A stretch of 64,000 bases of DNA from a virus. Both the position numbers and the translations under genes were made by a program. This document shows, piece after piece, positions 1 to 64,000 of this stretch; position 1 is the first letter of the stretch; each line of letters opens with the position of its first letter. The notes below the pieces were generated by a model. The model saw nothing but the letters and a program-made list of their open reading frames with translations. It did not search any database and was not told where the DNA came from. The stretch lies in the IMG/VR virus record IMGVR_UViG_3300035698_026135, positions 1 to 64,000 of that record; one strand, 5' to 3'.

Positions 1-3
1 AAT

Positions 4-110
4 TAATATATATATATATATAAGTATAATAATCATATAGTAATATATATATATATATATAAGTATAATAATCATATAGTAATATATATAATAGTATATA
101 TAGTAATATA
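4..110. repeat. AT-rich tandem repeat: two copies of TAA(TA)nT-AAGTATAATAATCATATAG (4-40, 41-79) plus degenerate partial copies
   Basis: Direct reading. The units are 37 and 39 nt and differ only in the number of TA dinucleotides; the region is almost entirely A/T. Confidence 0.9.
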
Positions 111-128
111 CAAAGGAGAACTTAAAGA

Positions 129-299
129 ATGACATTTGAAAAGAAGAAAAAAAGGTTAGTATCAAATACAATTGATCCAGATCTACATGACTGGTACAAA
201 GAATATGCAGCTCATAATCGAAAAAGTGTATCAGGATTATTTAATGATCACATATTTCAGTTATCATGCAGTCTCAATCCAGACAAAGAAATTACTTAG
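129..299 (+). CDS. Small ribbon-helix-helix (CopG/Arc-like) DNA-binding protein, 56 aa (not in ORF track)
   Basis: Manual translation MTFEKKKKRLVSNTIDPDLHDWYKEYAAHNRKSVSGLFNDHIFQLSCSLNPDKEIT. Beta-strand RLVSNTI, helix, turn and SVSGLF helix fit the RHH pattern; SD AAAGGAG at 112-118. Confidence 0.65.
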   Translation: MTFEKKKKRLVSNTIDPDLHDWYKEYAAHNRKSVSGLFNDHIFQLSCSLNPDKEIT

Positions 300-321
300 C
301 TAAAAAATCTCATAAGAATCA

Positions 322-350
322 TTGCATTTGAGAGAGATGCAGACTATCAT
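322..350 (+). promoter_or_regulatory. Sigma70-type promoter upstream of the glycosyltransferase island
   Basis: TTGCAT(322-327)-N17-TATCAT(345-350), followed by GAGGA SD and ATG at 363. Confidence 0.55.
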
Positions 351-362
351 TACGAGGAATAA

Positions 363-1661
363 ATGAATAAAGAAAAAGATAAGAAGTTCACAATCGTTAC
401 CATATCAGATCATCCCTTGGCTTCATCAGGTGTCGGCCTTCAAATGCGTTACATCATTGACCATTTAGTCAAGACTGGCAAATTCAGAATCATTGCGATT
501 GCAGGAGCAATCAAACATAAAGATTATCAACCTCAAAAGTTTGAACAATGGGGAGAAGATGCAGTAATTCTTCCAATTGATGGTTATGGCAACAAAGATT
601 TGATGCGTCAGCTTATCGATATCGAGAAACCAGATGCAGTCTTTTTCATTACAGATCCTCGTTTTTATGGTTGGCTTTGGGAAATGGAAGCAGAAGTTCG
701 TCAACAGTGCCCCTTGATCTATTGGCACGTTTGGGACAATGGGCCATATCCAAAATACAATGAGACCGCTTATAAATCTAATAATTTTATTGGGTGCATC
801 AATAGACTTACTCACAAGTTTTTGTGTGAGAATGGATTTGCAGAGACAACCGAATATATTCCTCACGGCGTTCCAGAAGATGATTATAGACCGCTCCCTC
901 AGAAGGAGATAGATCAAGTACGACGCAATCATATTGGTGTCGACTGGAACGTAGAAGATTACTTTTTGATGTTTTACAACTCAAGAAACGCGCTTCGGAA
1001 ACGTACAGGCAACGGACTCTTTGCGTGGAAATTGTTTCTTGAAAAATTGACACCCGAGGAACGTGCAAAGTGCAGGTTTTGTATGCACACTCCACCCAAA
1101 GACCCAGAAGGACAAGACCTATTTAAGGTTTGCAATGCCCTTGGAGTCGAAAAAAATGTCGGGTTTAGCGCGACCAAAGTCGAGAACTCTGTCATGAATG
1201 AATTTTATCACATGTCCGATGTTACGATTTGTCCTAGTTCAGAGGAGGGTTTTGGTCTCTCGTGTCTTGAGAGCCTAATGGCTGGAACTCCAGTGATTGT
1301 AACCAAGACTGGTGGCCTACAGGACCAAGCGACCGACTGGGATACTGGGGAGGTCTTTGGTCATTGTATCGAGCCGGATGCTCGTTCATTGATCGGTTCG
1401 CAGACAACTCCGTACATTTGGAGTGATCATGTAGATCCACACACTATGGCGGATGCAATCCACGATCTCTATAAGAAGAAGATGGAATTTGGGTCCGAAT
1501 ACAAAGAGAAAGTCGCAGGAACCAAAGCTAGAGAGTCTGTGCGTCGTAGATTTGACCTACCCACGATTCAGAAGCAGTGGGAAAGAATTCTGCTTGAACA
1601 AATCGAGAAATTTAAAACTTCGAAAACAGAGAAACGAGTCATTAGATCTGTGACGCTGTGA
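363..1661 (+). CDS. Glycosyltransferase, GT4/GT-B family
   Basis: N-terminal SDHP..SSGVG; C-terminal RNALRK and PSSEEGFGLSCLESLMAGTPVI (E-x7-E motif). Confidence 0.9.
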   Translation: MNKEKDKKFTIVTISDHPLASSGVGLQMRYIIDHLVKTGKFRIIAIAGAIKHKDYQPQKFEQWGEDAVILPIDGYGNKDLMRQLIDIEKPDAVFFITDPRFYGWLWEMEAEVRQQCPLIYWHVWDNGPYPKYNETAYKSNNFIGCINRLTHKFLCENGFAETTEYIPHGVPEDDYRPLPQKEIDQVRRNHIGVDWNVEDYFLMFYNSRNALRKRTGNGLFAWKLFLEKLTPEERAKCRFCMHTPPKDPEGQDLFKVCNALGVEKNVGFSATKVENSVMNEFYHMSDVTICPSSEEGFGLSCLESLMAGTPVIVTKTGGLQDQATDWDTGEVFGHCIEPDARSLIGSQTTPYIWSDHVDPHTMADAIHDLYKKKMEFGSEYKEKVAGTKARESVRRRFDLPTIQKQWERILLEQIEKFKTSKTEKRVIRSVTL

Positions 1662-1822
1662 GACTTTATAATAAAGAAGAATATGAATTTTCTCTTGATC
1701 TTATTGAAGCTCTAACGAAAAAAGAAGATGGCGAAGAGCTTTCCGAAAAAGAGAAAGACACTCTTAGCAGAGCATCTAATATTGTGATAGAATACGAAGA
1801 GTATATTTTTGGTGAAGAATGA
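1658..1822 (+). CDS. 54-aa protein resembling the N-terminal helical domain of HigA-type antitoxins, with no HTH (not in ORF track)
   Basis: GTG overlaps the upstream TGA and its TGA overlaps the downstream ATG. Translation MRLYNKEEYEFSLDLIEALTKKEDGEELSEKEKDTLSRASNIVIEYEEYIFGEE. Confidence 0.5.
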   Translation: MRLYNKEEYEFSLDLIEALTKKEDGEELSEKEKDTLSRASNIVIEYEEYIFGEE

Positions 1823-2082
1823 AGAGCAACAAAAAAGCGGAGGTACTAATGGAGATGATTAAATCTGATTCGAGTGATTTCGATAGTAAAATGCTTTACC
1901 TCCTTGAGATGCAAAAAAACTTGGCCAGTCAAATGATAGGCATCGTAGAACATAAGGGCGATCTTAAACAAAAAGAGGTTGATAAGACACTCTCTTACTG
2001 TTTGCGCCAATTAACACACGGTATCGACGTTGTTGTCGAATACCTTCAGGACAGAATAGAAAAAGGCTATGGAGTAAATTAG
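1819..2082 (+). CDS. Hypothetical protein
   Basis: 87-aa ORF translationally coupled to both neighbours. Confidence 0.6.
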   Translation: MKSNKKAEVLMEMIKSDSSDFDSKMLYLLEMQKNLASQMIGIVEHKGDLKQKEVDKTLSYCLRQLTHGIDVVVEYLQDRIEKGYGVN

Positions 2083-4338
2083 ATGATTAACGGAAAAATT
2101 TTAGTTCACATTCGCGCACCCTTCCTCTCGCTGTCTGGGTATGGAGTTCACGCCCGACAGATTATAGATTATTTTCTTCAGGACGATAGATTCATCGTTG
2201 CGGGAGAGTCTATTAATTGGGGACATTGCCCATATATTCACAACCACCCAAAACAAGGCGAATATTATCAGGCACGTCAGAGATACGAAGAGGCAAAACA
2301 AAAGAATTTTGAATTTGATCTATCTGTCCATGTGACCATTCCAAACGAGTTTGTAAGAACTGCAACTGTGAACATCGGCGTCACGGCCGGAATTGAAGTT
2401 AATCAATGTACTCACCACTGGCTTGAAAAATGCGAAGAGATGGACATGATTGTTGTCCCAAGCGAGTTTTCAAAAACCGTTCTCTCTTCGACTGTCGCTG
2501 AATGGAAGAATATAGAAACTGGCGAGCAAGGCGTTAAAAGAATTACAAAACCAATTCATGTGATTCATGAATGGTTTGAAAAACCAGAAGAGCTTTCGGA
2601 TCAAATTCTTGATATGAAGTTCAATACAGAGAAAAATCTCCTTCATGTGGGCCAATGGGGCACAAAAGGCGGGTTTGGAGAGGATCGCAAGAACATTGCG
2701 GACCTTATTAAATATTTTTATGAATCTTTCAAGGATCGCTCTGATGTCGGACTTATCCTAAAAGCGAGCATCGTTTCCAATTCTGAGAAGGATTTCGAGG
2801 AACTTCAGAACAGAATCGGCCAAATTAAGAACAATTTTGCTGATGCCAAGTGTAAAGTTCACATTATTCACGACACCCTGACGAGACAAGAGATGTTTAG
2901 TCTCTATTCTCATCCTCAGATTCTCGGTTTTGTCTCGCTAACTCACGGAGAAGGGTATGGTCTGCCATTACTTGAGGCTGCGTCTTGTGGGCTCCCTGTT
3001 ATTGCAACGAATTGGTCTGGTCATCTAGATTTCCTTCGTCCCAAGAAAGGATTTCTACCTCTCGAATTTGATCTCATCCAAGTTCCCGAATGTCAAGTAT
3101 GGGCAGGCGTCATCGACAAAGAAGCCAAGTGGGCCAAAGTAAGAGAGAAGGACGCCAAGCGCGTCATGAAGAAATTTGTAGACAAAGCAGGCCCCGTAAA
3201 AGAAAAGGCTCTAGCAAGTGTCGCTTGGATCGATGAGAACTTCAGTAGAGAGGCAATTCTAAAAGATTGGAAAACTTTTATTGATAAAATCGTTGTCGAA
3301 AACCCTTCCAAAGATGCACCGACAAACAAAGAAGAACAGTATCGAGCTGATAAAAAATCTGCCTCCGAACAACTAAGAGAGAAGTTTGGAATCAAAGATA
3401 ACGGAAAAGAGAAGGTTATCTATATTATGCCCCAGTCAGCAGGCGATGTCCTGATTTCTACTGCTATCATTGAGCCCCTAATGAAGAATAGACATAGAGA
3501 TTCTGACTTTTATTTTGCTACGGCACCCCAATATCAAGAGCTATTAGAAGAGATTCCAGGCATTAACGTTATCGATTATCAACAAGAAATGATGCATATG
3601 GAGCTAATGGCAGATGTCTTCGATGTTGTATACAGCCCAGGAATCAATGTTCAATATTCCTTCTCGAATTGGCGCCTCGGAAACGGAATGTATGGCAACC
3701 TCCTTCTTGACGAATTTGCAAAAAACTGCAACATCTTCCCGAAAGAGATCGGCGACTACAATGCCGTCCCTAAAGAGTGTACTCTTCCAGATGGCGATTA
3801 TGTAACGTTCACTCCTGGTGGATCCAAGAGTGCGAAAGACTACGCATTTTGGGATGATGTTATCTCAAATTTCAAATCGAGCTTTCCTGAACTCAAGATC
3901 GTTCAAACCGGCCTCGACACAGAAAAGCTCTACAATGGAGTTGTTGATTATAGAGGCAAGACACTTAGGGAATCTCTCTACCTCGTCAAGAATGCTCAAC
4001 TACACTTCGGAGTAGAGACCTATACGTCACACGCCGCTGCGGCTTCTCTGACGCCGTACCTTGCACTCTATGGTAATACCGACCTGAACAACGTACAGCC
4101 GCGCCAACTCAGAGGAAAGCGGCCTCTCGGAGTTCTAATTGAGACCTCTGACAGGAACGGTTGCAAGGATGCGTGTTTCAAGGACGTTTGTTCGAACACT
4201 AAAAACGGAATGAATTGCATTTCCAACATTGATCCAAAATCGATTTGGGCCGCACTGATTGGTATGGTAGAACAAATAAATAAAGACGAAAAAGAAGATG
4301 CCGCACTCGTGGCAAAAGAAGCAGGAGCATTTCAATGA
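2083..4338 (+). CDS. Two-domain glycosyltransferase: N-terminal GT4-like plus C-terminal GT9 (heptosyltransferase-like)
   Basis: N-half: SGYGVHAR, RKN, EGYGLPLLEAASCGLPVI. C-half (from ~3410): SAGDVLISTA, GSKSAKDY, KTLRESLYLVKNAQLHFGVETYTSHAAAA..ALYG, and a Cys4 tail. Confidence 0.85.
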   Translation: MINGKILVHIRAPFLSLSGYGVHARQIIDYFLQDDRFIVAGESINWGHCPYIHNHPKQGEYYQARQRYEEAKQKNFEFDLSVHVTIPNEFVRTATVNIGVTAGIEVNQCTHHWLEKCEEMDMIVVPSEFSKTVLSSTVAEWKNIETGEQGVKRITKPIHVIHEWFEKPEELSDQILDMKFNTEKNLLHVGQWGTKGGFGEDRKNIADLIKYFYESFKDRSDVGLILKASIVSNSEKDFEELQNRIGQIKNNFADAKCKVHIIHDTLTRQEMFSLYSHPQILGFVSLTHGEGYGLPLLEAASCGLPVIATNWSGHLDFLRPKKGFLPLEFDLIQVPECQVWAGVIDKEAKWAKVREKDAKRVMKKFVDKAGPVKEKALASVAWIDENFSREAILKDWKTFIDKIVVENPSKDAPTNKEEQYRADKKSASEQLREKFGIKDNGKEKVIYIMPQSAGDVLISTAIIEPLMKNRHRDSDFYFATAPQYQELLEEIPGINVIDYQQEMMHMELMADVFDVVYSPGINVQYSFSNWRLGNGMYGNLLLDEFAKNCNIFPKEIGDYNAVPKECTLPDGDYVTFTPGGSKSAKDYAFWDDVISNFKSSFPELKIVQTGLDTEKLYNGVVDYRGKTLRESLYLVKNAQLHFGVETYTSHAAAASLTPYLALYGNTDLNNVQPRQLRGKRPLGVLIETSDRNGCKDACFKDVCSNTKNGMNCISNIDPKSIWAALIGMVEQINKDEKEDAALVAKEAGAFQ

Positions 4339-5297
4339 CAATTAAAATAAATTATGATCACAAATTTAAAGAAGGCTATCCTTCTATCGATGCCTATACT
4401 ACAACATATAACTGCTTGTCTGGGAAATATCCGTTCAGGGAAGCTATACGTTCATTCGCCTGGGCAGACAATCTTATCGTACTCGACGGAGGCAGTTCCG
4501 ATGGAACAAGAGAGGCATTAGATAAATTAAAAGAGGAGATCGGCGACCACATGGAAATTGTGGATATGCCCATCGACGAAGAAGATCCAGGAAAAGACGG
4601 AGCACAAAAGGCAATGGCTAGAGCAATGTGCTCGTCAGAGTTCTGTCTACAGTTTGATGCAGACGAGATTTGCGGAAAAGATTGCGAAACAAAATTCAAG
4701 AAGCTCGCAAAGAAATGTCCCTCAAATGTAAACGTTCTCTCGCTCCCCATCTTTGAGCATTGGGGTCCAGCTGAAGACTGGAACCTTAGAACAGATAGAC
4801 ACATTTGGAAGTGGCGCTTGAGTAGGAATTTGCCAGAAATTACACACGGCATCCCTGCGCAAGATCGTCTTGAACTCGACGGAAAAGTCTACTCAAAGGG
4901 CGGATCTGATGGATGTTTTCCTCTGAATATTGTCAACAATCAATTGATTCCAAATCACTTTCCAAACAATTGGATGAATGAGACCCTGGAGGGCGCCAGA
5001 ACATCAGGAGACCTTGTGAAATATAAGGAGATTCTAGAGAAAGTATTCAGCGATCTTCCATACGTCAAACATTACTCCTGGACAAACATCGAACAAAAGC
5101 TCACAATGTTAAGAGGGCCATGGAACAAGCTTTGGTGCGAACTCTACAATAAGGATCCAGAGTCCCCTGACAGCAATGATTATTTTGACGTAGCTTGGAA
5201 GGATGTAACCGACGATATGATTAAAGATAAAGCGATCGAACTATTGGCCCAGGGAGGACAATCTCCTGCACCCTTGCTTAACCTAAAGGTAGAATAA
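4335..5297 (+). CDS. Glycosyltransferase, GT2/GT-A family
   Basis: IVLDGGSSDGT and QFDADE (DxD) motifs. Confidence 0.85.
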   Translation: MTIKINYDHKFKEGYPSIDAYTTTYNCLSGKYPFREAIRSFAWADNLIVLDGGSSDGTREALDKLKEEIGDHMEIVDMPIDEEDPGKDGAQKAMARAMCSSEFCLQFDADEICGKDCETKFKKLAKKCPSNVNVLSLPIFEHWGPAEDWNLRTDRHIWKWRLSRNLPEITHGIPAQDRLELDGKVYSKGGSDGCFPLNIVNNQLIPNHFPNNWMNETLEGARTSGDLVKYKEILEKVFSDLPYVKHYSWTNIEQKLTMLRGPWNKLWCELYNKDPESPDSNDYFDVAWKDVTDDMIKDKAIELLAQGGQSPAPLLNLKVE

Positions 5298-5298
5298 A

Positions 5299-5490
5299 AT
5301 GGAAGAAGAACTCTTCACAGAGGCCCCCAAAACAACGCTTAATTCTAATATGATCATGCTTACTTGCATATCTAAGTTTAGAGAAGACTATAGGATGCTT
5401 TATCCGAACGATGTAAAAATCAACAAACAAATAACGGAGCTTCTGCACTCGATTGCGTGGAAGATAAAGAATCTAGAAGATCGTAAATAA
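5299..5490 (+). CDS. Hypothetical protein
   Basis: 63-aa ORF filling the operon; no recognised motif. Confidence 0.5.
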   Translation: MEEELFTEAPKTTLNSNMIMLTCISKFREDYRMLYPNDVKINKQITELLHSIAWKIKNLEDRK

Positions 5491-5627
5491 TGTCAAAAGT
5501 CATTCATTTCATGTCTCCTGTAAATCTCGTATCTTACTGTAGATTGGAGTTTAAAGATAGTAGTGAAGAAAATTGAGGAAGCAGAAAATATAAAAGATTT
5601 TTAGAGATAGAGGAAATGATTAAATAA
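5490..5627 (+). pseudogene. Interrupted mini-ORF, possibly a homing-endonuclease remnant
   Basis: A 46-codon frame runs from a TAATG overlap to a TAATG overlap with an in-frame TGA at 5574-5576; it ends ...RKYKRFLEIEEMIK. Confidence 0.3.
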
Positions 5628-6628
5628 TGCTAAAAATACTATTGAATTTTTATCATCCTGTCAGTTTTGATTTGGCAATAACCCTAAACAAGCTCGGCCA
5701 CAACGTAACGCTTTCTGTTGATATTAGTGTTGCTGACCATTATGGAAAATGGAGCGACGTACTATTGAAGGCACAAAAAGAACATAAAGAATTCGACTCC
5801 ATTTCGCTCAATCAAGCAGCGCTATTTATCAAAAATAAAAAATATGACTTGGTTGGTTTTGATGGTCCGTCAAAATCCGACAAACTCCTTGCGGAAGTGT
5901 GTAAAAAATGTAACGTTCCATTTTTCAACATTGTAGGATATCCAGGCACACCAGATAAAGAGTCTGAAAATCTTCTATCTTTTGGTTGGTTTACGCCAAC
6001 AATTCAATATATTCAAAAAAATCCATCAGAAGGGCACAAAAAACAGATAGATTGGAAGAATATAGCCGAAAAAGGCCGATCTGACATGAAGAATTTTTGT
6101 GTGTTTTGCCCCAATTTTTGGAAAATTAAGAAAACAATATTTGAAGATAATTACAGATTTTTTTCGGAAACTAGAATAATTAGCGGAATTCAGAGATATA
6201 AAGAGTGTAATGAGTACTGTTATGAAGTGTTCGAAAAATTAAAGGAAGATTTGAAGGATTTTTCGATTGATAACATAGAAGGAGAACCAAATGACGTATT
6301 TCAATCGAAATTAAGTCACTCCTCTGCTTTGATCCACTGCAAGGCTCAAGACCAACCCGGCATAGTTCTCCTTGAAGCCCTAATCATGGGAAAACCCGTT
6401 TATACAATGTCCTCCTTCGTCTATTCCTCCTTCAATCAAGACATTTTGATCGATGGATTTAACGCAATAGTTGCAGATTCATATGACGAACTCGTGATGA
6501 GAATAAGGGCGGAACACAACACTTTCGATAGACAGAAGATAGTTGATCACGCTCTTATGATGACGAGCTTCAAGAGACAAAAGGGTAAGATGGAAAGGTT
6601 TTTGAATAGGTGTGTAGATGGAAGTTAA
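5627..6628 (+). CDS. Divergent GT-B (GT4-like) glycosyltransferase
   Basis: C-terminal DQPGIVLLEALIMGKPV and DILIDGFNAIV resemble the GT4 nucleotide-binding region. Confidence 0.65.
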   Translation: MLKILLNFYHPVSFDLAITLNKLGHNVTLSVDISVADHYGKWSDVLLKAQKEHKEFDSISLNQAALFIKNKKYDLVGFDGPSKSDKLLAEVCKKCNVPFFNIVGYPGTPDKESENLLSFGWFTPTIQYIQKNPSEGHKKQIDWKNIAEKGRSDMKNFCVFCPNFWKIKKTIFEDNYRFFSETRIISGIQRYKECNEYCYEVFEKLKEDLKDFSIDNIEGEPNDVFQSKLSHSSALIHCKAQDQPGIVLLEALIMGKPVYTMSSFVYSSFNQDILIDGFNAIVADSYDELVMRIRAEHNTFDRQKIVDHALMMTSFKRQKGKMERFLNRCVDGS

Positions 6629-6818
6629 ACTCAAAAAAAGAAAAGAGAGAGATCACCTCTTATATATTGTTGAATATATAGCCTTCCTTCTGGATAACGA
6701 AAAATACGACGCCGCCATCGCGGTTGGACTTAGGAATAGCTGCAACATCGGAGAGATGTGTAGGGGTCGAGCCAAAACGGCAAAAGGATACAGATGGAGA
6801 TTCGCAAATGAAGCCTGA
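6618..6818 (+). pseudogene. Miniature homing-endonuclease remnant retaining a NUMOD1 C-terminus
   Basis: NIGEMCRGRAKTAKGYRWRF is a NUMOD1-type motif; no nuclease core in 66 aa. Confidence 0.6.
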
Positions 6819-7845
6819 AAATTTATGTTTATTGAACGCATCAAATCCTATTAATATAGAAAAAGAATCCGATGTTTATGTAGACTATCGCAAAGGTCCG
6901 TCTTCATATTTTGAGGGCAATAAGATGGTGAAAAAGGCGATTTCCTGGCACTCCATCCCAGCGTCGTTTTCAAGCGAATTTTTCGTCTATAAAAAGACTG
7001 GCTGGCAAGAATCCTTAAAATATGACCACGTTTTGGTCGGAATTAAAGATGATCCAGGTGCGGTTATACCGCTTATCAAAAAATTAAAATTAATGAAGAA
7101 AATTGTCGGGGTTTTTTACCACGAAAACCAGGACTACTTCTCTCTCCAGGCACAGAATCTACAGTGGTTAAAAGCAATGAAAGTTGCGTGCGATAAAGCA
7201 GACTATTTCTGGAACTCAAACATCCCTGCTCATGACTTTTTTGCGTCATTGATCGATAGGCCAGTTTTCTCTTGTTGGCTAGGATTTCCTTATGGCATTT
7301 GGGACCACGATTTCTCCGTTCCAGAAGAGAATCGAGAGGGTATTATTATAGGAACCAGGACCCTGTCTCAACAACTCAGAAGAAATTCTATTTTTGCGAT
7401 AGGAATAGTCAACAAGGTTGCCGAGAATCTTGGCGTTCCTGTCACATATTTTTCAGAAGACGGAATTGCAACAAAAGACCTTCAAGAAATTTTTAAAGAT
7501 ATGGGAATAGGAAACACGAGAATCATCCCTGGTCCTGTGAGCTACGAGGATTGGCTCAAATTGATTGCGGTTCACAAGGTGATGGTCCACGCCGATAGCT
7601 CTGGAACGGTGGGACAGGTCGTAGGAGACGCCGCAATGGTGAATGTTCCGTGTGTTGGGGGTATGACCACCAATAATCTGTTGCTTGGAACAGCATCAAG
7701 TCTCGACAGCCTTTCTGCCCTAGTTGCGGAGGCATACGAGAACCCAGGAAGAGCTGATTTAGAGAAGTTCAAGAAGGGAACAAGCCTAGAATCACTGAAA
7801 AAAGAGCACGAAAACACCCTTTTTCCCATGATTAAGGCGAAATAA
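6808..7845 (+). CDS. Divergent GT-B glycosyltransferase-like protein, paralog of 10200-11228 (start moved to ATG 6808)
   Basis: Shares LxNASNP, WHSIP, IPLIKKLKLM, YHE, RRN and GQV..DAA...V.CVGG with 10200-11228; the C-terminus resembles the GT4 donor-binding motif. Confidence 0.6.
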   Translation: MKPENLCLLNASNPINIEKESDVYVDYRKGPSSYFEGNKMVKKAISWHSIPASFSSEFFVYKKTGWQESLKYDHVLVGIKDDPGAVIPLIKKLKLMKKIVGVFYHENQDYFSLQAQNLQWLKAMKVACDKADYFWNSNIPAHDFFASLIDRPVFSCWLGFPYGIWDHDFSVPEENREGIIIGTRTLSQQLRRNSIFAIGIVNKVAENLGVPVTYFSEDGIATKDLQEIFKDMGIGNTRIIPGPVSYEDWLKLIAVHKVMVHADSSGTVGQVVGDAAMVNVPCVGGMTTNNLLLGTASSLDSLSALVAEAYENPGRADLEKFKKGTSLESLKKEHENTLFPMIKAK

Positions 7846-8576
7846 TGCTAAAAACTATCAGTTTTGGCGGTTTAGGCGACGCATTTATCGTTTCTTTAAA
7901 GCTAGACCAGCTCCGAAGAGAGAGGGAGTGCGACATCAGACACCTCTTCGTTGAGTCAAATGAGGCCGCCTGTGGCCTAATAAAAGAGTTTGCGCGCGGA
8001 CATCACGACGTTTTGTGCGATTCGGACTACCAAAGTAACTATTTTAAGGGACAATATCAAGATTATCGAGCAATAAACACGACCTGGCATGGACAATACG
8101 AATTCCCTGGCCCTGACGGTATACAGCTAACCGATAAATTTGCAAAGCTTGACAGCAAAAAAGAAAAGGTTTATGATATATGCATGCAAGTATCTGCTGG
8201 TGCCTCATCTTCTAGGCACTGGAAGTTTTCTAATTTGTTAAAATTTAGAGACATGCTTGTAGCTAGAGGTCTTAAAGTGGCACTTGTCGGAACCGACCCC
8301 AAATATTACGAAAGAGATAATGAGTCAAACTTTGTTTGCAAAACAGATTTGTGGGGCTCGATAGACGTGGTTGAAAAGTCGAAATTCTTCGTCGGTCTCT
8401 CTGGCTTCTTGTCGTTCACGGCCCTGAGCAAGAGTATTCCAACGATACATTTTCAAATAAGTAAAAAACATAACGATCATTATGTCCATCCGTCCTGGGA
8501 AGATAACATTTTTAACATTAAAATAGGCTCCGCTTCGGATGTGATCTCTGGTCTTAACTCGTTTGGCATTTTATGA
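7845..8576 (+). CDS. GT9-like glycosyltransferase
   Basis: N-terminal GGLGDAF, then GASSSRHW and KTDLWGSIDVVEKSKFFVGLSGFLS, matching the GT9 layout. Confidence 0.6.
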   Translation: MLKTISFGGLGDAFIVSLKLDQLRRERECDIRHLFVESNEAACGLIKEFARGHHDVLCDSDYQSNYFKGQYQDYRAINTTWHGQYEFPGPDGIQLTDKFAKLDSKKEKVYDICMQVSAGASSSRHWKFSNLLKFRDMLVARGLKVALVGTDPKYYERDNESNFVCKTDLWGSIDVVEKSKFFVGLSGFLSFTALSKSIPTIHFQISKKHNDHYVHPSWEDNIFNIKIGSASDVISGLNSFGIL

Positions 8577-9247
8577 TTTGTATTATTTGCAAAGAAGTCA
8601 CCCAACCCTGCTCTTTTTCTGAGAATCACAGCTATTGCGCCTCCTGTGATACGATCTCTCAAAACGACAAAAAGATATCTGTCAATTATGACGACAAATA
8701 TGTAAATCAATACAACCTTTACCATACAACAAGGATGATGTCTCTCTTGAGGTACGGCTACGTTCTAGGTGCGACGGGCGAACAGAAAAAAAAGCGTTCT
8801 ATTTTAGACATAGGTTTTGGAAACGGCGACTTTTTGAAGGTGGCAAAGCATTCTGGGTGGGATGTTTTCGGCCACGACGTAGAAAAACGAGGACTAGCAG
8901 ATATCAAAGAGCTAGATAGAGAACAAATCCAGCACTTCCACTTTGACGTAATAACGTTTTTTGATAGTTTGGAACACTTTGAGGATCCTACGATAGCAAA
9001 TGATCTTAGCGCAAACCATATTATTGTCTCGTGTCCCCTAAAACCACATAACGACCCGTCGCTACTTGATTGGAAACACTGGAAAGAGGGCGAACATCTT
9101 TATCACTTTGGTATACCGGGATTATTGAAGCTGTTTTCTGATTATTCTTATGTTTCTCACTGTTTTGTTGAGGATACAATAAGAGGAAAAATCGATGATA
9201 AGGATAATATTTTAACTATAAGTTTAAAAAGGAGAATTCAGATATGA
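8573..9247 (+). CDS. Class I SAM-dependent methyltransferase with N-terminal CxxC..CxxC
   Basis: SILDIGFGNGDFL motif I; FDVITFFDSLEHF; EHLYHF. Confidence 0.85.
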   Translation: MICIICKEVTQPCSFSENHSYCASCDTISQNDKKISVNYDDKYVNQYNLYHTTRMMSLLRYGYVLGATGEQKKKRSILDIGFGNGDFLKVAKHSGWDVFGHDVEKRGLADIKELDREQIQHFHFDVITFFDSLEHFEDPTIANDLSANHIIVSCPLKPHNDPSLLDWKHWKEGEHLYHFGIPGLLKLFSDYSYVSHCFVEDTIRGKIDDKDNILTISLKRRIQI

Positions 9248-9792
9248 AAATTAATTTAGGCTGCGGGACGGACTATAGAGAAGGCTATATTAATGTAGAT
9301 TTTTCAACGGTTGCATCAGACCAATCTGAAATCAAACTTGATTTGAACCACGATATGAGATCTGGCCTGCCATGGAAAGATGGAGAGGTAGATGAGATCG
9401 TATTTAGAGAGACTCTTGAGCACTTCAATCGACTTGATGGTTTTGAGGTCTTAAAAGAGATTTATAGGGTCCTTAAACCAGACGGAAAACTTAATTTATC
9501 TGTTCCAAATTCGGTAAGACAATTAAAGCTCCTTTTGGCTCACTCGAATAGGCCTGTTACGTTCAAAGAATTTTTGGACCCGCATTCTCCACCCTGGGGA
9601 TACTTCAAATATCACGAAGATTTGATGGGGGCCACACATAGAACGCTGATAGATGGAGTGGACCTCAAACAGGGAGATAGCCACAAGTCGCTTTATACAA
9701 AAAACGCCCTGCGAATGGTGTTGAAGGCCATCGGTTTTAGCATAGATTCTTTTGAGGAAGGCAGCAGCCTTTACGTCATTGCAAGAAGGTAG
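9244..9792 (+). CDS. Class I SAM-dependent methyltransferase
   Basis: KINLGCG, LEHF, EIYRVLKPDG.L..SVP. Confidence 0.85.
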   Translation: MKINLGCGTDYREGYINVDFSTVASDQSEIKLDLNHDMRSGLPWKDGEVDEIVFRETLEHFNRLDGFEVLKEIYRVLKPDGKLNLSVPNSVRQLKLLLAHSNRPVTFKEFLDPHSPPWGYFKYHEDLMGATHRTLIDGVDLKQGDSHKSLYTKNALRMVLKAIGFSIDSFEEGSSLYVIARR

Positions 9793-10216
9793 AAAAAAAT
9801 GTCTGACATGCAATGAACACAAGTGTTTGTTGGAGTTTCATAAAAGTATCGCCCGCCCAGATGGCCACGTAAGCACCTGTAAAGATTGTAAGAAAATATC
9901 AAGAAAGAAAAGATGGGAGAAAGATAGGCTAGACCCAAAAAAGATGTTTGAAAAGTATAAGCGCGACGCCAAACGACGCGAATTGGACTTCGGATTAAGC
10001 TATGAAGACTTTTTATCGTTCTGGGCGCAACCGTGCTTATACTGCAATCAAGAAATAAGAGGCGTAGGGATAGATCGAGTCGATAATGATAAGGGATATT
10101 TCTTAAAAAACTGTGTCCCGTGTTGTTCTTTTTGCAATCAACTCAAGGGCATACACGAAAAAGAAGTATTTCTCAAACAATGCAGAAGGATAAACGAAAA
10201 TGCAAACACCAAATAA
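9752..10216 (+). CDS. HNH-type endonuclease (start uncertain)
   Basis: N-terminal CxxC..FHK..DG...CKDC; PCLYC..GIDRVDNDKGY..NCVPCC..CN..K. Confidence 0.8.
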   Translation: MRKAAAFTSLQEGRKKCLTCNEHKCLLEFHKSIARPDGHVSTCKDCKKISRKKRWEKDRLDPKKMFEKYKRDAKRRELDFGLSYEDFLSFWAQPCLYCNQEIRGVGIDRVDNDKGYFLKNCVPCCSFCNQLKGIHEKEVFLKQCRRINENANTK

Positions 10217-11228
10217 AAAAGACCTTAAAATCTGCCTAATCAACGCATCAAATCCAAACAGCATCCAGGGTAACGACTCCTATACCGACTTCCGACAATA
10301 TTCTTCTTGGCAAGATGCTAAATGGAGGAGTTGGCACTCGATTCCTTGCTCGTTAAAATCGGAATTTTTCGCATATCATGGCGAAAATTTTCATCGAGCC
10401 TACCAATATGATGCTGTTATTGTCCTGGTAAATCACGAGCCAGAAAAGATGATTCCCCTGATTAAAAAATTGAAGCTAATGGGCAAAAAAGTGGCCGTTG
10501 GATATCATGAAGGTGCCGGAGACTTCACTCTAAAGGCGAGCCAAAACTTCGAGTGGATGAACAGCTTCGCCAGAACGTGTAACGAAGCCGACTTTTACCT
10601 AAATATCATCCCTTCGGCTCGAGATTTCTATAGAGGAATCCTATCTGTTCCCGTTATGAACATTGTTCATGGAGCGCCATATGCAGAGTGGAATCACAAG
10701 CTGGAAAAGTCTCCCAAAGACAGGTCTGGCATCCTTATGGCAACAAGGACCTTCGATCAAAGAATCAGAAGAAACACGCTCTCTTGTCTTGGGATGTTGA
10801 ATGCTCTATGCAAGAAGGAGCCGTGGCGAAAAATAACAGTTGTTGGGGAGACGTTTGATAATATTCCGTTTCAGATGCACAATATGAATTTTGTGAAAGC
10901 TCCGCTTCCATACTTGGATTGGCTTGCGCTGATTTCGAAGCACGAACTCGTCGTTCACTATGACAACGCCGAGACTTTGGGCCAGGTAGCAGTAGATGCA
11001 GCACTTGTTGGAGTTGACTGTGTTGGTGGAAATTCTTATAATAATATTATGAGCGACACACAGACCTATATGTATAATTTTCTTGATAGAGTGAAAGAAT
11101 CGCTTGAACCTCCGAGGAGTTATGCCAAACTAAAAGATATGACGACCATGTCGAGAGTAGCAGAGTACGCCAGGGGCTGTTTTGTGGGCTATAAGCTTGA
11201 AGTTGGAGAGAGCGGTTATTATGAGTAG
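10200..11228 (+). CDS. Divergent GT-B glycosyltransferase-like protein, paralog of 6808-7845
   Basis: Shared motifs with 6808-7845; ETLGQVAVDAALVGVDCVG. Confidence 0.6.
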   Translation: MQTPNKKDLKICLINASNPNSIQGNDSYTDFRQYSSWQDAKWRSWHSIPCSLKSEFFAYHGENFHRAYQYDAVIVLVNHEPEKMIPLIKKLKLMGKKVAVGYHEGAGDFTLKASQNFEWMNSFARTCNEADFYLNIIPSARDFYRGILSVPVMNIVHGAPYAEWNHKLEKSPKDRSGILMATRTFDQRIRRNTLSCLGMLNALCKKEPWRKITVVGETFDNIPFQMHNMNFVKAPLPYLDWLALISKHELVVHYDNAETLGQVAVDAALVGVDCVGGNSYNNIMSDTQTYMYNFLDRVKESLEPPRSYAKLKDMTTMSRVAEYARGCFVGYKLEVGESGYYE

Positions 11229-11583
11229 AAAGTATAATTTTAATATAAGATATTTTCAAGATATAGACTCCTATTATAGATTATATTATTCCGGAAATAA
11301 TAGTTGTTATAAGTTTCTTCATTGGCTTTACGATGACTCGGAATTTTTCCTAAAGAGAAAAAAAGATAAATTTATAAAAAATGAAAAATGGATAAATAAA
11401 AACGCTAGAAGAACTCCACATAGGCGCCCCGTGTGGCAAGTTGGCAAAGAGGGTAAACTCACCACCCTATTTGAGTCAGCGGTTCACATAGAGAGAGCCC
11501 TTGGGATAAAGTATCAAAACATAAGAGCTTGCTGTAATGGGTCACAAAAAACTGCGGGTGGATTTATGTGGGCTTGGGCATGA
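11221..11583 (+). pseudogene. Internally deleted LAGLIDADG-type homing endonuclease with C-terminal NUMOD1
   Basis: MSRKYNFNIRYFQDID (typical N-terminus) is joined directly to YRLYYSG..KFLHWLYDDSEFFLKRKKDKF (typical C-terminus), then NUMOD1 PVWQ..G.L...FES....RALGI...NIRACCNG.QKTAGGFMW. Confidence 0.6.
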
Positions 11584-13118
11584 AAAAAATATGTTTAATA
11601 GTTGCCAGGTCAATTTTCCTATTGGATGAGCGAGTTTTTCCCTTTCTTGGAATTCTTCGTTGTGCCGCCTCCTGGGAGAGAGATGGCGCCAAAGTAGACG
11701 TGATTGATCTATCTGGAGTTGAAAATTATTTAGAGGTCTTAGAAGAATATTTTGACCAAAATAAAGATATTGAGTTTGCGGGCGTTACAGCAACCACTCC
11801 ACAAATGAAAAATGCTTACGAAATAGGAAAATTGATAAAAGAAAAATATGGCCACAAGACAGTCATAGGAGGGAGCCATGCAACATTGATGCATACATCA
11901 ATGAAGCAAGAAATAAAGAGGGGCGACTTAGAGGGAAGGGCCAAAAAAGATATTGATTATATTAAAAAGTATTTTGATGTAATTGTCTGCGGCGACGGAG
12001 AACTTGTTCTTGAGGCCATAAGAGAAATAGATAACGGAGTTATTGATGTGGACGACAGATTCTCTCCTTATTTTATGTCTAAGGAGACGTTTTCAGAGTT
12101 ACCAAATCCCGCAAGACACCTGATAGACATGGACAGCTATAAATATACAATTGATGGAGTTTCTGCAACAAGTATGATCTCGCAACTCGGTTGTCCCTAT
12201 CAATGCACGTTTTGCTCGGGGAGAAACTCTCCATACCTTCGAATGGTAAGACAAAGAAGCGTTGGGTCCGTTATTGAAGAGATAGAACTTTTGCACAAGA
12301 CGTATGGATATAAAGCGTTCAACTTCTTTGATGATGAATTGAATTTAACAAAATCTTTTGTTCCGTTAATGAACGGCCTGTCAGACCTACAAGCCAAGCT
12401 TGGGGTAGATTTTAAATTTCGAGGATTTACAAAATCAGAACTTTTCACAAAAGAGCAGGCGAAAGCAATGAAGGCTGCCGGTTTTAGCATTCTTCTTACC
12501 GGATTTGAGTCCGGGGATGATAGAATATTAAAAAACATAAGAAAGCGCGCAACAAGAGATGATAATACTAGGTGTGTAGAAAACGCAAAAGAAGCCGGAC
12601 TTAAAGTTAAGGCACTCATGTCTTGCGGTCACGCTGGCGAAACACCAGAAACAATTGAAAATACTAAAAAGTGGCTTCTTGAGGTAGAGCCCGAAGATTT
12701 CGACTTGACGGTAATTTCAGTTTTTCCTGGATCTCCGTACTTTGATTCGGCCCTCTATAGCAAGGAGGATGATTGTTATATTTACACGCAGCCAGACACT
12801 GGTGACAAATTATATCAAAAAATTGTTGACTATACACAGGAGGCAAATTTTTACAAAGGCATTCCTGGAGAATATGTTTCTTATGTGTGGACCGATTTTA
12901 TGACAGCGGAAGAAATAGTAAAAACTAGAGACGCCCTCGAGTCCGACGTAAGGGCAAAATTAAACATTCCATTTAATCCTTCTGGGGCCACGAGGTCCAT
13001 AGAGCACTCTATGGGATCTAGCAGAAACCTTCCAGACTGGATTCTTCGCTCTAGCGGCGACTATTCCGCTCCCAAGCGAGAGAAGAAAGAAGAGAAGAGG
13101 AGACTTGGCATACTTTAA
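11580..13118 (+). CDS. Cobalamin(B12)-binding radical SAM protein (class B methyltransferase-like); start at ATG 11580
   Basis: PFLGILR and GGSHAT B12-binding region; GCPYQCTFC (CxxxCxxC); FFDDEL; GFESG. Confidence 0.9.
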   Translation: MKKICLIVARSIFLLDERVFPFLGILRCAASWERDGAKVDVIDLSGVENYLEVLEEYFDQNKDIEFAGVTATTPQMKNAYEIGKLIKEKYGHKTVIGGSHATLMHTSMKQEIKRGDLEGRAKKDIDYIKKYFDVIVCGDGELVLEAIREIDNGVIDVDDRFSPYFMSKETFSELPNPARHLIDMDSYKYTIDGVSATSMISQLGCPYQCTFCSGRNSPYLRMVRQRSVGSVIEEIELLHKTYGYKAFNFFDDELNLTKSFVPLMNGLSDLQAKLGVDFKFRGFTKSELFTKEQAKAMKAAGFSILLTGFESGDDRILKNIRKRATRDDNTRCVENAKEAGLKVKALMSCGHAGETPETIENTKKWLLEVEPEDFDLTVISVFPGSPYFDSALYSKEDDCYIYTQPDTGDKLYQKIVDYTQEANFYKGIPGEYVSYVWTDFMTAEEIVKTRDALESDVRAKLNIPFNPSGATRSIEHSMGSSRNLPDWILRSSGDYSAPKREKKEEKRRLGIL

Positions 13119-13501
13119 TGAACATCATAGACTCACTCGACAGAATAAAACAATTGTGTAGCCCAAAACACACAATCATATTGGATTATTACCCAATAAG
13201 ACCAATCCTAAATTTAAACGGAGGCTCAAATTCATCCCTCCAAAGCATTTCTCCCAACAACAGAGTGAAAGCCAGAGACTATAGCTTATCGGCCCTGAGA
13301 GAAATAGAAAACACATCTGTAGCCACAACCCACAGAGACTCTTTGCTGTGTGATGATGACGGATTTGTTATCTCTCCATCGATGTGCGACAGTTATTCGC
13401 ACTATCAACACAGCCATAAAATAGGCGACATCATTTTGGCCGATCATTTGATCGGCAAGATAAAAGACGCCCTAAATAAAAAGAATTTGCGCTGGAAATA
13501 A
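13118..13501 (+). CDS. Hypothetical protein
   Basis: 127-aa ORF with a TAATG overlap; no motif. Confidence 0.5.
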   Translation: MNIIDSLDRIKQLCSPKHTIILDYYPIRPILNLNGGSNSSLQSISPNNRVKARDYSLSALREIENTSVATTHRDSLLCDDDGFVISPSMCDSYSHYQHSHKIGDIILADHLIGKIKDALNKKNLRWK

Positions 13502-13503
13502 TA

Positions 13504-14166
13504 ATGTCAGTTGAAAAAATAGTTAAATATATCGAATCGTTCGATCAAGGCAAGATCGACAACAAGTACAGGGAGTATTTGGACACTATCAAGGTTATGA
13601 CGGGCGCCGGAATAGTGCAACTACTGAACAATTCTTGTTTTTTGATGGATGAAGGCAATTGCTATTTAGAGGTTGGCTGCCATATGGGAAGCACGCTTCT
13701 AGGAGCTGCTCTCGACAACGATAAACATCTATTTGTCGGCGTGGACAACTTTCAAGATGAGCCGAAAACAAAAATTTACAAGACGTCAGAAGAGGGACTG
13801 AAGGACGTAATTCAAAAAAGAACAAGGGGAAACGTTAAATATTACAACACAACCTATCAGAAATTCTTTTACGGAAAAGATCAAGTCGACAACAGAAAAG
13901 TAGAGATCTATATGTACGACGCCGATCATAGCTGCCACCACCAATACGAAGGGTTAAAAAAAGTAATTCCCTCACTGGCAGATGATGCTATAATCTTTAT
14001 TGATGACTCCAACGAGCAAGATGCACGACATGTTTGGTGGGGTATAAAGAAACTAATGAAAGAGCATCCAGACAACATCTCTATTGTCAGAGAATTTAAG
14101 AACGAAAAACAGAATGACATTGACGGAATGTGGAACGGAACTATTGCTTTGAGATATAAAAAATAA
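13504..14166 (+). CDS. Class I SAM-dependent O-methyltransferase (Methyltransf_24-like)
   Basis: YLEVGCHMGST, GVDNF, YDADHS, IIFIDD. Confidence 0.8.
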   Translation: MSVEKIVKYIESFDQGKIDNKYREYLDTIKVMTGAGIVQLLNNSCFLMDEGNCYLEVGCHMGSTLLGAALDNDKHLFVGVDNFQDEPKTKIYKTSEEGLKDVIQKRTRGNVKYYNTTYQKFFYGKDQVDNRKVEIYMYDADHSCHHQYEGLKKVIPSLADDAIIFIDDSNEQDARHVWWGIKKLMKEHPDNISIVREFKNEKQNDIDGMWNGTIALRYKK

Positions 14167-14840
14167 TGACAACGCTCGCACAAATAAAGCGCGATTATTG
14201 CGTATATGTCTTGATTGATCCCAGGCCTAACAAGAACAAGGTTTTTTACGTGGGGAAAAGTAGTTTAGATAGACTACAAAAAAGAAAGTGTGAACACAGA
14301 CATTTCAGAAAGGACGAATCCTCACACAAAAAGAACGTAATAAAAAATATCTTAAAAGAAGGTTGCGAATTTAAGATGAAGGTCGTAAAGTCTGGTCTCA
14401 CGGAACAACAGTCTTTTTATTATAAAGAATTTTTAATCAAATCTTTAAAATATCTTTGCGGCTTCAAGTTGACCAATGGAAATACCAGTGGAAACGGCGG
14501 CACTTCTGGGAGAGTGTGCAAACAGGAACAAAGACAAAATTTGAGCATGAAGAGATTCGGAAAGGGCAATCCTATGTACGGAGCAACACCCTGGAATAAA
14601 GGAAGGGGCCTTACGGACGAACATATACAAAAAATACGCATCGCGAGAAAAAATCAAAAATCTTGGAAAAAAGTTCCCATAATTGCAATAAATAAGGAGA
14701 ATGGTGCTTGCAGTGTTTTTAGGTCTATTTCATCCGCTTCTAAAATTTTAAAAATCAACAAAGGAAAAATTAGAAAACTTCTAGATAAAAATCTAGGAGA
14801 TCTATCGGTTTATTTCTATAGGTGTAACAATGGATCTTAA
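14166..14840 (+). CDS. GIY-YIG homing endonuclease with NUMOD3/NUMOD1-like tail (possibly inactive)
   Basis: YCVYVLIDPR..VFYVGK, LTN..SGNGG, GKGNPMYG.TPWNKG; the Glu position appears to be Lys (YYKEFLI). Confidence 0.8.
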   Translation: MTTLAQIKRDYCVYVLIDPRPNKNKVFYVGKSSLDRLQKRKCEHRHFRKDESSHKKNVIKNILKEGCEFKMKVVKSGLTEQQSFYYKEFLIKSLKYLCGFKLTNGNTSGNGGTSGRVCKQEQRQNLSMKRFGKGNPMYGATPWNKGRGLTDEHIQKIRIARKNQKSWKKVPIIAINKENGACSVFRSISSASKILKINKGKIRKLLDKNLGDLSVYFYRCNNGS

Positions 14841-15741
14841 TCTTTCGACGCTGACAATGAATGCCTCTGGCCTTTTGATGAATTATTTGGATCATTATTC
14901 GTATTTATTTGATAATATTTTTGTTTGTGACGGCAATTTGACAAAAGAGGCAAGAAAATTCTACTCTAGACGAAGGGAGAACGTCCATGTAATCGATATG
15001 CCCTGGGACGATAATTATGTAGATCGTTACAAAAAAACAGCAGAGCTATCAAACGATGGAGATTGGATTCTCCATTTAGACGATGATGAATTAATATCAA
15101 GCGAGCTGGTTGATTTTTTGCAGTCTAGAAATTTTAATCCTGACCTTAATATGTATTGGCTTCCTTGTATACTACACATAACAGAAGCCGGCGAAAGATA
15201 TTATCCGGCTGAAAAACAGCCCAAAAAAGGATTTGAAGGCCAGTGGACAAAAAAAATTCTTTATAAAAAGACTTCATCTCTAAGATTCGCACACGGGGGG
15301 TCACATGTAGTGCCCAACAACTCACCACACGAATATCTGCCGCTCCCTTATTATCATATGAAATCCCTTGAGAGCTTTGTTTATAACGATGTATGGCAAG
15401 CATTCCTTCACCCCGAAGGGCAAGGGTACAACGCAGTAGAATCAGCCCAGTTTAAACTTTTCGTCAAACAATATAAGACCACCGACGACTTCAAGTTAGC
15501 AACCAAAAATGGCTCTTGGCCCGTCACGTTGCAAAAATTTGCCAAGACACACGCTAAAGAATTCGATCGGCCGATTAGCCGTCTTGCATGGGTCTATTGG
15601 ATACTCGAAGGACATAGAGATTTGTCCCCATTAGACATTAATCTAACTTGGGACGAAGTGAAAAATTACGTTCTCGGCAAAAAAAATATGGAGATAATAG
15701 ATGAAGCTAAAGGCTTGGAAAAATTCATTAAAATCGTGTAA
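14830..15741 (+). CDS. Glycosyltransferase, GT2/GT-A-like
   Basis: IFVCDG and DWILHLDDDE (DxD) motifs. Confidence 0.7.
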   Translation: MDLNLSTLTMNASGLLMNYLDHYSYLFDNIFVCDGNLTKEARKFYSRRRENVHVIDMPWDDNYVDRYKKTAELSNDGDWILHLDDDELISSELVDFLQSRNFNPDLNMYWLPCILHITEAGERYYPAEKQPKKGFEGQWTKKILYKKTSSLRFAHGGSHVVPNNSPHEYLPLPYYHMKSLESFVYNDVWQAFLHPEGQGYNAVESAQFKLFVKQYKTTDDFKLATKNGSWPVTLQKFAKTHAKEFDRPISRLAWVYWILEGHRDLSPLDINLTWDEVKNYVLGKKNMEIIDEAKGLEKFIKIV

Positions 15742-16021
15742 ATTTCTAGCATTGTTGATTGTTTTTGAAAACTTTCTTGATTGCGTTTTTACATATATCG
15801 GCTTAAATTACGCCGGAGGCAAAGAATTAAATCCTCTTATGGACTATTTGATAAATCATAGTTGGGCAACCTTTTTCGTCGTAAAAATGTCTCTGGTCAC
15901 CGGCTGCACTTATATTTTATATTTTTTCAAACAGAGAAAATTTCTATTTCTCCTCTCTTGCTTTTATGGTGTTTTGGTATTATACTATATTGGCGCGTTT
16001 ATTAAGATTTTTCTATTATGA
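15701..16021 (+). CDS. Small membrane protein, DUF5658-like
   Basis: LDxxFT..GL...ELNPLM...F...K pattern; three hydrophobic helices. Confidence 0.6.
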   Translation: MKLKAWKNSLKSCKFLALLIVFENFLDCVFTYIGLNYAGGKELNPLMDYLINHSWATFFVVKMSLVTGCTYILYFFKQRKFLFLLSCFYGVLVLYYIGAFIKIFLL

Positions 16022-16197
16022 TGTACGAATATGAGTGTGAAGAGTGCGGAAAACTCTTCGATATAGAACAGAGAATTGTAGAAGACCCGCTCGAAGAATG
16101 TCCTAGTGCGGAATGCAAAGGAAAGCTGAATAGATTAATTTCAAAGACTTCCTTTATACTAAAAGGGAAGAATTGGTTTAATAAAGATGGATATTAA
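16018..16197 (+). CDS. FmdB-family zinc-ribbon protein, 59 aa (not in ORF track)
   Basis: MMYEYECEECG..F...Q.I.EDPL..CP..C.G.L.RLIS...F.LKG..W...GY. Confidence 0.85.
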   Translation: MMYEYECEECGKLFDIEQRIVEDPLEECPSAECKGKLNRLISKTSFILKGKNWFNKDGY

Positions 16198-17086
16198 GAA
16201 AATTTGTTGCTTAGGCGGAGGGTTTATCGGATCAACTCTCTATAAAACGTTCTCACAGCTTCATAAATATGATGTTTGCTTGCACGATATCAACCAAGAG
16301 GGCTGTAGAGCCAACAAGGAGCTTGAGAATGTAAATTTCGTAGACCTTGAGGCTGCTGCTTCTTGTGATTTTGTATTTATTGCATTGCCGACCCCCATGG
16401 ATCTCGACACAGGTGAGTGTCATACCAGATTTGTCGAGTCTGCCGTCGCAAACGTGCGTGCACACAACAAAGACAACATAATCATCATTAAATCTACGGT
16501 CCCGCCAGGAACAACGGAAAAATTAAACTTCTCTTACGGAAAAATCATCTTTAATCCTGAGTTTCTTACAGAAAAAACGCCATACAAAGATTTTATTAGC
16601 CTTCCGTACCAAATTCTTGGCGCGCCCACGGCCGAGGAAGCGGTTTGTGCTGATGCTGTCTCCGACATATTTCACGAAGCAAGATTTAAAGACGTGATAA
16701 AGTGCGACAAAGTGTTTGTAACGAGTTCAAGAATGGCCGAGATGACAAAATACGTTCGCAACGCGTATCTCGCAGTTCGATTGTCTTATTTCAACGAGAT
16801 TAAACAAATTTCCGATGAGTTGGGATTGGAATACGACAGTTTAAAATTCTACGCAGGCATGGACAAAAGAATTGGGAACCACTACAACAAGATTGATAAC
16901 GACGAACCAGAGTGGTCCGGATCGTGTCTCCCAAAAGATGTCAATTCTTTAATTTCTATAGCAAAATCTTTAGAGATTGATCCAAAAGTTTTATCTGCCG
17001 CTTGGGATAAGAATGTAGAAATAGCAAAAAAGAAAACCTGGAAAACAATGCCCGGTAGAGCCGTAATCAAAATTGACAAACCCTAA
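16187..17086 (+). CDS. UDP-glucose/GDP-mannose dehydrogenase family protein lacking the C-terminal domain
   Basis: GGGFIG Rossmann motif, FIALPTP, IIKSTVPPGT, NPEFL, GSCLPKD (catalytic Cys). Confidence 0.85.
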   Translation: MDIKKICCLGGGFIGSTLYKTFSQLHKYDVCLHDINQEGCRANKELENVNFVDLEAAASCDFVFIALPTPMDLDTGECHTRFVESAVANVRAHNKDNIIIIKSTVPPGTTEKLNFSYGKIIFNPEFLTEKTPYKDFISLPYQILGAPTAEEAVCADAVSDIFHEARFKDVIKCDKVFVTSSRMAEMTKYVRNAYLAVRLSYFNEIKQISDELGLEYDSLKFYAGMDKRIGNHYNKIDNDEPEWSGSCLPKDVNSLISIAKSLEIDPKVLSAAWDKNVEIAKKKTWKTMPGRAVIKIDKP

Positions 17087-17101
17087 CCGAGAGACTATAG
17101 T
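17073..17101 (+). promoter_or_regulatory. Near-consensus sigma70 promoter; likely leaderless transcript of the HldC-like gene
   Basis: TTGACA(17073-78)-N17-TATAGT(17096-17101); ATG at 17108 with no SD. Confidence 0.7.
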
Positions 17102-17107
17102 TTAAAC

Positions 17108-17647
17108 ATGGTACATATCTTAACGGGCGCCAAGATTTCTGCGCCGTCGAAAAAAGAGCTTCTATATGATCCGAAGGTGCGAGACGCTTTCACGTTAGGT
17201 AATTCAATTAGAGTCCTAAGGACGACTCGCCCCCGGCTCAAGGTTGGATTTACAAATGGTACGTTTAAAATTCTAACCCCAGCCCACTGCGTGTTTTTGA
17301 CGTTATGTAGAACTAAGTGCGACGTTCTTGTTGTTGGAATGAATAGCGATTATTCTCTTCGATTACTTAAGAGAGAGTCTCCTTTCACCACACAGGAGAG
17401 AGCGTTCTCTCTAGCTACGCTTCATCCGGTTGATTATGTAACAACTTTTGATCAAGAGACTCCTGAGCTTTGTATTTCGAAACTAGATGTTGATGTCGTC
17501 TTTAAGGGGCCCGACTATAAGAAGGAGGATGTTGTTTGTATGGGCAAAGAAGTAGAAATCATAGAGCACCCTTTCAATATTCACACGAGTGAGATTCTGA
17601 GGTCCAAGAAGGATTCAGAAAACAAATACTTCAACGTCTGCGAATGA
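17108..17647 (+). CDS. Heptose-1-phosphate nucleotidyltransferase-like protein (RfaE domain II/HldC-like), divergent
   Basis: VGFTNGTFKILTPAH, LVVGMNSD.S...LK..SP....ER, VDYVTTFDQETP, KGPDY. Confidence 0.8.
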   Translation: MVHILTGAKISAPSKKELLYDPKVRDAFTLGNSIRVLRTTRPRLKVGFTNGTFKILTPAHCVFLTLCRTKCDVLVVGMNSDYSLRLLKRESPFTTQERAFSLATLHPVDYVTTFDQETPELCISKLDVDVVFKGPDYKKEDVVCMGKEVEIIEHPFNIHTSEILRSKKDSENKYFNVCE

Positions 17648-18516
17648 ATACCGACGAAAGAATACTTGTTGTCGGAGACAGCATCTTAGATATCTATAGC
17701 TACGGAAGCGTCGATCGCGTGTCTCCAGAGGCTCCCTGCTTCGTTTTAGACCACAGTCATGAAGAACGCACCCTCGGTGGTGCATGCAACACAGCGGCCA
17801 ACATCAGGTCTCTGAGCGGTATGTGCGATTTAAAGATAGATTATTTCGGATATAATTCCCTCGCCCTAGAAAAAATGTTTAGTGAATACAATATTAATTG
17901 TATCGGAATTCCTATCGAGGAAGACAAAATCCTAACAAAGAGACGGTTCGTTTGCAAGAATCAACAGCTTCTCAGGGTCGACAATAGAAAAAGATATGAT
18001 GACAAAGCTATTTCTGCTGCCTCTTCGATGAAGTTTTCGAATATAGATTTTAAAAAATATAATCTCATCGTAGTTTCCGATTATGACAAAGGAACAATTG
18101 GAGTTGAAGAGTTTGAAACGCTGGCAACATCCGGTGTTCCAATAATTGTGGACCTAAAAAGAGTTAGAAAGAGCATGCCAAATTTCAAAGGCCTCTCTTG
18201 CATCTTTAAGTGTAACGAAAAAGAATATGATGAGAACCCTTTCATATCCTTGCTCTCTGACGAGGTTGTTGTTACGCTAGGGAGTAGTGGATATTCTCTT
18301 ATAAACACGAGAGAGGCCTTCCCAGCCACCGTCCAAGGAGGAAGGGTTGTTGATGTTATTGGCGCTGGAGATTCGTATCTTGCAGGAATGTGTGTAAATT
18401 TTATGGAAACCCGCGAGTTTGATGTACATAAGATGACAGCCTTTGGAAACAAGGCCGCAGGAGAGAAGGTAAAGCATTTCGGGACTCTCGCGGTAAAAAG
18501 GAGTATGATTGAGTGA
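17644..18516 (+). CDS. Heptose-7-phosphate kinase-like protein (RfaE domain I/HldA-like, PfkB family)
   Basis: VVGDSILDIY.YG.VDRVSPEAP, LGGACNTAANI, QQLLRVD, VSDYDKG, VDVIGAGD. Confidence 0.85.
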   Translation: MNTDERILVVGDSILDIYSYGSVDRVSPEAPCFVLDHSHEERTLGGACNTAANIRSLSGMCDLKIDYFGYNSLALEKMFSEYNINCIGIPIEEDKILTKRRFVCKNQQLLRVDNRKRYDDKAISAASSMKFSNIDFKKYNLIVVSDYDKGTIGVEEFETLATSGVPIIVDLKRVRKSMPNFKGLSCIFKCNEKEYDENPFISLLSDEVVVTLGSSGYSLINTREAFPATVQGGRVVDVIGAGDSYLAGMCVNFMETREFDVHKMTAFGNKAAGEKVKHFGTLAVKRSMIE

Positions 18517-19736
18517 TTTTGTCCGAAAACCCAAAATCAAAATGGTCAAAACAAAAAGTGGATTGTCGCTGCGATAAATGCAATTCTGAATTTGCAAGAA
18601 GATATGATATATTATACAAGAAAAAAGAACACTTATGTCAAACTTGTATTAATTTAGCAAACGGCGACCGTTTGCGAGGCCGCACTAGAATAAGAGTTGC
18701 CGTAGAAAAAGTTGCTGCTGCCCTCCGCGCACTAGGAGAAAGAAATAGGGTAACTCTATCTTGTGTTTATTGTTCAGAATCTTTTGTGGTTCCATATGCC
18801 AAACGAAGCAGGAAGTTTTGTTCAAGAGCCTGTTCTTCGAAAGGACAGGGAAGAAGAGTGGGTAAAAACAAAAATCTTTCTTTGTGCAAAATTTGCAAAG
18901 AAGAATTTAGCCATTATGGATCAAGAGATGTCTGTAGTCGCTCTTGTAATGTTGTAAAAATGAAAAAAGAGCGGCTCGGATCAAATAATCCGTCGTTCAA
19001 AGGAGAGGACAAATACACTAATAGGGAGTGTCCCAACTGCGGCGATGCCTTCAAGTTTTCAAGTGTCGGCCCACACAGAGATCAGGATAGGACCTTTTGC
19101 TCTCAGGAATGTTCTCATCTTTATCAGGTTGGTAAAAATAGTCCCCTCTTCCTTGAGGGGATAGATAGAGAATACCCTACTGAATTTAATAATAAATTAA
19201 GAAAAAAAATTCGAAAAAGAGACGATTTTGAATGCTCTCTCTGCGGAGGCGAAGAAGATAAAAAGCTAAGCATTCATCATATAGATTATAACAAAAGCAA
19301 TTTAAACGAAAACAATCTAATCACTCTTTGCTCTTCGTGTCATGCAACAACAAATTTTAATAGAGAGTTTTGGTCAATTTTTTATTCTGCGGTTTTATCT
19401 GGTTGCAAGATCGTAAAAAAGGGGTGGGGATGTGAAGCACACATCGTTAATAATGAAAGTTATTGTCTTAAATATTTGATATTTTTCCCAGGAAAAAAGT
19501 TTTCAAATCATTATCATTTACAAAAAAAAGAAACGTGGCATTGTTTGATCGGAAGCTTTTGTTGCTACATAGAGGATGACGAAGATACAAATTATTTTGT
19601 ATTTAAAAAAGGCGATATAATCACCCTAGAGAGGGGCGTAAAGCATCAGATTAAGGCGAATCAGTATTCTATTTTAACCGAGGTTTCAACTCAAGACTTT
19701 AAGGAAGACTCCTACAGGATCAAACGTGGAGACTGA
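18513..19736 (+). CDS. Zn-finger/HNH endonuclease fused in frame to a C-terminal cupin (sugar isomerase/epimerase-like)
   Basis: Repeated CxxC..FCSxxC motifs; RD.F.C..CG..LSIHHIDYNK.N....NLITLC..CH; from ~19407 KIVKKGWG.E..IVN...YC.K...F.PG...S.HYH..K.ETW...H..EVST.....DSYRI.RGD. Confidence 0.8.
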   Translation: MILSENPKSKWSKQKVDCRCDKCNSEFARRYDILYKKKEHLCQTCINLANGDRLRGRTRIRVAVEKVAAALRALGERNRVTLSCVYCSESFVVPYAKRSRKFCSRACSSKGQGRRVGKNKNLSLCKICKEEFSHYGSRDVCSRSCNVVKMKKERLGSNNPSFKGEDKYTNRECPNCGDAFKFSSVGPHRDQDRTFCSQECSHLYQVGKNSPLFLEGIDREYPTEFNNKLRKKIRKRDDFECSLCGGEEDKKLSIHHIDYNKSNLNENNLITLCSSCHATTNFNREFWSIFYSAVLSGCKIVKKGWGCEAHIVNNESYCLKYLIFFPGKKFSNHYHLQKKETWHCLIGSFCCYIEDDEDTNYFVFKKGDIITLERGVKHQIKANQYSILTEVSTQDFKEDSYRIKRGD

Positions 19737-19983
19737 AGAGACGTATTTGTGGCACCATAGCCCATTTTTGTCCTCTATTCCTACCGAGAGAGTGAAACAC
19801 AAACTCAAGATTATAAAGGAGACCGACATAGACGAGGGTGCGGTCTTTAGATTGGAAAATAACAAATTTTTATTTATCAGATTTTACGGAACGAGAAAAG
19901 ATTTAAGTTTGGGCTATACAGACATAAAAGAATTTGACAATTCAGAAGAAGCTGTTAAGATGTATGAGGAATTTTATGAATAA
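19726..19983 (+). CDS. Hypothetical protein
   Basis: 85-aa ORF overlapping its neighbours. Confidence 0.45.
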   Translation: METEETYLWHHSPFLSSIPTERVKHKLKIIKETDIDEGAVFRLENNKFLFIRFYGTRKDLSLGYTDIKEFDNSEEAVKMYEEFYE

Positions 19984-20335
19984 ATTACAAAGAAGAGAAG
20001 AGAAGACATTTCTCAAAGCGGAGATGACAAGAATGATGGCCGACATCGGTATCTCTAGGCGTTTCTTTCAAAGAAATATTCCCAAAGTCTCCGGCGAGGG
20101 TTATGAGTTCGCCCGCACCAAAGATGGCAAGAAGGCAAGCCTTCGACAACAATATTCTTTATTGAAGACCCTTCACGAATCTCACGTAGACATGAAAGAG
20201 ATGCTAAAACAACAAAAGGGAAACATAGAAAAAGATCAAGAATTTAAATCCTTTGGCTCTGATGCCATGGGAGATGGTGGAAGCCAACAAGAATTGTTAA
20301 ATAATGTAAAAAGTGTTTTCGATAGAAACAAATAA
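19976..20335 (+). CDS. Hypothetical protein (start moved to ATG 19976)
   Basis: GAGGA upstream of ATG 19976. Confidence 0.55.
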   Translation: MNKLQRREEKTFLKAEMTRMMADIGISRRFFQRNIPKVSGEGYEFARTKDGKKASLRQQYSLLKTLHESHVDMKEMLKQQKGNIEKDQEFKSFGSDAMGDGGSQQELLNNVKSVFDRNK

Positions 20336-20347
20336 GGAGATAGAAAA

Positions 20348-20497
20348 ATGCAAAGCAAAGAAGATGTAATGAGAAGTTTTTTTGAGACAAAGCCCGAGGG
20401 CGACGACGGGGAGAATGCGCAGCATCGATACGAAAGAGACAAGTTGCTATTGCTCGCCGTACTTGAGGTCCGCGACCTCCTGAGCCAAAAGAAGTAA
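20348..20497 (+). CDS. Hypothetical 49-aa protein (not in ORF track)
   Basis: AAGGAG SD; MQSKEDVMRSFFETKPEGDDGENAQHRYERDKLLLLAVLEVRDLLSQKK; TAATG overlap with the next gene. Confidence 0.55.
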   Translation: MQSKEDVMRSFFETKPEGDDGENAQHRYERDKLLLLAVLEVRDLLSQKK

Positions 20498-20706
20498 TGC
20501 CTCTTTATGCCTATGAATGTCCTGACTGCGGGAAAGTGGAGGAGCATCTCCTCAAACTCTCAGAGAGAGAGGACCCTGTTTTTTGTGAACAGGATGGGTC
20601 AAAGATGACTCCAATCCTCTCGTGCATAGCGAGAGACAGGAAGGGCGCGGGTCTTTATTCTATTGATACCGCAAACGTTGAGAAATGGGGAGACTACGAT
20701 GGATAG
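20497..20706 (+). CDS. FmdB-family zinc-ribbon protein
   Basis: MPLYAYECPDCG...E.L......DP..C..DG..M...LS. Confidence 0.75.
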   Translation: MPLYAYECPDCGKVEEHLLKLSEREDPVFCEQDGSKMTPILSCIARDRKGAGLYSIDTANVEKWGDYDG

Positions 20707-21151
20707 CAATATTATTATAGTTTTTTCTGTCTTTTTGACATTCGCAATCGGCGGAGTTTTAATTCTTGCTTTCAAATTAGACAAGCAATCAAAAGATTTA
20801 AAAGATAGAGAATCAGAAATTAAAGACCTACTACACCAAATTGTTGCGTCCAACGACGAGAAAGTCTTGATCCAGCAGGCCTCTCTTGATGTAGTAGGGC
20901 AGAATGCCAACCTAGAAGAGTTAAATAGGGATTTGGTAACACTAACACAGCAGTACGAAGGATTCATCTTTGATGTTTCCAATTTGATAACTACTGACGT
21001 CGACTTTTTGCGCGGGTCTTTGGCAAGAAAGCTTTCTTTGGATATACCTGAAGTTCAGGATTTATACAGAGGCTTAGAGCTTTTCAAGGTCAAGATCAAC
21101 ACTATAAAAGATTTGATTGCAGAAGCGAGAAAGATTAAGGATGTAGAATAA
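20699..21151 (+). CDS. Membrane-anchored coiled-coil protein (start moved to ATG 20699)
   Basis: N-terminal hydrophobic helix IIIVFSVFLTFAIGGVLILAF followed by heptad-like sequence; GGGGAG SD. Confidence 0.6.
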   Translation: MDSNIIIVFSVFLTFAIGGVLILAFKLDKQSKDLKDRESEIKDLLHQIVASNDEKVLIQQASLDVVGQNANLEELNRDLVTLTQQYEGFIFDVSNLITTDVDFLRGSLARKLSLDIPEVQDLYRGLELFKVKINTIKDLIAEARKIKDVE

Positions 21152-21154
21152 TAT

Positions 21155-21820
21155 ATGTATTTTGGAGACGATGTAGATCAAGCCATTGTGCTTTTTCAAC
21201 TTGAAACAGATAAAGACTTAAAGAACGAAGTTTTCATAAACGATATAAAGCCGGCCTTCGACAAGCTGATAACATATCATTACTTTAGACTTCCTCCTTC
21301 CATCAGAGAAGAGGAGATGAAGCACGATTGTTTGTCTGACCTGTACGAAAAGATAGGAAAGTTTAATAGCGAACATAAAAGGGCATTCCCTTATTTTAAT
21401 GTTATTACAAAACATTTTTTCATACAGAAGCTAAAAAAGAAGAGAAAAAAGGCTGCCATCGATAAGAGCACAGAGAGTCTCAGTGATTATTATGCCAATC
21501 AAAGCTCTTTTGACGAACATCTATCTGTGGCCGCATTCGATGAAGAATATGAGAAAGTCGAGTTTTTGAACATTTTCAAGGAACATCTCCCTCGCTGGCG
21601 AGATCAATTCGGAAAAGAGCAAGAGAGGTTGGTCGTGGATTCTCTGATCTCTTTGTTCGAAAATGTTGACAAAATAGATATTTATAACAAAAAGGCTATA
21701 TTTTTCTATTTAAAGGAGATGACCGATCTCAATTCTAAACAAATAGCGACAAACCTTAATAAAATCAAGAAGAAATTTGTCCTTTTAAAGAAGCAATATA
21801 ATCACGGAGGAATTAGTTGA
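21155..21820 (+). CDS. Putative phage late-transcription sigma factor (gp55-like)
   Basis: YF..DVDQAIV.F; DCL..L.EKI.KFN....RAFPYFNVITK.FFIQ resembles sigma region 2; lies just ahead of the structural genes. Confidence 0.55.
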   Translation: MYFGDDVDQAIVLFQLETDKDLKNEVFINDIKPAFDKLITYHYFRLPPSIREEEMKHDCLSDLYEKIGKFNSEHKRAFPYFNVITKHFFIQKLKKKRKKAAIDKSTESLSDYYANQSSFDEHLSVAAFDEEYEKVEFLNIFKEHLPRWRDQFGKEQERLVVDSLISLFENVDKIDIYNKKAIFFYLKEMTDLNSKQIATNLNKIKKKFVLLKKQYNHGGIS

Positions 21821-22144
21821 TTGTCCAAAAAGAAAAAAGATTTAGAAGAGCTTGTAAATGAAGCCCTCAGAAACGTAGTCGCGGATCGAAATAAGGTCCT
21901 TGAGGCCTATAAGAGCATGGAAGACCTTGGAGTGTTTTCTAACGCCGAACAGACAATGATGGCTGGATCAACAGCAGTTAAGCTTTTGGAGCAACTAACA
22001 AAGGCAAACGATCAAATTGTCAAATTGGCACAGATTAAAGAGCGAGAAGAATCTCGCCAAAAGAAAGTCGATGATGACGGCCCGAACAAGCCTTTTGATA
22101 TCGAAGCCCTCCGCGCACTCCAAGATGCCGAAGAGGCAAACTGA
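21821..22144 (+). CDS. Hypothetical helical protein
   Basis: 107-aa ORF with TTG start; LEQLTKANDQIVKLA. Confidence 0.6.
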   Translation: MSKKKKDLEELVNEALRNVVADRNKVLEAYKSMEDLGVFSNAEQTMMAGSTAVKLLEQLTKANDQIVKLAQIKEREESRQKKVDDDGPNKPFDIEALRALQDAEEAN

Positions 22145-22368
22145 TGTCTTTGGAAAATAGTCAGACAGAAGATCTGGAAAGTAGGTGGCAACAACAAATA
22201 AAAAGGTACACCGAAGAATTAAAGCTGTTCAAAAATGCTCTGATCAAAATAAATAAAATAAGGGAAGAGCTTCTTTTGATTCGAGAAGAGCTTGTCTCTC
22301 GAAATATCGAGGTTGACGAAGATATTCCCGAAGGAGCCGAAGAAAAGAGTTGCCAAAACGAAGCGTAG
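22144..22368 (+). CDS. Hypothetical coiled-coil protein
   Basis: 74-aa ORF with a TGATG overlap. Confidence 0.5.
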   Translation: MSLENSQTEDLESRWQQQIKRYTEELKLFKNALIKINKIREELLLIREELVSRNIEVDEDIPEGAEEKSCQNEA

Positions 22369-23456
22369 AAGATCTTCTATATCCCGAACGAGGTTTCTTC
22401 AGGATGGTGAAGGACTATTCGGATGGAAAACTTTCTAACGACGACAACACGTTGTTCTACAGAGCAGTTGTGATCGATGTTGATTCTATAGGCGGACAGC
22501 TAGAGTCTAACCCCCCCAATCCCAAAGGGAGCATAAGAGCACGTATCTACACCAGGGGGATGGATTCCACGACTCCCGATGATGCTTTGACTATTTTTCA
22601 TCCCTTCTTCCCCGGTAATATATCTCAGGGCTTGGAGCCTGACGAACACGTTTTTGTTATCTTCGAAGACCCAGGACAGACAAATGGAATGTGGGTAACC
22701 ACGGTTCCTGCGTTCCGAGATCAAAATTTCAGAGATCCCGAAGAGCCGAGGCAAAAGAAAGCAAGCTCCGCTAACACGTTCGAGGGAACAGACCCAGGAT
22801 CGACAAGAGACAGCAATAGAGACTTGGCCTTCGGAGGAACAGCAGAAGCAGACTTTGCAAGAGAAGAGGTCGTAAGCACCTTCGTTGGATCTTCGGACTC
22901 CCTATTTAAGGATAAAAAAGTTTTACATATCGGCGACAGCTTAGCGGGAACAGGCTTCGGAAAAGAGTTGGGAGCCCTCATAAGAGAGGAAGGCGCAAAG
23001 TCATATAAGGCAGACAGCAGAAAGAACTGGGGTGTCGCCGCATGGAATAGGGGATATATCGACAAAAACAACAAACAAACAAACGCCCAAGAGGCCGTAG
23101 AGGAGGAGTCTCCAGATGTCGTACTGATCTCACTGGGCGTCAACGATCATGTCTCTGCGGCCGGGAACCCAGACGACTACACACAAGAAGCAGCAGCCCT
23201 TATGGCATTGGTATCTTCTGCCCCTAAGGTTATTTGGATTACTCCTCCAACCGTAACGGGCAAGGCCTCGCTCAGAAATTCTGGATTGGTCACGGTTAGA
23301 GAGTCTATATATGCCGCAACCCAAGGCCGTTTTGTCGAATCTAAAGATCTCACTGGAGAATCAGAGAGAAACAAAAACGGAATTCAATTCGCAGCTCGTG
23401 GAGCCAAACTGTATGCAGAAGCGATTATGGCTCGACTGAAAAGGGGTTCTTTCTAA
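22350..23456 (+). CDS. Baseplate hub/spike (gp5-like N-terminal OB region) fused to an SGNH/GDSL hydrolase-like domain
   Basis: RAVVIDV..GSIRAR...HPFFP....P.EHVFVIF (gp5-N-like). HIGDSL and ISLGVND are present, but block V reads NGIQF instead of DGxHx. Confidence 0.6.
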   Translation: MPKRSVEDLLYPERGFFRMVKDYSDGKLSNDDNTLFYRAVVIDVDSIGGQLESNPPNPKGSIRARIYTRGMDSTTPDDALTIFHPFFPGNISQGLEPDEHVFVIFEDPGQTNGMWVTTVPAFRDQNFRDPEEPRQKKASSANTFEGTDPGSTRDSNRDLAFGGTAEADFAREEVVSTFVGSSDSLFKDKKVLHIGDSLAGTGFGKELGALIREEGAKSYKADSRKNWGVAAWNRGYIDKNNKQTNAQEAVEEESPDVVLISLGVNDHVSAAGNPDDYTQEAAALMALVSSAPKVIWITPPTVTGKASLRNSGLVTVRESIYAATQGRFVESKDLTGESERNKNGIQFAARGAKLYAEAIMARLKRGSF

Positions 23457-24088
23457 TGGCAATACGAGAAATTATAGCAAACTTTATAGAAAGGGCTTCG
23501 GACGTTGTTTACTACGGGAGAAACGCGTCACGCATCGTGCTCGGAACAGACAGAAAAGATAGAGTTGATTCTGGCTATGGAGATTCGTCTGAGTCGGCCG
23601 AGACCGAAAGTTCCATGATAGATATGGTTGCAGGCTACACCAAACAAAATCCAGATTATATAAACGATAAATCCAGGATTCTCATCGCCGCAAAAACAGA
23701 TCCTGACGATTATTTTACGATGGAGCTGGGAGAAAGTCAGAAAGCCGTAGGTGCAATCGTGTTGGTCTCGGATAATATTTATTTAAAAGCTAGAAATAAT
23801 ATCAAGATAAGAAATGGAAATGCTACGATTTTGATAAAATCTGATGGAAATATTGAGATAGAGACTCCCGAAAATACAAACATTAAGAGCGGAGATTCGG
23901 TTTTGACGATGGAGTCTAATGGAGATATAACTATGGGCTCAGAATCAGGCCAGGCAGTGAGAATTATTACTGAAAACGATACCTGCACTGGGCCAGATAG
24001 CACAACTGGAGCCCCGATAATTTCAAGATTTGTCAAAACTCTTCCCGGCGCGTTGGTCAACAACAATAAAGTTAAAATTAAAATATAG
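23456..24088 (+). CDS. Baseplate spike C-terminal (gp5-C-like beta-helix) protein
   Basis: DVVYYGRNASRIVLGTDR; repeated I.I.SDGNI.I strands; position next to gp25. Confidence 0.55.
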   Translation: MAIREIIANFIERASDVVYYGRNASRIVLGTDRKDRVDSGYGDSSESAETESSMIDMVAGYTKQNPDYINDKSRILIAAKTDPDDYFTMELGESQKAVGAIVLVSDNIYLKARNNIKIRNGNATILIKSDGNIEIETPENTNIKSGDSVLTMESNGDITMGSESGQAVRIITENDTCTGPDSTTGAPIISRFVKTLPGALVNNNKVKIKI

Positions 24089-24786
24089 TGGAAAAGTCAA
24101 ACTATAGTATCTATTTCCTTAGGTGTCCTATTGAAAATATCGTTAGATATATCGGCATAAGCACCGATCCAGAAAGGAGATATAGAGGACACTTAAAAAA
24201 GTCCAAAAGAGACAATCTACATAAGAGTAACTGGTTCGATAAGATTGAGAAAGAAAACAAAAAACCAATATTGGAAATATATAAATCCGGTCTCTCAAAG
24301 AAGCTAGCTTGCGCTAGAGAAATTGAACTAATAGCCGAATATAGAGATAGACTAGGAAAAAAATTAACAAACATCCATAAAGGGGGAGGCACTCCGCCTC
24401 TTCAGCTAGGCGAAAAAAACTTTAATTATGGAAAATCCTGGGGGCGAAAAGGTCCTCAGCCTCATTTGAAAGGAGGCAATAATCCGTCAAGCAGCGCGGA
24501 AATAAAAAACAAAATATCTCTGGCCAAATCAATCCCCGTTAAACAATATGACTTAGGTGGAAATTTTATAAAGTTGTGGCCCGGAGCTTCTTTTGCCGCC
24601 GCGACCACAAAAATCAAAAGATATAAGACTAGGCCAATACTTCAAATAGATGAAACAGGAAGCGTGATAAGAGAATATGTTTCTGCTCGCGAAGCAAAGA
24701 GGACGACTGGATTCAAGTCTATCGCGGACGTTGTCGACAACCCTAATCGTAAATGCGGCGGTTACATCTGGAAATACAAAGATTAA
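24088..24786 (+). CDS. GIY-YIG homing endonuclease with NUMOD1 repeats
   Basis: YSIYFL..P....VRYIG.S..PERRY..H, REIELI, LTNI.KGG, PVKQYDLGGNFIK.W, GGYIWKY. Confidence 0.85.
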   Translation: MEKSNYSIYFLRCPIENIVRYIGISTDPERRYRGHLKKSKRDNLHKSNWFDKIEKENKKPILEIYKSGLSKKLACAREIELIAEYRDRLGKKLTNIHKGGGTPPLQLGEKNFNYGKSWGRKGPQPHLKGGNNPSSSAEIKNKISLAKSIPVKQYDLGGNFIKLWPGASFAAATTKIKRYKTRPILQIDETGSVIREYVSAREAKRTTGFKSIADVVDNPNRKCGGYIWKYKD

Positions 24787-25527
24787 ATGTCTAGCCTTAT
24801 TGAAAATTTATCAAAAGAATTCGATGGGTTTCCCAAGAATCTATCCGAAGGCAAGCCGGGCCCAGGAGTTAAAGATATAAACAACGCACTCCTAGAGGCA
24901 ATAAACACGCATATTGCCTCTCCGGATTCTCCGTCTGATTCTTTTTTGCCGCTGGACTTCGGGGAAACCTGGAAAGGCGCATATAAAGCAGAGGGTCTGC
25001 CGACAAAAGATTTAATCTCCCAAGCGAATCATATAGATCCCCTCCTATCTCTTGTCTTGGCGGACGCTGTATCCTCGCTCATGACACTCTTGGCCGCCTC
25101 AATGCTCTCCTCGCCACCACCAATCGCCATCGCATCTGAGGGCGTCGTAGGCGCAGCGTTAACCGCAACAGGCGGAGCGCCAGCTCTAGCAGCCATGACG
25201 GCGGCATCAAAGGCGGCCCAGGCCATCCCAGCAGGAGGAGGGCTCCCTGGGATTCCGGCCATCATAGCAGCAGGAATCACCGCATTGGTGCCTTTGACTC
25301 TAAAAAATCCTCAAAATGCCAATAAAGTCAAAGATTTAGATTTTAAATTAGCAAACGTTGGAGTCCCTGCGGCTGACAAGCAACGCCCTGCGGCCTGGAA
25401 TATAGTGAAATCCCAAGTTCTTCTAATACCTTACGACCCCAAAATGAAGGGGGACTTGGCAGCTAAATATTGGAATGCAATCCTACTTACAATAAATGAA
25501 GGATCTCCCGGGATAAAATCAGAGTGA
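24787..25527 (+). CDS. Hypothetical baseplate-region protein with an Ala/Gly/Pro-rich hydrophobic core
   Basis: 246-aa ORF between the spike and gp25 genes. Confidence 0.6.
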   Translation: MSSLIENLSKEFDGFPKNLSEGKPGPGVKDINNALLEAINTHIASPDSPSDSFLPLDFGETWKGAYKAEGLPTKDLISQANHIDPLLSLVLADAVSSLMTLLAASMLSSPPPIAIASEGVVGAALTATGGAPALAAMTAASKAAQAIPAGGGLPGIPAIIAAGITALVPLTLKNPQNANKVKDLDFKLANVGVPAADKQRPAAWNIVKSQVLLIPYDPKMKGDLAAKYWNAILLTINEGSPGIKSE

Positions 25528-26216
25528 ATCAATATAATCTATATGTACTGGTTGATCCAGGTAAAAAATCTGTGAGATATGTCGGAATTACAAATAATGT
25601 ACAGCGAAGATTTGGGGAACACAAGAGATGTGTTGGTAGAAACAGACGAAAAGACAACTGGATTAAAAAATTAAAAAGAAATAATAAAGAGCCAGAAATA
25701 AAAATATTGAGAGAAGATTTGTCTGTGACCGACGCCTTACGCTTAGAGGAATTTTTGATAAAGTTTTTAATATTTAAGTGCGGATTTAGGCTTTTAAATA
25801 TTATCATAAAAGATTTTTGCTATCCTGCTATAGGAAACAAAAATTGGTTAGGCCGGAAACATAAGCCAGAGACTATAGAAAAAATGAAGGCCAACTTCAC
25901 TCCAGAAAGAAGGGGGTTTTATTCAAAATTACATAAAAACAAAGTCGTTTCAAGAGAGACGAGAAGAAAAATGTCCCTAAAACACGCCGATGTTTCGGGC
26001 GACAACAATCCTTTCTATGGAAAGAGACATACAAAAAAATCTCTAAAAAAAATGAGAAAACCCAAAAAAAGATGTAAAATCAATATTGAGATAGACAAAG
26101 AAATAAAAACTCTCACTCAATGGTCTTTTATTTCTGGCACCAATCGCCACACCATCTACACAAGACTGAGCAGAGGGTGGCCCAAAAGAGACGCTATTTT
26201 TGGGAGGAATTCATAA
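25524..26216 (+). CDS. GIY-YIG homing endonuclease with NUMOD3 repeats
   Basis: YNLYVLVDP...VRYVGIT....RRFGEH, LEEFLI, GRKHKPETIEKM, SRETRRKMS, NPFYGKRHT. Confidence 0.85.
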   Translation: MNQYNLYVLVDPGKKSVRYVGITNNVQRRFGEHKRCVGRNRRKDNWIKKLKRNNKEPEIKILREDLSVTDALRLEEFLIKFLIFKCGFRLLNIIIKDFCYPAIGNKNWLGRKHKPETIEKMKANFTPERRGFYSKLHKNKVVSRETRRKMSLKHADVSGDNNPFYGKRHTKKSLKKMRKPKKRCKINIEIDKEIKTLTQWSFISGTNRHTIYTRLSRGWPKRDAIFGRNS

Positions 26217-26650
26217 TGGCCGCAATTTCGAGGATAATTTATGGCTTTCTAAGCCAATCAACAGATCCGATCAACATCTCCGTCCCCTGGGAGATTTCGA
26301 ACAGAGATGGCGCTTTTCGTATGAATTATACGAAAACAGAGGCCGTTTTAGACAACCTTAAGGTCTGGGCAAAGACGAACCGTGGTGATCGACCCATGAG
26401 GTTTGAATTTGGCCTTGATGCTCGAAGGATGCTTTTTGAGCCCGAGCCCATAATTAAAGAAGTTTTACAAAATAGAGCAAAAGAACAACTTTCTAGGTAT
26501 TTTGGCTTTCTTAAAATAATTAAACTAGAAGTTCTTACAAATGGAGACGATTCAGACATCCCTCCCAATGCAATTAGGTTCAATCTCGAAGTCTCCTTTA
26601 AAGATCAGGAAGAGCAAATAATTAAAGTTTCCGAAGATATAGGAAAATAA
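26216..26650 (+). CDS. gp25: Baseplate wedge protein, gp25/GPW family (start moved to ATG 26216)
   Basis: EAVLDNL....TN.G.RPM..EFG.D....LFEP. Confidence 0.8.
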   Translation: MAAISRIIYGFLSQSTDPINISVPWEISNRDGAFRMNYTKTEAVLDNLKVWAKTNRGDRPMRFEFGLDARRMLFEPEPIIKEVLQNRAKEQLSRYFGFLKIIKLEVLTNGDDSDIPPNAIRFNLEVSFKDQEEQIIKVSEDIGK

Positions 26651-26651
26651 G

Positions 26652-28478
26652 ATGGCAAAAAGTAGAAATTCAAAAATTATAAAATATTTCAATCTTGGAT
26701 TTGATGATTTCAAAAAAGATTTGAAAGATTTTTCTAGGATATATTTCCCAGATAGTTCGAAAGATTTGAGCGAAGCCTCTTCGGCACAAATGATGTTGGA
26801 GCAATCTTCTTACATCGGAGATGTCTTGAGCTTCTATCTTGAGAACCGATTTGCTAATTCTAACCTCTCGACCGCACGCGACCTCGACCAACTCTATATT
26901 CTTGCCCGAGACAGAGGGTATCCTATTGGTGGACCAACCGCCGCGACTGGCGAGACGAATTTTTATGCTGAAGTTCCTGCAACCACAGGCTCGCTCGGAG
27001 GGTATGTCCCCGACATGCGCTTTGCGCCCAACTTCAAGAAGGTTCAACTACAAAACACCAGCGGCATTGTTTTTGAAGCTCTGGATGATGTTAACTTCAA
27101 CGATGTGAATATATCCTCAAGTCTCGAATCCAGAGTTTCTCGAAGGACAGCTGCGGGATTGCCTTCGCACTTTGTGTTAAAGACGGCTCAAACGGTAGCC
27201 GCAGGCAAAACCATAACAGAGACGGTTACTATTGGTGACTTTAAGGCGTTCTATACTTTGGATATTAGCGAGCCTAACGTTTTAGATATCAAATCTATTG
27301 TTGATTCCGATGGCGATAAATATTACGAGGTGGAATACCTCGCAAATAAAACTATATTTGAAGGAGTCAAAAATCTAAGCGGAGATTCAAACCCGGTTCC
27401 CTATTCGCTAAAACTGAAGCCGGTACCAAGAAGATTTATCAAGAGGGTCAATCCCTCAACCGGCAAGACGACTCTTATATTTGGCTCAGGTAAAGAATCT
27501 GACATTGGCAACGCCTTTGTTCCAAACCCCGCAGATATAGCCCTGGATCTAAAGGGCAAGCTTACCTTCGCAGCCCCTTTTATTGATCCTCAAAACTTTT
27601 TAAAATCAAGAACACTAGGTCTCGCTCCGTATAATACCACCCTAACAATCAAGGCCCGAGTCGGCGGAGGAAAGATAACAAACACTTCAACTGGAGGCCT
27701 CAAGGATATTGTCAGCAAAGAACTTGAACTCGACACGTCGGCACTCGACCCCCGAGAGGTGAACAACACCCTTAGCTCTTTCTCTTCGGATAATGACAAA
27801 AGAATAACTGGAGGAAACGAAGCGCAAACAATAGAAGAAATAAGAGAAAACGCGGCCGCTTTCTTCGGAGCACAAGGACGACTCACTTCTCGCGAAGACT
27901 ATATTGCTCGGTCCCTCTCTCTCCCTGCAAAGTTTGGCCAGATTTTCAGAGTCTACCCAACAACAAATTGCACTCCCAACGGCGGTGTTCAACTGTACGT
28001 CATTGCAAAAGATGAAAACAATCAATTGATCGTGCCCCCAATAACCTTAAAGAAAAATTTGAAAACTTATCTCGCTCAATTCTCCAGGCTCAATCAAGGG
28101 ATTGATATCTTGGATGGAAGAATTATAAATATCGGTGTTGAATGGTCCATCGTTGTAGATCCAGACCTAAATAAGACGCAAGTGAAGTTGGAAACACTAC
28201 AGCTCGTCAAAGAGTTCTTTTCTGTCAGCAAATGGCAACTTAATCAACCAATATTTTTGGATGAAATTAGATGCCTGATAAAAGAAGTTGAAGGAGTTCT
28301 CTCAATATCAGAATTAAAAGTGGTAAATAAGAACAATTCAAGAGACGGAAATCAATATTCAGAACACGCTTATTCGATTGAAACAAATACAAAAAATGGT
28401 ATAATCTTCGCTCCCGAAAACGGAATGTTCGAAGTTAAGTTTCCAAATGGAGCCGACTTACGAGTTGGAGTGCTTTAA
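26652..28478 (+). CDS. gp6: Baseplate wedge protein gp6 / baseplate J-like
   Basis: FDDFK.DL..F....FP....D.SEAS...M.LE...YIGDVLSFYL; GG...QTIEEIR.NA...F.AQ.R..SREDY. Confidence 0.85.
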   Translation: MAKSRNSKIIKYFNLGFDDFKKDLKDFSRIYFPDSSKDLSEASSAQMMLEQSSYIGDVLSFYLENRFANSNLSTARDLDQLYILARDRGYPIGGPTAATGETNFYAEVPATTGSLGGYVPDMRFAPNFKKVQLQNTSGIVFEALDDVNFNDVNISSSLESRVSRRTAAGLPSHFVLKTAQTVAAGKTITETVTIGDFKAFYTLDISEPNVLDIKSIVDSDGDKYYEVEYLANKTIFEGVKNLSGDSNPVPYSLKLKPVPRRFIKRVNPSTGKTTLIFGSGKESDIGNAFVPNPADIALDLKGKLTFAAPFIDPQNFLKSRTLGLAPYNTTLTIKARVGGGKITNTSTGGLKDIVSKELELDTSALDPREVNNTLSSFSSDNDKRITGGNEAQTIEEIRENAAAFFGAQGRLTSREDYIARSLSLPAKFGQIFRVYPTTNCTPNGGVQLYVIAKDENNQLIVPPITLKKNLKTYLAQFSRLNQGIDILDGRIINIGVEWSIVVDPDLNKTQVKLETLQLVKEFFSVSKWQLNQPIFLDEIRCLIKEVEGVLSISELKVVNKNNSRDGNQYSEHAYSIETNTKNGIIFAPENGMFEVKFPNGADLRVGVL

Positions 28479-29830
28479 TGTTTAAGATTTTATACGCAAA
28501 TAAAGACAATACCATCACAGATGTCTCCTTGGACGGAAACTCTCCAAAAACCGGATCAAACCAGGGGAAGTCGGAGGTTCTCGAACTCTACGTTCTGCCG
28601 TTTGCAAGCGGGTCTGACGTAGGTATAAGCAGAATATTGATGCAATTTGATCTTTCCGATCTCTCTCAGTCAATTGTGGACGGTGACACCCCCTCTTCTG
28701 GAGTTCAATATATGATGAGGCTCATTGATGCCCCTCATGCCGAAACTCTGCCTACATCCTTCGATATTGAAGTCTATCCCCTGAGTAGATCTTGGGACGA
28801 AGGAATTGGCCTCTCCAATTTCGACGAAAACCTTCAGGATGGCGGGTATTCCAACTGGATGAACGCAACCTCCCTCGTATCTTGGACTCTCACTGGCTCT
28901 GATTACATTGCGGGTGAAGTCTCAGCATCTCAACACTTCGACGGAGGAGAGGGAGACCTATATGTTGACATGACAAATGTTGTTTATGCATGGCTCACAG
29001 GAGGGATGACAAATAACGGCATCGTAATAAAATATTTGGACGCTCACGAAGTTGGCGGCAATAAACTCTTCACTAAAAAGTTTTTCTCAACCCAAGCACA
29101 CGTATTAGGTCGTCATCCACGACTTGAGGCAAGGTGGAACGGATTCAAACAGGACGATCGAGACAACATAAAATACGGAACGAGCGGATCCCTTTTCTAT
29201 TATAGAATGATAAATGGCTCCCCTGAAAACGTCGCCGGCCCCCTATTTGTTGACATCTTCAATTCCAGCAGTGCCGTCGTTCAAACGATAACTTCTTCTC
29301 TGTCAGAGCAAGGAATCTATGAAGCCTCCGGAGTTTTCGTAAATTATACTGGATCAACTCAAATCTACAGAGATGTTTGGTTCACGGCTGCGGACCAAAT
29401 TTTTACTGGCAACTTCGCACCGACATACGCCTCAGGTTCAGATTGTATAAATTGCGACGATATTAATGTTAGCATTCCAAATCTTAAGAGTGAATATATC
29501 CAAGGAAACAAGAGCTTGATAAGAGTTTTTGCACGCCCGAAAGACTATCGTCCAGCAATAAGAAGCAGTGGCAGCATGGAGAACTTTCCAACGTTCCTAA
29601 AGGATGCCTATTATGAGGTCGTAAACGAAAAAACAAACAAAGTCCTCGTCCCCTTCTCGACAGGTAGCGTAAAATTCTCCAAACTCTCTTATGATTCTTC
29701 TGGAAATTATTTCGAGCTAGATACTTCAAATCTACTTCCAGGCGACCTGTATAGAATTAGAATTTTAGCAAACTATAATAAACAATCTCTCATTTTCGAT
29801 AAAAAGAACTGGGTAATCAAGGTTTCATAA
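28478..29830 (+). CDS. Virion baseplate-associated structural protein
   Basis: SRILMQFD, SWDEG.G, N.GIVIK, P.LE.RW; 8 [ST]GS tripeptides; follows gp6. Confidence 0.65.
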   Translation: MFKILYANKDNTITDVSLDGNSPKTGSNQGKSEVLELYVLPFASGSDVGISRILMQFDLSDLSQSIVDGDTPSSGVQYMMRLIDAPHAETLPTSFDIEVYPLSRSWDEGIGLSNFDENLQDGGYSNWMNATSLVSWTLTGSDYIAGEVSASQHFDGGEGDLYVDMTNVVYAWLTGGMTNNGIVIKYLDAHEVGGNKLFTKKFFSTQAHVLGRHPRLEARWNGFKQDDRDNIKYGTSGSLFYYRMINGSPENVAGPLFVDIFNSSSAVVQTITSSLSEQGIYEASGVFVNYTGSTQIYRDVWFTAADQIFTGNFAPTYASGSDCINCDDINVSIPNLKSEYIQGNKSLIRVFARPKDYRPAIRSSGSMENFPTFLKDAYYEVVNEKTNKVLVPFSTGSVKFSKLSYDSSGNYFELDTSNLLPGDLYRIRILANYNKQSLIFDKKNWVIKVS

Positions 29831-29836
29831 AAAGAC

Positions 29837-32800
29837 ATGTCAATCTTTAAATCGTTCGATCCTTCTTTTTTTAAGGAGTTCAAATCATCAACTCGCGAAG
29901 GCTATGATGATATTGCTGCTGACGGAGAAGAGATAGACAAAATCCAGTTTGAGATTAGCGAGAGCAATAAGCTAATGAAGCTCCGGGTGGACTACTCAGA
30001 CTTCGCTAATCATATCTTTTTTGGCTCCGCATACGCTGCGGTGAACTTTTCTTTATCGAGGATGTTAAATGACTATCCTGTCGATGGGGAACTGAAAGAA
30101 AAGAACGAATGGAAAAGAGTTTCCTCTGGGTTTGAAGAGCATTTTTTCAACGAATTTCCAAAACAACAAGGAAATTTATTTCTTGTTAGCGGTTCGGCGA
30201 CGGACACCTGGCTTGAGATTGAAGATCACGAGCATATCATGCGTCCCAATACGTCTTCGTTTGCATTCGATGCCGTCATAAAACCTCATGAAGACATCAC
30301 TTCAGATAACGCAATCTTTTCTTATCGAGAGCCGGACGGCTCCGAGGGTTTTTGGTCCTTTTTAAACACAGATAAAGAACTCAATTTCGTCGTTGCCAAT
30401 GGCGCCGTTTCTTCAATTTTAACAGCCAGCTATCACAACTTTGTCAGTGGCGCCCACTCCGTATCTTTCGTCTTTGATGCAATCGCCCAACAACAATTTA
30501 TTTATATTGACGGCATAGTAGAGAGTTCAAGGTCTGCTGGTGTAACAACGGGAGAAATCAATATTCCCCACAAAAAGTTTTACATTGGGGCCATGTCTGC
30601 TTCGGTATTCGGCTCTTATTATTCCGGAGCGATTGACGACTGCAGAATTTGGGTCGGCCCAACTAGAAAATCAGAGCTTGTAAAAAGAAATTATTACAAA
30701 CCTGTCCACGCAAATTTCTCTGGCGGGCTAAAGGGATATTATAAATTCAACGAGCCACTAGAAGCAGGTAGTGTTGCAATAGATTATTCCGGATATGCAA
30801 ATCACGGAAGTCTGACCGGCGCATTCGACCATTCTACCAACATTATTTCCGGAACCCTCGGAGCATGGTTTAAGGATTCTGGAGATCCTATCTTTGCTCT
30901 CAACAATTCCAGGGTTGATAGTTTCCTCACGGCACAGAGGTTCACTGGATCTCTTTATGACCGCAACAACAACAATTTTATATACAAGTTAATACCTTCC
31001 TTTTTTATAGACGAAGGAGACGAACATGAAGATATGCAAAGATTTCTTCTGTTGGTCGCGCGTCATTACGATCGACTAAAGCTTTATATTCAACACCTAT
31101 CAAATGTCTATAATACCGACCAGTCAGATTACAATAACACGCCAGACGAACTGATTAATCTTGTTGCCAAAAATTACGGCATGGACTTAGGCAATGTGTA
31201 TGCAGGTGCAGGTGCTTTGGAATACTTCTTTGGAGAGGAGGTTCTGCCGTCTGGCAGCTTGGACTCTTCACTGCAACAAATAAGAAATCAACTTCGAAGA
31301 AATCTCTTAACAAATCTAACGTATATTGTAAAAACCAAGTCGACCCGCGAAGCGATCGAGTCCTCGTTGCGTGCAATGGGCCTTGATGATTCTTTGATCA
31401 ATATAAACGAATATAGCACATTCTCTGGAGGTATAACAACCGCATTCGCACAGAAGAGCGTAGAGAGAAGGGTTGCAAATTTCGCCACATCATCAATCGT
31501 TTATGCAAAAAGCGAGAACTTATGGTCTTCAGGATCGAATCCCGATGTCTCCTATGAAACAAGAGTTCTTTTTAATACTGGATCTTCCCACCTAACTTCT
31601 TCGGTGTTCTCTTTTCAGTCTGGATCCAACAGGAGTTTGTATCTAGAGGTCGAAAGGGAAAATTTAACCTCCTCGACCGGTATTGCGAAACTATATTTTA
31701 CCACAGGAGCCGCAGCTGATGGCATAATTTTATCGTCAAGCGCCGCATCATTTTTTGATAATAACTGGGTGAACTTCGGCGCAAAACTTGAAACCACCGC
31801 CACTACAACGACGGTGACAAGTTTTTATGCAAACATTTTAGATCGCGACGAAATAAGTCTTTCTGAATCTATCTCTGGAACTTATATCCATGGATCAGAA
31901 GCGAGTTTTACAACAGGTGCGTTTGGAAACCGTGCCGACGTATCTCCTGACAGCTTCTTTGATGGTAAAATGCAAGAAATCAGAGCATGGTCGGGGCTCC
32001 TGTTGGACGAAAACTTCACGGCACACGCTAGAGATTTTGATTCTTTGGAAAATCCTGATTTTGCCGAATATCAAACAAAACTATCTTCGCATTATAAACT
32101 CGCCGACTTTACGTCCTCGACCTCAGGCGGCGGACCAATTCACGATTATGCAAACGGAGAAGCCGGAGCCACATATGAGGGATTTTCGTCAAGCGCAGCT
32201 TTTAATTTTCCCGGCCTCTACATTGATAAACTTGAGCCTTCATACTCTTATGATTTGGCAATCAATAACGACAAGATAAGAATAAGAGATAGAGACAATT
32301 TCACAAAACAAGACATAATAAGAGATATACCGTATGTGTCCGTTGATATATCTCCTGTAGCATCCCTAAACAAAGAGATAATTAAATGGTTTGGAGATCT
32401 AGAAAAGTTTAGCAATCTCATAGGCAAGCCGTATCTTCGCTATCGAGAGGAGGTTGATACCCTCAACAGCTTGAGATATTCCTTTTTTGAAAATAGACTA
32501 AATTCAAAAATTGATTTTGAATCCTATTTCAATGTACTGAAGTGGTTTGATTCAAATTTCACCTACTTCCTGAAACAGCTTATACCTCTAGATTTGATTT
32601 CAAGTCTTTCTAGTTTTGTTGTTGAGTCGCACCTTCTTGAATACAATCAGGTTCCTCGTATATTTCCGTTCAAGAGAAGGAATAACTCCTTTGATCTCAC
32701 AGGCGCCATAAGCGCCCAACCACTGCTTGATATAGCGCTCACAGCCGACGACCTACCCTTTGCGGACCCAGGCCGCTACGGAGCTGCTGTGAGCGCCAGT

Positions 32801-34033
32801 GGCGAGTTTGTGTCTGAGCTATTGTTTGATACAACTTCCTCTGTCTCGGGAGCCAGAGGAATATCGTTCAATAATCGTATGATAAGAAAGATTTGTACGG
32901 ACATGATGCAAGCGGACTCTGCATCCTCTTCCCCTCCGGGTTATGGTAACGGATTTTATACTCTCACCATTACTGGGTCTGAATATGAAAAAAATACTTA
33001 TAGTGCGATAGAAAATTTTCACATTTCCGGGGTCAACCATGGCGGCGCAGTCGGCGCGCATCCGGAATACCTCCACATGATGACGGCACCTATTAATACC
33101 CACTATACCGGAGCGATCAATGGAGTATTCGATCAAGGTTGGCTATGGACAGAAGCTTTATATAGCGAATTCTCAGCCAGCAACGTTTACATCCGTCCGG
33201 CCTTGGAGAACAGGTATTTCTCAGGAGCAGGGTATCCCTTCGCCGCTCTCCCAAGGGGTATTAAATACGGCGGCGCCTGGGGTCAACTTTTCTCCTTTAG
33301 TCAAAAGGGAGCACACTCTGTTTTTACGACCTTTAGTGGCACAGAAGGCGGGTCATCCAGCCAAACTAAAAGTTTTACAAATGTAAATTTTGTATCAAAC
33401 GCCAAGAATCCCACTTCAACAATAAGGGTAAGAGAGTCGTCAGAAGATTATAAAGAATTTATTCTTTGGCCTAACGAAGAGACCCATGAGCCCATTCTCA
33501 TCAAAAAGGTCGGCGCACTACAAACCGGATCTATTTCAACGACCGACATAACGGGAAAGGAGGTTTTAAAAGAGGCGAGTTTCCTAGGGAGCACGATAGA
33601 AACGGAAGGATTTAGAGATTTCTCTCTAAGTATTCTTGGGAAAAATCTTTGGGCGGATGACAGTCAAAAGATAGTCTTCAAAGTTAAATACCAATTTTAC
33701 GACACCCTTGGCGGAATCAATCGCTTCGAGGCGATATCGTCAGGCTCCATTGTTGTTGCGACTGGAGACGAAGATGACATTCTTGCCAAAACGACTGAAA
33801 TCGAACACGAATATTCCCTGGCCTACAGTGGAGCTTTAGATAAACAAAATGAGTTTGTTTTGCAGACCAATAGAAATATACCTTCAACAAAATATATGAG
33901 AACATTTATTAGAGTCGAATATCCCGACAATGCAGCCACAGAGTGTGGATATAAGATTAAGATTGTCGGCCGCCTAAAAAAGAATTTAGATCCATCAAAC
34001 GATAAGGTTTTTACACTACTGGAAAATAAATAA
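29837..34033 (+). CDS. Large baseplate wedge protein (gp7-like) with LamG/concanavalin-like domains
   Basis: VDYSDF.N..FFGSA; IYIDG..E and YSGAIDDCRIW..L.GYYKFNE; K.TR.AI...LR.MG; FFDGKMQEIRAW. Confidence 0.7.
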   Translation: MSIFKSFDPSFFKEFKSSTREGYDDIAADGEEIDKIQFEISESNKLMKLRVDYSDFANHIFFGSAYAAVNFSLSRMLNDYPVDGELKEKNEWKRVSSGFEEHFFNEFPKQQGNLFLVSGSATDTWLEIEDHEHIMRPNTSSFAFDAVIKPHEDITSDNAIFSYREPDGSEGFWSFLNTDKELNFVVANGAVSSILTASYHNFVSGAHSVSFVFDAIAQQQFIYIDGIVESSRSAGVTTGEINIPHKKFYIGAMSASVFGSYYSGAIDDCRIWVGPTRKSELVKRNYYKPVHANFSGGLKGYYKFNEPLEAGSVAIDYSGYANHGSLTGAFDHSTNIISGTLGAWFKDSGDPIFALNNSRVDSFLTAQRFTGSLYDRNNNNFIYKLIPSFFIDEGDEHEDMQRFLLLVARHYDRLKLYIQHLSNVYNTDQSDYNNTPDELINLVAKNYGMDLGNVYAGAGALEYFFGEEVLPSGSLDSSLQQIRNQLRRNLLTNLTYIVKTKSTREAIESSLRAMGLDDSLININEYSTFSGGITTAFAQKSVERRVANFATSSIVYAKSENLWSSGSNPDVSYETRVLFNTGSSHLTSSVFSFQSGSNRSLYLEVERENLTSSTGIAKLYFTTGAAADGIILSSSAASFFDNNWVNFGAKLETTATTTTVTSFYANILDRDEISLSESISGTYIHGSEASFTTGAFGNRADVSPDSFFDGKMQEIRAWSGLLLDENFTAHARDFDSLENPDFAEYQTKLSSHYKLADFTSSTSGGGPIHDYANGEAGATYEGFSSSAAFNFPGLYIDKLEPSYSYDLAINNDKIRIRDRDNFTKQDIIRDIPYVSVDISPVASLNKEIIKWFGDLEKFSNLIGKPYLRYREEVDTLNSLRYSFFENRLNSKIDFESYFNVLKWFDSNFTYFLKQLIPLDLISSLSSFVVESHLLEYNQVPRIFPFKRRNNSFDLTGAISAQPLLDIALTADDLPFADPGRYGAAVSASGEFVSELLFDTTSSVSGARGISFNNRMIRKICTDMMQADSASSSPPGYGNGFYTLTITGSEYEKNTYSAIENFHISGVNHGGAVGAHPEYLHMMTAPINTHYTGAINGVFDQGWLWTEALYSEFSASNVYIRPALENRYFSGAGYPFAALPRGIKYGGAWGQLFSFSQKGAHSVFTTFSGTEGGSSSQTKSFTNVNFVSNAKNPTSTIRVRESSEDYKEFILWPNEETHEPILIKKVGALQTGSISTTDITGKEVLKEASFLGSTIETEGFRDFSLSILGKNLWADDSQKIVFKVKYQFYDTLGGINRFEAISSGSIVVATGDEDDILAKTTEIEHEYSLAYSGALDKQNEFVLQTNRNIPSTKYMRTFIRVEYPDNAATECGYKIKIVGRLKKNLDPSNDKVFTLLENK

Positions 34034-34272
34034 TGGCATTCCTGGACCCAAAAGAAGAACTATTAAAAATAATACTAACTGACTACGGAAGAAAAAAGCT
34101 TTCGATGGGCGGCCTGGATATTAAATACTATGCCTTTGCTGATGATGAGGTAGATTATACTAATCGCGACACACCTTTAGTCCCAGGCTCAATATTATAT
34201 GCCTCTCTCGCTAATGATGAGGGCGAAGTTTTGATGAATGATGAGGGAGAAATAATTTACGTTATTATTTAA
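34033..34272 (+). CDS. Small structural protein, paralog of the N-terminus of 40324-41040
   Basis: MAFLD....ILTDYGR.KL....IKYYAFADDEVDY. Confidence 0.7.
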   Translation: MAFLDPKEELLKIILTDYGRKKLSMGGLDIKYYAFADDEVDYTNRDTPLVPGSILYASLANDEGEVLMNDEGEIIYVII

Positions 34273-34277
34273 TATAA

Positions 34278-34916
34278 ATGGCAAACAATGAACTAACAGG
34301 CTCCGAAACTCATAGATTTTCAAGCATTCATCAAAATTGGCTTATTTTTGAGCCGATGTCTGCGCACGAAAATTCTTTAAATAGTCGTCTCTATACGGTT
34401 CCACTCGGACAAACCAAGAAGCCCGAGCTATACATCTCTACTGGCTCTGTCTCTAGTGTGTCGGGAACAATAACAATAGAGAAAGATATTCATATTTTTG
34501 ATGATGAAGGAGAGGCCGTTGAATTTTTGTCAGAATTAGGAGAGGATTCGATTGCGTCCTATAAGGAGACTAAGGTTTCCGACAAAATAAATGGAGACGT
34601 TGTGCTTTTTGAGATTCACGTTATAAATTATCCGGTAATCGAGTTTGATCTAAATTTTCGAGAGAGGGATGTAGAGAAAGGTTTTGTCGTCGAGCCTTTC
34701 AGAAGCGGAAGCATTTTTGATACAGGCGAAATTGTTAGTTTAGAGCCGGTAACCAGAGAGCTTAATTTTGACCAACAAGGCCGCCTAATTACAGATACAT
34801 ATTTGAGATTTTTTTCAATCACAACCGACGAAGATAACGAAGTGGAAAATACCACAAAGCCTACTGAAAATGTTGACGACGACGAACGAATATCTGATAC
34901 CGATGGGGCACTATAA
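34278..34916 (+). CDS. Structural protein (hypothetical)
   Basis: 212-aa acidic ORF with 3 [ST]GS; LIFEP....SLNSRL resembles the segment following DDEIDY in 40324-41040. Confidence 0.6.
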   Translation: MANNELTGSETHRFSSIHQNWLIFEPMSAHENSLNSRLYTVPLGQTKKPELYISTGSVSSVSGTITIEKDIHIFDDEGEAVEFLSELGEDSIASYKETKVSDKINGDVVLFEIHVINYPVIEFDLNFRERDVEKGFVVEPFRSGSIFDTGEIVSLEPVTRELNFDQQGRLITDTYLRFFSITTDEDNEVENTTKPTENVDDDERISDTDGAL

Positions 34917-36448
34917 TGAGTATTTTTGATGTCGCTGGAGCACTGAGCAAAAAGAGGGAATCTAAGACCCCAAAAATTAATACCTTTTCTGTCCAAAGGA
35001 ACCTTACGTTCAGGGGATATAAATGCACTTTGAATTGGGAGTCTGACGACAGGAGAATTGTAGGATTTAGAGTTTATAGATCTCGCTCGCAAAAAGTGAT
35101 GCTCAACAGAAGTTATAAAATATCTCAGCTTGCACTAGAAAGGCTATCGACAGTCAAGGCATTTGCCTTGCCGAATTCGACTCTGTTTGACAAGCAGATA
35201 TTTAGCCAAAACTCAAAACTAAAGTTCGAAAACTCTAAATCTACACGATATACAAAGCCAGATGAAGATAATAATGCCAGAGCACACGAATATGAAGAAG
35301 TTGGATTCGTGAAGAGGTCTTCGGACGGAGTTTATACATTCGAAGACAAAAGAGTGAAGTTTGGAGAGACCTACTGCTATGTGATATCGGCCATCGGCCT
35401 ACAAGGCTTTGGTTCGGAGAAGTCTAGTCCAGTTACCGTGAGAATAGAAGATCTAGATTTCCCAGACGCCCCAGCAAACGTCGTATTGACAGAAGGAGCA
35501 GGGAGCATACAGATTGAAATCTGCTCAGAGACAACCGCAAAAGATGTTGAATATTTTGATATATATAAGAGAGACGCAACAGGAAAGGAAGACTTTAAAA
35601 GCATAGGGAAAGTTAAGCTTGGAGGCACTTCCGTCTCCCTGTTTATAGATTCCGAAATTCTCCCAGGCAAGAGATATGAATATAAAATTTATTCCGTTGA
35701 CCTCTTTGGCAACTTCTCTTTGACTGCCAAACAAAACAATGCAAGCTATTTGGGAAACCTAGAAAGAAGGTTGGATATTCCAAATCCGAAATATAAAATC
35801 AGCATTGACTCAATTGGAAATGTTATTTTTTCCGGAGAGAAAAATAGTGACAAAATTATCGGCTATAGAATAGAGAGAAAGGATGCCTGGAGATTTCAAC
35901 AACGTTTTGAATCTAAAACATTGCTCCAAAAGCCGTGGCCATCCGTTGTCAAATTTGACGAAAACGGAGAGATGGAATTTGTTGACAATCGAGCACAACA
36001 AGGCCGAGCCTATCAATATAGAATATCTTCAATAAAGAAAAACGGCCGCCCGGCAACATTCTCTATTACGCCACACATCAGAATAGAGGATGGATATCAA
36101 TTCCCTCCCAGCGGCAGCGCAGGAATCCAAGAGACCGGCGAAGTGGAATTTACAAGACTTAAGGCTAACGCTGTAGAGACCAAACAAAATCCAATATATA
36201 CAAAGCTGCAATGGGAAATAAAAGGAAGTTGGGAATATTTACTTCTAGAAATAAGAGATGCAAAATTGGATCCAGACCCAAATCCCAAAATTGTCAAGAT
36301 AGACAATATAACAGAGAGAAATTTTGTTTTTATCAACAGTCTCAATAGAGATAGGCAATATATCCTAACGGCTAAGATATATGATGTTTTTGATAATCTG
36401 GTTGGAGAATCAAGCTCTCCTATGAATAGAGTGAGGATATCAATATAA
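34916..36448 (+). CDS. Fibronectin type III-like repeat structural protein
   Basis: Repeated GFRVYRS / FEDKRVKFGETYCY.ISA / FIDSEILPGKRYEYKI / FVDNRAQQGRAYQYRI. Confidence 0.7.
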   Translation: MSIFDVAGALSKKRESKTPKINTFSVQRNLTFRGYKCTLNWESDDRRIVGFRVYRSRSQKVMLNRSYKISQLALERLSTVKAFALPNSTLFDKQIFSQNSKLKFENSKSTRYTKPDEDNNARAHEYEEVGFVKRSSDGVYTFEDKRVKFGETYCYVISAIGLQGFGSEKSSPVTVRIEDLDFPDAPANVVLTEGAGSIQIEICSETTAKDVEYFDIYKRDATGKEDFKSIGKVKLGGTSVSLFIDSEILPGKRYEYKIYSVDLFGNFSLTAKQNNASYLGNLERRLDIPNPKYKISIDSIGNVIFSGEKNSDKIIGYRIERKDAWRFQQRFESKTLLQKPWPSVVKFDENGEMEFVDNRAQQGRAYQYRISSIKKNGRPATFSITPHIRIEDGYQFPPSGSAGIQETGEVEFTRLKANAVETKQNPIYTKLQWEIKGSWEYLLLEIRDAKLDPDPNPKIVKIDNITERNFVFINSLNRDRQYILTAKIYDVFDNLVGESSSPMNRVRISI

Positions 36449-37554
36449 TGGCCTATTTCCCCTTACGTTATGCCTCTCTATATTCTTCTACTCTATACAA
36501 AAAGGCGGCGACAGTAAACAACGTCACCGTGGCGCAAAAAGCCACTGTCTCAACGACCCTCGCTAAAGCTTTCCCGACCGTGTTATTAACACAGATGCTC
36601 AGTGCCGCACCTAGTCTCACTCCCGTTCTCTCGAAACCCGGTGGTACAACCGCAGCCATTACGTCTCCAACGACTGCAACTGCAATCTCTCCAGTTCGTT
36701 TTTTCAGCGGAATAAATGCCGCAGCGACCGCCACCGCACCACTCCAAAACATTCAAGCTGCAACCACAACCGCAACCGCAGCCATCAAGACTTCGACCGC
36801 TGCGAACATGATTCAAATGCCGTCCGCAGGCGTACTAGAGGCACACAACCAAAAGCTCGGAGCAAAAACAGGTGGTCATTCTCTACTTTTTACTTCAGGA
36901 AAGAAGAATGGCGGCATCCTCACCAAAGAAGAGACGGGGAGTCTTTTTGATTTTTCTAAAAAGAAGCCCTCAAACAAGATTCAGATTTCAACAGATGTAC
37001 TCCTTGACACTCGCGAAGCTAAATCTGTTGAAAGGGGAGCCCCGGAGATCCCCCCAGAAGAAAAGGAATTCCAAAGCGACCCTCCAGAGATGAAACTCGC
37101 CGAGAACGAAAAACCCAGAATTTTATCTATTATCGAAGAAAATTTCCGCGACAATGGAGTTCCAGAAAAGATTGTTTTGGTAGTTAAAAAACTCTTCGTT
37201 GGCAAAAAATGGATACCTAAAGGGTATAGGATATTGAAAAAATCTGTCTTCACAGATGAGGATTACACCGAAATCGCACGCCTTGAAGCTAGCCAACCAA
37301 TACCGCAAAGATACCGCAGAACAATTAAAGATGCCGGCCTCAGTATTGAGGACGTCTTCCTCTATGTGGACAACAATATCGAGTCAGGCCAGGTATATGC
37401 CTATAAAATAAGGGCAGAATACGAATCGGTAGCAGAATTAGTTACAGACTTTGTGGTTGCAAACATTACCGCCAATATTGGACTCAACACGTTCAATCTT
37501 CTTCAATTAACTCAGGCTCAACAGGCCGCAGAAAGCAAGAGAATACTTAGATAA
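36448..37554 (+). CDS. Structural protein with a Thr/Ala-rich N-terminus and an FN3-like C-terminus
   Basis: T/A-rich residues ~15-120; YVDNNIESGQVYAYKIRA. Confidence 0.6.
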   Translation: MAYFPLRYASLYSSTLYKKAATVNNVTVAQKATVSTTLAKAFPTVLLTQMLSAAPSLTPVLSKPGGTTAAITSPTTATAISPVRFFSGINAAATATAPLQNIQAATTTATAAIKTSTAANMIQMPSAGVLEAHNQKLGAKTGGHSLLFTSGKKNGGILTKEETGSLFDFSKKKPSNKIQISTDVLLDTREAKSVERGAPEIPPEEKEFQSDPPEMKLAENEKPRILSIIEENFRDNGVPEKIVLVVKKLFVGKKWIPKGYRILKKSVFTDEDYTEIARLEASQPIPQRYRRTIKDAGLSIEDVFLYVDNNIESGQVYAYKIRAEYESVAELVTDFVVANITANIGLNTFNLLQLTQAQQAAESKRILR

Positions 37555-37555
37555 G

Positions 37556-40222
37556 ATGCCATCAATAAAAATACAAAATGTAGACAAGGCAGAGGTTCAA
37601 GTAAGAAATCTCTCCATTCCGCCGCCCGATTCAACTGCGGAGGTTGATCTTCGCCAATCTCTGTCCAACACACAAATACGTTCAGTTTTAGGCCCCGGCC
37701 AAGCTTTTTCGTTAACCAACAAGCTTAAAATAGAATTTATTCCCACAAAAAACACGGCCTCACCCGAGAAAGATAACGTATTTTGGGAAGATACCATACT
37801 CGAAGGAATAGGAGCATGGGATGCCGGCCTGTGGTTTAAAGACAAAAACGAAGTTGTCTCTTTCGATCGAGACTTGTACTCTATCGTCTTCCGTGGCCCC
37901 GTAAAAGTAACCCTGAACGGAACGGAGGCTGAACTTGAAATTTCCGACAATTTTAAAAATTATGTAAAAGATTATTTTAAGGGACGAGGAATCAATATTC
38001 CGACCGTAGGATTTCTGAGCCTAAAAATAGAGAGTCATCCTATCGATGTTAATGATGACCTTCAAGACAATCGAAGGGTTGACTACCTTCTGATAAAAAC
38101 CTCCTTTGATCCTCTTGTTATAGAGGGAGATATTGACGAAGCAAATCTCACAAAAGTTCCAGAAAGAGAGCAATGTGAGGTTCGCCCCGTAAAAATGCCC
38201 GATGGCTCCACCAGATATGTGAAAGTCAAACCCGCAAGAAAGAAGTCTGTCCCAGTAACTGCGGCCGAAAGATTCGCGGAGGCCCGCGAAAACGCCACTC
38301 TAGCATATTATGAAACAGAACCCTTTGCATATGAATCCTTGCAAGTTCCTTTGTTGTCCGGACATTTTGTTTATAATTTTTTTGAAGCCAGCGAAGAGTC
38401 CTCGGAGGTCGCCCGCCGTAGAAACTATAAACTAAAAAAAAAGAGAGATATACCCAAATATATACAGTTGAAATGGAGCCCATCTCCTGCCGTTTTGGTG
38501 GTTAAGCCCTCTCCTCCTCCATCAAAATCGCCTACCACCACCAATATTATAAAAACATTTTCACAACAAAAGATAGAACAACAGAAAAAGGGTGTACCTG
38601 TTGATCAATTAAAGAAGGATCCATCGAGATATAGCGAAATAGCTTCTATACCAGCAAAAGATACCTCCGGAATTCAGGCCGTCAACTCCCAAAACAATCA
38701 ATCATCGACTGGCAACTCCACATATTCCTCTCTTATTGGATATTACGGAGGAACAAAGACCAAAACAGAAACCGCAGCCTATACGGGAACTTCTTATTCT
38801 TTGAATGGTACCAATTTGGCCCTTGGCGGGTATAAAAACGAATCAGAGGCGATACTGTCATCAAACACGAGAACTGGAAACCTACTGAAGGCCCAAGTGG
38901 CAGAGAGAGCGTCAGCAGAAGCCATTAAAACCGCCACACTTGAGACCAACAAGACCACTGCGGGTTTCGTTGCCAACAAAGTCCAGACCCTCGCCCGCCC
39001 ACTCAGATCCGCAGGGCAAGAGATTGAATTTGTCGACACGAGCGCCCGCGAACTAGCCGGAGCTTTTGATACCGACTCTTCTCTGTTTGTTGATGGCGAT
39101 CAATTTCAGGGCGTTTCAGATAGAGAAAATCAAATTATCGACAACCTAGTAAAGCTTACAGACCAACCTGATGCCATCGCGGGACCAAACGAGTTCTCTA
39201 GGTATATAGGCTACATCCTTCTGAAAGAGGTATTCAACCCGGAGACAGATCAGTACGATGCCGTCGACCTTCTTGTGGCTCTCGATCGAAGAAAGAGCGA
39301 GATTGTCGATACCAAAGTCTCTTATGATAACACGTATCGATACAAGATTAGGTCTGTCTATAAATTTATCAATGTTGACGAACTTCCCCTTTTTCGGGAT
39401 AAGGATTCCGTGATCACTCGCGATGTCAAAACCGTCTATAACGATGGAGTAACTCTAAAACACGCATATTACTTCGATTCAAAATTTTCAAATTCTATAG
39501 AAGTAACATGCTTGGATGATCGACGACCTGATCCTCCCTATTCCATCAAGATTAATCCAAACTCCAAAAAGAATGAAATATTTATCTCTTGGTCTCAAAG
39601 ATTTCAGAGTAAAGATATCGTAGGATATCACATTTACAGAAGAGAGAACGTAAAAGGCTCTACATTTAAAAGGATTAACAGAAGTTTGATTCCTCCTAGA
39701 AACAACTTTTTTGTTGACAGCTTAATCAAAAGGGACGTTGAATATATTTATACTATAGAAACCTTGGATGTTCATGATAACGAATCCAAATTATCGATTC
39801 AGAATATTGCGTCTACTAGATCTCAAGATTTTTCCCTAGGAAGAGTAGAGAATCCAATAAAGGTTCATCTAAACCAAGAAATCGAGTTTGATGAGGTTGT
39901 CGCAATCAAAAAGAGTGATATAATAAAGCTGAAAACGAATATCAAGATTGCAATTAATCCAATTTTCTTAAATTTGGATCGAGAATCAAACTATTTACTC
40001 AACATTAAGTCTTTAGACACTTTTGATGAAAAGGAAATTAAGTTAAATTTTAAAACGAAAATAATTAATCATAGAAAGGTTTTAGCTAGTAGTGATGAGT
40101 TTGAACGACAAAAAGAGAAAATCTCCAAAAGCTTTGAAATCAACCAACAAGGCCGCTACGGGATCACCGAAGAAGAGGCTCAACGTTTAACTAACAGAAG
40201 AAAGGAAGAATTTGATGAGTAA
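37556..40222 (+). CDS. Large FN3-like repeat structural protein
   Basis: IVDTKVSYDNTYRYKIR; PDPP...ISW....DIVGYHIYRR; FVDSLI.RDVEYIY.IE..DVHDNES. Confidence 0.65.
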   Translation: MPSIKIQNVDKAEVQVRNLSIPPPDSTAEVDLRQSLSNTQIRSVLGPGQAFSLTNKLKIEFIPTKNTASPEKDNVFWEDTILEGIGAWDAGLWFKDKNEVVSFDRDLYSIVFRGPVKVTLNGTEAELEISDNFKNYVKDYFKGRGINIPTVGFLSLKIESHPIDVNDDLQDNRRVDYLLIKTSFDPLVIEGDIDEANLTKVPEREQCEVRPVKMPDGSTRYVKVKPARKKSVPVTAAERFAEARENATLAYYETEPFAYESLQVPLLSGHFVYNFFEASEESSEVARRRNYKLKKKRDIPKYIQLKWSPSPAVLVVKPSPPPSKSPTTTNIIKTFSQQKIEQQKKGVPVDQLKKDPSRYSEIASIPAKDTSGIQAVNSQNNQSSTGNSTYSSLIGYYGGTKTKTETAAYTGTSYSLNGTNLALGGYKNESEAILSSNTRTGNLLKAQVAERASAEAIKTATLETNKTTAGFVANKVQTLARPLRSAGQEIEFVDTSARELAGAFDTDSSLFVDGDQFQGVSDRENQIIDNLVKLTDQPDAIAGPNEFSRYIGYILLKEVFNPETDQYDAVDLLVALDRRKSEIVDTKVSYDNTYRYKIRSVYKFINVDELPLFRDKDSVITRDVKTVYNDGVTLKHAYYFDSKFSNSIEVTCLDDRRPDPPYSIKINPNSKKNEIFISWSQRFQSKDIVGYHIYRRENVKGSTFKRINRSLIPPRNNFFVDSLIKRDVEYIYTIETLDVHDNESKLSIQNIASTRSQDFSLGRVENPIKVHLNQEIEFDEVVAIKKSDIIKLKTNIKIAINPIFLNLDRESNYLLNIKSLDTFDEKEIKLNFKTKIINHRKVLASSDEFERQKEKISKSFEINQQGRYGITEEEAQRLTNRRKEEFDE

Positions 40223-40322
40223 GAATATATATAACAAGACAGAGAAAGTAAAGATCGTCAAACTTCTTGACGGACTTTTTGGAAAGTTTGATAATAATAT
40301 CAAATATTTAGGAGAAAAATAA
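40215..40322 (+). CDS. Possible 35-aa protein (not in ORF track)
   Basis: AAGGA upstream; MSKNIYNKTEKVKIVKLLDGLFGKFDNNIKYLGEK fills the gap exactly. Confidence 0.3.
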   Translation: MSKNIYNKTEKVKIVKLLDGLFGKFDNNIKYLGEK

Positions 40323-40323
40323 C

Positions 40324-41040
40324 TTGGCGTTTATAGATCGATCAGGCGACATAATAGTAGATGCGGTGCTCACCGACGCCGGAAGAGAGAAATTAGCACG
40401 TAATGACGGCTCTTTTAGAATCGTAGGATATGCATTTGGCGACGACGAAATAGATTATACCCTATTTAATCCCACGACAGGCTCGGCATTTCAGGATGAA
40501 GAAATTCTAGAAACACCCCTATTTGAGGCTAATGTTAATGAAAAGATTGCCTTAAATTACCCTTTAATGATTATTTCAAATCCTAATTTGAAATATCTTC
40601 CAACTTTATCTCCGGACAACAACCAAGTTAATGTAGGCGAAGAGAAAGGCCTCTCTTCAGGCGTTACTTTAAGGTTTTTTCAGAATACAAATCAGAATGC
40701 TCGCGTTGTTCCTGTAGAGATTCAAGATTCAGGATTTAGAATCGAGATGTCACACGAATTATTGCAGGTTGAAGACGATTCTCCCGTGGATATAACTCCA
40801 TATGGAACTTCCATATACATAAGACAGCGAGACCCGCAGCTAATCCAGGCTACACAGGGGTCTCAAATCACCCTGAAGATCCGCCCCCAGTCTCTAAGCA
40901 ATACGACCTGGGATACTTTTGGCGTGGTCGGGTCGGGCGGAACCAAAAGAGATATAACAACAAAAGTTAAGGCGACCGGACTAAACTCGGGTCTATCCGC
41001 AGAAGTCACTATTGTGATAAATGAAGAATTTAATAGATAA
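40324..41040 (+). CDS. Baseplate/tail-fibre attachment-type structural protein
   Basis: DAVLTDAGREKLA....F.I..YAFGDDEIDY; TTG start with GGAG SD. Confidence 0.65.
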   Translation: MAFIDRSGDIIVDAVLTDAGREKLARNDGSFRIVGYAFGDDEIDYTLFNPTTGSAFQDEEILETPLFEANVNEKIALNYPLMIISNPNLKYLPTLSPDNNQVNVGEEKGLSSGVTLRFFQNTNQNARVVPVEIQDSGFRIEMSHELLQVEDDSPVDITPYGTSIYIRQRDPQLIQATQGSQITLKIRPQSLSNTTWDTFGVVGSGGTKRDITTKVKATGLNSGLSAEVTIVINEEFNR

Positions 41041-41058
41041 GGGAGATTTATATAAGAA

Positions 41059-42144
41059 ATGTTTAAAAATCTAGATACAGCAAGAGATATCGTCAATCAA
41101 CTCGCAACAGTCAATGAGGTTGCGGTTTATGGTCCCGGAGTCTTTACGGGCTCCTCGGGAGCGAACGGCGAATATAACGTCAAGAAGTTCAATCATTGGA
41201 CCTCTGGCTCCACAACTCCCGAATCAGGTAGCTATTATCACGCTGTTTATTCTGACAATTATTCCGGCTCGTTTTCTGTCGAGTTGGCAAATATTTCTTT
41301 TGGATATTCTATTTCCTCCTCTTTCTATGTGAGTAGAAGTCTCGCCGGAGATTTTGTTCACGCTACCAACTTTCAAGAAAAGAACAGGATTTATAAACTT
41401 TATGCAAAACAGCTCCTCGGAGACGAAAAGTCTCTTTTCTCAATAGGTGGGTCTACGCGTAATGAACTTATCTTCCTGTCTCTTAGGCGAAGTCAATATA
41501 AAGACGAACTTAAAAAAGGTACCGTCGCGATACAAATGATGGCATCTGGAACAGCAAGACCAGCTGGAGGCGCAAACGAAGAAAGAAATAATCAAGTTTT
41601 TATCGACGAAGGAGCATCAACAGCATTTTCTCGCGGGAATCGTGGAGATTATGCATCTCTAACGTCAGGAAGTCTTACGGGCGGCCTCGTGTTTTATCAG
41701 GCTGGAATCGTAGCGCTTGTTCCAGAGATCATTAGTAATACTAGCTCGCTTGCCACGAATCCCGGAAACGAATGGTCCGGATCTAACGACTATCTGTCGA
41801 TGGTCGTGTCTGGTGGAGAGGGAAATTTTGACGATCTACTAAATGCGGTTCGATATAGACTTATAAATCTATCTGTCGTAAATCAGTCTAATCTACATTC
41901 CACTTTCTATTTCTGTCGCGCATTGAATGATGAGTTTAATTATTCTTCCAATCCAACCTTTATAGACTCAGCAGGAAGAATCCTTCCCACCTCTGGAAAC
42001 ACAGACCTCAATACAAGAACTTACATCACCAAAGTTGGCCTCATGGGCGAAAATAGCGAAATGCTCGCTATGGCATCTTTATCTAGACCCTTAAAGAAAA
42101 CTCCAGAATCCGAACTGGTAATAAAGGTAAGACTAGATTATTAG
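41059..42144 (+). CDS. Structural protein, paralog 1 of 3 sharing the C-terminal FC.A...EFNYS.NP / YIT.VGL / LS.P.K / RLDY domain
   Basis: C-terminal motif shared with the next two genes; 6 [ST]GS. Confidence 0.7.
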   Translation: MFKNLDTARDIVNQLATVNEVAVYGPGVFTGSSGANGEYNVKKFNHWTSGSTTPESGSYYHAVYSDNYSGSFSVELANISFGYSISSSFYVSRSLAGDFVHATNFQEKNRIYKLYAKQLLGDEKSLFSIGGSTRNELIFLSLRRSQYKDELKKGTVAIQMMASGTARPAGGANEERNNQVFIDEGASTAFSRGNRGDYASLTSGSLTGGLVFYQAGIVALVPEIISNTSSLATNPGNEWSGSNDYLSMVVSGGEGNFDDLLNAVRYRLINLSVVNQSNLHSTFYFCRALNDEFNYSSNPTFIDSAGRILPTSGNTDLNTRTYITKVGLMGENSEMLAMASLSRPLKKTPESELVIKVRLDY

Positions 42145-42156
42145 AGATGTCTCAAA

Positions 42157-43287
42157 ATGAAAAAATTCGATCTAAACAAAGATGTAATCTATACCTTCGG
42201 AACGATAACAGCTAACGAAAGATTTGGCTTCGAAGGACAAGGAAATTTCTTCGAGGAAGAATTTAAATACCACCGCGAATACAACTCGTCAGGTTGGACT
42301 GTCGGAAATATCTCAGGAGCGTATTACGTTTCTTGTTTTGACACCTTTCGCTCTGGAACGCTCAATCCATCTCGCCAGGGAGATCTTTCGTTCGGCGTGA
42401 GCGTTTCGTCCTCCATTGCTAGTGCTGCTGGTCAAGAGGCGGGAACCGTAAATTATTTTCCTCAAAAATTAAAAAACTATAGGAGGCATTCACAACTTGT
42501 TTTGGGTGACCCTAATAAGATTTTTAGCTTCAACGGAATTCCAAAAAACGAATTAATTTTTATAAGTTTTCCCCGCTCAAGGGTCTGGGATGGAATAAAG
42601 CCAGGATCATTTGTTTTGCATGCTCGATACTCGGGATCATTTGGCGACGGAGCACGGAAGGCCGGCTTCAATCCCTTCGGGAGCGAAAGGCAGATGCGCG
42701 ATGTACCTTCCGAAGTCATCACTCGTCAAGGCCGCAAGGGAGACATCTACCTAAACACCGACGACGACGGGCAACCGCGAGACCCAGATTACGCAGCAGA
42801 CTCTTTGGAAATCGCCGCCCAAATATATTATGACATCGGCCTCTTGGTGGTTGATCCAACAAAGGTTGGGTTCTCCAGTTCTTTTAGTAAGGATGACTGG
42901 TATCAATCCGGGACAGTTTCGGCATCATATGGAGAACTCGTTTCGAACATTAGCTCTTCAAACACGGGTCTCGAAGAATTGTATACGGCGATGGCCGCAA
43001 GATTTGGATTATTTCAATACGAGAAACAGAGCAAGGTGGCCCAAACCTTCTATATTTGTAAGGCTGATCGCGGAGAATTTTGTTATTCGCCAAATCCCAG
43101 CTTTACCGCAGACGACGGAAGTATCATTACCGTCTCCGGCACACAAAATTTTTCTCCATCAGCCTATATCACTAGGATCGGCCTCTTAGGAGAAAACCAA
43201 GAGACTTTAGCTGTTGCAAATCTCAGTAAGCCGGTAGAAAAAACCTTCGACAACAACGTAGAGATACTTGTGAGGCTAGATTATTAA
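42157..43287 (+). CDS. Structural protein, paralog 2 of 3
   Basis: FYICKADRGEFCYSPNPSF...YITRIGL..EN.E.LAVANLSKP.K....VRLDY. Confidence 0.7.
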   Translation: MKKFDLNKDVIYTFGTITANERFGFEGQGNFFEEEFKYHREYNSSGWTVGNISGAYYVSCFDTFRSGTLNPSRQGDLSFGVSVSSSIASAAGQEAGTVNYFPQKLKNYRRHSQLVLGDPNKIFSFNGIPKNELIFISFPRSRVWDGIKPGSFVLHARYSGSFGDGARKAGFNPFGSERQMRDVPSEVITRQGRKGDIYLNTDDDGQPRDPDYAADSLEIAAQIYYDIGLLVVDPTKVGFSSSFSKDDWYQSGTVSASYGELVSNISSSNTGLEELYTAMAARFGLFQYEKQSKVAQTFYICKADRGEFCYSPNPSFTADDGSIITVSGTQNFSPSAYITRIGLLGENQETLAVANLSKPVEKTFDNNVEILVRLDY

Positions 43288-44138
43288 TGTCCTTCTTTAA
43301 ACTCAGAGATTGCGATGTTATATCAACATCGTATACCGCCCATCCTAATTATGACGTCAATATGTCGGGCGCAAATATTGTAACCGATATTTTTGGATCT
43401 GATCCTTACACCATCTTTAACTCCACGTCTGTTGGGCACCAGAGAACCTTTCAAGACCTTGAAGGAAACACTGTCACTGGATCTTACAACCTAACTGGGA
43501 ACGTCCTCTTTCTTTCTTCTGATATATTGAGCGGCTCCGAAAAACGATCTCTAAGTAGACTAAAGGACATATATGGATCGTCTTCCTTCGTTAAGACAGA
43601 AAATTATTTATCATCGGCGATCTTTAATCCTGCAACAGGAATAGAAGATGAAACGATTCATATCGTCAACATCCCGCAGGTTTTATATGGATCTCAACTT
43701 AAAGGCGGGAGTATAAACATCACAACAAACGGCGGTCAAAAATATCACGATGACTCCTATGGCGGCGTTTTTTCTGGCTCTCTACTTGTTGGTTCTGTTT
43801 TTTATCAACACGGAATCATCCTATTAGGGAGAAAATTTACAACAGGCGGCATTGTTGGTATTTCCGCTTCGTTCAGCGGAACCCACAAGATACCCCTAAA
43901 TCTATATCTCTGCCGTGCCGAAAAGGGCGAACTAAATTTTTCGCAAAACACCTCTTATGTTGAGTTGGTCACCGGATCGAATTATGAAGAGACTTCCACG
44001 ACCAGACCTAAGACGTTCATAACGGGCGTCGGACTTTACGATGAAGATTATAAACTCGTTGGCGTGGCCAAGGTGTCAACGCCCATCCTAAACGAAGAAG
44101 ATACAAATATACTTTTTAAATTAAAATTGGTATTTTAA
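43287..44138 (+). CDS. Structural protein, paralog 3 of 3
   Basis: YLCRAEKGELNFSQN...TFITGVGLYDEDYKLVGVAKVSTP....FKLKLVF. Confidence 0.7.
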   Translation: MSFFKLRDCDVISTSYTAHPNYDVNMSGANIVTDIFGSDPYTIFNSTSVGHQRTFQDLEGNTVTGSYNLTGNVLFLSSDILSGSEKRSLSRLKDIYGSSSFVKTENYLSSAIFNPATGIEDETIHIVNIPQVLYGSQLKGGSINITTNGGQKYHDDSYGGVFSGSLLVGSVFYQHGIILLGRKFTTGGIVGISASFSGTHKIPLNLYLCRAEKGELNFSQNTSYVELVTGSNYEETSTTRPKTFITGVGLYDEDYKLVGVAKVSTPILNEEDTNILFKLKLVF

Positions 44139-44671
44139 TGTTTTTGGGCCTGGATATAAGCACAACGACCGTAGGATGGTCTATCTTAGGAAAAGACGGA
44201 AGCCTCGTCGATTACGGACATATCACCTTTTCGAAAAAACTCGGCACGGACCTCCTCTTGAAGATGGACTACTTCTCTGAAGTGTTTTCGAAGATCCTAG
44301 ATCAATACTCCGACAAGATAGATCATTGGGCAGTAGAAGCAGCCGTCAAAAAATTCCAAGGCGGACTATCCACAGCAAACACCATCTATGTCTGTGCATC
44401 TTTCAATTTTGGCGTGACACACTACGTTTACAGCCGCCTGAGAAAGGCTCCCTTATATATTCCGGTATCCACCGCCAGGAAGACGGTTGGAGTCAAAGTT
44501 CCGAGAGGGCTTGACACTTACCATAAAAAAGCACATATTGTAGATTGGTGCATGGCCAAGTTTTCAAATTTCAGCGTCGAGTATACACGAACAGCCCGCT
44601 ACAAGCCCTACATGGGAGACATGGCTGATGCCATAGTCATAGCAGAATCGTCAAGGTTGATGAATGAGTGA
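44138..44671 (+). CDS. RuvC-like Holliday junction resolvase
   Basis: FLGLDISTTTVG, AVEA, ARK, DMADAIVIA. Confidence 0.8.
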   Translation: MFLGLDISTTTVGWSILGKDGSLVDYGHITFSKKLGTDLLLKMDYFSEVFSKILDQYSDKIDHWAVEAAVKKFQGGLSTANTIYVCASFNFGVTHYVYSRLRKAPLYIPVSTARKTVGVKVPRGLDTYHKKAHIVDWCMAKFSNFSVEYTRTARYKPYMGDMADAIVIAESSRLMNE

Positions 44672-45599
44672 TGTAGTTTTTGAGCAACGCGTTGAGATAA
44701 TAAAAGAGATTTTCGGAAGTTGTTACTACAACAGGAACAACAACGAAGCTGTGGTGTACTGCCCTGAGCATTCTCACCACAAAAGGAAGCTATCGATCAA
44801 CGTAGAGAAGAATTCTTATCGCTGTTGGGTGTGTGGCCTCGGAGGCTATAAGATATACGGACTTCTGTCTAAGTATGCTTCCTACGACCAAAAGAAGAGA
44901 TACCTAGAGACTCTCGGACAGAAGATAAGAACCTGGGACGAAGAGGAAGCGGTAGAGCTGAGGCTTCCAGATGACTATAAATTCGTTCTAAATCAAAGTA
45001 GTCCTACCGCCCTGGCGGCCCTATCGCTGCTGAGAAACGAGTTAAATCTCGACGACAATACAATCATACAAAACAAGATAGGGTTCTGCGAAGAGGGCAT
45101 GTATCAAGGAAGGGTTCTCTTCCCCTCATTTGACTCCGAAGGAAAACTGAACTACTTTATCACAAGGAAGGTGTTTTCCGACAGCGGAAAGAAATATCTC
45201 GATTGCGCCGCCGAAAAGAAGTCTGTAATATACAACGAGATATTCTTAGACTGGTCTAAGCCTATAATTTTAGTAGAGTCGACAAAGACATACCTGAGAC
45301 ACTTTATGGTACCAAACGTAATACCCCTAATGGGAACAAAGATAGACGAGAGAAATAGATCCTTCCAGGAGATCATTTTGAGAGATTGCCCAAAAGTCTA
45401 TATTGCGTTCGATGCAGACGCCAAACAACATTCTTTGAATTTGGTGAAAAAGTTTAAATCGTATGGAATCGAATGCAGACATGCAAGCCCAGAGGGCAGG
45501 TTGGACTCTATGCCTACAACATCCTTCTTGAGATGCCTCAAGGAATCTAAATCTTTTGATCTCGACGGTCTTTTATTAGAAAGAATGAGAGGAATATAG
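44664..45599 (+). CDS. DNA primase (zinc-binding plus TOPRIM)
   Basis: CP.H.HHK.KLSIN....YRCWVCG; RVLFP..D.EG..NYF..R; ILVES; IAFDADA. Confidence 0.8.
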   Translation: MSDVVFEQRVEIIKEIFGSCYYNRNNNEAVVYCPEHSHHKRKLSINVEKNSYRCWVCGLGGYKIYGLLSKYASYDQKKRYLETLGQKIRTWDEEEAVELRLPDDYKFVLNQSSPTALAALSLLRNELNLDDNTIIQNKIGFCEEGMYQGRVLFPSFDSEGKLNYFITRKVFSDSGKKYLDCAAEKKSVIYNEIFLDWSKPIILVESTKTYLRHFMVPNVIPLMGTKIDERNRSFQEIILRDCPKVYIAFDADAKQHSLNLVKKFKSYGIECRHASPEGRLDSMPTTSFLRCLKESKSFDLDGLLLERMRGI

Positions 45600-45600
45600 A

Positions 45601-48600
45601 ATGAAAATTGCCGCTATTGCTGATGTCCATATTCGCGCTCTCGAATATCTCGATGAGATGGAATATACTTTTGATCGCCTTTACGAATCTCTAGAGAGGG
45701 AATCCGTGGATCTTGTTGTCATCTGCGGTGACCTCTTCCATAACAAGCTTACTGCAACTCACGAATATTTTGATTGTGCCTTCCGATTTCTTAAGACTCT
45801 TAGTGACAAATATGAGACGGTTGTCATCCCTGGAAATCACGACCTAGCCCTTTCGAATAGAGATCGTCTCGACGCAATCACTCCGGTCGTCCAAGCTGTC
45901 AATAGCCCCAATCTTCACTATTTCCTTACGTCGAAGGAAACTTTCACAAAAGACTTTAATGGTCAACGCTTTGTGTTTCATCACTTTTCGATCATTGATA
46001 AAAAGTCTGACTGGCCTGACTATGAAAATATAATCAAACACAAGGAAGATAGCGTGCACATCGCCCTCTACCATGGAGATATTGATGGTGCGTGCTACGA
46101 CAACGGCTGGGTCAGTAGGGGAAACAAGGATGAAATAAAAATCTTTTCAGGATTTGACTTTGCTATGCTTGGAGACCTTCATAAATACCAGATGTTGACC
46201 GATCGCATTGGCTACCCTGGCTCCCTAAGACAGAATAACTTTGGAGAACTGGAACTCCGAAAGGGATATCTGCTGTGGGACATAGAATCTAAGGAGGAGT
46301 TTTCCGTCAAGAGATCCGTCCTCCCACAGAAGAGGCACTTCTATACCATAAACGTGGATCCCAAAGAGGGAATCCCTAAAGACCTCGACATCAAAAAGGA
46401 TAGTCGGATTAGAGTTGTTCTCACTGCTCGTGCCACCATCTCTGAAGACCTAAAGATTCGAGAGGAAGTAAAAAATAAATTTCTTCCCTCTGGAGAGATC
46501 TCTGTGATTCCTCCCAAGGATGTGGTTCCTCTCGGCGATATCGAGATAGGAGACGAACAGATACCCCAAGGAAATCTAAGGGATTCTTTGACCCAAAAGA
46601 AGCTCATTGAAGACTATTTTTCCGGCCAAGGATTCGACGAAAAGACCATCAAAGGAGTTTGTGACCTTGATCAATTATATAATGGAGAATTGAACTCTGA
46701 CATCCTTAGGGATGTTATTTGGAAGCCCAAGAAATTATCCTTCAATAACATGTTCTCCTACGGCAAGAGTAATTCGATTGATTTTTCGAAAATAAATGGC
46801 CTCGTTGGAATCCTGGGCAAGAACGCTACAGGAAAGTCTTCTGTGATTGAGTCTCTGTGCTACACGATATTCAACAAGATCAACAAAGAGGGCGCCAACA
46901 AGAATGCAGACTATATCAATTCGAAAAAGCGCAAGTGTTCCACGAAGCTAGAGGTTAACTTTGGTGGAGAGGATTACTTCATCGAGCGGTCAACTTCTAA
47001 ATCTAAGTCCTCAAAAACCCCGCCAGTGAATGAGGTTAACTTCTATAAAAAGAGCGAAGGGAAAACATTGTCCCTGAACGGGGAAGACAAGCCATCTACC
47101 AACGCCGCCATCAGATCCATCTTCGGGGACCTGGGAGACTTCGTAACGACCTCTCTGAGCCCACAGGAGGGCCTAATCGAGTTCCTCAAGACCAGAGGTA
47201 CGGACAAAAAGAAGATATTTGCCAAATTTTTAGATCTTGAGATATTTGAGAAGAAATGTAAGTTTGCGGAGTTGGACTACTCTGAACTCAAGTCTAAGGC
47301 AAAAGAATATTCGAACGTGGATTTCTTTCAGGAACTCATATCCCTCAGAGAAAGTAAGTTAGAGATCGATTTATCCACGAAGGAGTCGGTCAAACAAAGG
47401 GACGACCTAAGAAAGCGAGTTGAAAATACATCTTCCAGGATTATCGATAGATCAAGCCATATCAAAGATATTGATTTTGACGTTTCTGCTACTGAGGATT
47501 CCATAAATTCTCTCATCGAAAGAAATCAGAGCGACATCGAATCAACAAAGAGTAGGCTAAAAACATTGAGCGCTGCTACCGAAGGCTTCGAATCGCTCTT
47601 GGCAAACGTCGATAGCCACAATGCGAAAATCGAAGAGATAAACGAAAAACTAAACGGAATCTCTTTGGTTGAGTCAAAAATCAAAGAAAAGAAAAAGAAG
47701 CTCAAAACCCTCGATATTGTTCCTTGTGGAGATGAATATCCCTCCTGTCCTTTTATAATCGAATCCCACCAGGCGAAGGCGGATCTCCGCCAGTTTGATG
47801 AGTCTCGTTTGGATGTGAAGGGAGACCTCAGGATCGAACTGGAATCTTTCAAGGAGTTGGTTGCCGAAGCCAGAGGAAAAAAAGACCAAGCATCGGAGGT
47901 GCCCGTATTGAGCGTGAAGCTTGAGAATTTAAACCTCAAGAGAGATCAGCTCATATCTCAACTTAAATCTTTTCAGAAAAATAAAGATCTGATCATTGAG
48001 AACAAACACACCATTGACGATATTAATAATCTGAAAAAGGAAAAAGAAAAACTAAATCAGGAGCTATGGGCAACAGAAGAGAAAATACTCGACCTTGCTC
48101 GCCGCCAAGAAAACAAAAATAGAGACATACTAGACTGTGAGACAACACAGGAGAAGATTGAGAAGGTCAGAGTTTCCATAAAGAGTTACGAACTCTACCT
48201 CAAAGCAATGGGAAAGAATGGAATTTCTTATAGGATTATATCTCAGAGGCTCCCCGCAATCAATGAAGAGATCAATAGAATCCTGAGCAATGTCGCAACC
48301 TTTAGCATTCTTATTGACGATGATCAGAAGTCTAAGAGCATACAGATCTATCTATATGACGAAGAGAAGGGAAAGAGAACTATGGAGCTTGGGTCGGGTT
48401 TCGAGAAGACGATGGTCTCGCTGGCTATCAGAGCTGCCCTCTGGAACATCTCTTCTCTACCAAAGGCTCCGATACTGATTCTGGACGAGCCATTCGGGTT
48501 TATTGAAGAAGATAAAATTTCTGCTACAATAAGAATGCTGAAGTATTTAAAGAACTACTTTACTCATATCTTTATCATCAGTCATGATGTTAATATGAAA

Positions 48601-48669
48601 AACATCGTAGATTCTACGATCTATATCGAAAAAGGAGATGATGGCTTTGCTACTTGTAGGGTGTCATAA
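45601..48669 (+). CDS. Fused Mre11/SbcD nuclease - Rad50/SbcC ATPase (gp47-gp46-like)
   Basis: ADVH, CGDLFH, PGNHD, LGDLH, YPGS; Walker A GKNATGKS; coiled coil with PCGDEYPSC; GSGFE; ILILDEP; IISH. Confidence 0.9.
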   Translation: MKIAAIADVHIRALEYLDEMEYTFDRLYESLERESVDLVVICGDLFHNKLTATHEYFDCAFRFLKTLSDKYETVVIPGNHDLALSNRDRLDAITPVVQAVNSPNLHYFLTSKETFTKDFNGQRFVFHHFSIIDKKSDWPDYENIIKHKEDSVHIALYHGDIDGACYDNGWVSRGNKDEIKIFSGFDFAMLGDLHKYQMLTDRIGYPGSLRQNNFGELELRKGYLLWDIESKEEFSVKRSVLPQKRHFYTINVDPKEGIPKDLDIKKDSRIRVVLTARATISEDLKIREEVKNKFLPSGEISVIPPKDVVPLGDIEIGDEQIPQGNLRDSLTQKKLIEDYFSGQGFDEKTIKGVCDLDQLYNGELNSDILRDVIWKPKKLSFNNMFSYGKSNSIDFSKINGLVGILGKNATGKSSVIESLCYTIFNKINKEGANKNADYINSKKRKCSTKLEVNFGGEDYFIERSTSKSKSSKTPPVNEVNFYKKSEGKTLSLNGEDKPSTNAAIRSIFGDLGDFVTTSLSPQEGLIEFLKTRGTDKKKIFAKFLDLEIFEKKCKFAELDYSELKSKAKEYSNVDFFQELISLRESKLEIDLSTKESVKQRDDLRKRVENTSSRIIDRSSHIKDIDFDVSATEDSINSLIERNQSDIESTKSRLKTLSAATEGFESLLANVDSHNAKIEEINEKLNGISLVESKIKEKKKKLKTLDIVPCGDEYPSCPFIIESHQAKADLRQFDESRLDVKGDLRIELESFKELVAEARGKKDQASEVPVLSVKLENLNLKRDQLISQLKSFQKNKDLIIENKHTIDDINNLKKEKEKLNQELWATEEKILDLARRQENKNRDILDCETTQEKIEKVRVSIKSYELYLKAMGKNGISYRIISQRLPAINEEINRILSNVATFSILIDDDQKSKSIQIYLYDEEKGKRTMELGSGFEKTMVSLAIRAALWNISSLPKAPILILDEPFGFIEEDKISATIRMLKYLKNYFTHIFIISHDVNMKNIVDSTIYIEKGDDGFATCRVS

Positions 48670-48674
48670 AAATT

Positions 48675-49466
48675 ATGTCTAAATTAAACATTGACTGGAA
48701 GAGTATTATTATAGCAATAGTGGTCGCCGCCCTTGGGGCCTTTGGCCTGAGTTCGTTTTTGCGAGCCAACAAAGAGGCCGAGAAGCGAGTTGAGGCTCAA
48801 AATAAGATTGCACAAATGAGTGAAATCTTTCAGGAGTCAGAAAACGTCTGGTCTCGTCTCGCACAACAAAGAAAAGATCTTTCCGACATTCTCCGCCTGG
48901 AAAACGAAGGACTCGCAGACAAAATCGAAGAACGCGATGAGCACATATCAAATCTAATGTTTGCCGTTGGCAAATTTAAATCGATTAAAGTCATAGTCAA
49001 GAGAGAAAATGTCGATCAAACCACAAAGGATGACAGGACCAGGGTAGATTTTGACGAGACGTGGAATGAGTTCATTAGAATCAGTGGCCACACCCTAACC
49101 GACCCCCCAGAAGCAGAGCTGAGCCTGGACTGGTTGCGCCCTGCAAACTTTAAGGTCGTGACAACGCAGCTTGACGATCTGAGCTGGAAGCATTATCTAG
49201 AGTCTGACATCCCCAATTTAGAAATTGGAGAAATTGATGGGTATGTAAACCCTAAAGTTCGAAATAATAAAAGCATACTTAACGGAGTAATCCTTGGAGG
49301 AGCCCTCCAAACATCCTCAGCCCTCGATTCACTCAACGCGAACATCTTTGGGCTATATGAATTTGGTGGAGAAATCGGTATCGGACCTGTTATCGGCGTC
49401 GCCACCATCGAAGATAAGTCCAGATTTAATTTTGGGCTACAATTTCAATGGAGGCCTTGGGACTGA
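48675..49466 (+). CDS. Membrane-anchored coiled-coil protein with C-terminal amphipathic beta-strands (spanin-like?)
   Basis: TM helix IIIAIVVAALGAFGL; coiled coil; ends FNFGLQFQWRPWD. Confidence 0.55.
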   Translation: MSKLNIDWKSIIIAIVVAALGAFGLSSFLRANKEAEKRVEAQNKIAQMSEIFQESENVWSRLAQQRKDLSDILRLENEGLADKIEERDEHISNLMFAVGKFKSIKVIVKRENVDQTTKDDRTRVDFDETWNEFIRISGHTLTDPPEAELSLDWLRPANFKVVTTQLDDLSWKHYLESDIPNLEIGEIDGYVNPKVRNNKSILNGVILGGALQTSSALDSLNANIFGLYEFGGEIGIGPVIGVATIEDKSRFNFGLQFQWRPWD

Positions 49467-49729
49467 TGAAAAAAATAGAACTAGAAGAAAGAGAAGAGCG
49501 GGTCACGCAAGAGGATCGGGATGCATATAAAATTCCCTTTGCTTGCTATGGGTGCAATTCACTAATGTATAACTGGGACCGTAGATGGTTCTATAAACAT
49601 GGAGTATGCGCAGATTGCTCTATAGAATATATAGAGGATAGAGATTTGTCAGAAGATTTATTGAGAGATCGCCCTAAGTTATTGGCGTATGTCAAAGAAA
49701 AAATAACCGAAAGAAAGAAAAAAGAATAA
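49466..49729 (+). CDS. Small zinc-finger protein (start moved to ATG 49466)
   Basis: PFACYGC..LM...D......GVCADC. Confidence 0.65.
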   Translation: MKKIELEEREERVTQEDRDAYKIPFACYGCNSLMYNWDRRWFYKHGVCADCSIEYIEDRDLSEDLLRDRPKLLAYVKEKITERKKKE

Positions 49730-49754
49730 GTATAGGTATAAATGGAGATTTAAT

Positions 49755-50252
49755 ATGTCTAAACCCCACACAATCACAAAGTTTAAAGAGATGCCCAGAG
49801 AGTTTGTTTACGAACAGGGCAAGGATTTGTCGTCCGTTCTGCACAATATCGTAGTAGATATTCGAGAAGAGGCCGATCAAGCCATGGTCAATGATTGGAG
49901 TATTTCTCCAAGCCAATTAAAGGCCTGCCACGTAAAAGTTCATGGAACAGGAGATCTTCCGAAGGTTGAACTCAGAGTTTCCGAGATGCACGGTGGATAT
50001 TTGGGAGATTTAGCTAACCCCCAGGAGCTTTCCAGGCGCGGAACAGAGACTCTGAAATTGCTTGGTAAATTTGAAAAGGATCTCAAGAAGAAATTCAAAG
50101 AAAGATCCGGTAAGACTCTCTCCCTATCGAAAGGAAAACCCCATGTAGATTGGCAATTAGTCGCAGCAAACGGCCTTTATCAATTTATTGCAACGAAAGT
50201 TTGTGATGTAAAGACGGCGATGCCGGGCCACACATGGGACAAAGACGAGTAA
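49755..50252 (+). CDS. Hypothetical protein upstream of terminase
   Basis: 165-aa ORF with GGAG SD. Confidence 0.6.
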   Translation: MSKPHTITKFKEMPREFVYEQGKDLSSVLHNIVVDIREEADQAMVNDWSISPSQLKACHVKVHGTGDLPKVELRVSEMHGGYLGDLANPQELSRRGTETLKLLGKFEKDLKKKFKERSGKTLSLSKGKPHVDWQLVAANGLYQFIATKVCDVKTAMPGHTWDKDE

Positions 50253-50267
50253 GAGGCTCTTCATCGT

Positions 50268-51917
50268 TTGTCGAAAGAAATACTAAAAAACGACGCCATC
50301 AAAGAAGTTCTTAGATGTTCCAGAGACCCAGTTTATTTCATAAACAATTATTGTAAAATCAAGCACCCCCATCGCGGCTTGGTCACCTTTAAACTCTACG
50401 AATATCAAGAAGAGGCAATCCATAACTTCTTGACTTATGACAAAAACATTGTCAATAAATCAAGGCAGTTGGGGTATTCTACATTGCTGGGCGCATTTAT
50501 CGCCTGGCTTATCTTATTTCATAAAGATAAAGAGGTTTTGGTCGTTGCGACAAAGAAGGACGTCTCAACAAATCTTCTGAAGAAGGTTAAATTGATCTTA
50601 AAACACCTTCCCGACTGGATGTATCTTGCTGATATTACGACCAATCAGGCTCATACCCTCGCTTTGAGCAACGGCTCGTCTATGAAGTCTATACCGCGCT
50701 CTGATGACGCCGGACGCTCTGAGTCACTGGCGCTGCTTGTGATCGACGAAGCGGCTCATATCCGTGATATGGACGAGTTATGGAAAGGTTTGGCCTCGAC
50801 AGTAGCAACAGGAGGTAAGGCAATTGCTCTTAGTACGCCCAAGGGCGTTGGTAATTGGTTCTATCACTATTGCAGAGGCGCAAAGTCAAAAGAATTAGCA
50901 TGGAATTATCAAGAAGTTCCGTGGTGGCATAACCCCGATTATGCCCTGGGTCTCGAAGATGATGCCAACGTGCCTGGAGGAAAGACTTCGCCATGGTTCA
51001 GGGAAATGACAGAGGGTTGGTCAAACCAGCAGATCGCTCAAGAGCTTCTGGTCAGCTTCACAGAAACCGGAGATACATATTTTGAGCCATCAACAATAGA
51101 ACAGTATGACAACGCTTCTATCGAACCAATAGAAAGAAAGGGTTTTGACAAAGGTCTTTGGATTTATAAACTCCCAGGGAAAGATGATAAATTTATTTTG
51201 TCAGCAGACGTTGCAAGCGGAACCGCAGAGGACAATAGTTCATTTGTCGTGATGGAAATTAAGGAAATGGAGATCTTTGCCGAATTCAAAGGAAAGATAT
51301 CCCCAGATGTTTTTGGCGAATATATTGTTAACGAAATTTGCCCGACCTATAATAGCCCTTTGGTTGTCGTAGAAAATAATAGTATTGGAATGGTAACTGC
51401 TTTTACTATGAGAAACTTAGATTATAAAAATTTGGCCTACATAGACGAAAAAAGTGGAAAACTTGTAGATAAGTGGTATGCTGAATATAACGACATTCAA
51501 CCTGGATGGCGAACAACTGCAAAAAATAGACCTATAATACTACAAAAATTAGAAGAGTTCCTAAGAAAAGGTCTCATTAAGTCTTATTCTAAGAGAATGG
51601 CTAGCGAGATGCTTTCTTTTGTCTGGAAAAGCGGAAAACCTCAAGCGAGAAAAGGAGAGAACGACGATTTAATTATGGCTTTAGCTATAGCTGTTTGGAT
51701 GCACGAATCCTATTTTGCCCATACCTCATCTGGAAGCGACGTTGCGTCTATGTACGATGCTGTAATAATAAACAGCAATTCGGCATCAGAGAGAATTCCA
51801 AATAGTGGAAATAGAGTAGAATTAGAAAAACAAAGAATTCGTAAGATTGTAGACAATCAATCTAACTTAAGAGTGGGCAACAGCATAATTAATCTAGATT
51901 GGATCTATAAACAATAA
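50268..51917 (+). CDS. terL: Terminase large subunit (T4 gp17-like)
   Basis: DPVYFI.NY, KSRQLGYST (Walker A), LLVIDEAAHI (Walker B), LSTPKG, ADVASG..ED.S, DDLIMALA. Confidence 0.95.
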   Translation: MSKEILKNDAIKEVLRCSRDPVYFINNYCKIKHPHRGLVTFKLYEYQEEAIHNFLTYDKNIVNKSRQLGYSTLLGAFIAWLILFHKDKEVLVVATKKDVSTNLLKKVKLILKHLPDWMYLADITTNQAHTLALSNGSSMKSIPRSDDAGRSESLALLVIDEAAHIRDMDELWKGLASTVATGGKAIALSTPKGVGNWFYHYCRGAKSKELAWNYQEVPWWHNPDYALGLEDDANVPGGKTSPWFREMTEGWSNQQIAQELLVSFTETGDTYFEPSTIEQYDNASIEPIERKGFDKGLWIYKLPGKDDKFILSADVASGTAEDNSSFVVMEIKEMEIFAEFKGKISPDVFGEYIVNEICPTYNSPLVVVENNSIGMVTAFTMRNLDYKNLAYIDEKSGKLVDKWYAEYNDIQPGWRTTAKNRPIILQKLEEFLRKGLIKSYSKRMASEMLSFVWKSGKPQARKGENDDLIMALAIAVWMHESYFAHTSSGSDVASMYDAVIINSNSASERIPNSGNRVELEKQRIRKIVDNQSNLRVGNSIINLDWIYKQ

Positions 51918-51918
51918 T

Positions 51919-53940
51919 ATGCCTGAAAATACAAAATCTTTAACTCCTGGACCGAAAGGTCGCAATCCTGTAAAAATGATGCCGGACGGATCTGTCCTAA
52001 AGAAGCTGATAAGGCTCTTCAGAACAAATTCGGTGATGAAACACCACTTTCAGTCTGATGGATCAGCAAAACCCCAAGGAACCGCAAAGGCATTTTTCAA
52101 GAATGCCTACAGTTTCAACCAGAGCGTAATCCCCGGATACAGTGGATATGATAGATTTGCTCGCTATTCAGATTATGCAGAGATGGAATCTCATCCGATT
52201 CTCGCAAATGCCCTAAATATCGTCGCTGACGAGGTAACCCAGAAGAACGAAGACGGAAAAGTCATTCATCTGGTATCTGAGGACCAACAGATAGAGAAGC
52301 TCCTTCGCGAGCTGTTTAGCAACATTCTCAGACTCAACGGCAAACAGGGCTGGAAGCTTGTCCGCAACCTAATCAAATACGGCGATGCCGTCTATCTAAT
52401 TGATATTACTCCGGAAAATGGTGTTGTTGGACTTGTCCACATGCCAGCAAATGAAATCGAGAGAGAGGAGGGCTTCGATCGCGATGAACCTTCTGCTGTC
52501 AGATTCCGCTGGACAGCCAAGCAGAATATCGAAATTCCGAATGCCTACGTGGCACACTTTAGACTAGAAGGGAATGATATGTTTCATCCCTACGGACAGA
52601 GCGTCCTAGAGCCTGCTCGCCGCCCATGGAGGCAGATTGTTCTCCTTGAGGATGCGATGATGGTATATCGAATTACTCGCGCGCCAGAAAGAAGGATTTT
52701 TTATCTAGATGTCATGGGAGCACCACCCGAAGATGTTCCAAACATCATAAACAAGTTCAATGAAACGATTAAGAAAAGTGCCGTAATCGACAACCAAGGA
52801 AGAGTAGACCTTCGTTATGGTGGAACCTTGGCCATGGATGAAGATTATGTCATCCCGGTCAGAGGTGCAGATAGCAGCACGCGAATCGAAACGTTGCCTG
52901 GCGGACAAAACCTGGGAGATGTTGAGGATATTGAATTCATTCGAGCTAACCTATTTTCCGCTCTTGGTATCCCCAAAGCATTCTTGACTTTTGATCAAGA
53001 TATGAAATCAAAACAGGTATTGACACAAGAGGATATTCGCTTCGCTAGAACTGTAGCCAGAATTCAAGAGGTCGTCATTGACGAACTTATCAAAATTGGA
53101 ATGATTCACCTATATGTGAAGGGCCTACGAGGCGAACAGTTGATTAATTTCAAGATTAAAATGACGAATCCCTCGACCGTCGCCGAGCTTCAAAAGATGG
53201 AACTCCTTAGGGCGAGAATGGAACTTGTTATGAATGCCAAAGATGGCGTATTTGATACGACCTACATCTATAAAGAATTTTTAAATCTCTCCGATGATGC
53301 AATCGAGAAGATCAGAAAAGGACAGATTCAAGATAAGATGTTCCAGGCAAAACTTCTTCAGATAGAGAATGCCCAAGGCATGCAACAAGGCATGCCAGGA
53401 ATGGATCCAGGTATGGGCGGCGGAATGCCGATGCCAGGAATGGACCCAGGTATGGGCGGAGCACCACCTCCTATGGGCGGAGCGCCAGGAATGAACCCAG
53501 GAGCAGGAATGCCAGTTGAAGGACTTGAGATCGACGACGAGGCCGAGGAGCTTGACGAATATAAAGATCTGCACAGAGATTCCTCTGGGAATTTCAGAAC
53601 AAAGGCAAAACGAGGACTTGAGGGAACAGATCTCACAGGAGCAGGCGATCCAGACGATGATCCGTATGACATCGCAGGAATCAGAAGAACCTATGCCTCA
53701 CCAATGGGATCAAACGAATCGGTAGAACCGGCCCAGATGACGATGACCGAAGTCTTAAAATTGGTAAAAGAATTTTATAAAGATGAAGATGCGGAGAAGA
53801 AGAAAAATTCCAACGTATCTGAATACCCACTTGGAATGACGGAAGAGAAATTAAAAGAAATATTTGGCGACGATCAATCGGGCGCTCAGACGAAAGAAAT
53901 GCTCACAGAAGCCTACCATGAAAGCATCTGCCGGCTATAA
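51919..53940 (+). CDS. gp20: Portal protein (T4 gp20-like) with a low-complexity C-terminal extension
   Basis: LEDAMMVYRITRAPERRIFYLDV, EDYVIPVRG, IETLPGGQNLG..EDIE. Confidence 0.95.
   Translation: MPENTKSLTPGPKGRNPVKMMPDGSVLKKLIRLFRTNSVMKHHFQSDGSAKPQGTAKAFFKNAYSFNQSVIPGYSGYDRFARYSDYAEMESHPILANALNIVADEVTQKNEDGKVIHLVSEDQQIEKLLRELFSNILRLNGKQGWKLVRNLIKYGDAVYLIDITPENGVVGLVHMPANEIEREEGFDRDEPSAVRFRWTAKQNIEIPNAYVAHFRLEGNDMFHPYGQSVLEPARRPWRQIVLLEDAMMVYRITRAPERRIFYLDVMGAPPEDVPNIINKFNETIKKSAVIDNQGRVDLRYGGTLAMDEDYVIPVRGADSSTRIETLPGGQNLGDVEDIEFIRANLFSALGIPKAFLTFDQDMKSKQVLTQEDIRFARTVARIQEVVIDELIKIGMIHLYVKGLRGEQLINFKIKMTNPSTVAELQKMELLRARMELVMNAKDGVFDTTYIYKEFLNLSDDAIEKIRKGQIQDKMFQAKLLQIENAQGMQQGMPGMDPGMGGGMPMPGMDPGMGGAPPPMGGAPGMNPGAGMPVEGLEIDDEAEELDEYKDLHRDSSGNFRTKAKRGLEGTDLTGAGDPDDDPYDIAGIRRTYASPMGSNESVEPAQMTMTEVLKLVKEFYKDEDAEKKKNSNVSEYPLGMTEEKLKEIFGDDQSGAQTKEMLTEAYHESICRL
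53392..53501 (+). repeat. Coding direct repeat (MPGMDPGMGG) in the portal tail
   Basis: ATGCCAGGAATGGA(T/C)CCAGGTATGGGCGG at 53392 and 53431, with a partial third copy ending ~53501. Confidence 0.85.
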
Positions 53941-54052
53941 GAGCCGTTGGATTGGGAAGAAACTCTAGAAAGAAACGACGAAAAAGCAAATAAATTATTA
54001 GAAGAAGTCTATTTGCCAAATAAATAATAGTAGAAGCGAGAGAAAAAATAGA

Positions 54053-54286
54053 ATGACGCTTAATAATCCCATGAAAAATAAAATTACTGCTAAAAGGGTA
54101 GCTAGGGCAAAAAGAAGGCTGGTTAACCAATATTCTTTGGGTGGAGGTTTTATAAACTCCTACAATTCAGCCATTAATATTGAAGAAAGTCTTGGTTTTT
54201 TTAGGCAAAATATTTCGGCATGTTGTCGAGGAGAATCCAAAACATCTCATGGATATGTTTGGAGACATGAAAATGATACGACATAA
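54053..54286 (+). pseudogene. Stand-alone NUMOD1 domain (homing-endonuclease remnant)
   Basis: VNQYSLGGGFINSYNSA...E.SLG...NISACCRG.SKTSHGYVWR. Confidence 0.7.
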
Positions 54287-55121
54287 CAAAAAAAGAAATA
54301 CATTTATAGTTTACGAACAATTAATTACACTAGTCACACAACTGGCTGCTGGCGGAAATAAAACCGAGGCAAATTTTGTTGTTGAAATCATTAAGGAATG
54401 TTTTCACCCAAAAACACATTTGGGCCGAGAATACAAATTAATGAAGTCCGTCTTCGAAACGAGGCTGGGCTCAAAAGAGGATGCTCAGGATTTACTCAAA
54501 GAGGTTCTTTCAGAATCTAAGATTATTTCCCAAGAAAAACTGGAATTTGAGAAGGGCCGGCTTATAAAAAATATAAATAAATCCTTTTCTAAAGATTTTT
54601 ATAAAATCCCCATTAAAGAATACAAGCAGGCCGCATCCCTGCAAATCTTGATGAACGAATCCAGAACCAAAGATGTTGATACAACTCCCTCAGAGAGAGT
54701 TCAAATCAAGAAGACTTTAATTGAGACCATCACCAGAGCGAAACCTGCTCCCGCCCAAGAGGTTGATAGCCTGACGCTATCTTTGATGATCAAAAAGTTT
54801 AATGGAAGATACGCAAAAATAATGAATGAGGACCAACGACACCTTTTGTCTGCTTGGACAAACTTCATTGTCAACAAGGACGAAACTCAAGCTAAAAAGG
54901 TCATCGAAGAGAAGGTCGATAAGTTGAAAATTTCACTCTCCTCTTTAATGCATTCAAAAAATCATAAAAACAGTGAACTACGAGGCAGTCTAAAAGAAGC
55001 CTACGGCAAACTTGTTGAATCTAAGTTTGAACTAGATGAAAAATCAATTTATGAAGTTATGAGGTATTTTGACCTTACCGAGGACCTTAAAAATTATGAC
55101 CAAGAAGAAAAAGAAGTTTGA
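54273..55121 (+). CDS. Head-module helical protein of unknown function (start moved to ATG 54273)
   Basis: IRHNKKRNT..VYEQL; GGAG SD at 54261, which lies inside the NUMOD1 remnant. Confidence 0.65.
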   Translation: MIRHNKKRNTFIVYEQLITLVTQLAAGGNKTEANFVVEIIKECFHPKTHLGREYKLMKSVFETRLGSKEDAQDLLKEVLSESKIISQEKLEFEKGRLIKNINKSFSKDFYKIPIKEYKQAASLQILMNESRTKDVDTTPSERVQIKKTLIETITRAKPAPAQEVDSLTLSLMIKKFNGRYAKIMNEDQRHLLSAWTNFIVNKDETQAKKVIEEKVDKLKISLSSLMHSKNHKNSELRGSLKEAYGKLVESKFELDEKSIYEVMRYFDLTEDLKNYDQEEKEV

Positions 55122-57315
55122 TGAAGCATCGGTCACAGCCGATATAACAGGATACCTCGCTTCTCGAAAAGCTTTTGCTAACGGAGAGGTGTATAATAAA
55201 AATAAGAAGAATAAGAAACCGACTCCTTGGTACCTGAAAACGGTCAAGGAAGTCCGTGCTGGCGTTCGTAAAGCGCTCACCGAACACAGGCTCCTAAGCG
55301 AATCTGATTTGAATTCGTTTGATGATCACATTGAAGATCTAGAGAATCAACTCGCCGACGCCGAAGAGAGATATGCCGAAAAGCCAAAAGATGCCGCACG
55401 GCGATTCAAAGTCCGCGAACTAGGTAGTCAAGTTCAACGATCCCACAAAGCGAAAGAGCTTGGCGGAGACGATTGGAGAAGTTATCTCATTGACCCAGAA
55501 GGCCAAAAGAAGATTGACGATACCAAAAAAGAGAAATCTACACGAAACAAAAAACAATCAGTGGTGGACGATTTCGACAAAGATCCCGAAGTAGAAAACT
55601 TTGTCTCTGTTGTGACTCCGGGCATCACAAAGTGGGTAAAGGCCAACAAAAATAAAACTGGTGTTTGGCTTCTGAATAAGTTTCAAAAATATCTCAACCA
55701 GACTAATACGAACGCTAAAGAGCTTAAGGACATTGAGAGCCTCGTCAAAGATGTCCTGATTGGCAAATATGCCAATAGTCCGAACCTTACTTCTCCGCTT
55801 GGAAAACCTGCGGAGAGCGAAGAGGATAAAATTAAATATGGCACGCTCGCATTTCTAAAGGCAAAAGAAGGAGAGAAAACACCAGCGCAGCCAATGGATT
55901 CGCCAGAGATGAAAGTCAAAGGCTCAGGCAAACGCACCGCACCAGGCGCAGGAATGGTACAAAAGGGAAGCGATAGGTACCGCAAAAGAATCGCTAAAGA
56001 GCCAATGCCTGGAGCAATCGGAGACCTTCAAAAGCTTCACAAAAAGATAGACGTTGCACCAGAATTTAAAGGCAAGGCTGTTGTTCCACCCAAGAGCGGT
56101 CGGGGCGGAAGCTTTGATCCAGGAACAGCAGGAAAAGAACTTCAGCAATCTTATGTTAAGATTGTAGATGAGATTCTGTATGGAAAAAATGGCAAGTTTG
56201 ACGAACTCGTAAACATCATTGGCCGTCGCCATGGCATAAACGATATGCCAAAGGTTGTTGCGCACCTTGCAAGCTTCGAAAAAGAAGGCGTTGACATGAC
56301 AGAGAAGAATGTAGAAATGCAGTTTTCAGACAAGGAGATCGAGGCCCTTGGAGAATTGTCTGTCCTTTCCGATCCAACCGAAGTTGCAAAATTACAGAGT
56401 CAGGGATTTACTCAATTTGAGGACGCTCTAGGAAATTACCTAAGAGACCTCTTTGCCGATAGAGGATATGACATTAAAACGTCCGATGAAGACGATGACT
56501 TAGATTCAGATTCCGGCGCCGTGACAGATGGGATGAGAGCACTTCTTGCCATCGAATTGAAGGTTAAGAGAAACGAGGTGGACCAAGCCGCTTCCGAAAT
56601 GAGAAAATCGAATCCAGAAAAGTGGAACAAGGCTGAGACCGCCGCCCTGAGAAGGTTGAGAGATCTTTCTCCGAGCGATTTCACCAAAGAGATTCAGGGC
56701 CGAAAGGGCCGAACCGACGATGCAAAAGAGCTTGAAAAAAGAAAGGCTGCCCTCAAGCCATCAGTAGACAAAAGAAGAGAGGAAGACGAAGCAATAGTTG
56801 CCCCTATGGGAAAATCCGATTTCCAAAGAAGTCTGGATGCACGGGAATATCACCAAAATATGTCTGCAATGGACAGGGTTATTGCGAGGCAAGAGAAAGA
56901 GTCGGCCGAGAATGAAGATCAAGGCCTATTTAATCAGAGAGAAAACAAAATGAGTAAAAAAGAATCATACCAATTTAGCATCCTTGAGCTTTTCGAAGGC
57001 TTCGAGAATTCTTACGATATCGAGACCGACGAAAAAGAAGAAGAGTGGGAGAATGGAACCCTTGCGTCCAAGAAAGAATGGGTTAAAGACCTATCCCTAG
57101 AGTCCCTCATGAGGACTATTGTTGAATCCGAGAAGGATAGACACACCAGAACGCGAAGCCCAGAGCCCGCCGATTGGCTTGAAGGAGATGCAGAAGTAGA
57201 AGAGGAACTAAAAAACGTCAATGTTCCTGATGGTTGGAATAAAGGAAACACTCCAGATTCATGGCTCGCCGTTGGCAAGCATGCCGGAAAGCTTCCTGAC
57301 AACGAAAGGAAATAA
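55096..57315 (+). CDS. Large charged protein, probable internal head/core protein (start moved to ATG 55096)
   Basis: K/E/D-rich; between portal and prohead protease; several [LIF]xE sites. Confidence 0.6.
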   Translation: MTKKKKKFDEASVTADITGYLASRKAFANGEVYNKNKKNKKPTPWYLKTVKEVRAGVRKALTEHRLLSESDLNSFDDHIEDLENQLADAEERYAEKPKDAARRFKVRELGSQVQRSHKAKELGGDDWRSYLIDPEGQKKIDDTKKEKSTRNKKQSVVDDFDKDPEVENFVSVVTPGITKWVKANKNKTGVWLLNKFQKYLNQTNTNAKELKDIESLVKDVLIGKYANSPNLTSPLGKPAESEEDKIKYGTLAFLKAKEGEKTPAQPMDSPEMKVKGSGKRTAPGAGMVQKGSDRYRKRIAKEPMPGAIGDLQKLHKKIDVAPEFKGKAVVPPKSGRGGSFDPGTAGKELQQSYVKIVDEILYGKNGKFDELVNIIGRRHGINDMPKVVAHLASFEKEGVDMTEKNVEMQFSDKEIEALGELSVLSDPTEVAKLQSQGFTQFEDALGNYLRDLFADRGYDIKTSDEDDDLDSDSGAVTDGMRALLAIELKVKRNEVDQAASEMRKSNPEKWNKAETAALRRLRDLSPSDFTKEIQGRKGRTDDAKELEKRKAALKPSVDKRREEDEAIVAPMGKSDFQRSLDAREYHQNMSAMDRVIARQEKESAENEDQGLFNQRENKMSKKESYQFSILELFEGFENSYDIETDEKEEEWENGTLASKKEWVKDLSLESLMRTIVESEKDRHTRTRSPEPADWLEGDAEVEEELKNVNVPDGWNKGNTPDSWLAVGKHAGKLPDNERK

Positions 57316-57317
57316 AA

Positions 57318-59030
57318 ATGCCAGTCATCCTCAAAGAGTATTATCAGCTCTCCCCAAATAAAGAGACCCTAACAGAAATGAGACAGTCTCTAAGCGAGGG
57401 CAAACCCTTCATCGTAAAGGGTCTCATTCAACGCGCCGATGCACAGAATCAAAATGGAAGAATTTATCCATTCGAAATTCTCAAAAAGGTCTTGGATGGC
57501 TACGACAAAGATTATGTATCGAAAGGTATTGCATTGGGTGAACTCGACCATTGTCTAGCTGGAGATACGGAAGTGTTGACGGAAGATGGCTGGAAAATGC
57601 TTCCAGATGTAGAGGTCGGAGAGAATGTATATTCCTACAAAGAGGGAGAAATCAAACTTGTGCCGGTAACGAAGACTCACAAATTTGCCTATAATGGAAA
57701 AATGATTCGCCTAACCAACGGAAAAAAGATGGATCTACTAATGACCCCTAATCACAGAATGATTTTGTGGGATAGAGATAATAAAGATTACTATATGACA
57801 GCCGAAGATGCAAGAAAGTCATGGAAGACAAAAAGCCCTTCCCTCTCTCATTCTAGCATTAAGTCGTCCGGCGAGTGGAATGACGGAAATAGCGAATCAT
57901 ATTTTGAGATTCCCGATACGGATTATAGAGTTTCGATGAAGGCGTGGGCCGGTTTGATGGGCATATTTTTATCAGATGGACACGTAGAGGGAAGTCGTTC
58001 GGGAAACGTTAGAAACAATAGGGTTACTATTCACCAGAAAAAGGCCGAAAATATATCAAAAATAGAAGAATTGTTGTCGTCGACCGAACTTCCCTGGACT
58101 AAGTTTATTCACGAAAACGGAAAGCATGAGTGGAGCCTTCACAACAAAGGGGTTCATGCTTACTTTTCTCAGTTTGGCAATTCGGAAACCAAGTTTATTC
58201 CAAGGGATCTACTCTTACAAAATAAAGATGTTTTGTCGACCTTGTCAGAATGGCTCCTTGTTGGCGATGGACGAAACAGAATTTCAAAAACCTCGAACTC
58301 CACAAGAGCTATTAAAGAGTATTCGACTGTGTCAACAAGATTGGCTGACGATGTTAGCGAATTGTTTTTCAAATTGGGATATAGGCCCTTCATCAAGACG
58401 GAGATAGCCAAAGAAGATTTGTTGATTGAAGGGAGGGTTGTCAAAAAAGAAAATTGCAAACCTCTCTATACTGTTGCTGGCAACACGACTAGCACATCGC
58501 TGGATGCTCGATTTATAAACTTCGAAGAAATAGAATATGATGATTATGTTTATTGTATTTCGGATGAAAATAAGAACTTTTTAACACGTAGTCCCAATGG
58601 ATATGTTTGCTGGACAGGCAATACCGAAGAGCCCGTTATAGCACTAAAGAATGTCTCCCATAGAATCCTTGAGGTTTGGTGGGAAGGTAAAGATGTGCAT
58701 GGAAAGGTTCAAATTCTGAACACCCCAGCAGGAAAGATCGCCCAAGAGATGACACTAGCAGGAATACCTCTCGGTATTTCATCGAGAGCCGTTGGATCCG
58801 TATCCAAAAACGAGTCTTCTGGTGCCGATATTGTAGAGGATGACCTTCAAATGATTTGTTTCGATCTTGTCGGCACACCATCTACCCACGGCGCCTTCCT
58901 TCACGAGAATCAAAAAGTGCTTAATTCAAAAGCAAAAGAGATTACGGATTTTGATCCAACAAAAGTTTTGCCCGCCAGCGTAAGAGTAAAGCAAACTCTC
59001 GAAGACATCCTGGGCAAAGAAGTAAAATAA
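57318..59030 (+). CDS. gp21: Prohead core protease (T4 gp21-like) containing an intein
   Basis: QRADAQNQNGRIYP, ALGELDH|intein|TEEP...KNVSH, ILNTPAGKI, LGISSRAVGS, FDLVGTPST; the spliced product would be 213 aa. Confidence 0.95.
   Translation: MPVILKEYYQLSPNKETLTEMRQSLSEGKPFIVKGLIQRADAQNQNGRIYPFEILKKVLDGYDKDYVSKGIALGELDHCLAGDTEVLTEDGWKMLPDVEVGENVYSYKEGEIKLVPVTKTHKFAYNGKMIRLTNGKKMDLLMTPNHRMILWDRDNKDYYMTAEDARKSWKTKSPSLSHSSIKSSGEWNDGNSESYFEIPDTDYRVSMKAWAGLMGIFLSDGHVEGSRSGNVRNNRVTIHQKKAENISKIEELLSSTELPWTKFIHENGKHEWSLHNKGVHAYFSQFGNSETKFIPRDLLLQNKDVLSTLSEWLLVGDGRNRISKTSNSTRAIKEYSTVSTRLADDVSELFFKLGYRPFIKTEIAKEDLLIEGRVVKKENCKPLYTVAGNTTSTSLDARFINFEEIEYDDYVYCISDENKNFLTRSPNGYVCWTGNTEEPVIALKNVSHRILEVWWEGKDVHGKVQILNTPAGKIAQEMTLAGIPLGISSRAVGSVSKNESSGADIVEDDLQMICFDLVGTPSTHGAFLHENQKVLNSKAKEITDFDPTKVLPASVRVKQTLEDILGKEVK
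57552..58622 (+). mobile_element. Intein (357 aa) with a LAGLIDADG homing endonuclease
   Basis: Starts CLAGDTEVLTEDGWK; block B TPNHRM; GIFLSDG and LLVGDG; ends VYCI....NFLTR..G.VCWTGN followed by Thr. Confidence 0.92.
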
Positions 59031-59062
59031 ATTTTAACAACTAACCCAAAAAGGAAGTATAA

Positions 59063-59413
59063 ATGAATATAAAGAAACTATCTTTGTTAATTGAGCGTAT
59101 GGTAGCGAAGCAACTCCAGAAACACCTTAAGCCCATGATCAACGAGGTTCTTGCAGAAAAATACCTCTCTGTGCTTACAGAGCAGAAGGCTCCCGGCCTA
59201 CAGGATTCTTTTCCAGCATACACACAAGAAACCAGGCCCACAACCGCACCTCCCGTAGAAGACGGCAGAAAACAACTACAGGAAAGAAGGGAAGCTTTGA
59301 TAGCGAAGCTTACCGATGGAGACCCAGGAATGGCTATGCTTTATGAGGGTACAAGCGCACTCGACGAAGTTGTCGATGATGATGGCGTTGATATCTCTCG
59401 GTTTGGATTTTAA
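59063..59413 (+). CDS. Small head-associated protein
   Basis: Repeated [LI]xE sites (LIE, INE, LAE, LTE, LYE) typical of prohead-protease substrates. Confidence 0.55.
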   Translation: MNIKKLSLLIERMVAKQLQKHLKPMINEVLAEKYLSVLTEQKAPGLQDSFPAYTQETRPTTAPPVEDGRKQLQERREALIAKLTDGDPGMAMLYEGTSALDEVVDDDGVDISRFGF

Positions 59414-59415
59414 TT

Positions 59416-59748
59416 ATGGATAAATTTAATATATTTGGATTTCTTTTTGAGGGTGGAATGTTGAGCGAAGAGGGAGAAGAGGAAGAGCAACCCGAAGCTG
59501 AACCCGAAGCTCCACAACAGCAACAGCAAGCTGAGCCGACACCAGAGAAAAATGCTGAAGTCGTTAGTCCCACGACAAGTCCTTTCGATCAATTTACTGG
59601 AGAAACAATTCAGAATATTGAATTTCAACCACATGAAAATGGTGGAAGTTTTACAATTAAAGTCGCCAACTCGAATTTGCCAATCATTATTAGTTGGGCT
59701 GGCGATCGAGTCACCATGAAGCACAAGGATATTGTCTCACTAACGTAG
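59416..59748 (+). CDS. Small acidic head-module protein
   Basis: LFE/LSE then an E/P/Q-rich linker and a small beta domain. Confidence 0.55.
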   Translation: MDKFNIFGFLFEGGMLSEEGEEEEQPEAEPEAPQQQQQAEPTPEKNAEVVSPTTSPFDQFTGETIQNIEFQPHENGGSFTIKVANSNLPIIISWAGDRVTMKHKDIVSLT

Positions 59749-59779
59749 TCAATATATTTTTGTTTTACTATTTAAACAT

Positions 59780-60865
59780 GTGAAACTGAAGCTTACAGAC
59801 ATTCTGAAGGAATTGGTTGGAGGTCCCAGCCTTCGTCCTCAAGGCCCTTCAGGCGCAAACCAACATCTATTCCCACACCATGGCCTATACGGCAAATTGG
59901 GCGGAGGGAAGCCTAAAGCTTCCAATAAAGCCCCATATAACGATAAGGATTCAGATTTAGAGAACGGCGATAAAATGGCCGACGAAGCACAACCAAAAAT
60001 AGAAGAGCTTCCTTTGGAGAATCTATTTAAATTTACCACATCGGCCAACGATAATACATCGTTTCCTCGTCCTCCAACTATGGGAGCGGGATCAATGGCC
60101 GCATATGGAAAAGACACTAATGCGATCGACTCCTTCGATACGAGCGATGAAGGAAATGAGGAGCGATTCAAGACACTTAAGGGCCGCGAAGACCAAAGAG
60201 CTAAGATTACAGAGCTTGCAGGGGGGAGAGAGAGACACCCTCGCGATGACAATGATTACTCCACCAAGCAAGGCTGGGCCAACGGAATTCCTGGCCGAGA
60301 CAAAAAAGACATCGAAGCTGGTGATTTAAAAGTAGATGAAATGATGAAAGATAGAGCACCCGATGCTGACGCTGGAAAGATCTATAAAAGGATTGTAGGA
60401 GAATCTCATGCTGGCCCACTCAAGGAAGGGGGCGCCGATTCGTCCTTTTCGAGAATGAATTTACAAAAAACGATGAAATCGCCCCAAAGTGATTTAAATT
60501 TTTGGAATATTATTGATAGAGAAAATATATATCTATTAACGAACCCTAACAAAAAGGAAAAGAATGACAAAAGGAAAAGAAGAAAAGTACAGATTGATAA
60601 GAGATTCCACAAAGCGGCTGAGCTAACTCACGTCCCCGTTGTGGCTAAGCACCTAGAAGTGAAAGCAGAAGAGGTGAATGGAGACATTAGAAAACTAATA
60701 AAGAAATTTTGCAAAAAAGTGAGAAGAGAAGAAGTTCTTAAACCATTTTATGGAAAATTGATGCACTATACTCCAAAGTCTGAAATCAAAAGACAGAAAA
60801 AACTGTCTGCGATATATTCTCAGAAAAAGAAGGAAGAAAAAGAAGAAAAGGAAGAAATTTTATAA
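59780..60865 (+). CDS. Low-complexity head-module protein with a C-terminal bS21-like ribosomal protein domain
   Basis: A single 361-aa frame; the last ~75 aa are bS21-like (see next feature). Confidence 0.65.
   Translation: MKLKLTDILKELVGGPSLRPQGPSGANQHLFPHHGLYGKLGGGKPKASNKAPYNDKDSDLENGDKMADEAQPKIEELPLENLFKFTTSANDNTSFPRPPTMGAGSMAAYGKDTNAIDSFDTSDEGNEERFKTLKGREDQRAKITELAGGRERHPRDDNDYSTKQGWANGIPGRDKKDIEAGDLKVDEMMKDRAPDADAGKIYKRIVGESHAGPLKEGGADSSFSRMNLQKTMKSPQSDLNFWNIIDRENIYLLTNPNKKEKNDKRKRRKVQIDKRFHKAAELTHVPVVAKHLEVKAEEVNGDIRKLIKKFCKKVRREEVLKPFYGKLMHYTPKSEIKRQKKLSAIYSQKKKEEKEEKEEIL
60641..60865 (+). other. rpsU: Ribosomal protein bS21-like domain
   Basis: LEVK..EVNGDIRKLIKKFCKKVRREEVLK....LMHYTPKSEIKRQKKLSA versus the bS21 pattern (V.....E.ALRRFK......G.L.E......Y.KPS..RR.K...A). 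Confidence 0.6.
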
Positions 60866-60928
60866 TTTCTCTGCCTTTTAGGAAATTATTGCATAATTAA
60901 ATGTAAATCTAAAGGAGTTAAATAAACA

Positions 60929-61888
60929 ATGGCAAAACGCAATATTCTTCAAGAATCGATTGTTGAAGCAAAACAACTAAAAGAGGCTGCTTACGAAAAT
61001 GCCCAGAGTGTGCTCATGGAGCACTTGAAGGATAATGTAAAGCAGTTTGTTGACGACCAGATTAATGAGTCTCTTCTTACTGAAGCTGACGAGGTTTCCG
61101 ACGCAGATTCATGCGGTGACGATGAAGAAGTACAAGAAGAAGGTTACAACATGGAAGGAGAAGAGGACATGACAGACGATGAACTAGACCTAGAGGAAGT
61201 TCCCGAAGAAGAGGAAGAAGACGAAGAAGAAGAGTGTGGAGAAGACGAGGACGTGTCCGAAGGCTTCAGCGAAGAGGATCTAGAAGAAGCGATTAATGCT
61301 GCTTTGTCAGAAGTAACCCACGGCGGACTCGGAGACATGGATTGGATTGAGAACGATGGCGAGAAACACGGCACCGGGATCGAAGATTTTGATTCGAAAG
61401 AAGACGGATGGGAAAAGAAACGCGCTCCCAAAGCAACCGATGCTAAACTGTACGGTGGCGAGCAATACCACGAGAGTCTCAAAGCGAAGATTGCATCTCT
61501 TGTAAAAGAGAATGTTACGCTTAAAAAGGCTCACAAGAAACTCTCAGAGGCTCTTAGTGAAACAAATCTTTTTAACGCAAAATTGTATTACGCTACACAG
61601 CTAATGCAGAATGAGTCGCTTAACTCAGATATCAAGACCAAGATAATTAAAAAAATGGACAAGGCCACGACTCGAAACGAGGCGAAAGGCATTTATGAGT
61701 CCGTAGAATTTGCTATTGGATTAATGGGTGAATCAAAGAAGACTTCCAAGAAGTCAAAACGTTCACTTTCCGAAGCTTATGGTTCTGAAGGCAAGTCAGC
61801 TGGCACAGGTGCCGGCGTAACAAATACAGCTCTTACTGAGTCGTATATACGTCGCAGCCAAATCCTCGCTGGTATTGTCAAAGAATAA
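60929..61888 (+). CDS. Prohead scaffolding/core protein (gp22-like)
   Basis: ESIVEAKQLKEAA..NA; very acidic middle; LSETNLFNAKL.Y; R.QILAGI; directly before the MCP. Confidence 0.8.
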   Translation: MAKRNILQESIVEAKQLKEAAYENAQSVLMEHLKDNVKQFVDDQINESLLTEADEVSDADSCGDDEEVQEEGYNMEGEEDMTDDELDLEEVPEEEEEDEEEECGEDEDVSEGFSEEDLEEAINAALSEVTHGGLGDMDWIENDGEKHGTGIEDFDSKEDGWEKKRAPKATDAKLYGGEQYHESLKAKIASLVKENVTLKKAHKKLSEALSETNLFNAKLYYATQLMQNESLNSDIKTKIIKKMDKATTRNEAKGIYESVEFAIGLMGESKKTSKKSKRSLSEAYGSEGKSAGTGAGVTNTALTESYIRRSQILAGIVKE

Positions 61889-61909
61889 TAGGAGGCACAA
61901 GGAAAGAAA

Positions 61910-63538
61910 ATGAATTTTAAAGAATTAACACAAGATACTCGTAACGAGCGAACTTCACAGTCCGCTATCTCACGAAAGAAAGTTGCCAAATGGCAAAAGA
62001 CAGGTCTTCTCGAAGGCTTAAAGGATGCCCGCACGAAAGCCAATATGGCTCGACTGCTTGAGAATCAGGCGGCATCGATGCTTAATGAGGCATCAGACAC
62101 ATCCGACGTAAAGGGATTTCAGGCTATTGCCTTCCCTATGGTACGTCGTGTTTTCGGCAACCTTTTGGTTGGCGAAATTGCATCGGTTCAGCCGATGGCA
62201 CTTCCATCTGGTCTAGTCTTTTGGCTCGACTTTACACATGGTAGTACCGGAAAGGCTGGTACTGGCCGAGACGACTGGTCATCCGGTGGCTCGGTATTTG
62301 GAGATCCCGTTGGACCTCTTACCGGTGGTGCTGATGGAACTGGAGGTCACTACAACCTTCATAATAGTTATACTCAATTCGAAGCTTCGGCTGCGGTTGG
62401 TCTAGCTTCGTCAGGTTCGGCAACTTGGCTTGAGGTCGAATATGATCTTGAGCTTTCGTCCGCTGTAGCTGGCGACACTCTTTGGAAGGTCACTGTTGAC
62501 CTCGACGAGAATGCTGCAATCACAAATGTGGATCAATCAAACTATAAGAGTTTTGCCATCTCGGGAGCAGTGAACGCAGGTGTCACTCGCTACTACAGAC
62601 GTCACAATTTGTTTGATACTGCCACCAATATCCTAACTGTCTTTTACACTGGTGCCGCTGCGCTCGATTCGGGCTCGGCTGTTCAAGTTGCTTATGTCAA
62701 GAAGGATGTTCTTGGAGCAGATACGAATGGTACAACCTTGAGCCCCGCGTTCGAGTATGCATTTGATAGTGCAGATGACATTCCAGAGATTGATATCAAA
62801 ATTACATCTCATCCGGTCACAGCTAACAGTCGTAAGTTGAAAGTCAAGTGGACTCCAGAAGTCGCGCAGGATCTTAACGCTTATCACACTGTTGACGCTG
62901 AAGCTGAGCTTACTCAGGTGATGGCCGATCAGGTGGCACTCGATATTGATTCCGAGGTACTTCAAGATATGGTCAACAATGCGAAAGCAGCGAAATACTA
63001 CTGGGACCGTCGTCCTGGAACGTATGTCGATAAGGCAACAGGCGTGGAGATCACTGGACCTTCCTTCACGGGTAATGTTCAGGAGTGGTATCTTACTCTC
63101 ATGGAAACAGTCCTTGACGTAAGTAACACGATCCACCGCAAGAACTTGCGCTCAGGAGCTAACTTCATGGTGACATCACCTGACGTAGCAACAATCCTTG
63201 AGTCAATGGTTCAATGGCGTCCTTCGATTGATGTTGGCGATCCAAAGCAAACTAAATACTCGATGGGTATTGAGAAAATTGGTACACTTGCAAACCGTTT
63301 CACGGTCTACAAAGCTCCTTTCTTCTTCCGTAATATGATCCTAGTTGGATTTAAGGGAGACGAGTGGCTTGAGACTGGATACGTCTATGCTCCGTACGTT
63401 CCGATGATCGTTACACCAACGATCTACGAGCCCGATAACTTCACTCCACGCAAGGCGGTCATGACCCGTTATGCGAAACAGATCATCCGTGGTGATTATT
63501 ACGGTCTCGTGGTCGTGAAAGGAATGAATATTTTCTAA
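61910..63538 (+). CDS. gp23: Major capsid protein (T4 gp23-like)
   Basis: KW.KTGLLEGL, MARLLENQ, FPMVRRVF, SVQPM.LPSGLVF.LDF, RKLK..WTPE.AQDLNAYH.VDAEAELT, GYVYAPYVP, FTPRK.VMTRYA. Confidence 0.97.
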   Translation: MNFKELTQDTRNERTSQSAISRKKVAKWQKTGLLEGLKDARTKANMARLLENQAASMLNEASDTSDVKGFQAIAFPMVRRVFGNLLVGEIASVQPMALPSGLVFWLDFTHGSTGKAGTGRDDWSSGGSVFGDPVGPLTGGADGTGGHYNLHNSYTQFEASAAVGLASSGSATWLEVEYDLELSSAVAGDTLWKVTVDLDENAAITNVDQSNYKSFAISGAVNAGVTRYYRRHNLFDTATNILTVFYTGAAALDSGSAVQVAYVKKDVLGADTNGTTLSPAFEYAFDSADDIPEIDIKITSHPVTANSRKLKVKWTPEVAQDLNAYHTVDAEAELTQVMADQVALDIDSEVLQDMVNNAKAAKYYWDRRPGTYVDKATGVEITGPSFTGNVQEWYLTLMETVLDVSNTIHRKNLRSGANFMVTSPDVATILESMVQWRPSIDVGDPKQTKYSMGIEKIGTLANRFTVYKAPFFFRNMILVGFKGDEWLETGYVYAPYVPMIVTPTIYEPDNFTPRKAVMTRYAKQIIRGDYYGLVVVKGMNIF

Positions 63539-63569
63539 GCAATATCAAGTACTTAGAGAGATCTTAGAT

Positions 63570-63592
63570 AGGCCGCCTTCGGGCGGCTTTTC
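63570..63592 (+). terminator. Rho-independent terminator with a C(UUCG)G tetraloop after the MCP
   Basis: GCCGCC-TTCG-GGCGGC followed by TTTTCT. Confidence 0.9.
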
Positions 63593-63630
63593 TAATTGTA
63601 TATTATAAAACCTTTGTTGTAGTTACTAGT

Positions 63631-63793
63631 ATGCACAAAGAAGAACTTGAGAGACTATATAACCACAACCACACAAGCTATGGAATGCAAAGAACTATGG
63701 AATACAGATAATGGAACCACTCTATGCATACCCTGTCACAGAAAGACTCCCACTTGGGGATACGGCTCAGTAAAAATATCGAAAAATATATAA
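63631..63793 (+). pseudogene. Degenerate HNH endonuclease fragment (internal deletion plus frameshift)
   Basis: MHKEELERLY start; in another frame, AMECKELWNTDNGTTLCIPCHRKT, a typical HNH C-terminus. Confidence 0.6.
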
Positions 63794-63917
63794 AATTATC
63801 TATTTAAAGGAGGTAAGACCTAGTAGAGATTGTATTCGAGCAGGTATTTGGGTCCAGGTGGAAATAGAAGCCACGATAGCAGCAATTCTATTGTTGTTTT
63901 ATTTTTCTTTTTAGCTC

Positions 63918-63923
63918 TATTTA
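63918..63923 (+). promoter_or_regulatory. Candidate late-promoter element TATTTA (also at 34266, 40305, 59769, 63801)
   Basis: Recurs 5-6 nt before the start codons of structural genes that lack an SD (34278, 59780, 63930). Confidence 0.35.
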
Positions 63924-63929
63924 AATACG

Positions 63930-64000
63930 ATGTCAGAACTATCCTTCGTCTCCTTTAGTGGAAGCACCCGCCCAACAGCCTTCGGAACCTACGACCTAGA
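63930..64000 (+). CDS. Start of a probable neck/head-tail adaptor protein (truncated by the window end)
   Basis: MSELSFVSFSGSTRPTAFGTYDL...; position after the MCP; T.FG.YD motif. Confidence 0.45.
   Translation, partial: MSELSFVSFSGSTRPTAFGTYDL

Follow-up and report, generated by a model that had tools for sequence, protein, structure and literature searches.

A lineage-wide glycosyltransferase pair followed by a hypervariable slot of sugar genes in a T4-like, ocean-type phage

The contig of an uncultured T4-like, ocean-type phage (113 kb, only about 52% complete) carries a block of some nine glycosyltransferase (GT) domains together with sugar-nucleotide and methylation genes. Which glycan would these genes build, and on what? 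The window analysed here comprises 64,000 nucleotides (positions 1 to 64,000 of IMG/VR record IMGVR_UViG_3300035698_026135). The left edge of the block is artificial because the window begins at contig base 1, and the functional right edge lies at about 21150, as opposed to 19736 in the initial annotation. Each of the enzyme classes named in that annotation was found within 363-19736 on the + strand, the count of about nine GT domains agreed with the Pfam, profile and structure matches (GT4, GT9, GT2 and divergent GT-B), and baseplate, terminase, portal and major capsid genes did lie downstream of the block. The co-orientation of the genes is real but nothing special, since almost the entire contig is on the + strand. 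The description as a self-contained island had to be given up: the locus combines a core GT pair common to the lineage with a variable cargo slot, and the host is needed for two heptose-pathway steps because GmhA and GmhB were both absent from the 113-kb contig.

The core pair and the variable slot

The block opens with two adjacent genes, here termed core GT-A and core GT-B, and is bounded by a conserved gene:

363-1661, + strand: core GT-A, GT4 family (GT-B fold), EX7E motif intact (Pfam Glycos_transf_1, 5e-17)
2083-4338, + strand: whole GT4 + GT9 fusion ORF, 751 aa
2083-3390, + strand: core GT-B, second GT4-family enzyme (Pfam), the N-terminal half of the 751-aa fusion protein
21155-21820, + strand: first conserved gene past the cargo slot

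Comparison of relatives at the sequence level showed that the adjacent GT-A and GT-B genes, both with the catalytic EX7E motif, belong to the core gene set throughout the Far-T4-type lineage. An ortholog of core GT-A was present in 78 of 82 loci, the two genes were adjacent in 78 of 82, and at least 570 IMG/VR contigs encoded a relative of core GT-B, in which the EX7E motif was invariant. Both genes were also carried by RM378, immuto, Mel-JY01 and the complete genome G001, and the hosts of the cultured Far-T4-type phages with the pair (Rhodothermus, Flavobacterium and Microcystis) belong to three phyla. In AF2 models (pLDDT 91 for core GT-A, 93 for core GT-B) the best PDB match of both was the chlorovirus NY-2A GT 3OY2, accompanied by MshA for core GT-A.

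The slot 3' of the pair was shown by the same kind of comparison to be hypervariable, being empty in many relatives and occupied by other nucleotide-sugar and tailoring genes elsewhere. It was empty in about 31 of the 80 fetched relatives. In about 31 loci the next conserved gene followed core GT-B after 250-370 bp; other loci had 0.5-9 kb between the two, and the present one has 16.8 kb, its slot spanning about 3400-21150 (about 17 kb). The cargo of relatives consisted mostly of epimerases/dehydratases, GT2, methyltransferases, radical SAM/B12 enzymes (the Radical_SAM and B12-binding domains found here thus turning up again), DegT, NeuB and cytidylyltransferases. No cargo ORF (0 of 388) had two or more hydrophobic spans, so that polytopic membrane proteins were absent from the set, and the GTs of the window had no hydrophobic span. 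The cargo of the present block is as follows:

3370-4338, + strand: GT9 (heptosyltransferase-family) domain fused to core GT-B, with a Cys4 cluster at its end (PF01075 in homologues, WaaF profile match)
4335-5297, + strand: GT2 glycosyltransferase, in the related locus L004 fused to the GT4-GT9 protein
5627-6628, + strand: divergent GT-B-fold glycosyltransferase (14 homologues; profile match to the WbaZ-1 mannosyltransferase, 1e-3)
6724-7845, + strand: divergent GT-B, paralogue of 10200-11228 (Atlas structure, TM 0.72-0.86 to Glycos_transf_1 clusters)
7845-8576, + strand: 243-aa protein, remotely GT9-like (hhalign with the GT9 profile: 92%, E 5.6e-7)
8573-9247 and 9244-9792, + strand: two adjoining SAM-dependent methyltransferases (Methyltransf_23, 5.5e-12; Methyltransf_11, 1.4e-8)
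9752-10216, + strand: homing endonuclease, EndoVII/HNH type (phrog_1035, 5e-26)
10200-11228, + strand: divergent GT-B, paralogue of 6724-7845
11182-11583, + strand: NUMOD-domain homing-endonuclease remnant
11568-13118, + strand: B12-binding radical-SAM enzyme, class B (Radical_SAM 5e-24, B12-binding 6e-8)
13504-14166, + strand: SAM methyltransferase (Methyltransf_24)
14166-14840, + strand: GIY-YIG/NUMOD homing endonuclease
14830-15741, + strand: weak GT2-like glycosyltransferase (Glyco_tranf_2_4 3.8e-5, under the cut-off)
15701-16021, + strand: small protein of the DUF5658 type with three hydrophobic segments; no other ORF of the block is of membrane type
16187-17086, + strand: short UGD-like NDP-sugar dehydrogenase (TIGR03026 2e-46, covering 70-299 of 413)
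17108-17647, + strand: HldC-like heptose-1-phosphate adenylyltransferase (rfaE_dom_II 8.6e-26; 90 bits, equivalog cut-off 181)
17644-18516, + strand: HldA-like heptose-7-phosphate kinase, PfkB family (rfaE_dom_I 1.1e-44; 153 bits, cut-off 345)
18513-19736, + strand: HNH homing endonuclease (residues about 1-290) fused in frame to a cupin (phrog_1271 7.6e-31, phrog_7851 1.1e-29)

The GT9 domain is genuine. By itself it reached 21.7 bits against the PF01075 cut-off of 22, each of the 38 homologues of the fusion's C-terminal domain matched PF01075, and a GT9 profile run against the PDB retrieved WaaF (6e-21) and TibC (3e-5). Its Cys4 cluster is Cys694/698/703/712, and the GT4-GT9 fusion is common to L004. 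The GT9-like match of the 7845-8576 protein was confined to the donor-binding half, and on its own this protein had no Pfam or PDB match. One of the 14 homologues of the 5627-6628 protein bears PF00534, and the paralogues at 6724-7845 and 10200-11228 are 37% identical.

The gene content supports the methylated, heptose-containing glycan of the initial annotation, as does the co-occurrence of GT9 with HldA/HldC across relatives (a GT9 in 4 of 4 loci with HldA/HldC and in 4 of the 77 lacking them; Fisher p = 4e-5). Both HldA and HldC score far under their equivalog cut-offs, and the sugar may therefore not be heptose. The UGD-like protein retains the NAD-binding domain, the catalytic Cys and the GxGxxG and GSCLPKD motifs and lacks the UDP-binding C-domain; short forms of 238-339 aa, most of them 278-339 aa, occurred in 18 relatives. 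The B12 radical-SAM enzyme is probably a sugar C-methylase, its closest NCBIfam families being HpnJ, PhpK and BchE, each far under its cut-off, and its ortholog in L004 is 52% identical. Four homing-endonuclease ORFs sit within the block. The one at 9752-10216 is a mobile insert outside the pathway, whereas that at 18513-19736 shares its ORF, which has no internal ATG, with the 110-aa cupin (residues 298-407), a separate, unfused protein in L004.

Candidate acceptors of the glycan

As a whole, the locus is best explained as a two-layer, wholly cytoplasmic glycan-building system acting on tail or baseplate proteins, a reading to which we give a probability of about 0.45. To judge by the enzyme families, the HldA- and HldC-like enzymes would make ADP-heptose from heptose phosphates supplied by the host, the heptose would be added by one or two transferases of the GT9 type, five further GTs would lengthen the chain, and three SAM methyltransferases and the B12 radical-SAM enzyme would methylate it. 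The core pair may prime a phage-encoded acceptor, the likeliest being exposed tail and baseplate proteins enriched in Ser/Thr-Gly-Ser, and the cargo enzymes would then diversify the glycan as O-antigen and flagellin glycosylation islands do for bacterial surfaces.

Virion proteins, proposed as the target from the outset, are tentatively the leading candidate; they remain favoured by the core pair across three host phyla, the soluble enzymes and the [ST]GS enrichment, but are unproven. The retention of the pair across these hosts favours a target of the phage's own. The [ST]GS motif was enriched in all five pair-bearing genomes, in 5-10 ORFs per genome, and in none of the ORFs of T4, a distant phage and the sole negative control; the five genomes are one clade, and the link between motif and GT pair thus amounts in effect to one evolutionary event. 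In the window the enriched ORFs were tail or baseplate genes. In the remaining proteome the observed/expected ratio was 1.0-1.3 in four pair-bearing genomes and 1.95 in RM378. Also in favour, the neighbour of a motif-rich 'structural protein' in Mel-JY01 is a paralogue of GT-B with an FkbM methyltransferase fused to it. Against virion proteins count the position of the pair in RM378, immuto and Mel-JY01, amid replication and nucleotide-metabolism genes and away from structural genes; the lack of a late-promoter-like motif ahead of any start across 1-26,600; fold searches with core GT-A and GT-B that gave generic GT4 neighbours only; and the sequence of the GT9 domain, which resembles that of LPS heptosyltransferase II more closely than that of TibC, a protein heptosyltransferase.

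The last point would suit soluble GTs working at the inner membrane face on a host glycolipid such as the LPS core or lipid A-Kdo. The effect would be to block superinfection or to prevent progeny from adhering to debris, which has been suggested for the cyanophage 'LPS clusters' too. WaaF is the closest match of the GT9 profile, the fold neighbours of the core GTs include WaaG and PimB', HldA/HldC homologues are found in P-SSM2, S-SSM7 and S-CAM1, and dependence on host GmhA and GmhB implies a heptose-making host; LPS-core GTs are soluble or peripheral too, so the missing membrane spans are still compatible. However, one common envelope acceptor is improbable for a pair kept in Rhodothermus, Flavobacterium and Microcystis phages, no polytopic protein of the flippase, polymerase, ligase or initiating phosphoglycosyltransferase type occurs among the 388 cargo ORFs, and the acceptor-side N-domain of the GT9 matches no LPS enzyme. 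A host-surface polysaccharide is thus disfavoured as the target, and envelope remodelling in general is unlikely.

Rather unlikely, too, is another cytoplasmic acceptor, either a free or small-molecule glycoside (natural-product- or compatible-solute-like) or a non-structural phage or host protein. Among the closest solved folds are the small-molecule GT4s MshA, BshA, sucrose-phosphate synthase, TreT and GlgM, the combination of B12 radical-SAM enzymes with methyltransferases is characteristic of antibiotic pathways, where it serves to tailor sugars, and early-type genes surround the pair in the three cultured relatives. But a conserved primer pair with hypervariable sugars better fits a surface under diversifying selection than a metabolite, about nine GT domains imply an oligo- or polysaccharide, and export and scaffold genes are absent.

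DNA hypermodification is very improbable. In that reading the GTs would place heptose or other sugars on a hydroxylated base, for which T-even phages, RB69/DLP3 and the MT/TET-dependent clusters with their heptose on 5hmC are the models. Family searches of the 113-kb contig for ThyA-family, Tet_JBP, C5-methyltransferase and TGT genes found none, and ThyA and Tet_JBP genes were absent as well from two complete genomes with the pair, G001 and Mel-JY01. In immuto_2-6A, which has the orthologous GT pair along with sugar cargo of 10 kb, LC-UV-MS/MS of virion DNA showed dA, dC and dT in canonical form, non-glycosylated fdPreQ1 in place of G and no glyco-nucleoside (PMC10516641). This agrees with the initial annotation, which had set DNA glycosylation aside. 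On the other side, phage GT-B enzymes with a nucleotidyltransferase can put mono- or di-heptose on 5hmC (bioRxiv 10.1101/2023.12.21.572611), the GT4-like arabinosyltransferases of RB69 and DLP3 use DNA as substrate (PMC13326640), an arms race with restriction enzymes would suit hypervariable glycans, the contig is incomplete, and family searches can miss divergent genes, since the Pfam TGT search overlooked the divergent DpdA3 of immuto.

Comparison with known systems

The phage DNA sugar clusters (T4 alpha/beta-GT; arabinosyl-5hoC of RB69/DLP3, PMC13326640; bioRxiv 10.1101/2023.12.21.572611) likewise combine GT-B enzymes with nucleotide-sugar genes, heptose is among the known appendages of DNA, and structural genes can be neighbours; they differ in the base-hydroxylating enzyme, found neither here nor in complete relatives, and the DNA of the cultured relative immuto is non-glycosylated. 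From the Gram-negative ADP-heptose pathway (GmhA, HldA/HldE, GmhB, HldC) the kinase and adenylyltransferase domains are present, both under the equivalog cut-offs, and the isomerase and phosphatase are missing. The donor-binding half of the GT9 matches WaaF, WaaC and TibC, and the Cys4 cluster at its C-terminus is a further point of likeness; its acceptor half is unrelated to known enzymes, and it is fused to a GT4. The autotransporter acceptor of the TibC/AAH systems is absent here.

Chloroviruses and giant viruses (review PMC9614988) have their own cytoplasmic glycan machinery, as proposed here, in eukaryotic hosts. The lead of 3OY2 over bacterial GT4 enzymes is negligible (2.2e-18 versus 2.6e-18; sequence identity 13-18%), and giant-virus GTs were prominent among the BFVD neighbours. 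In mycobacteriophages, as far as the work of Freeman et al. 2023 is summarised in PMC12619734, the phages' own soluble GTs decorate structural proteins in the cytoplasm, as may happen here. There the glycans are carried by capsid and tail-tube subunits, at the C-terminal ends, whereas the candidate sites here are internal [ST]GS of tail and baseplate proteins, and the present locus, with about nine GT domains, appears far larger than the system so summarised.

The 'LPS gene clusters' of the T4-like cyanophages P-SSM2, S-SSM7 and S-CAM1 (Sullivan et al. 2005, PMC1079782) also belong to large lytic T4-type phages and each comprise several genes for sugar epimerases, transferases and synthases. 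In both, function is inferred only, and an HldA-like kinase adjoins an HldC-like nucleotidyltransferase, the present kinase being 28-33% identical to the cyanophage genes, whose annotations read heptose kinase or carbohydrate kinase. The cyanophages are another phage lineage, tblastn with core GT-B gave no relative among cyanomyoviruses at E <= 1e-5, and their clusters were interpreted as modifying host LPS (PMC1079782). Unlike those clusters, the block described here follows a lineage-wide primer pair with a variable slot.

Contig setting and enzyme inventory

The contig holding the window is 113,329 bp long (CheckV completeness about 52%), and the window makes up its first 64 kb. Nearly all ORFs of the contig are located on the + strand, and the co-orientation of the sugar genes is for that reason uninformative. 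Downstream of the island, PHROG matches identified genes for baseplate wedge, SbcCD, large terminase, portal, prohead protease and major capsid proteins. The major capsid protein is 34-43% identical to its counterparts in three cultured phages, Mel-JY01 of Microcystis, immuto of Flavobacterium and RM378 of Rhodothermus, which makes the phage a T4-like myovirus of the Far-T4 type. By megablast, the island found no match among 50,697 phage records.

The baseplate module opens with an SGNH/GDSL-DUF459 hydrolase domain adjoining a gp5/VgrG-like (DUF2345) piece (22350-23456 and 23456-24088), and the hydrolase may be a tail-tip esterase replacing the T4 gp5 lysozyme. One ORF of 1022 aa (45601-48669) joins two nuclease subunits, SbcD-like at residues 1-291 and SbcC-like at residues 375-1015. 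In the ORF at 57318-59030 the prohead-protease domain occupies residues 439-567, and the approximately 430 residues upstream of it gave only weak, probably spurious matches to thymidylate synthase and RNR PHROGs. A late-promoter-like motif, [CAT]TA[TA]TTAA, is found upstream of many virion genes from 26618 on and before no start codon in 1-26600, which covers the island and the first hub genes; this distribution is ambiguous as to expression timing.

Every enzyme class named for the block in the initial annotation was recovered, including about nine glycosyltransferase (GT) domains. Most assignments came from Pfam, PHROG and NCBIfam. For the four ORFs lacking a Pfam match, phmmer against the PDB gave no usable result, and their assignment was made exclusively through the ESM Atlas, profiles of homologues and hhalign.

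Sugar-related features of the block, with coordinates, strand, assignment and evidence
363-1661, +, GT4 (Pfam Glycos_transf_1)
2083-4338, +, GT4 with a weak GT9 match in the C-terminal half (Pfam)
4335-5297, +, GT2 (family search)
5627-6628, +, divergent GT-B-fold GT (profile of 14 homologues matches mannosyltransferase, 1e-3)
6724-7845 and 10200-11228, +, divergent GT-B paralogues, 37% identical (Atlas models, TM 0.66-0.76 to Glycos_transf_1 clusters)
7845-8576, +, remote GT9-like (hhalign against GT9 profile, 92%, E 5.6e-7)
8573-9247, 9244-9792 and 13504-14166, +, SAM methyltransferases (family search)
11568-13118, +, B12-binding radical-SAM enzyme (family search)
14830-15741, +, weak GT2 (family search)
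16187-17086, +, UGD-like dehydrogenase (family search)
17108-17647, +, HldC-like (rfaE_dom_II)
17644-18516, +, HldA-like (rfaE_dom_I)
End of 18513-19736, +, cupin (family search)

In the UGD-like ORF both the NAD motif and the catalytic Cys are retained, and a UDP-binding domain is lacking. The same short form was present in 18 relatives (lengths 238-339 aa, in most cases 278-339 aa; L038:6928-7845 and L056:3902-4837, both in fetched loci of relatives, are examples), and the retained Cys together with these relatives led us to reject a truncated pseudogene. In the relatives the gene often lies just 5′ of the two core GTs described below, even where no cargo follows them. The cupin (110 aa) is in frame with an HNH endonuclease with no internal ATG between them, and is either part of a true fusion or starts at a non-ATG codon; in the related locus L004 it stands alone.

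A conserved glycosyltransferase pair and a variable cargo slot

Adjacent orthologs of the first two GTs, here named GT-A (363-1661) and GT-B (the GT4 half, 2083 to approximately 3390, of the 751-aa protein), are present in immuto and Mel-JY01. Profile HMMs also detected the pair in RM378, as Rm378p013 and p014 (2e-68 and 1.6e-17), and in G001, a complete relative of 180.7 kb. Relatives of GT-B were found in at least 570 IMG/VR contigs by an alignment-based scan, which succeeded only with a three-sequence alignment as the query; neither the 751-aa GT nor HldA returned a match when scanned against IMG/VR as a single protein. GT-A is located directly 5′ of GT-B in nearly all of the 80 fetched loci, and in the three cultured relatives the pair is surrounded by replication genes. 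A 484-kb uncultured phage (LR756508.1, 305408-306712) has an ortholog of GT-A that is clear (6.8e-79) but interrupted by one in-frame TGA, and no convincing GT-B was found in it; a 595-kb phage, LR756511.1, had neither gene.

Both core enzymes belong to CAZy family GT4, as seen from the Pfam Glycos_transf_1 match, the GT-B fold and a C-terminal-domain EX7E motif whose glutamates (E295/E303 in GT-A, E290/E298 in GT-B) are invariant or nearly so. Their AF2 models (pLDDT 91-93) had GT4 neighbours, and both matched the chlorovirus GT 3OY2 best, with MshA, BshA and sucrose-phosphate synthase behind it by only a small margin. The protein O-GlcNAc transferases SdgB and GtfA ranked no better than small-molecule GTs, and with such generic neighbours the fold does not identify the acceptor.

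About 31 loci have the ortholog of window 21155-21820, which sits 5′ of the baseplate-hub genes, as their next gene, 250-370 bp after GT-B. Other loci have 0.5-9 kb inserted at this position, and the phage studied here has 16.8 kb. The cargo genes of the window have almost no counterparts in the fetched loci, the exception being L004, which has the GT4-GT9(-GT2) fusion, the cupin and, at 52% identity, the radical-SAM enzyme in common with the window. A Pfam tally of the relatives' cargo (148 non-redundant ORFs) consisted mostly of NAD-dependent epimerases/dehydratases, GDP-mannose dehydratase, RmlD and PseB-type enzymes, with GT2, methyltransferases, radical SAM/B12, DegT aminotransferases, cytidylyltransferases, cupins and NeuB as further dominant families. 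A pair which is conserved while the loci behind it differ shows that the island consists of a primer pair common to the lineage and, behind it, a nucleotide-sugar slot of hypervariable content, and this conserved pair with its swappable cargo is the most useful new feature of the locus.

The slot in this phage is expanded and has been invaded by homing endonucleases. Four homing-endonuclease-type ORFs lie inside the block, and within 26 kb there are six (9752-10216, 11182-11583, 14166-14840, 18513 to approximately 19390, 24088-24786 and 25524-26216), of the types EndoVII/HNH, NUMOD, GIY-YIG, HNH and two phrog_314; two of the six sit between baseplate-hub genes. The density of mobile endonucleases across these 26 kb is unusually high.

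Putative heptose genes and the GT9 domain

The HldA- and HldC-like proteins matched the two domains of HldE best, though far short of the equivalog cut-offs: the former had rfaE_dom_I as its best family over the full length (1.1e-44; 153 bits, cut-off 345), and the latter matched rfaE_dom_II (8.6e-26; 90 bits, cut-off 181). GmhA (SIS domain, PF13580) and GmhB (TIGR00213) matched nothing in the contig, which is about 52% complete; the GmhA control matched in 13 of 14 genomes. The host, or the half of the genome not in the contig, must supply steps 1 and 3 of the pathway.

Within the 751-aa protein, the last 322 residues have 498 relatives in a library of 1.84 billion proteins. They belong to family GT9, all 38 scanned homologues matching PF01075 (Glyco_transf_9; best 1.3e-17), with the window domain alone at 21.7 bits against a cut-off of 22. 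The GT9 profile matched the LPS heptosyltransferase II WaaF (1PSW, 6e-21), 3TOV (3e-20), WaaC (5e-8) and TibC (3e-5). The domain is thereby nearer to WaaF than to the autotransporter heptosyltransferases TibC/AAH; only its donor half aligns, and no autotransporter-type acceptor gene was found among the ORFs of the block. At its end, a Cys-x3-Cys-x4-Cys-x8-Cys cluster (4162-4218, residues 694-712), kept in about half of the 38 homologues, may be a metal site.

A GT9-domain cargo ORF was present in all four loci with the HldA/HldC pair versus 4 of 77 loci without it (Fisher's exact p = 4e-5), a co-occurrence that supports a putative working donor-transferase unit. The initial annotation had described 363-19736 as a self-contained island building a methylated heptose glycan on the phage's own virion or on host LPS. 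Its heptose component is strengthened by this unit and its virion target is retained at the probability given below, whereas self-containment does not hold, given the missing GmhA and GmhB and a block made up of a lineage-wide pair and a variable slot.

The acceptor and comparison with known systems

The virion proteins are the favoured target, with a probability of about 0.45. Six ORFs of this genome, all of tail or baseplate type, contain 34 Ser/Thr-Gly-Ser ([ST]GS) motifs where 4.9 are expected, and the rest of the proteome has an observed/expected ratio of 1.0. The pattern was repeated in G001, Mel-JY01, immuto and RM378, the last of which had been picked as a negative control and yet carries the pair; T4, which is without the pair, had a ratio of 0.76 and no enriched ORFs. 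The motif and the pair occur together in five genomes, but these form one clade and the correlation counts as one event. As closer negative controls, the 41-kb head regions of LR756511.1 and LR756508.1 displayed no [ST]GS enrichment, a comparison of little weight since head proteins are not the enriched class in the window phage either. In Mel-JY01, a GT-B paralogue fused to an FkbM methyltransferase (L126, 4750-8430; 1226 aa) is located directly 3′ of an annotated structural protein (3065-4591) with 13 motifs versus 2.5 expected. A cytidylyltransferase-like gene follows at 11243.

As a tentative extension, all Far-T4-type phages might O-glycosylate exposed tail and baseplate proteins at Ser/Thr-Gly-Ser via the one GT4 pair, each phage extending the primer with its own swappable rare-sugar genes. 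The set would comprise heptose, nonulosonic acids, and amino- and methyl-sugars, and the outcome would be a viral counterpart to the diversification of O-antigen or flagellin glycans.

The host envelope is a rather unlikely target. LPS core is possibly reachable from the cytoplasmic face, but none of 388 cargo ORFs of the relatives had two or more hydrophobic spans, the window GTs had none, and a 106-aa DUF5658 protein was the only one in the window with at least two. The locus therefore offers no flippase, polymerase, ligase or initiating transferase, and differs from Wzx/Wzy- and ABC-type surface polysaccharide loci in the absence of their polytopic membrane proteins. That phages of Rhodothermus, Flavobacterium and Microcystis all keep the pair also argues for an acceptor brought by the phage itself. 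Some other cytoplasmic molecule as the acceptor is improbable.

DNA as acceptor is highly improbable, even though 5hmC is a known heptose acceptor of phage GTs (bioRxiv 10.1101/2023.12.21.572611), since the virion DNA of immuto_2-6A, which has the orthologous pair and approximately 10 kb of sugar cargo, showed canonical dA, dC and dT and a G replaced by fdPreQ1 (324 Da) in LC-UV-MS/MS, with no glycosylated nucleoside reported (PMC10516641). The result speaks strongly against the conserved acceptor being DNA. Immuto does encode a ThyA of ordinary appearance, but the dC and dT of its DNA are canonical. A queuosine-type glycosylated deazaguanine was considered and rejected, as the mass of the modified G is that of plain fdPreQ1. 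Family searches found no ThyA-family, Tet_JBP, C5-methyltransferase or TGT gene in the contig, and the same held for ThyA and Tet_JBP in G001 and Mel-JY01, two complete genomes with the pair; such absences are not absolute, as the TGT search missed the divergent DpdA3 of immuto. The initial annotation's observation that base-hydroxymethylase and TET/JBP genes are lacking in the window thus extends to the contig and to these two genomes.

Whatever the target, a conserved two-enzyme primer can now be told apart from a hypervariable cargo slot, and the GT-A/GT-B pair is a simple marker by which hundreds of such loci can be found. Far-T4-type phages are an abundant aquatic lineage. If the virion is the target, a globally common T4-like lineage would carry a self-made, strain-variable sugar coat, with a bearing on how hosts are recognised, on the stability of particles and on losses to grazing and adsorption in water, and the prediction of host range from tail-fibre sequence alone would change. 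If it is the host envelope, a host-takeover function would be lineage-wide in strictly lytic phages. Immuto, Mel-JY01 and RM378 are three cultured phages in which ordinary mass spectrometry can answer the question of the target.

The Far-T4 genome paper leaves glycosyltransferases unmentioned (PMC4360716). The locus is a variant of phage glycan clusters already known. In P-SSM2, two sugar-gene clusters were interpreted as LPS genes (PMC1079782), and T4-like cyanophages also carry HldA/HldC-like pairs. Mycobacteriophages, according to Freeman 2023 as cited in PMC12619734, use enzymes of their own to glycosylate proteins of the capsid and the tail tube.

Follow-up and report, generated by a model that had tools for sequence, protein, structure and literature searches.

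Do the tail proteins of this phage carry a short signal for the attachment of sugars? The window, i.e. the whole 64,000-nucleotide stretch of viral DNA that we analysed, encodes glycosyltransferases (GTs) at one end and, further along, structural proteins in which Ser or Thr is followed again and again by Gly-Ser. The preliminary description had proposed that this tripeptide, [ST]GS, is an acceptor sequon for the upstream transferases. We found that in the outer particle proteins of this T4-like, uncultured phage and of nearly all its Far-T4 relatives, Ser/Thr-Gly-Ser occurs six to eight times more often than expected; that it serves as an acceptor is partly supported.

Enrichment of [ST]GS in outer virion proteins

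The proteins at issue are encoded by the following genes:

28478-29830, + strand: 450-aa [ST]GS carrier, directly after the gp6-like baseplate wedge
29837-34033, + strand: 1398-aa [ST]GS carrier, in the position of T4 gp7
34278-34916, + strand: 212-aa tail-module protein, 3 sites (0.20 expected)
41059-42144, + strand: 361-aa tail-module protein, the first of three paralogues, 6 sites
42157-43287, + strand: 376-aa paralogue, 1 site here
43287-44138, + strand: 283-aa paralogue, 4 sites (0.68 expected)
63930-64000, + strand: start of a 386-aa neck/adaptor-like gene that crosses the window edge (63930-65090 in the genome), the sixth carrier, 4 sites (0.41 expected)

The earlier hand counts for the genes at 28478, 29837, 34278, 41059 and 43287 (8, 9, 3, 6 and 4) were reproduced exactly. 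Together these five carriers hold 30 sites in 2704 aa, against whole-protein shuffle expectations of 0.75, 2.06, 0.20, 0.81 and 0.68, respectively (p≤0.002 each). The figure of about one motif in SbcCD, TerL, the portal and the two large GTs also held (1 in 3427 aa), the roughly ten [ST]GA reported in the 29837 protein are 10 (1.26 expected), and FSGS is indeed present at the start of the 63930 gene. Across twelve outer-virion proteins we counted 38 [ST]GS where 6.7 were expected (sd 2.6), while the other 105 plus-strand ORFs gave 14 versus 15.9. A composition artefact is ruled out, since the enrichment persisted not only in whole-protein shuffles but also when residues were shuffled in blocks of 10, 20 or 40 (34 sites observed, 5.4-7.0 expected; 0 of 2000 shuffles reached 34), a check that the preliminary description had suggested. 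A first-order Markov expectation takes up much of the signal, which still exceeds it (p ~0.005-0.012).

When all 8000 tripeptides were scanned in the 28-44 kb tail module, the first two ranks went to TGS (15 versus 2.4) and SGS (19 versus 4.0), both with p ~4e-8, against 4e-4 for the runner-up. The motif is sharply defined: position 0 is exclusively S or T, to the exclusion of N, D, A and G; position 1 is G; and at position 2 S stands well above T and A. NGS, DGS and SGN show no enrichment. Hydrophobic residues flank the motif at -2, -1 and +1. Related motifs, described earlier as frequent, do exceed expectation (SGT 9/2.4, SGA 8/2.2, TGA 5/1.4, SAS 7/3.3, TSS 8/3.5 and SSS 11/5.8, observed/expected) but are weaker than TGS and SGS. 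Known or simple alternatives gave nothing comparable: in the virion proteins neither the Bacteroidota sequon D[ST][AILVMT] (16 versus 18.9 expected) nor N[^P][ST] (60 versus 54.9) is enriched, and neither G[ST]P nor [ST]GxT is enriched in this genome.

The 34 sites use 31 distinct 9-mers and mixed codons, which rules out a DNA-level motif and places the signal at the level of protein. The preliminary description had held that the motif recurs in non-homologous proteins without repeat expansion, and this proved correct: none of the six carriers gave an off-diagonal self-hit, and the only homologous group among the carriers is the paralogue trio at 41059, 42157 and 43287, so that hidden homology is ruled out as well. 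At least five unrelated protein families share the excess, which inner virion parts lack. The enrichment of [ST]GS in outer virion proteins is real, and we regard it as confirmed.

Clade restriction and the GT4 pair

Our sample of the Far-T4 clade comprised the genome under study, Flavobacterium phage immuto, Microcystis phage Mel-JY01, RM378 and 80 IMG/VR loci. Genome-wide, observed over expected counts were 52/23.4 here, 118/48.5 in immuto, 134/55.4 in Mel-JY01 and 53/19.8 in RM378, and all 80 IMG/VR loci were enriched (median ratio 2.97). T4-like controls, none of which has a GT4 gene, showed no such excess (T4 20/29, Lazarus 31/27, GXN1 68/52, S-SCSM2R 67/62); the outcome foreseen by the preliminary description for phages devoid of the transferases was thus observed, and a generic property of tail proteins is ruled out. 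An excess of [ST]GS is a specific feature of the Far-T4 clade.

The transferases lie at the start of the window, followed by a glycan island:

363-1661, + strand: GT1, a GT4-family glycosyltransferase of 432 aa, clade core gene
2083-4338, + strand: GT2, a second GT4-family enzyme of 751 aa, whose N-terminal half is a core gene always adjoining GT1
4335-19736, + strand: variable part of the island, with two enzymes of family GT2 (at 4335 and 14830) and sugar-tailoring genes

The genes for GT1 and GT2 are direct neighbours in 15 of 18 long records and in all five records that are at least 90% complete. The islands of immuto and Mel-JY01 open with the same pair and then diverge. The N-terminal (acceptor) half of GT1 matches almost exclusively phage protein clusters, and its PDB matches, including PBCV-1 B736L, cover the donor-binding half only. 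In this genome GT2 bears an extra C-terminal heptosyltransferase-like (GT9) piece, confined to residues 624-678 of the 751-aa protein (PF01075 19.6 bits, cut-off 22; RfaQ 22.2, cut-off 467).

Four GT4-bearing genomes are enriched in the motif and four GT4-less controls are not; all enriched genomes form one clade, in which we found no member lacking GTs. Since each is a trait of the clade, the co-occurrence of GT pair and motif amounts to about one evolutionary event, and co-distribution is inseparable from common descent. The finer record is mixed: the jumbo relative LR756508, which nests inside the clade in our tree, keeps a GT1 orthologue in conserved synteny and lacks GT2, and shows little enrichment (6 versus ~2.0 in the syntenic baseplate block, 128 versus 89.7 in the genome), while RM378 has GT1 without GT2 and yet is enriched. 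The motif thus follows no single gene. What survives of the proposed tie to the upstream transferases is that a GT4 pair is core to the motif-bearing clade; a clean gene-motif link does not.

Position and turnover of the sites

According to its AF2 model (pLDDT 89), the 28478 protein is a chain of Ig-/macroglobulin-like beta-sandwich domains, with Foldseek matches to multi-beta-sandwich chains, and has its eight sites at residues 25, 44, 139, 236, 291, 319, 364 and 395. A single-protein IMG/VR scan with it returned no match; across 120 homologues, the family holds 679 sites versus 79.5 expected. The 29837 protein, with 9 [ST]GS and 10 [ST]GA and zero internal repeats found, contains a ConA-like lectin domain (residues 122-273). 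The model of the 41059 protein (pLDDT 84) has no clear PDB match in Foldseek or VIA-align (best Z 4.6), and its placement in the virion therefore rests on synteny. An SGNH/GDSL-type hydrolase (22350-23456) also lies within the baseplate module. A megablast of the region against phage records gave no match, and sequencing runs contained it in small shares in DNA runs only, with no RNA run among the matches listed.

The sites were expected to fall in exposed turns on predicted structures, and they lie mostly in predicted loops. By the DSSP states of the two confident AF2 models (28478 and 41059), the motif Gly is in coil at 12 of 14 sites; three of the 14 are exact two-residue hairpin turns (strand-2-residue-strand, E--E), and the remaining ones are longer loops or strand starts. 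Of 14 sites in four sheaths, 13 align with T4 gp18 residues ~96-304 or lie in insertions, and the conserved C-terminal core is free of them. The gp6-like wedge has at most one site per genome in the three genomes checked, and portal and tube have none.

Sites are both conserved and mobile. At 25-40% identity, 40% of motif sites are retained versus 6% of generic tripeptides, and six alignment columns of the 41059 family are held as [ST]-G-[STA] in ~60% of 120 homologues. Between relatives of ≤55% identity more than half of the sites differ, yet about five per protein are maintained, and orthologous positions tolerate PGG or gaps. For instance, where the 28478 family has conserved columns, the homologues of immuto, Mel-JY01 and LR756508 show different residues or gaps, and those of immuto and Mel-JY01 bear sites at other positions. 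Likewise, only one of the four sites of the 43287 protein is shared with a 55%-identical orthologue, and an IMG/VR orthologue of the 42157 protein has five sites versus one here, an indication of site turnover.

Such a pattern could be purely structural. The tripeptide would then be a tight turn or loop cap favoured by this clade, in which Gly occupies i+1 and the backbone is capped by the Ser/Thr side chain; it would persist because it aids folding or assembly and would stay unmodified, and the GT island would serve another purpose. Gly-Ser is frequent in beta-turns, and the three exact hairpins, the hydrophobic flanks and the many conserved columns fit this explanation, as do the fibres of immuto and Mel-JY01, where the motif lies within periodic strand-turn repeats of period 6 (e.g. 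F-TGS-IYI-SGS-I), and LR756508, which retains GT1 with little motif. Generic turns, however, often have Asn or Asp in the first position and Asn in the third, and none of these is enriched; the T4-like controls have equally beta-rich tails and no excess. The varied contexts of the sites, including long loops and strand starts, their shifting at maintained number, and their presence in at least five unrelated families but not in inner virion parts also argue against a structural element, which we consider a little less likely than the glycosylation proposed below.

A candidate glycosylation pathway and its relation to known systems

Our preferred explanation, which we put forward tentatively, is that [ST]-G-[S>A,T] is an acceptor site for cytoplasmic O-glycosylation on outer virion loops of Far-T4 phages. 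What one would look for in a sequon is a short motif both over-represented and conserved on exposed substrates, and the tripeptide combines its 38 occurrences versus 6.7 and its preferential retention with a location in loops and outer sheath domains. From these patterns and the gene content we infer every biochemical step that follows, the acceptor residue and the joint action of the two transferases. The GT4 pair (363-1661 and 2083-4338) would add the first sugar to the first-position Ser/Thr, the best-conserved hydroxyl of the motif; acceptors would be loops and hairpin tips on folded proteins of the baseplate periphery, fibres, neck and outer sheath domains. The variable island, including its nucleotide-sugar enzymes, would then build a phage-specific glycan. 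Besides the two family-GT2 enzymes and the GT9-like domain, its products are methyltransferases (three or more), a B12 radical SAM enzyme, UDP-glucose-dehydrogenase-like and cytidylyltransferase-like enzymes, a PfkB sugar kinase and an HNH-cupin protein. The outcome would be a sugar-coated tail. The fuller scenario, in which Far-T4 phages write the sequon [ST]-G-[SA] on outward loops of baseplate, fibre, neck and sheath, a conserved GT4 pair reads it, and each lineage adds its own glycan to yield strain-specific coats ('serotypes'), is conceivable, if doubtful.

The island could also act on DNA or on a host envelope polymer, with the motif unrelated. T4-type phages often glycosylate their DNA, and GT4 and GT9 enzymes usually use lipid or sugar acceptors. 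We found no thymidylate-synthase-like or hmC-synthase-like gene in Mel-JY01 or RM378, though, and a DNA target is made unlikely by immuto, whose nucleosides are canonical dA, dC and dT plus fdPreQ1, with no glycosylated base; the main text of that study never mentions glycosylation (PMC10516641). Against an envelope target, the pair is conserved over phages infecting Flavobacterium, Microcystis and Rhodothermus, hosts with dissimilar envelopes, and no flippase- or polymerase-like protein is encoded: none of the three islands has a multi-pass membrane protein of Wzx/Wzy size, and the small membrane ORF at 15701-16021, tried as a GtrA-like flippase, is a DUF5658 protein. As this account also leaves the motif itself unexplained, we judge it very improbable.

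The same statistics, which indicate a clade-specific factor selecting the motif on exposed proteins, would also suit a surface motif with another role, such as phosphorylation, acylation, or contact with an assembly factor or host surface polymers, and the baseplate-module hydrolase could be read in that sense. Yet the genes common to this genome, immuto and Mel-JY01 showed no conserved kinase or acyltransferase, and the two GT4 proteins are the sole clade-core modifying enzymes identified. A role other than glycosylation seems improbable.

Few phages have been shown to glycosylate their virions, and to our knowledge no short acceptor motif has been described. If acceptor sites are indeed written as [ST]-G-[SA], glycosylation sites on phage particles would be predictable from sequence alone, the large glycan islands that are core or near-core in an abundant aquatic T4-like clade would be explained, and sugar coats could quite generally affect how stable phages are, how they recognise hosts and how they evade recognition by hosts or grazers. 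Even if it is structural, a clade-wide tripeptide of such specificity over unrelated folds needs explaining. In the literature we found no report of immuto, Mel-JY01 or RM378 virions being stained for glycoproteins or analysed by mass spectrometry. Since these three clade members are cultured (on Flavobacterium sp. LMO8, Microcystis and Rhodothermus marinus, respectively), the hypothesis is directly testable.

The GTs share with known protein O-GTs no more than the generic GT4 donor domain. GtfA/GtfB and SdgA/SdgB are likewise two adjacent GT4-fold proteins, which O-GlcNAcylate Ser within Ser-rich stretches of surface proteins in the cytoplasm, but the substrates here are folded and non-repetitive rather than SRR or SD repeats, and scores fall far under the membership cut-offs (NCBIfam GtfA, TIGR02918, 15.6 bits versus 574.6; SdgA, NF047880, 19.2 versus 800). 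Autotransporter heptosyltransferases (Aah/TibC, the BAHT family) recognise a motif of beta-strand, short acceptor loop and beta-strand. They too are cytoplasmic O-GTs acting on Ser in short inter-strand turns of folded beta-rich proteins, and this genome has, besides its GT9-like piece, HldE-like kinase and nucleotidyltransferase genes; the GT9-like match, however, is below the Pfam cut-off and occurs in some clade members only, and the core enzymes are GT4, not BAHT.

In giant viruses, PBCV-1 Vp54 is glycosylated at atypical sequons, and the fibril glycans of Megavirinae come from clade-specific gene clusters. Virus-borne cytoplasmic machinery, glycan genes that vary by clade and non-canonical acceptor motifs are points in common. 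These are viruses of eukaryotes, however, chlorovirus glycans are N-linked, and the enzymes are non-orthologous: the PBCV-1 transferase B736L shares with GT1 a generic GT4 similarity only (E 1.7e-7, PDB match).

A parallel among phages is offered by mycobacteriophages, whose virions are reportedly O-glycosylated by phage-encoded glycosyltransferases; these are siphoviruses of Actinobacteria with glycans on capsid and tail-tube subunits, and we know of no short sequon there. Our candidate system differs: its bearers are aquatic myoviruses of a T4-like clade, a defined tripeptide marks their baseplate, fibre, neck and sheath proteins, and a core GT4 pair is joined by a variable island of large size. 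Both have in common that the phage encodes its own glycosyltransferases, beside or near the structural genes, and that the coat lies, or here is proposed to lie, on exposed virion proteins.

Excess of a Ser/Thr-Gly-Ser tripeptide in outer virion proteins

The 64-kb window is the start of a single viral contig of 113,329 bp (CheckV completeness ~52% in the IMG/VR record), which carries nearly all its genes on the + strand and is a distant T4-like myovirus. Its phage genes include:

26120, gp25-like protein
26652, gp6-like baseplate wedge
69134, sheath
present on the contig: TerL, portal and a fused SbcD-SbcC
present on the contig: prohead protease and gp23-like capsid protein

By capsid protein, the closest named relatives are Flavobacterium phage vB_FspM_immuto (immuto), Microcystis phage Mel-JY01, Rhodothermus phage RM378 and the uncultured jumbo phage LR756508, the 'Far-T4' group of PMC4360716. 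The SbcD-SbcC gene (45601-48669) is a single 1022-aa ORF joining an SbcD-like nuclease (residues 1-291) to an SbcC-like ATPase (375-1015), and Mel-JY01 has a homologue of similar length (1066 aa). In the 570-aa prohead protease gene (57318-59030) the protease match is restricted to residues 439-567; residues ~68-377 match PHROGs of the kind seen for genes that bear inteins or homing endonucleases (thymidylate synthase, RNR, TerL), and this extra stretch is probably an intein or other insertion.

Serine or threonine followed by Gly-Ser ([ST]GS) had been counted by hand in five ORFs of the baseplate/tail module in the preliminary description, and on recount all these counts were exact.

[ST]GS sites in + strand ORFs, named by their start in the window
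ORF: observed; expected from shuffles
28478: 8; 0.75
29837: 9; 2.06
34278: 3; 0.20
41059: 6; 0.81
43287: 4; 0.68

A sixth carrier, neck/adaptor-like, lies at the window edge (63930-65090; 4 sites vs 0.41 expected). The contrast drawn with SbcCD, the portal, TerL and the two large glycosyltransferases was also borne out, these proteins having 1 site in 3427 aa combined. The excess survived the composition correction that the same description had called for: shuffling in blocks of 10, 20 or 40 residues, which preserves local Ser/Gly richness, gave 5.4-7.0 expected sites vs 34 observed. To avoid a post-hoc choice of motif, all 8000 tripeptides were scanned over the module at 28-44 kb, with its 11 proteins; TGS (15 vs 2.4) and then SGS (19 vs 4.0) came out on top (p ~4e-8), the third tripeptide standing at 4e-4. 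Outer-virion proteins (n=12) had 38 sites vs 6.7 expected (sd 2.6), and the other + strand ORFs (n=105) 14 vs 15.9.

The 34 sites lie in 31 different 9-mers, which places the signal at the protein level rather than the DNA level. Carrier proteins are non-repetitive, in line with the earlier claim that no repeat expansion is involved. That they are non-homologous holds for all but one trio, the paralogues 41059, 42157 and 43287, with no other detectable kinship. The first position takes Ser or Thr only (xGS counts of 21/4.2 and 17/2.6, observed/expected), with no enrichment for N (1/2.5), D (4/2.4), A (2/2.3) or G (3/3.0); the second is Gly, and the third is Ser, far ahead of Thr and Ala. In the 29837 protein (29837-34033, 1398 aa), [ST]GA is as enriched as [ST]GS (10 vs 1.26 expected), so Ala is acceptable at the third position at least there. 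The flanks favour hydrophobic residues (-2, -1 and +1) and disfavour basic ones. Known sequons were not enriched in the virion proteins of the contig, and neither were the variants [ST]GxT and G[ST]P.

Distribution across the clade and turnover of sites

Genome-wide [ST]GS counts (observed/expected)
This contig, Far-T4: 52/23.4
immuto, Far-T4: 118/48.5
Mel-JY01, Far-T4: 134/55.4
RM378, Far-T4: 53/19.8
T4, control: 20/29.2
Acinetobacter phage Lazarus, control: 31/27.1
Streptococcus phage GXN1, control: 68/52.1
Synechococcus phage S-SCSM2R, control: 67/61.7

The excess falls mostly within the syntenic baseplate/fibre block in immuto and Mel-JY01, while RM378 carriers are mostly unannotated large proteins, several adjoining the neck-gene homologue. 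Across the four controls, the single protein >150 aa at p<0.02 was an unannotated 462-aa ORF of S-SCSM2R (3 vs 0.37). All 80 IMG/VR loci found via the 41059 family were enriched (median ratio 2.97; TGS 490 vs 146, SGS 559 vs 197), and the best 120 homologues of 41059 and of 28478 had 567 sites vs 87 expected and 679 vs 79.5, respectively. The [ST]GS excess is real, strong, protein-level and clade-specific, and among the proteins of the virion only the outer ones show it.

Conserved columns of 120 homologues give the same logo (S/T ~95-100%, G ~90%, then S>T>A). At 25-40% identity, 40% of sites are retained vs 6% for generic tripeptides; among relatives at ≤55% identity more than half of the sites differ, and about five per protein are kept at all distances. 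Where the 28478 family has conserved columns, the homologues from LR756508, immuto and Mel-JY01 show PGG, other residues or gaps (25-28% identity, at which single columns are uncertain), and those of immuto and Mel-JY01 have their own sites at other places.

Two loci of the relatives deserve mention. Near the terminase gene of Mel-JY01, a 'structural protein' (L167, 3065-8430) has 13 sites vs 2.5 expected and is followed 3' by a 44-aa ORF, a 1226-aa FkbM-methyltransferase/GT4 fusion and, further on, a 639-aa cytidylyltransferase-like protein. In RM378, a UDP-galactopyranose-mutase-like gene (L007, 112985-114136) lies four genes downstream of the 41059 homologue, a predicted glycan-precursor gene within the tail-gene neighbourhood.

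Location of the motif in protein structures

The confident model of the 28478 protein (pLDDT 89) shows Ig-/macroglobulin-like beta-sandwiches linked in a chain, the 41059 model (pLDDT 84) matched no clear known fold, and the 29837 protein has a ConA-like lectin domain. The motif glycine is in coil at 12 of the 14 sites in the 28478 and 41059 models; three of the 14 form a hairpin turn of exactly two residues, and the remainder are placed in longer loops or where a strand begins. Of the 14 sites in the sheaths of four clade members, 13 map to residues ~96-304 of T4 gp18, which we take to be its outer domains, or to insertions, and none falls inside the conserved C-terminal core. Among three genomes checked, the gp6-like wedge has at most one site per genome, and portal and tube have zero.

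Gly-Ser is an ordinary turn sequence, common in turns generally, and the motif occurs in periodic strand-turn repeats of the immuto and Mel-JY01 fibres; both points favour a lineage-specific structural turn, a reading that we consider somewhat less likely than a glycosylation sequon. Some other surface function of the motif is a weaker candidate still.

In the baseplate module, an SGNH/GDSL (DUF459) hydrolase-domain protein (22350-23456) directly precedes a gp5/VgrG-like spike piece (DUF2345; 23456-24088), an order that points to an esterase at the tail tip, which may deacetylate polysaccharide of the host. Three GIY-YIG/NUMOD homing-endonuclease-like genes (14166-14840, 24088-24786 and 25524-26216) are scattered over this module and the glycan island.

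The glycan island and the sequon reading

363-19736 (19 kb, upstream of the carriers), glycan island: two GT4 enzymes, two GT2 enzymes, at least three methyltransferases
further island genes: B12 radical SAM enzyme, UDP-glucose-dehydrogenase-like, cytidylyltransferase-like, PfkB kinase, HNH-cupin protein

The B12-binding radical SAM enzyme (11568-13118), with HpnJ and PhpK-type methyltransferases as best NCBIfam neighbours, may methylate a sugar at C or P, and the HNH-cupin protein (18513-19736) joins an HNH domain to a mannose-6-P-isomerase-like cupin domain. In the islands of this contig, immuto and Mel-JY01, no multi-pass membrane protein as large as a flippase or polymerase was found. The sole multi-hydrophobic-segment protein of this contig's island (15701-16021; 106 aa, 3 segments) was rejected as GtrA-like and belongs to DUF5658 (E 2.9e-15).

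Orthologues of the two GT4 genes (363..1661 and 2083..4338, the second ending in a GT9-like tail that scores below threshold) are neighbours in immuto and Mel-JY01. Of 18 long IMG/VR clade records, 15 have the two side by side, including 5/5 with ≥90% completeness. Matches to the first gene in the phage database are only the seven clade records holding a 41059 homologue; in the ESM Atlas the neighbours of its N-terminal half are almost only viral (structure matches all viral, the few weaker feature matches being bacterial GT4 clusters). In immuto and Mel-JY01 a PD-(D/E)XK nuclease is followed by the pair and then by otherwise different sugar genes. Since the pair heads islands that otherwise differ, gene order gives the look of a conserved pair that initiates and of later elaboration that varies.

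DNA is an unlikely target of these enzymes: by LC-MS, immuto nucleosides include no glycosylated base, dA, dC and dT being canonical and dG fully replaced by non-glycosylated fdPreQ1 (PMC10516641), and no thymidylate-synthase-like gene was found in Mel-JY01 or RM378. An acceptor in the host envelope is hard to reconcile with conservation of the pair across phages of Bacteroidota, Cyanobacteria and Rhodothermus.

A glycosylation sequon is the best single explanation of the excess, yet we hold it tentatively, as somewhat short of probable. From the proposal of a selected acceptor sequon for the upstream glycosyltransferases, the outer-virion excess stands; the glycosylation part is only partly supported, as LR756508 and RM378 blur the link between enzymes and motif. 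The 484-kb LR756508 is nested in the clade as (G000,(LR,(immuto,Mel-JY01))), G000 being our contig (all four inner branches at ultrafast bootstrap 95-100 in a tree without RM378). It keeps synteny and the first GT4 orthologue beside the nuclease, no second GT4 gene was found in it, and its enrichment is small (genome 128 vs 89.7; syntenic block 6 vs ~2.0; homologues of 28478 and 41059, 0 vs 0.24 and 3 vs 0.34). No second GT4 gene was found in RM378 either, although RM378 is enriched. Neither gene by itself therefore tracks the motif, and the positive cases are all of shared descent. This pattern, the turn-like sequence and the generic glycosyltransferase similarity weaken the sequon reading. 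LR756508 offers a natural contrast and would repay a study of its own.

Likeness to the known protein O-glycosyltransferases GtfA and SdgA stops at the generic donor domain, and at curated cut-offs the island enzymes fell outside the GtfA/B, SdgA and GT9/BAHT families. The closest known system would be the virion O-glycosylation of mycobacteriophages, reportedly described by Freeman et al. 2023 (as cited in PMC12582341); it involves another type of phage and other target proteins, and no sequon is known to us there. Functionally, the scheme proposed for Far-T4 phages would resemble the virus-encoded glycosylation of chloroviruses and mimiviruses, and also the recognition of 'strand-short loop-strand' acceptors by autotransporter heptosyltransferases.

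Follow-up and report, generated by a model that had tools for sequence, protein, structure and literature searches.

The uninterrupted 361-aa open reading frame that runs from a GTG at 59780 to a TAA at 60865 on the + strand of this phage genome is probably two overlapping genes, one for a core-like protein and one for the ribosomal protein bS21, joined in the record by one missing A. The window (the whole stretch of 64,000 nt that was analysed) was taken from a 113-kb IMG/VR virus record estimated to be 52% complete; pieces of it occur in public runs from salt-lake metagenomes, with no RNA run listed among these. The frame lies in a head module with the order TerL, portal, two ORFs, protease, two small ORFs, the 272-aa gene, bS21, scaffold and major capsid protein (MCP), and the locus most likely represents two overlapping late genes of a distant T4-like phage of a salt lake. 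Its features are as follows:

50268, TerL
51919, portal (gp20)
57318..59030, + strand, T4 gp21-type prohead protease with an intein (Pfam Peptidase_S77, 6.5e-17; PHROG 207)
59063-59413 and 59416-59748, two small ORFs between the protease and the 272-aa gene
59780..60597, + strand, upstream gene proper, 272 aa, with its stop TGA at 60595-60597 if the A run at 60575-60578 is read as A5
59780..59812, + strand, N-terminal leader MKLKLTDILKE of the upstream gene, ending in L-K-E, with [LI]xE at aa 9-11
60554..60558, + strand, AAGGA ribosome-binding motif, 5 nt before ATG 60564
60564..60865, + strand, bS21 gene proper, 100 aa from ATG 60564 if A5 is read (MTKGKRRKVQIDKRF...)
60575..60578, + strand, A4 run, one base shorter than in a public 249-nt contig of run X1
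60641..60643, + strand, in-frame GTG, a possible start for a short-leader bS21 (MAKHLEV...) even with A4
60677..60820, + strand, bS21 domain core, Pfam positions 6-53 of 55 (20.9 bits, E 3.6e-5 in this genome)
60863-60865, + strand, bS21 stop TAA
60929..61888, + strand, acidic scaffold-like protein directly 3' of bS21 and before gp23
61910..63538, + strand, T4 gp23-type major capsid protein (Pfam Gp23, 1.2e-63)

The single 361-aa frame exists because the A run at 60575-60578 is one base short relative to the public contig. This 249-nt Logan contig from run X1 aligns with 60502-60749 free of mismatches, with a single extra A after position 60574. With one extra A, the upstream translation is 272 aa long and ends ...KKEKNDKRKKKKSTD, and ATG 60564 opens a 100-aa ORF (MTKGKRRKVQIDKRFHKAAELTHVPVVAKHLEVK...) with an N-terminus matching that of P0007, the bS21-like protein of the closest relative; in the window as given, the upstream frame continues to 60865. 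The first-pass annotation had read the frame as a bS21 domain fused to a probable internal head protein, a reading it tied to the lack of an indel between the two parts, and the one extra A in the X1 contig (depth 3.2) separates the genes. No other contig of runs X1-X4 bridges the junction, most of 59400-61400 being uncovered in them, and the contig may be in error, as may any lone contig of depth below 5. Loose ends and joints at 60824-60857, a low-complexity GAA/AAG repeat, were disregarded. The reconstructed DNA of the closest relative is 3 nt (in frame) from the A5 form and 2 nt from the A4 form. Elsewhere the window shows tight, clean coding and nothing to suggest that homopolymer errors are widespread, so that A4 could be a real allele. 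The A4 state thus reflects an error in sequencing or assembly, or a minor frameshift allele that occurs naturally, and, judging from the sequences compared, the fusion is not a conserved feature, whichever origin A4 has.

The junction was examined in relatives of both parts. Homologues of the N-terminal part (n = 7; P0001-6 and P0031) are 263-308 aa long and 38-67% identical, and all seven end at the junction, where window aa ~265-275 are rich in Lys. In the closest relative the bS21-like part is a protein of its own, P0007 (96 aa), which is 73-75% identical (73% over window aa 264-356) and starts MKRKRRQVKIK... opposite DKRKRRKVQID in the window; P0001 and P0007 come from a single ENA contig of 2146 nt. 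When it was asked whether one DNA can encode, in two frames, both the C-terminal end of an N-part homologue and the N-terminal end of a bS21-family protein, non-trivial solutions were obtained for P0001/P0007 (44 nt), for P0002 and P0030 with P0010 (26 nt) and for P0005/P0020 (38 nt), and in each of these protein-pair solutions the bS21 ATG lies inside AATGA, as it does at 60563-60567 of the window. The only DNA compatible with the 38-nt overlap of P0005/P0020 contains runs of A7, A7 and A8, making indel errors or real slippage likely there. The overlap is seen directly in metagenome contig L001, where the stop codon of a 308-aa gene is at 2121-2123 and an overlapping ORF, read in another frame, opens with MKKMKIPEAVIFEPLQVTLEEVKG, matching the start of the bS21 family; L001 is the only locus obtained from the metagenome scan and ends 50 nt past the junction. 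A targeted search for the bS21-like part in proteins of 198-632 aa found none. Thus, the out-of-frame overlap is present in four relatives and none of the four junctions is fused, from which it follows that two genes overlapping out of frame are the ancestral and general arrangement. The in-frame junction is found in this record alone; the fusion state in relatives, which had been put forward as a check of the fused reading, went against it.

Further searches for the locus were made in virus collections. Scans of IMG/VR (the window's own record excluded) with the alignment of the N-terminal part, the bS21 alignment and the exact A4/A5 junction pattern gave nothing, a tblastn search with the 361-aa ORF as query found no match in 50,697 phage records, and PHROGs has no family for either part of the ORF.

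The 100-aa form of bS21 carries a basic N-terminal extension of ~30 aa ahead of the S21 core. Its AAGGA recurs as AAGGA(A) at the protease, the 116-aa gene and the capsid gene, 5-7 nt ahead of each ATG; this spacing is common to late head genes (57318, 59063, 60564 and 61910), and an SD-like motif at 3-12 nt was found in only 17 of 41 sampled genes of the window. The 272-aa gene has a GTG start without an SD-like motif. Translation from the GTG at 60641 could give a short-leader bS21; no AAGGA lies upstream of this codon, and equally short N-termini occur in some members of the bS21 family.

The assignment of the C-terminal part to bS21 had been made from its last ~75 aa, and it holds: with high confidence this part is a divergent bS21. 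The opposing view takes it for a head or DNA-binding protein, small, basic and helical, that resembles bS21 by composition, and draws on the weak scores of the window's own sequence, all of which are under the curated thresholds. Pfam Ribosomal_S21 gave 17.1 bits at aa 300-347 of the whole ORF, 20.2 bits on a 99-aa piece and 21 bits on a 74-aa piece, against a cut-off of 27, and NCBIfam TIGR00030 (S21p) gave 12.6 bits against a cut-off of 28.95; the alignment in this HMM check, which had been proposed for the region, covers profile positions 6-53 of 55. Evidence from the family as a whole supports the homology. With the window piece and its closest relative as query, a profile search yielded, among 1.84 billion representative proteins, 22 true relatives of the bS21 part, all of 70-108 aa and none fused; the sole long match, P0028 (328 aa), is an unrelated tandem-repeat protein. 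Pfam S21 (PF01165) is matched by 14 of the 23 members of the resulting family, with a best E of 3.8e-14. When the 23-member profile was compared with the PDB, all 26 matched sequences were bS21 (best E 2.8e-6), the best match covering chain residues 4-60 of 63, the full length of S21, with the Tyr of ...SAIYSQ... in the window aligned with Tyr54. A profile of only two sequences (A2) found no bS21 in the PDB, its only match being mitochondrial RNA polymerase, by chance.

Structural comparison of the bS21 part agrees with the assignment but does not decide it for a small helical protein. An AF2 model is helical with a pLDDT of 87, and Foldseek against the PDB returned no match at E <= 0.001, its top rows being 85- to 87-residue chains of mitoribosome small subunits at E 4-8, a candidate identity. 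In 48,161 comparisons by VIA-align, the bS21 chains 8fmw_U (Z 5.8) and 11bq_U (Z 5.2) ranked 1 and 2, with 19-21% identity and an rmsd of ~11 A, although a Z below 8 is weak for helical proteins and values of 5-6 are unreliable. The placement of the gene among head genes would suit a head protein, but true phage bS21 has been documented in a head module (PMC9723584), and the syntenic gene of Microcystis phage Mel-JY01 is above the Pfam cut-off at 45 bits. A non-ribosomal protein is accordingly considered unlikely.

The upstream protein has no match in Pfam or PHROGs. Its AF2 model, built from a shallow alignment, has a pLDDT of 48.8 and no confident fold, in keeping with the disorder noted in the first-pass annotation, and the ESM Atlas gave a best score of 0.77 with the N-terminal part, which is not informative. 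T4 internal proteins bear a capsid-targeting sequence (CTS) of ~10 residues that is removed by gp21 after [LI]xE, and the leader MKLKLTDILKE resembles such a sequence with a gp21-type cleavage site. In all seven homologues, as in the window, the first [LI]xE ends at residue 5-11; a second conserved site lies at ~aa 143-145, as [IV]xE, and the leader (aa 9-11) and this site are the only ones conserved. Several [LIV]xE sites had been noted, like those of the neighbouring scaffold and core proteins, but the whole 361-aa frame has 4 [LI]xE sites where 3.8 are expected from composition, so that their number by itself is no evidence. The broader proposal of a protease-processed head protein is sustained by the conserved leader and the position in the head module: the product is most likely a prohead core or internal protein, targeted to the core and trimmed by a gp21-type protease. 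Its core-protein role is putative and is read only from position and leader motif.

The two small genes that precede the 272-aa gene also have leaders of ~10 residues ending in [LI]xE (MNIKKLSLLIE and MDKFNIFGFLFE), and probably encode further protease-processed core proteins. Their order is kept in L001 (355-777 and 792-1196), as is the local gene order around the 272-aa gene. The 116-aa protein (small gene at 59063) has 7 [LI]xE sites against 1.6 expected, and the scaffold-like protein at 60929-61888 has 14 against 6.7 expected. In the protease (57318-59030), Pfam detects Peptidase_S77 in two stretches together with Intein_splicing, LAGLIDADG_3 and Hint; the intein thus carries a LAGLIDADG homing-endonuclease domain, the host sequence reading ...GELDH/CLAGDTEV.... 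Between portal and protease are ORFs of 313 aa (54180-55121) and 748 aa (55069-57315), both without a known family, that overlap by ~50 nt as listed; for the second, the ATG of ...IMTKKKKKFDE is the more probable start, giving another A-rich overlap similar in style to the bS21 junction. Farther upstream, a 1022-aa ORF (45601-48669) with an N-terminal calcineurin-like phosphoesterase (Metallophos) and a SMC_N/RecF-type ATPase looks like SbcD and SbcC in one polypeptide.

The first-pass annotation had proposed that the fusion may package bS21 in the head, from which the prohead protease would release it. If the fusion were real and functional, created by a 1-nt deletion, bS21 would be loaded in the prohead, delivered with the DNA, and would reprogramme host ribosomes at the start of infection. 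The frame is indeed uninterrupted in the window as given, the N-terminal part has a conserved CTS-like leader, and the assembly otherwise looks clean. Nevertheless, an otherwise identical contig is unfused, and fused relatives number none among 4 junctions, 22 bS21-family proteins and 7 N-part homologues. Moreover, the stretch from aa 216 to the bS21 part lacks an [LI]xE at which bS21 could be released, and published expression places phage bS21 late rather than at entry (PMC9723584). Delivery of this kind is very unlikely. A virion-delivered ribosomal protein would, if true, be a new way for a phage to seize translation; since the fusion is likely a one-base artefact or a rare allele, the claim should not be propagated.

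The A-rich overlap raises the further question of recoding. The same annotation had offered, as its alternative, that ATG 60564 with its AAGGA and an A-rich run indicates either an assembly error or free bS21 made by a -1 frameshift; this alternative is essentially correct, A4 being an assembly error or a minor allele, and a programmed frameshift is needless. Both products might be deliberate, through frameshifting or transcriptional slippage of the gpG/GT type, giving mostly separate proteins with a minor fusion or the reverse. In favour, all relatives have an A-rich overlap, runs of A7-A8 occur in the reconstructed P0005/P0020 DNA, and it is precisely in the length of an A run that the window departs from the X1 contig. 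In the window itself, however, the runs in 60551-60586 are of A4-A5 only, which, against the about 8 or more of a slippage homopolymer, is not long enough for slippage to be efficient. The frame of ATG 60564 contains no X XXY YYZ heptamer, a -1 shift from the upstream frame misses the bS21 frame in unfused relatives, and no recoding is needed because bS21 has its own ATG and AAGGA. This account is very unlikely. There is a slim chance that the A-rich overlap serves as a device for a minor fusion product that carries a few copies of bS21 into the capsid: one A would be lost in transcription, or A4 and A5 would persist as a standing polymorphism, bS21 would ride the leader of the core protein into the capsid and enter the next host with the DNA, and the A4 allele of the record would be that state caught in DNA.

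On the preferred reading of two overlapping genes, the first (59780-60597, 272 aa) would encode a largely unstructured protein of the head module, directed to the scaffold core and processed there by the protease, and the second (60564-60865, 100 aa) would start from its own ATG inside the last 35 nt of the first, in another frame. Because the bS21 ATG lies within the end of the first gene, translational coupling with that gene is suggested, as is late expression alongside the head genes. By analogy with published phage bS21, the protein would enter the host 30S subunit and bias initiation toward late messages of the phage. That the start of bS21 is conserved within the last part of a capsid-targeted head gene suggests that its translation is tightly coupled to that of head assembly genes, and the overlap agrees with, and adds to, the published association of phage bS21 with late expression of structural genes. 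A further gain is a bS21 subfamily of salt-lake T4-like phages that is divergent, scores below threshold, has a basic N-terminal extension and is missed by ordinary annotation.

The occurrence of bS21 beside a phage prohead protease and capsid gene is already published (PMC9723584). In large freshwater phages that infect Bacteroidetes, Chen et al. 2022 (PMC9723584) located bS21 in the TerL-portal-protease-MCP region; they found the prohead protease at most ten genes from bS21 in 310 of 900 published phage genomes, reported that phage bS21 is expressed late together with structural genes, and discussed an aromatic residue at Tyr54 for Bacteroidetes-type bS21. As in those phages, a small stand-alone bS21 is found here a few genes from the prohead protease, portal, TerL and MCP, with a conserved aromatic residue at the Tyr54 position and a proposed role in late translation; a Bacteroidota host is a tentative inference only. 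Unlike those bS21 genes, which are on the reverse strand, this one shares its strand with the head genes, begins inside the 3' end of the head gene before it, has the ~30-aa basic N-terminal extension, is too divergent for the Pfam cut-off, and comes from a salt lake. The bS21 of pelagiphage HTVC008M, which enters E. coli ribosomes as shown by mass spectrometry of purified ribosomes (Mizuno et al. 2019, PMC6375957), is likewise virus-encoded; in the phage collection, tblastn gave no sequence match.

A like arrangement occurs in Microcystis phage Mel-JY01 (PP395634), with an annotated RpsU of 45 bits two genes past the protease, between it and scaffold or MCP (locus L004, 6200-6427), and in the 484-kb uncultured huge phage LR756508, with a 79-aa bS21 directly before scaffold and MCP (locus L005, 6810-7049). 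Both share with the window related gp23-type capsid proteins (36-40% identity) and this placement of bS21; in contrast, their bS21 proteins are 75-79 aa long without a long basic leader and score 40-45 bits, over the Pfam cut-off, and overlap with the upstream gene was not seen. No S21 was found in the related Flavobacterium phage immuto or Rhodothermus phage RM378, and a 75-aa ORF after the protease of immuto is not bS21.

In T4, the proteins IPI-III, Alt and gp67/gp68 carry a capsid-targeting sequence and are cut by gp21 after [LI]xE. The 272-aa protein and the products of the two small genes are like these internal and core proteins in having [LI]xE leaders of ~10 residues and a gp21-type protease nearby; they differ in that no sequence or fold similarity to known T4 core proteins was detected (Pfam, PHROG, ESM Atlas, AF2), their packaging and cleavage being predicted from the genes. 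What is particular to the present bS21 is its location on the same strand as the head genes, its conserved overlap with a CTS-bearing gene, its ~30-aa basic extension and its sub-threshold divergence.
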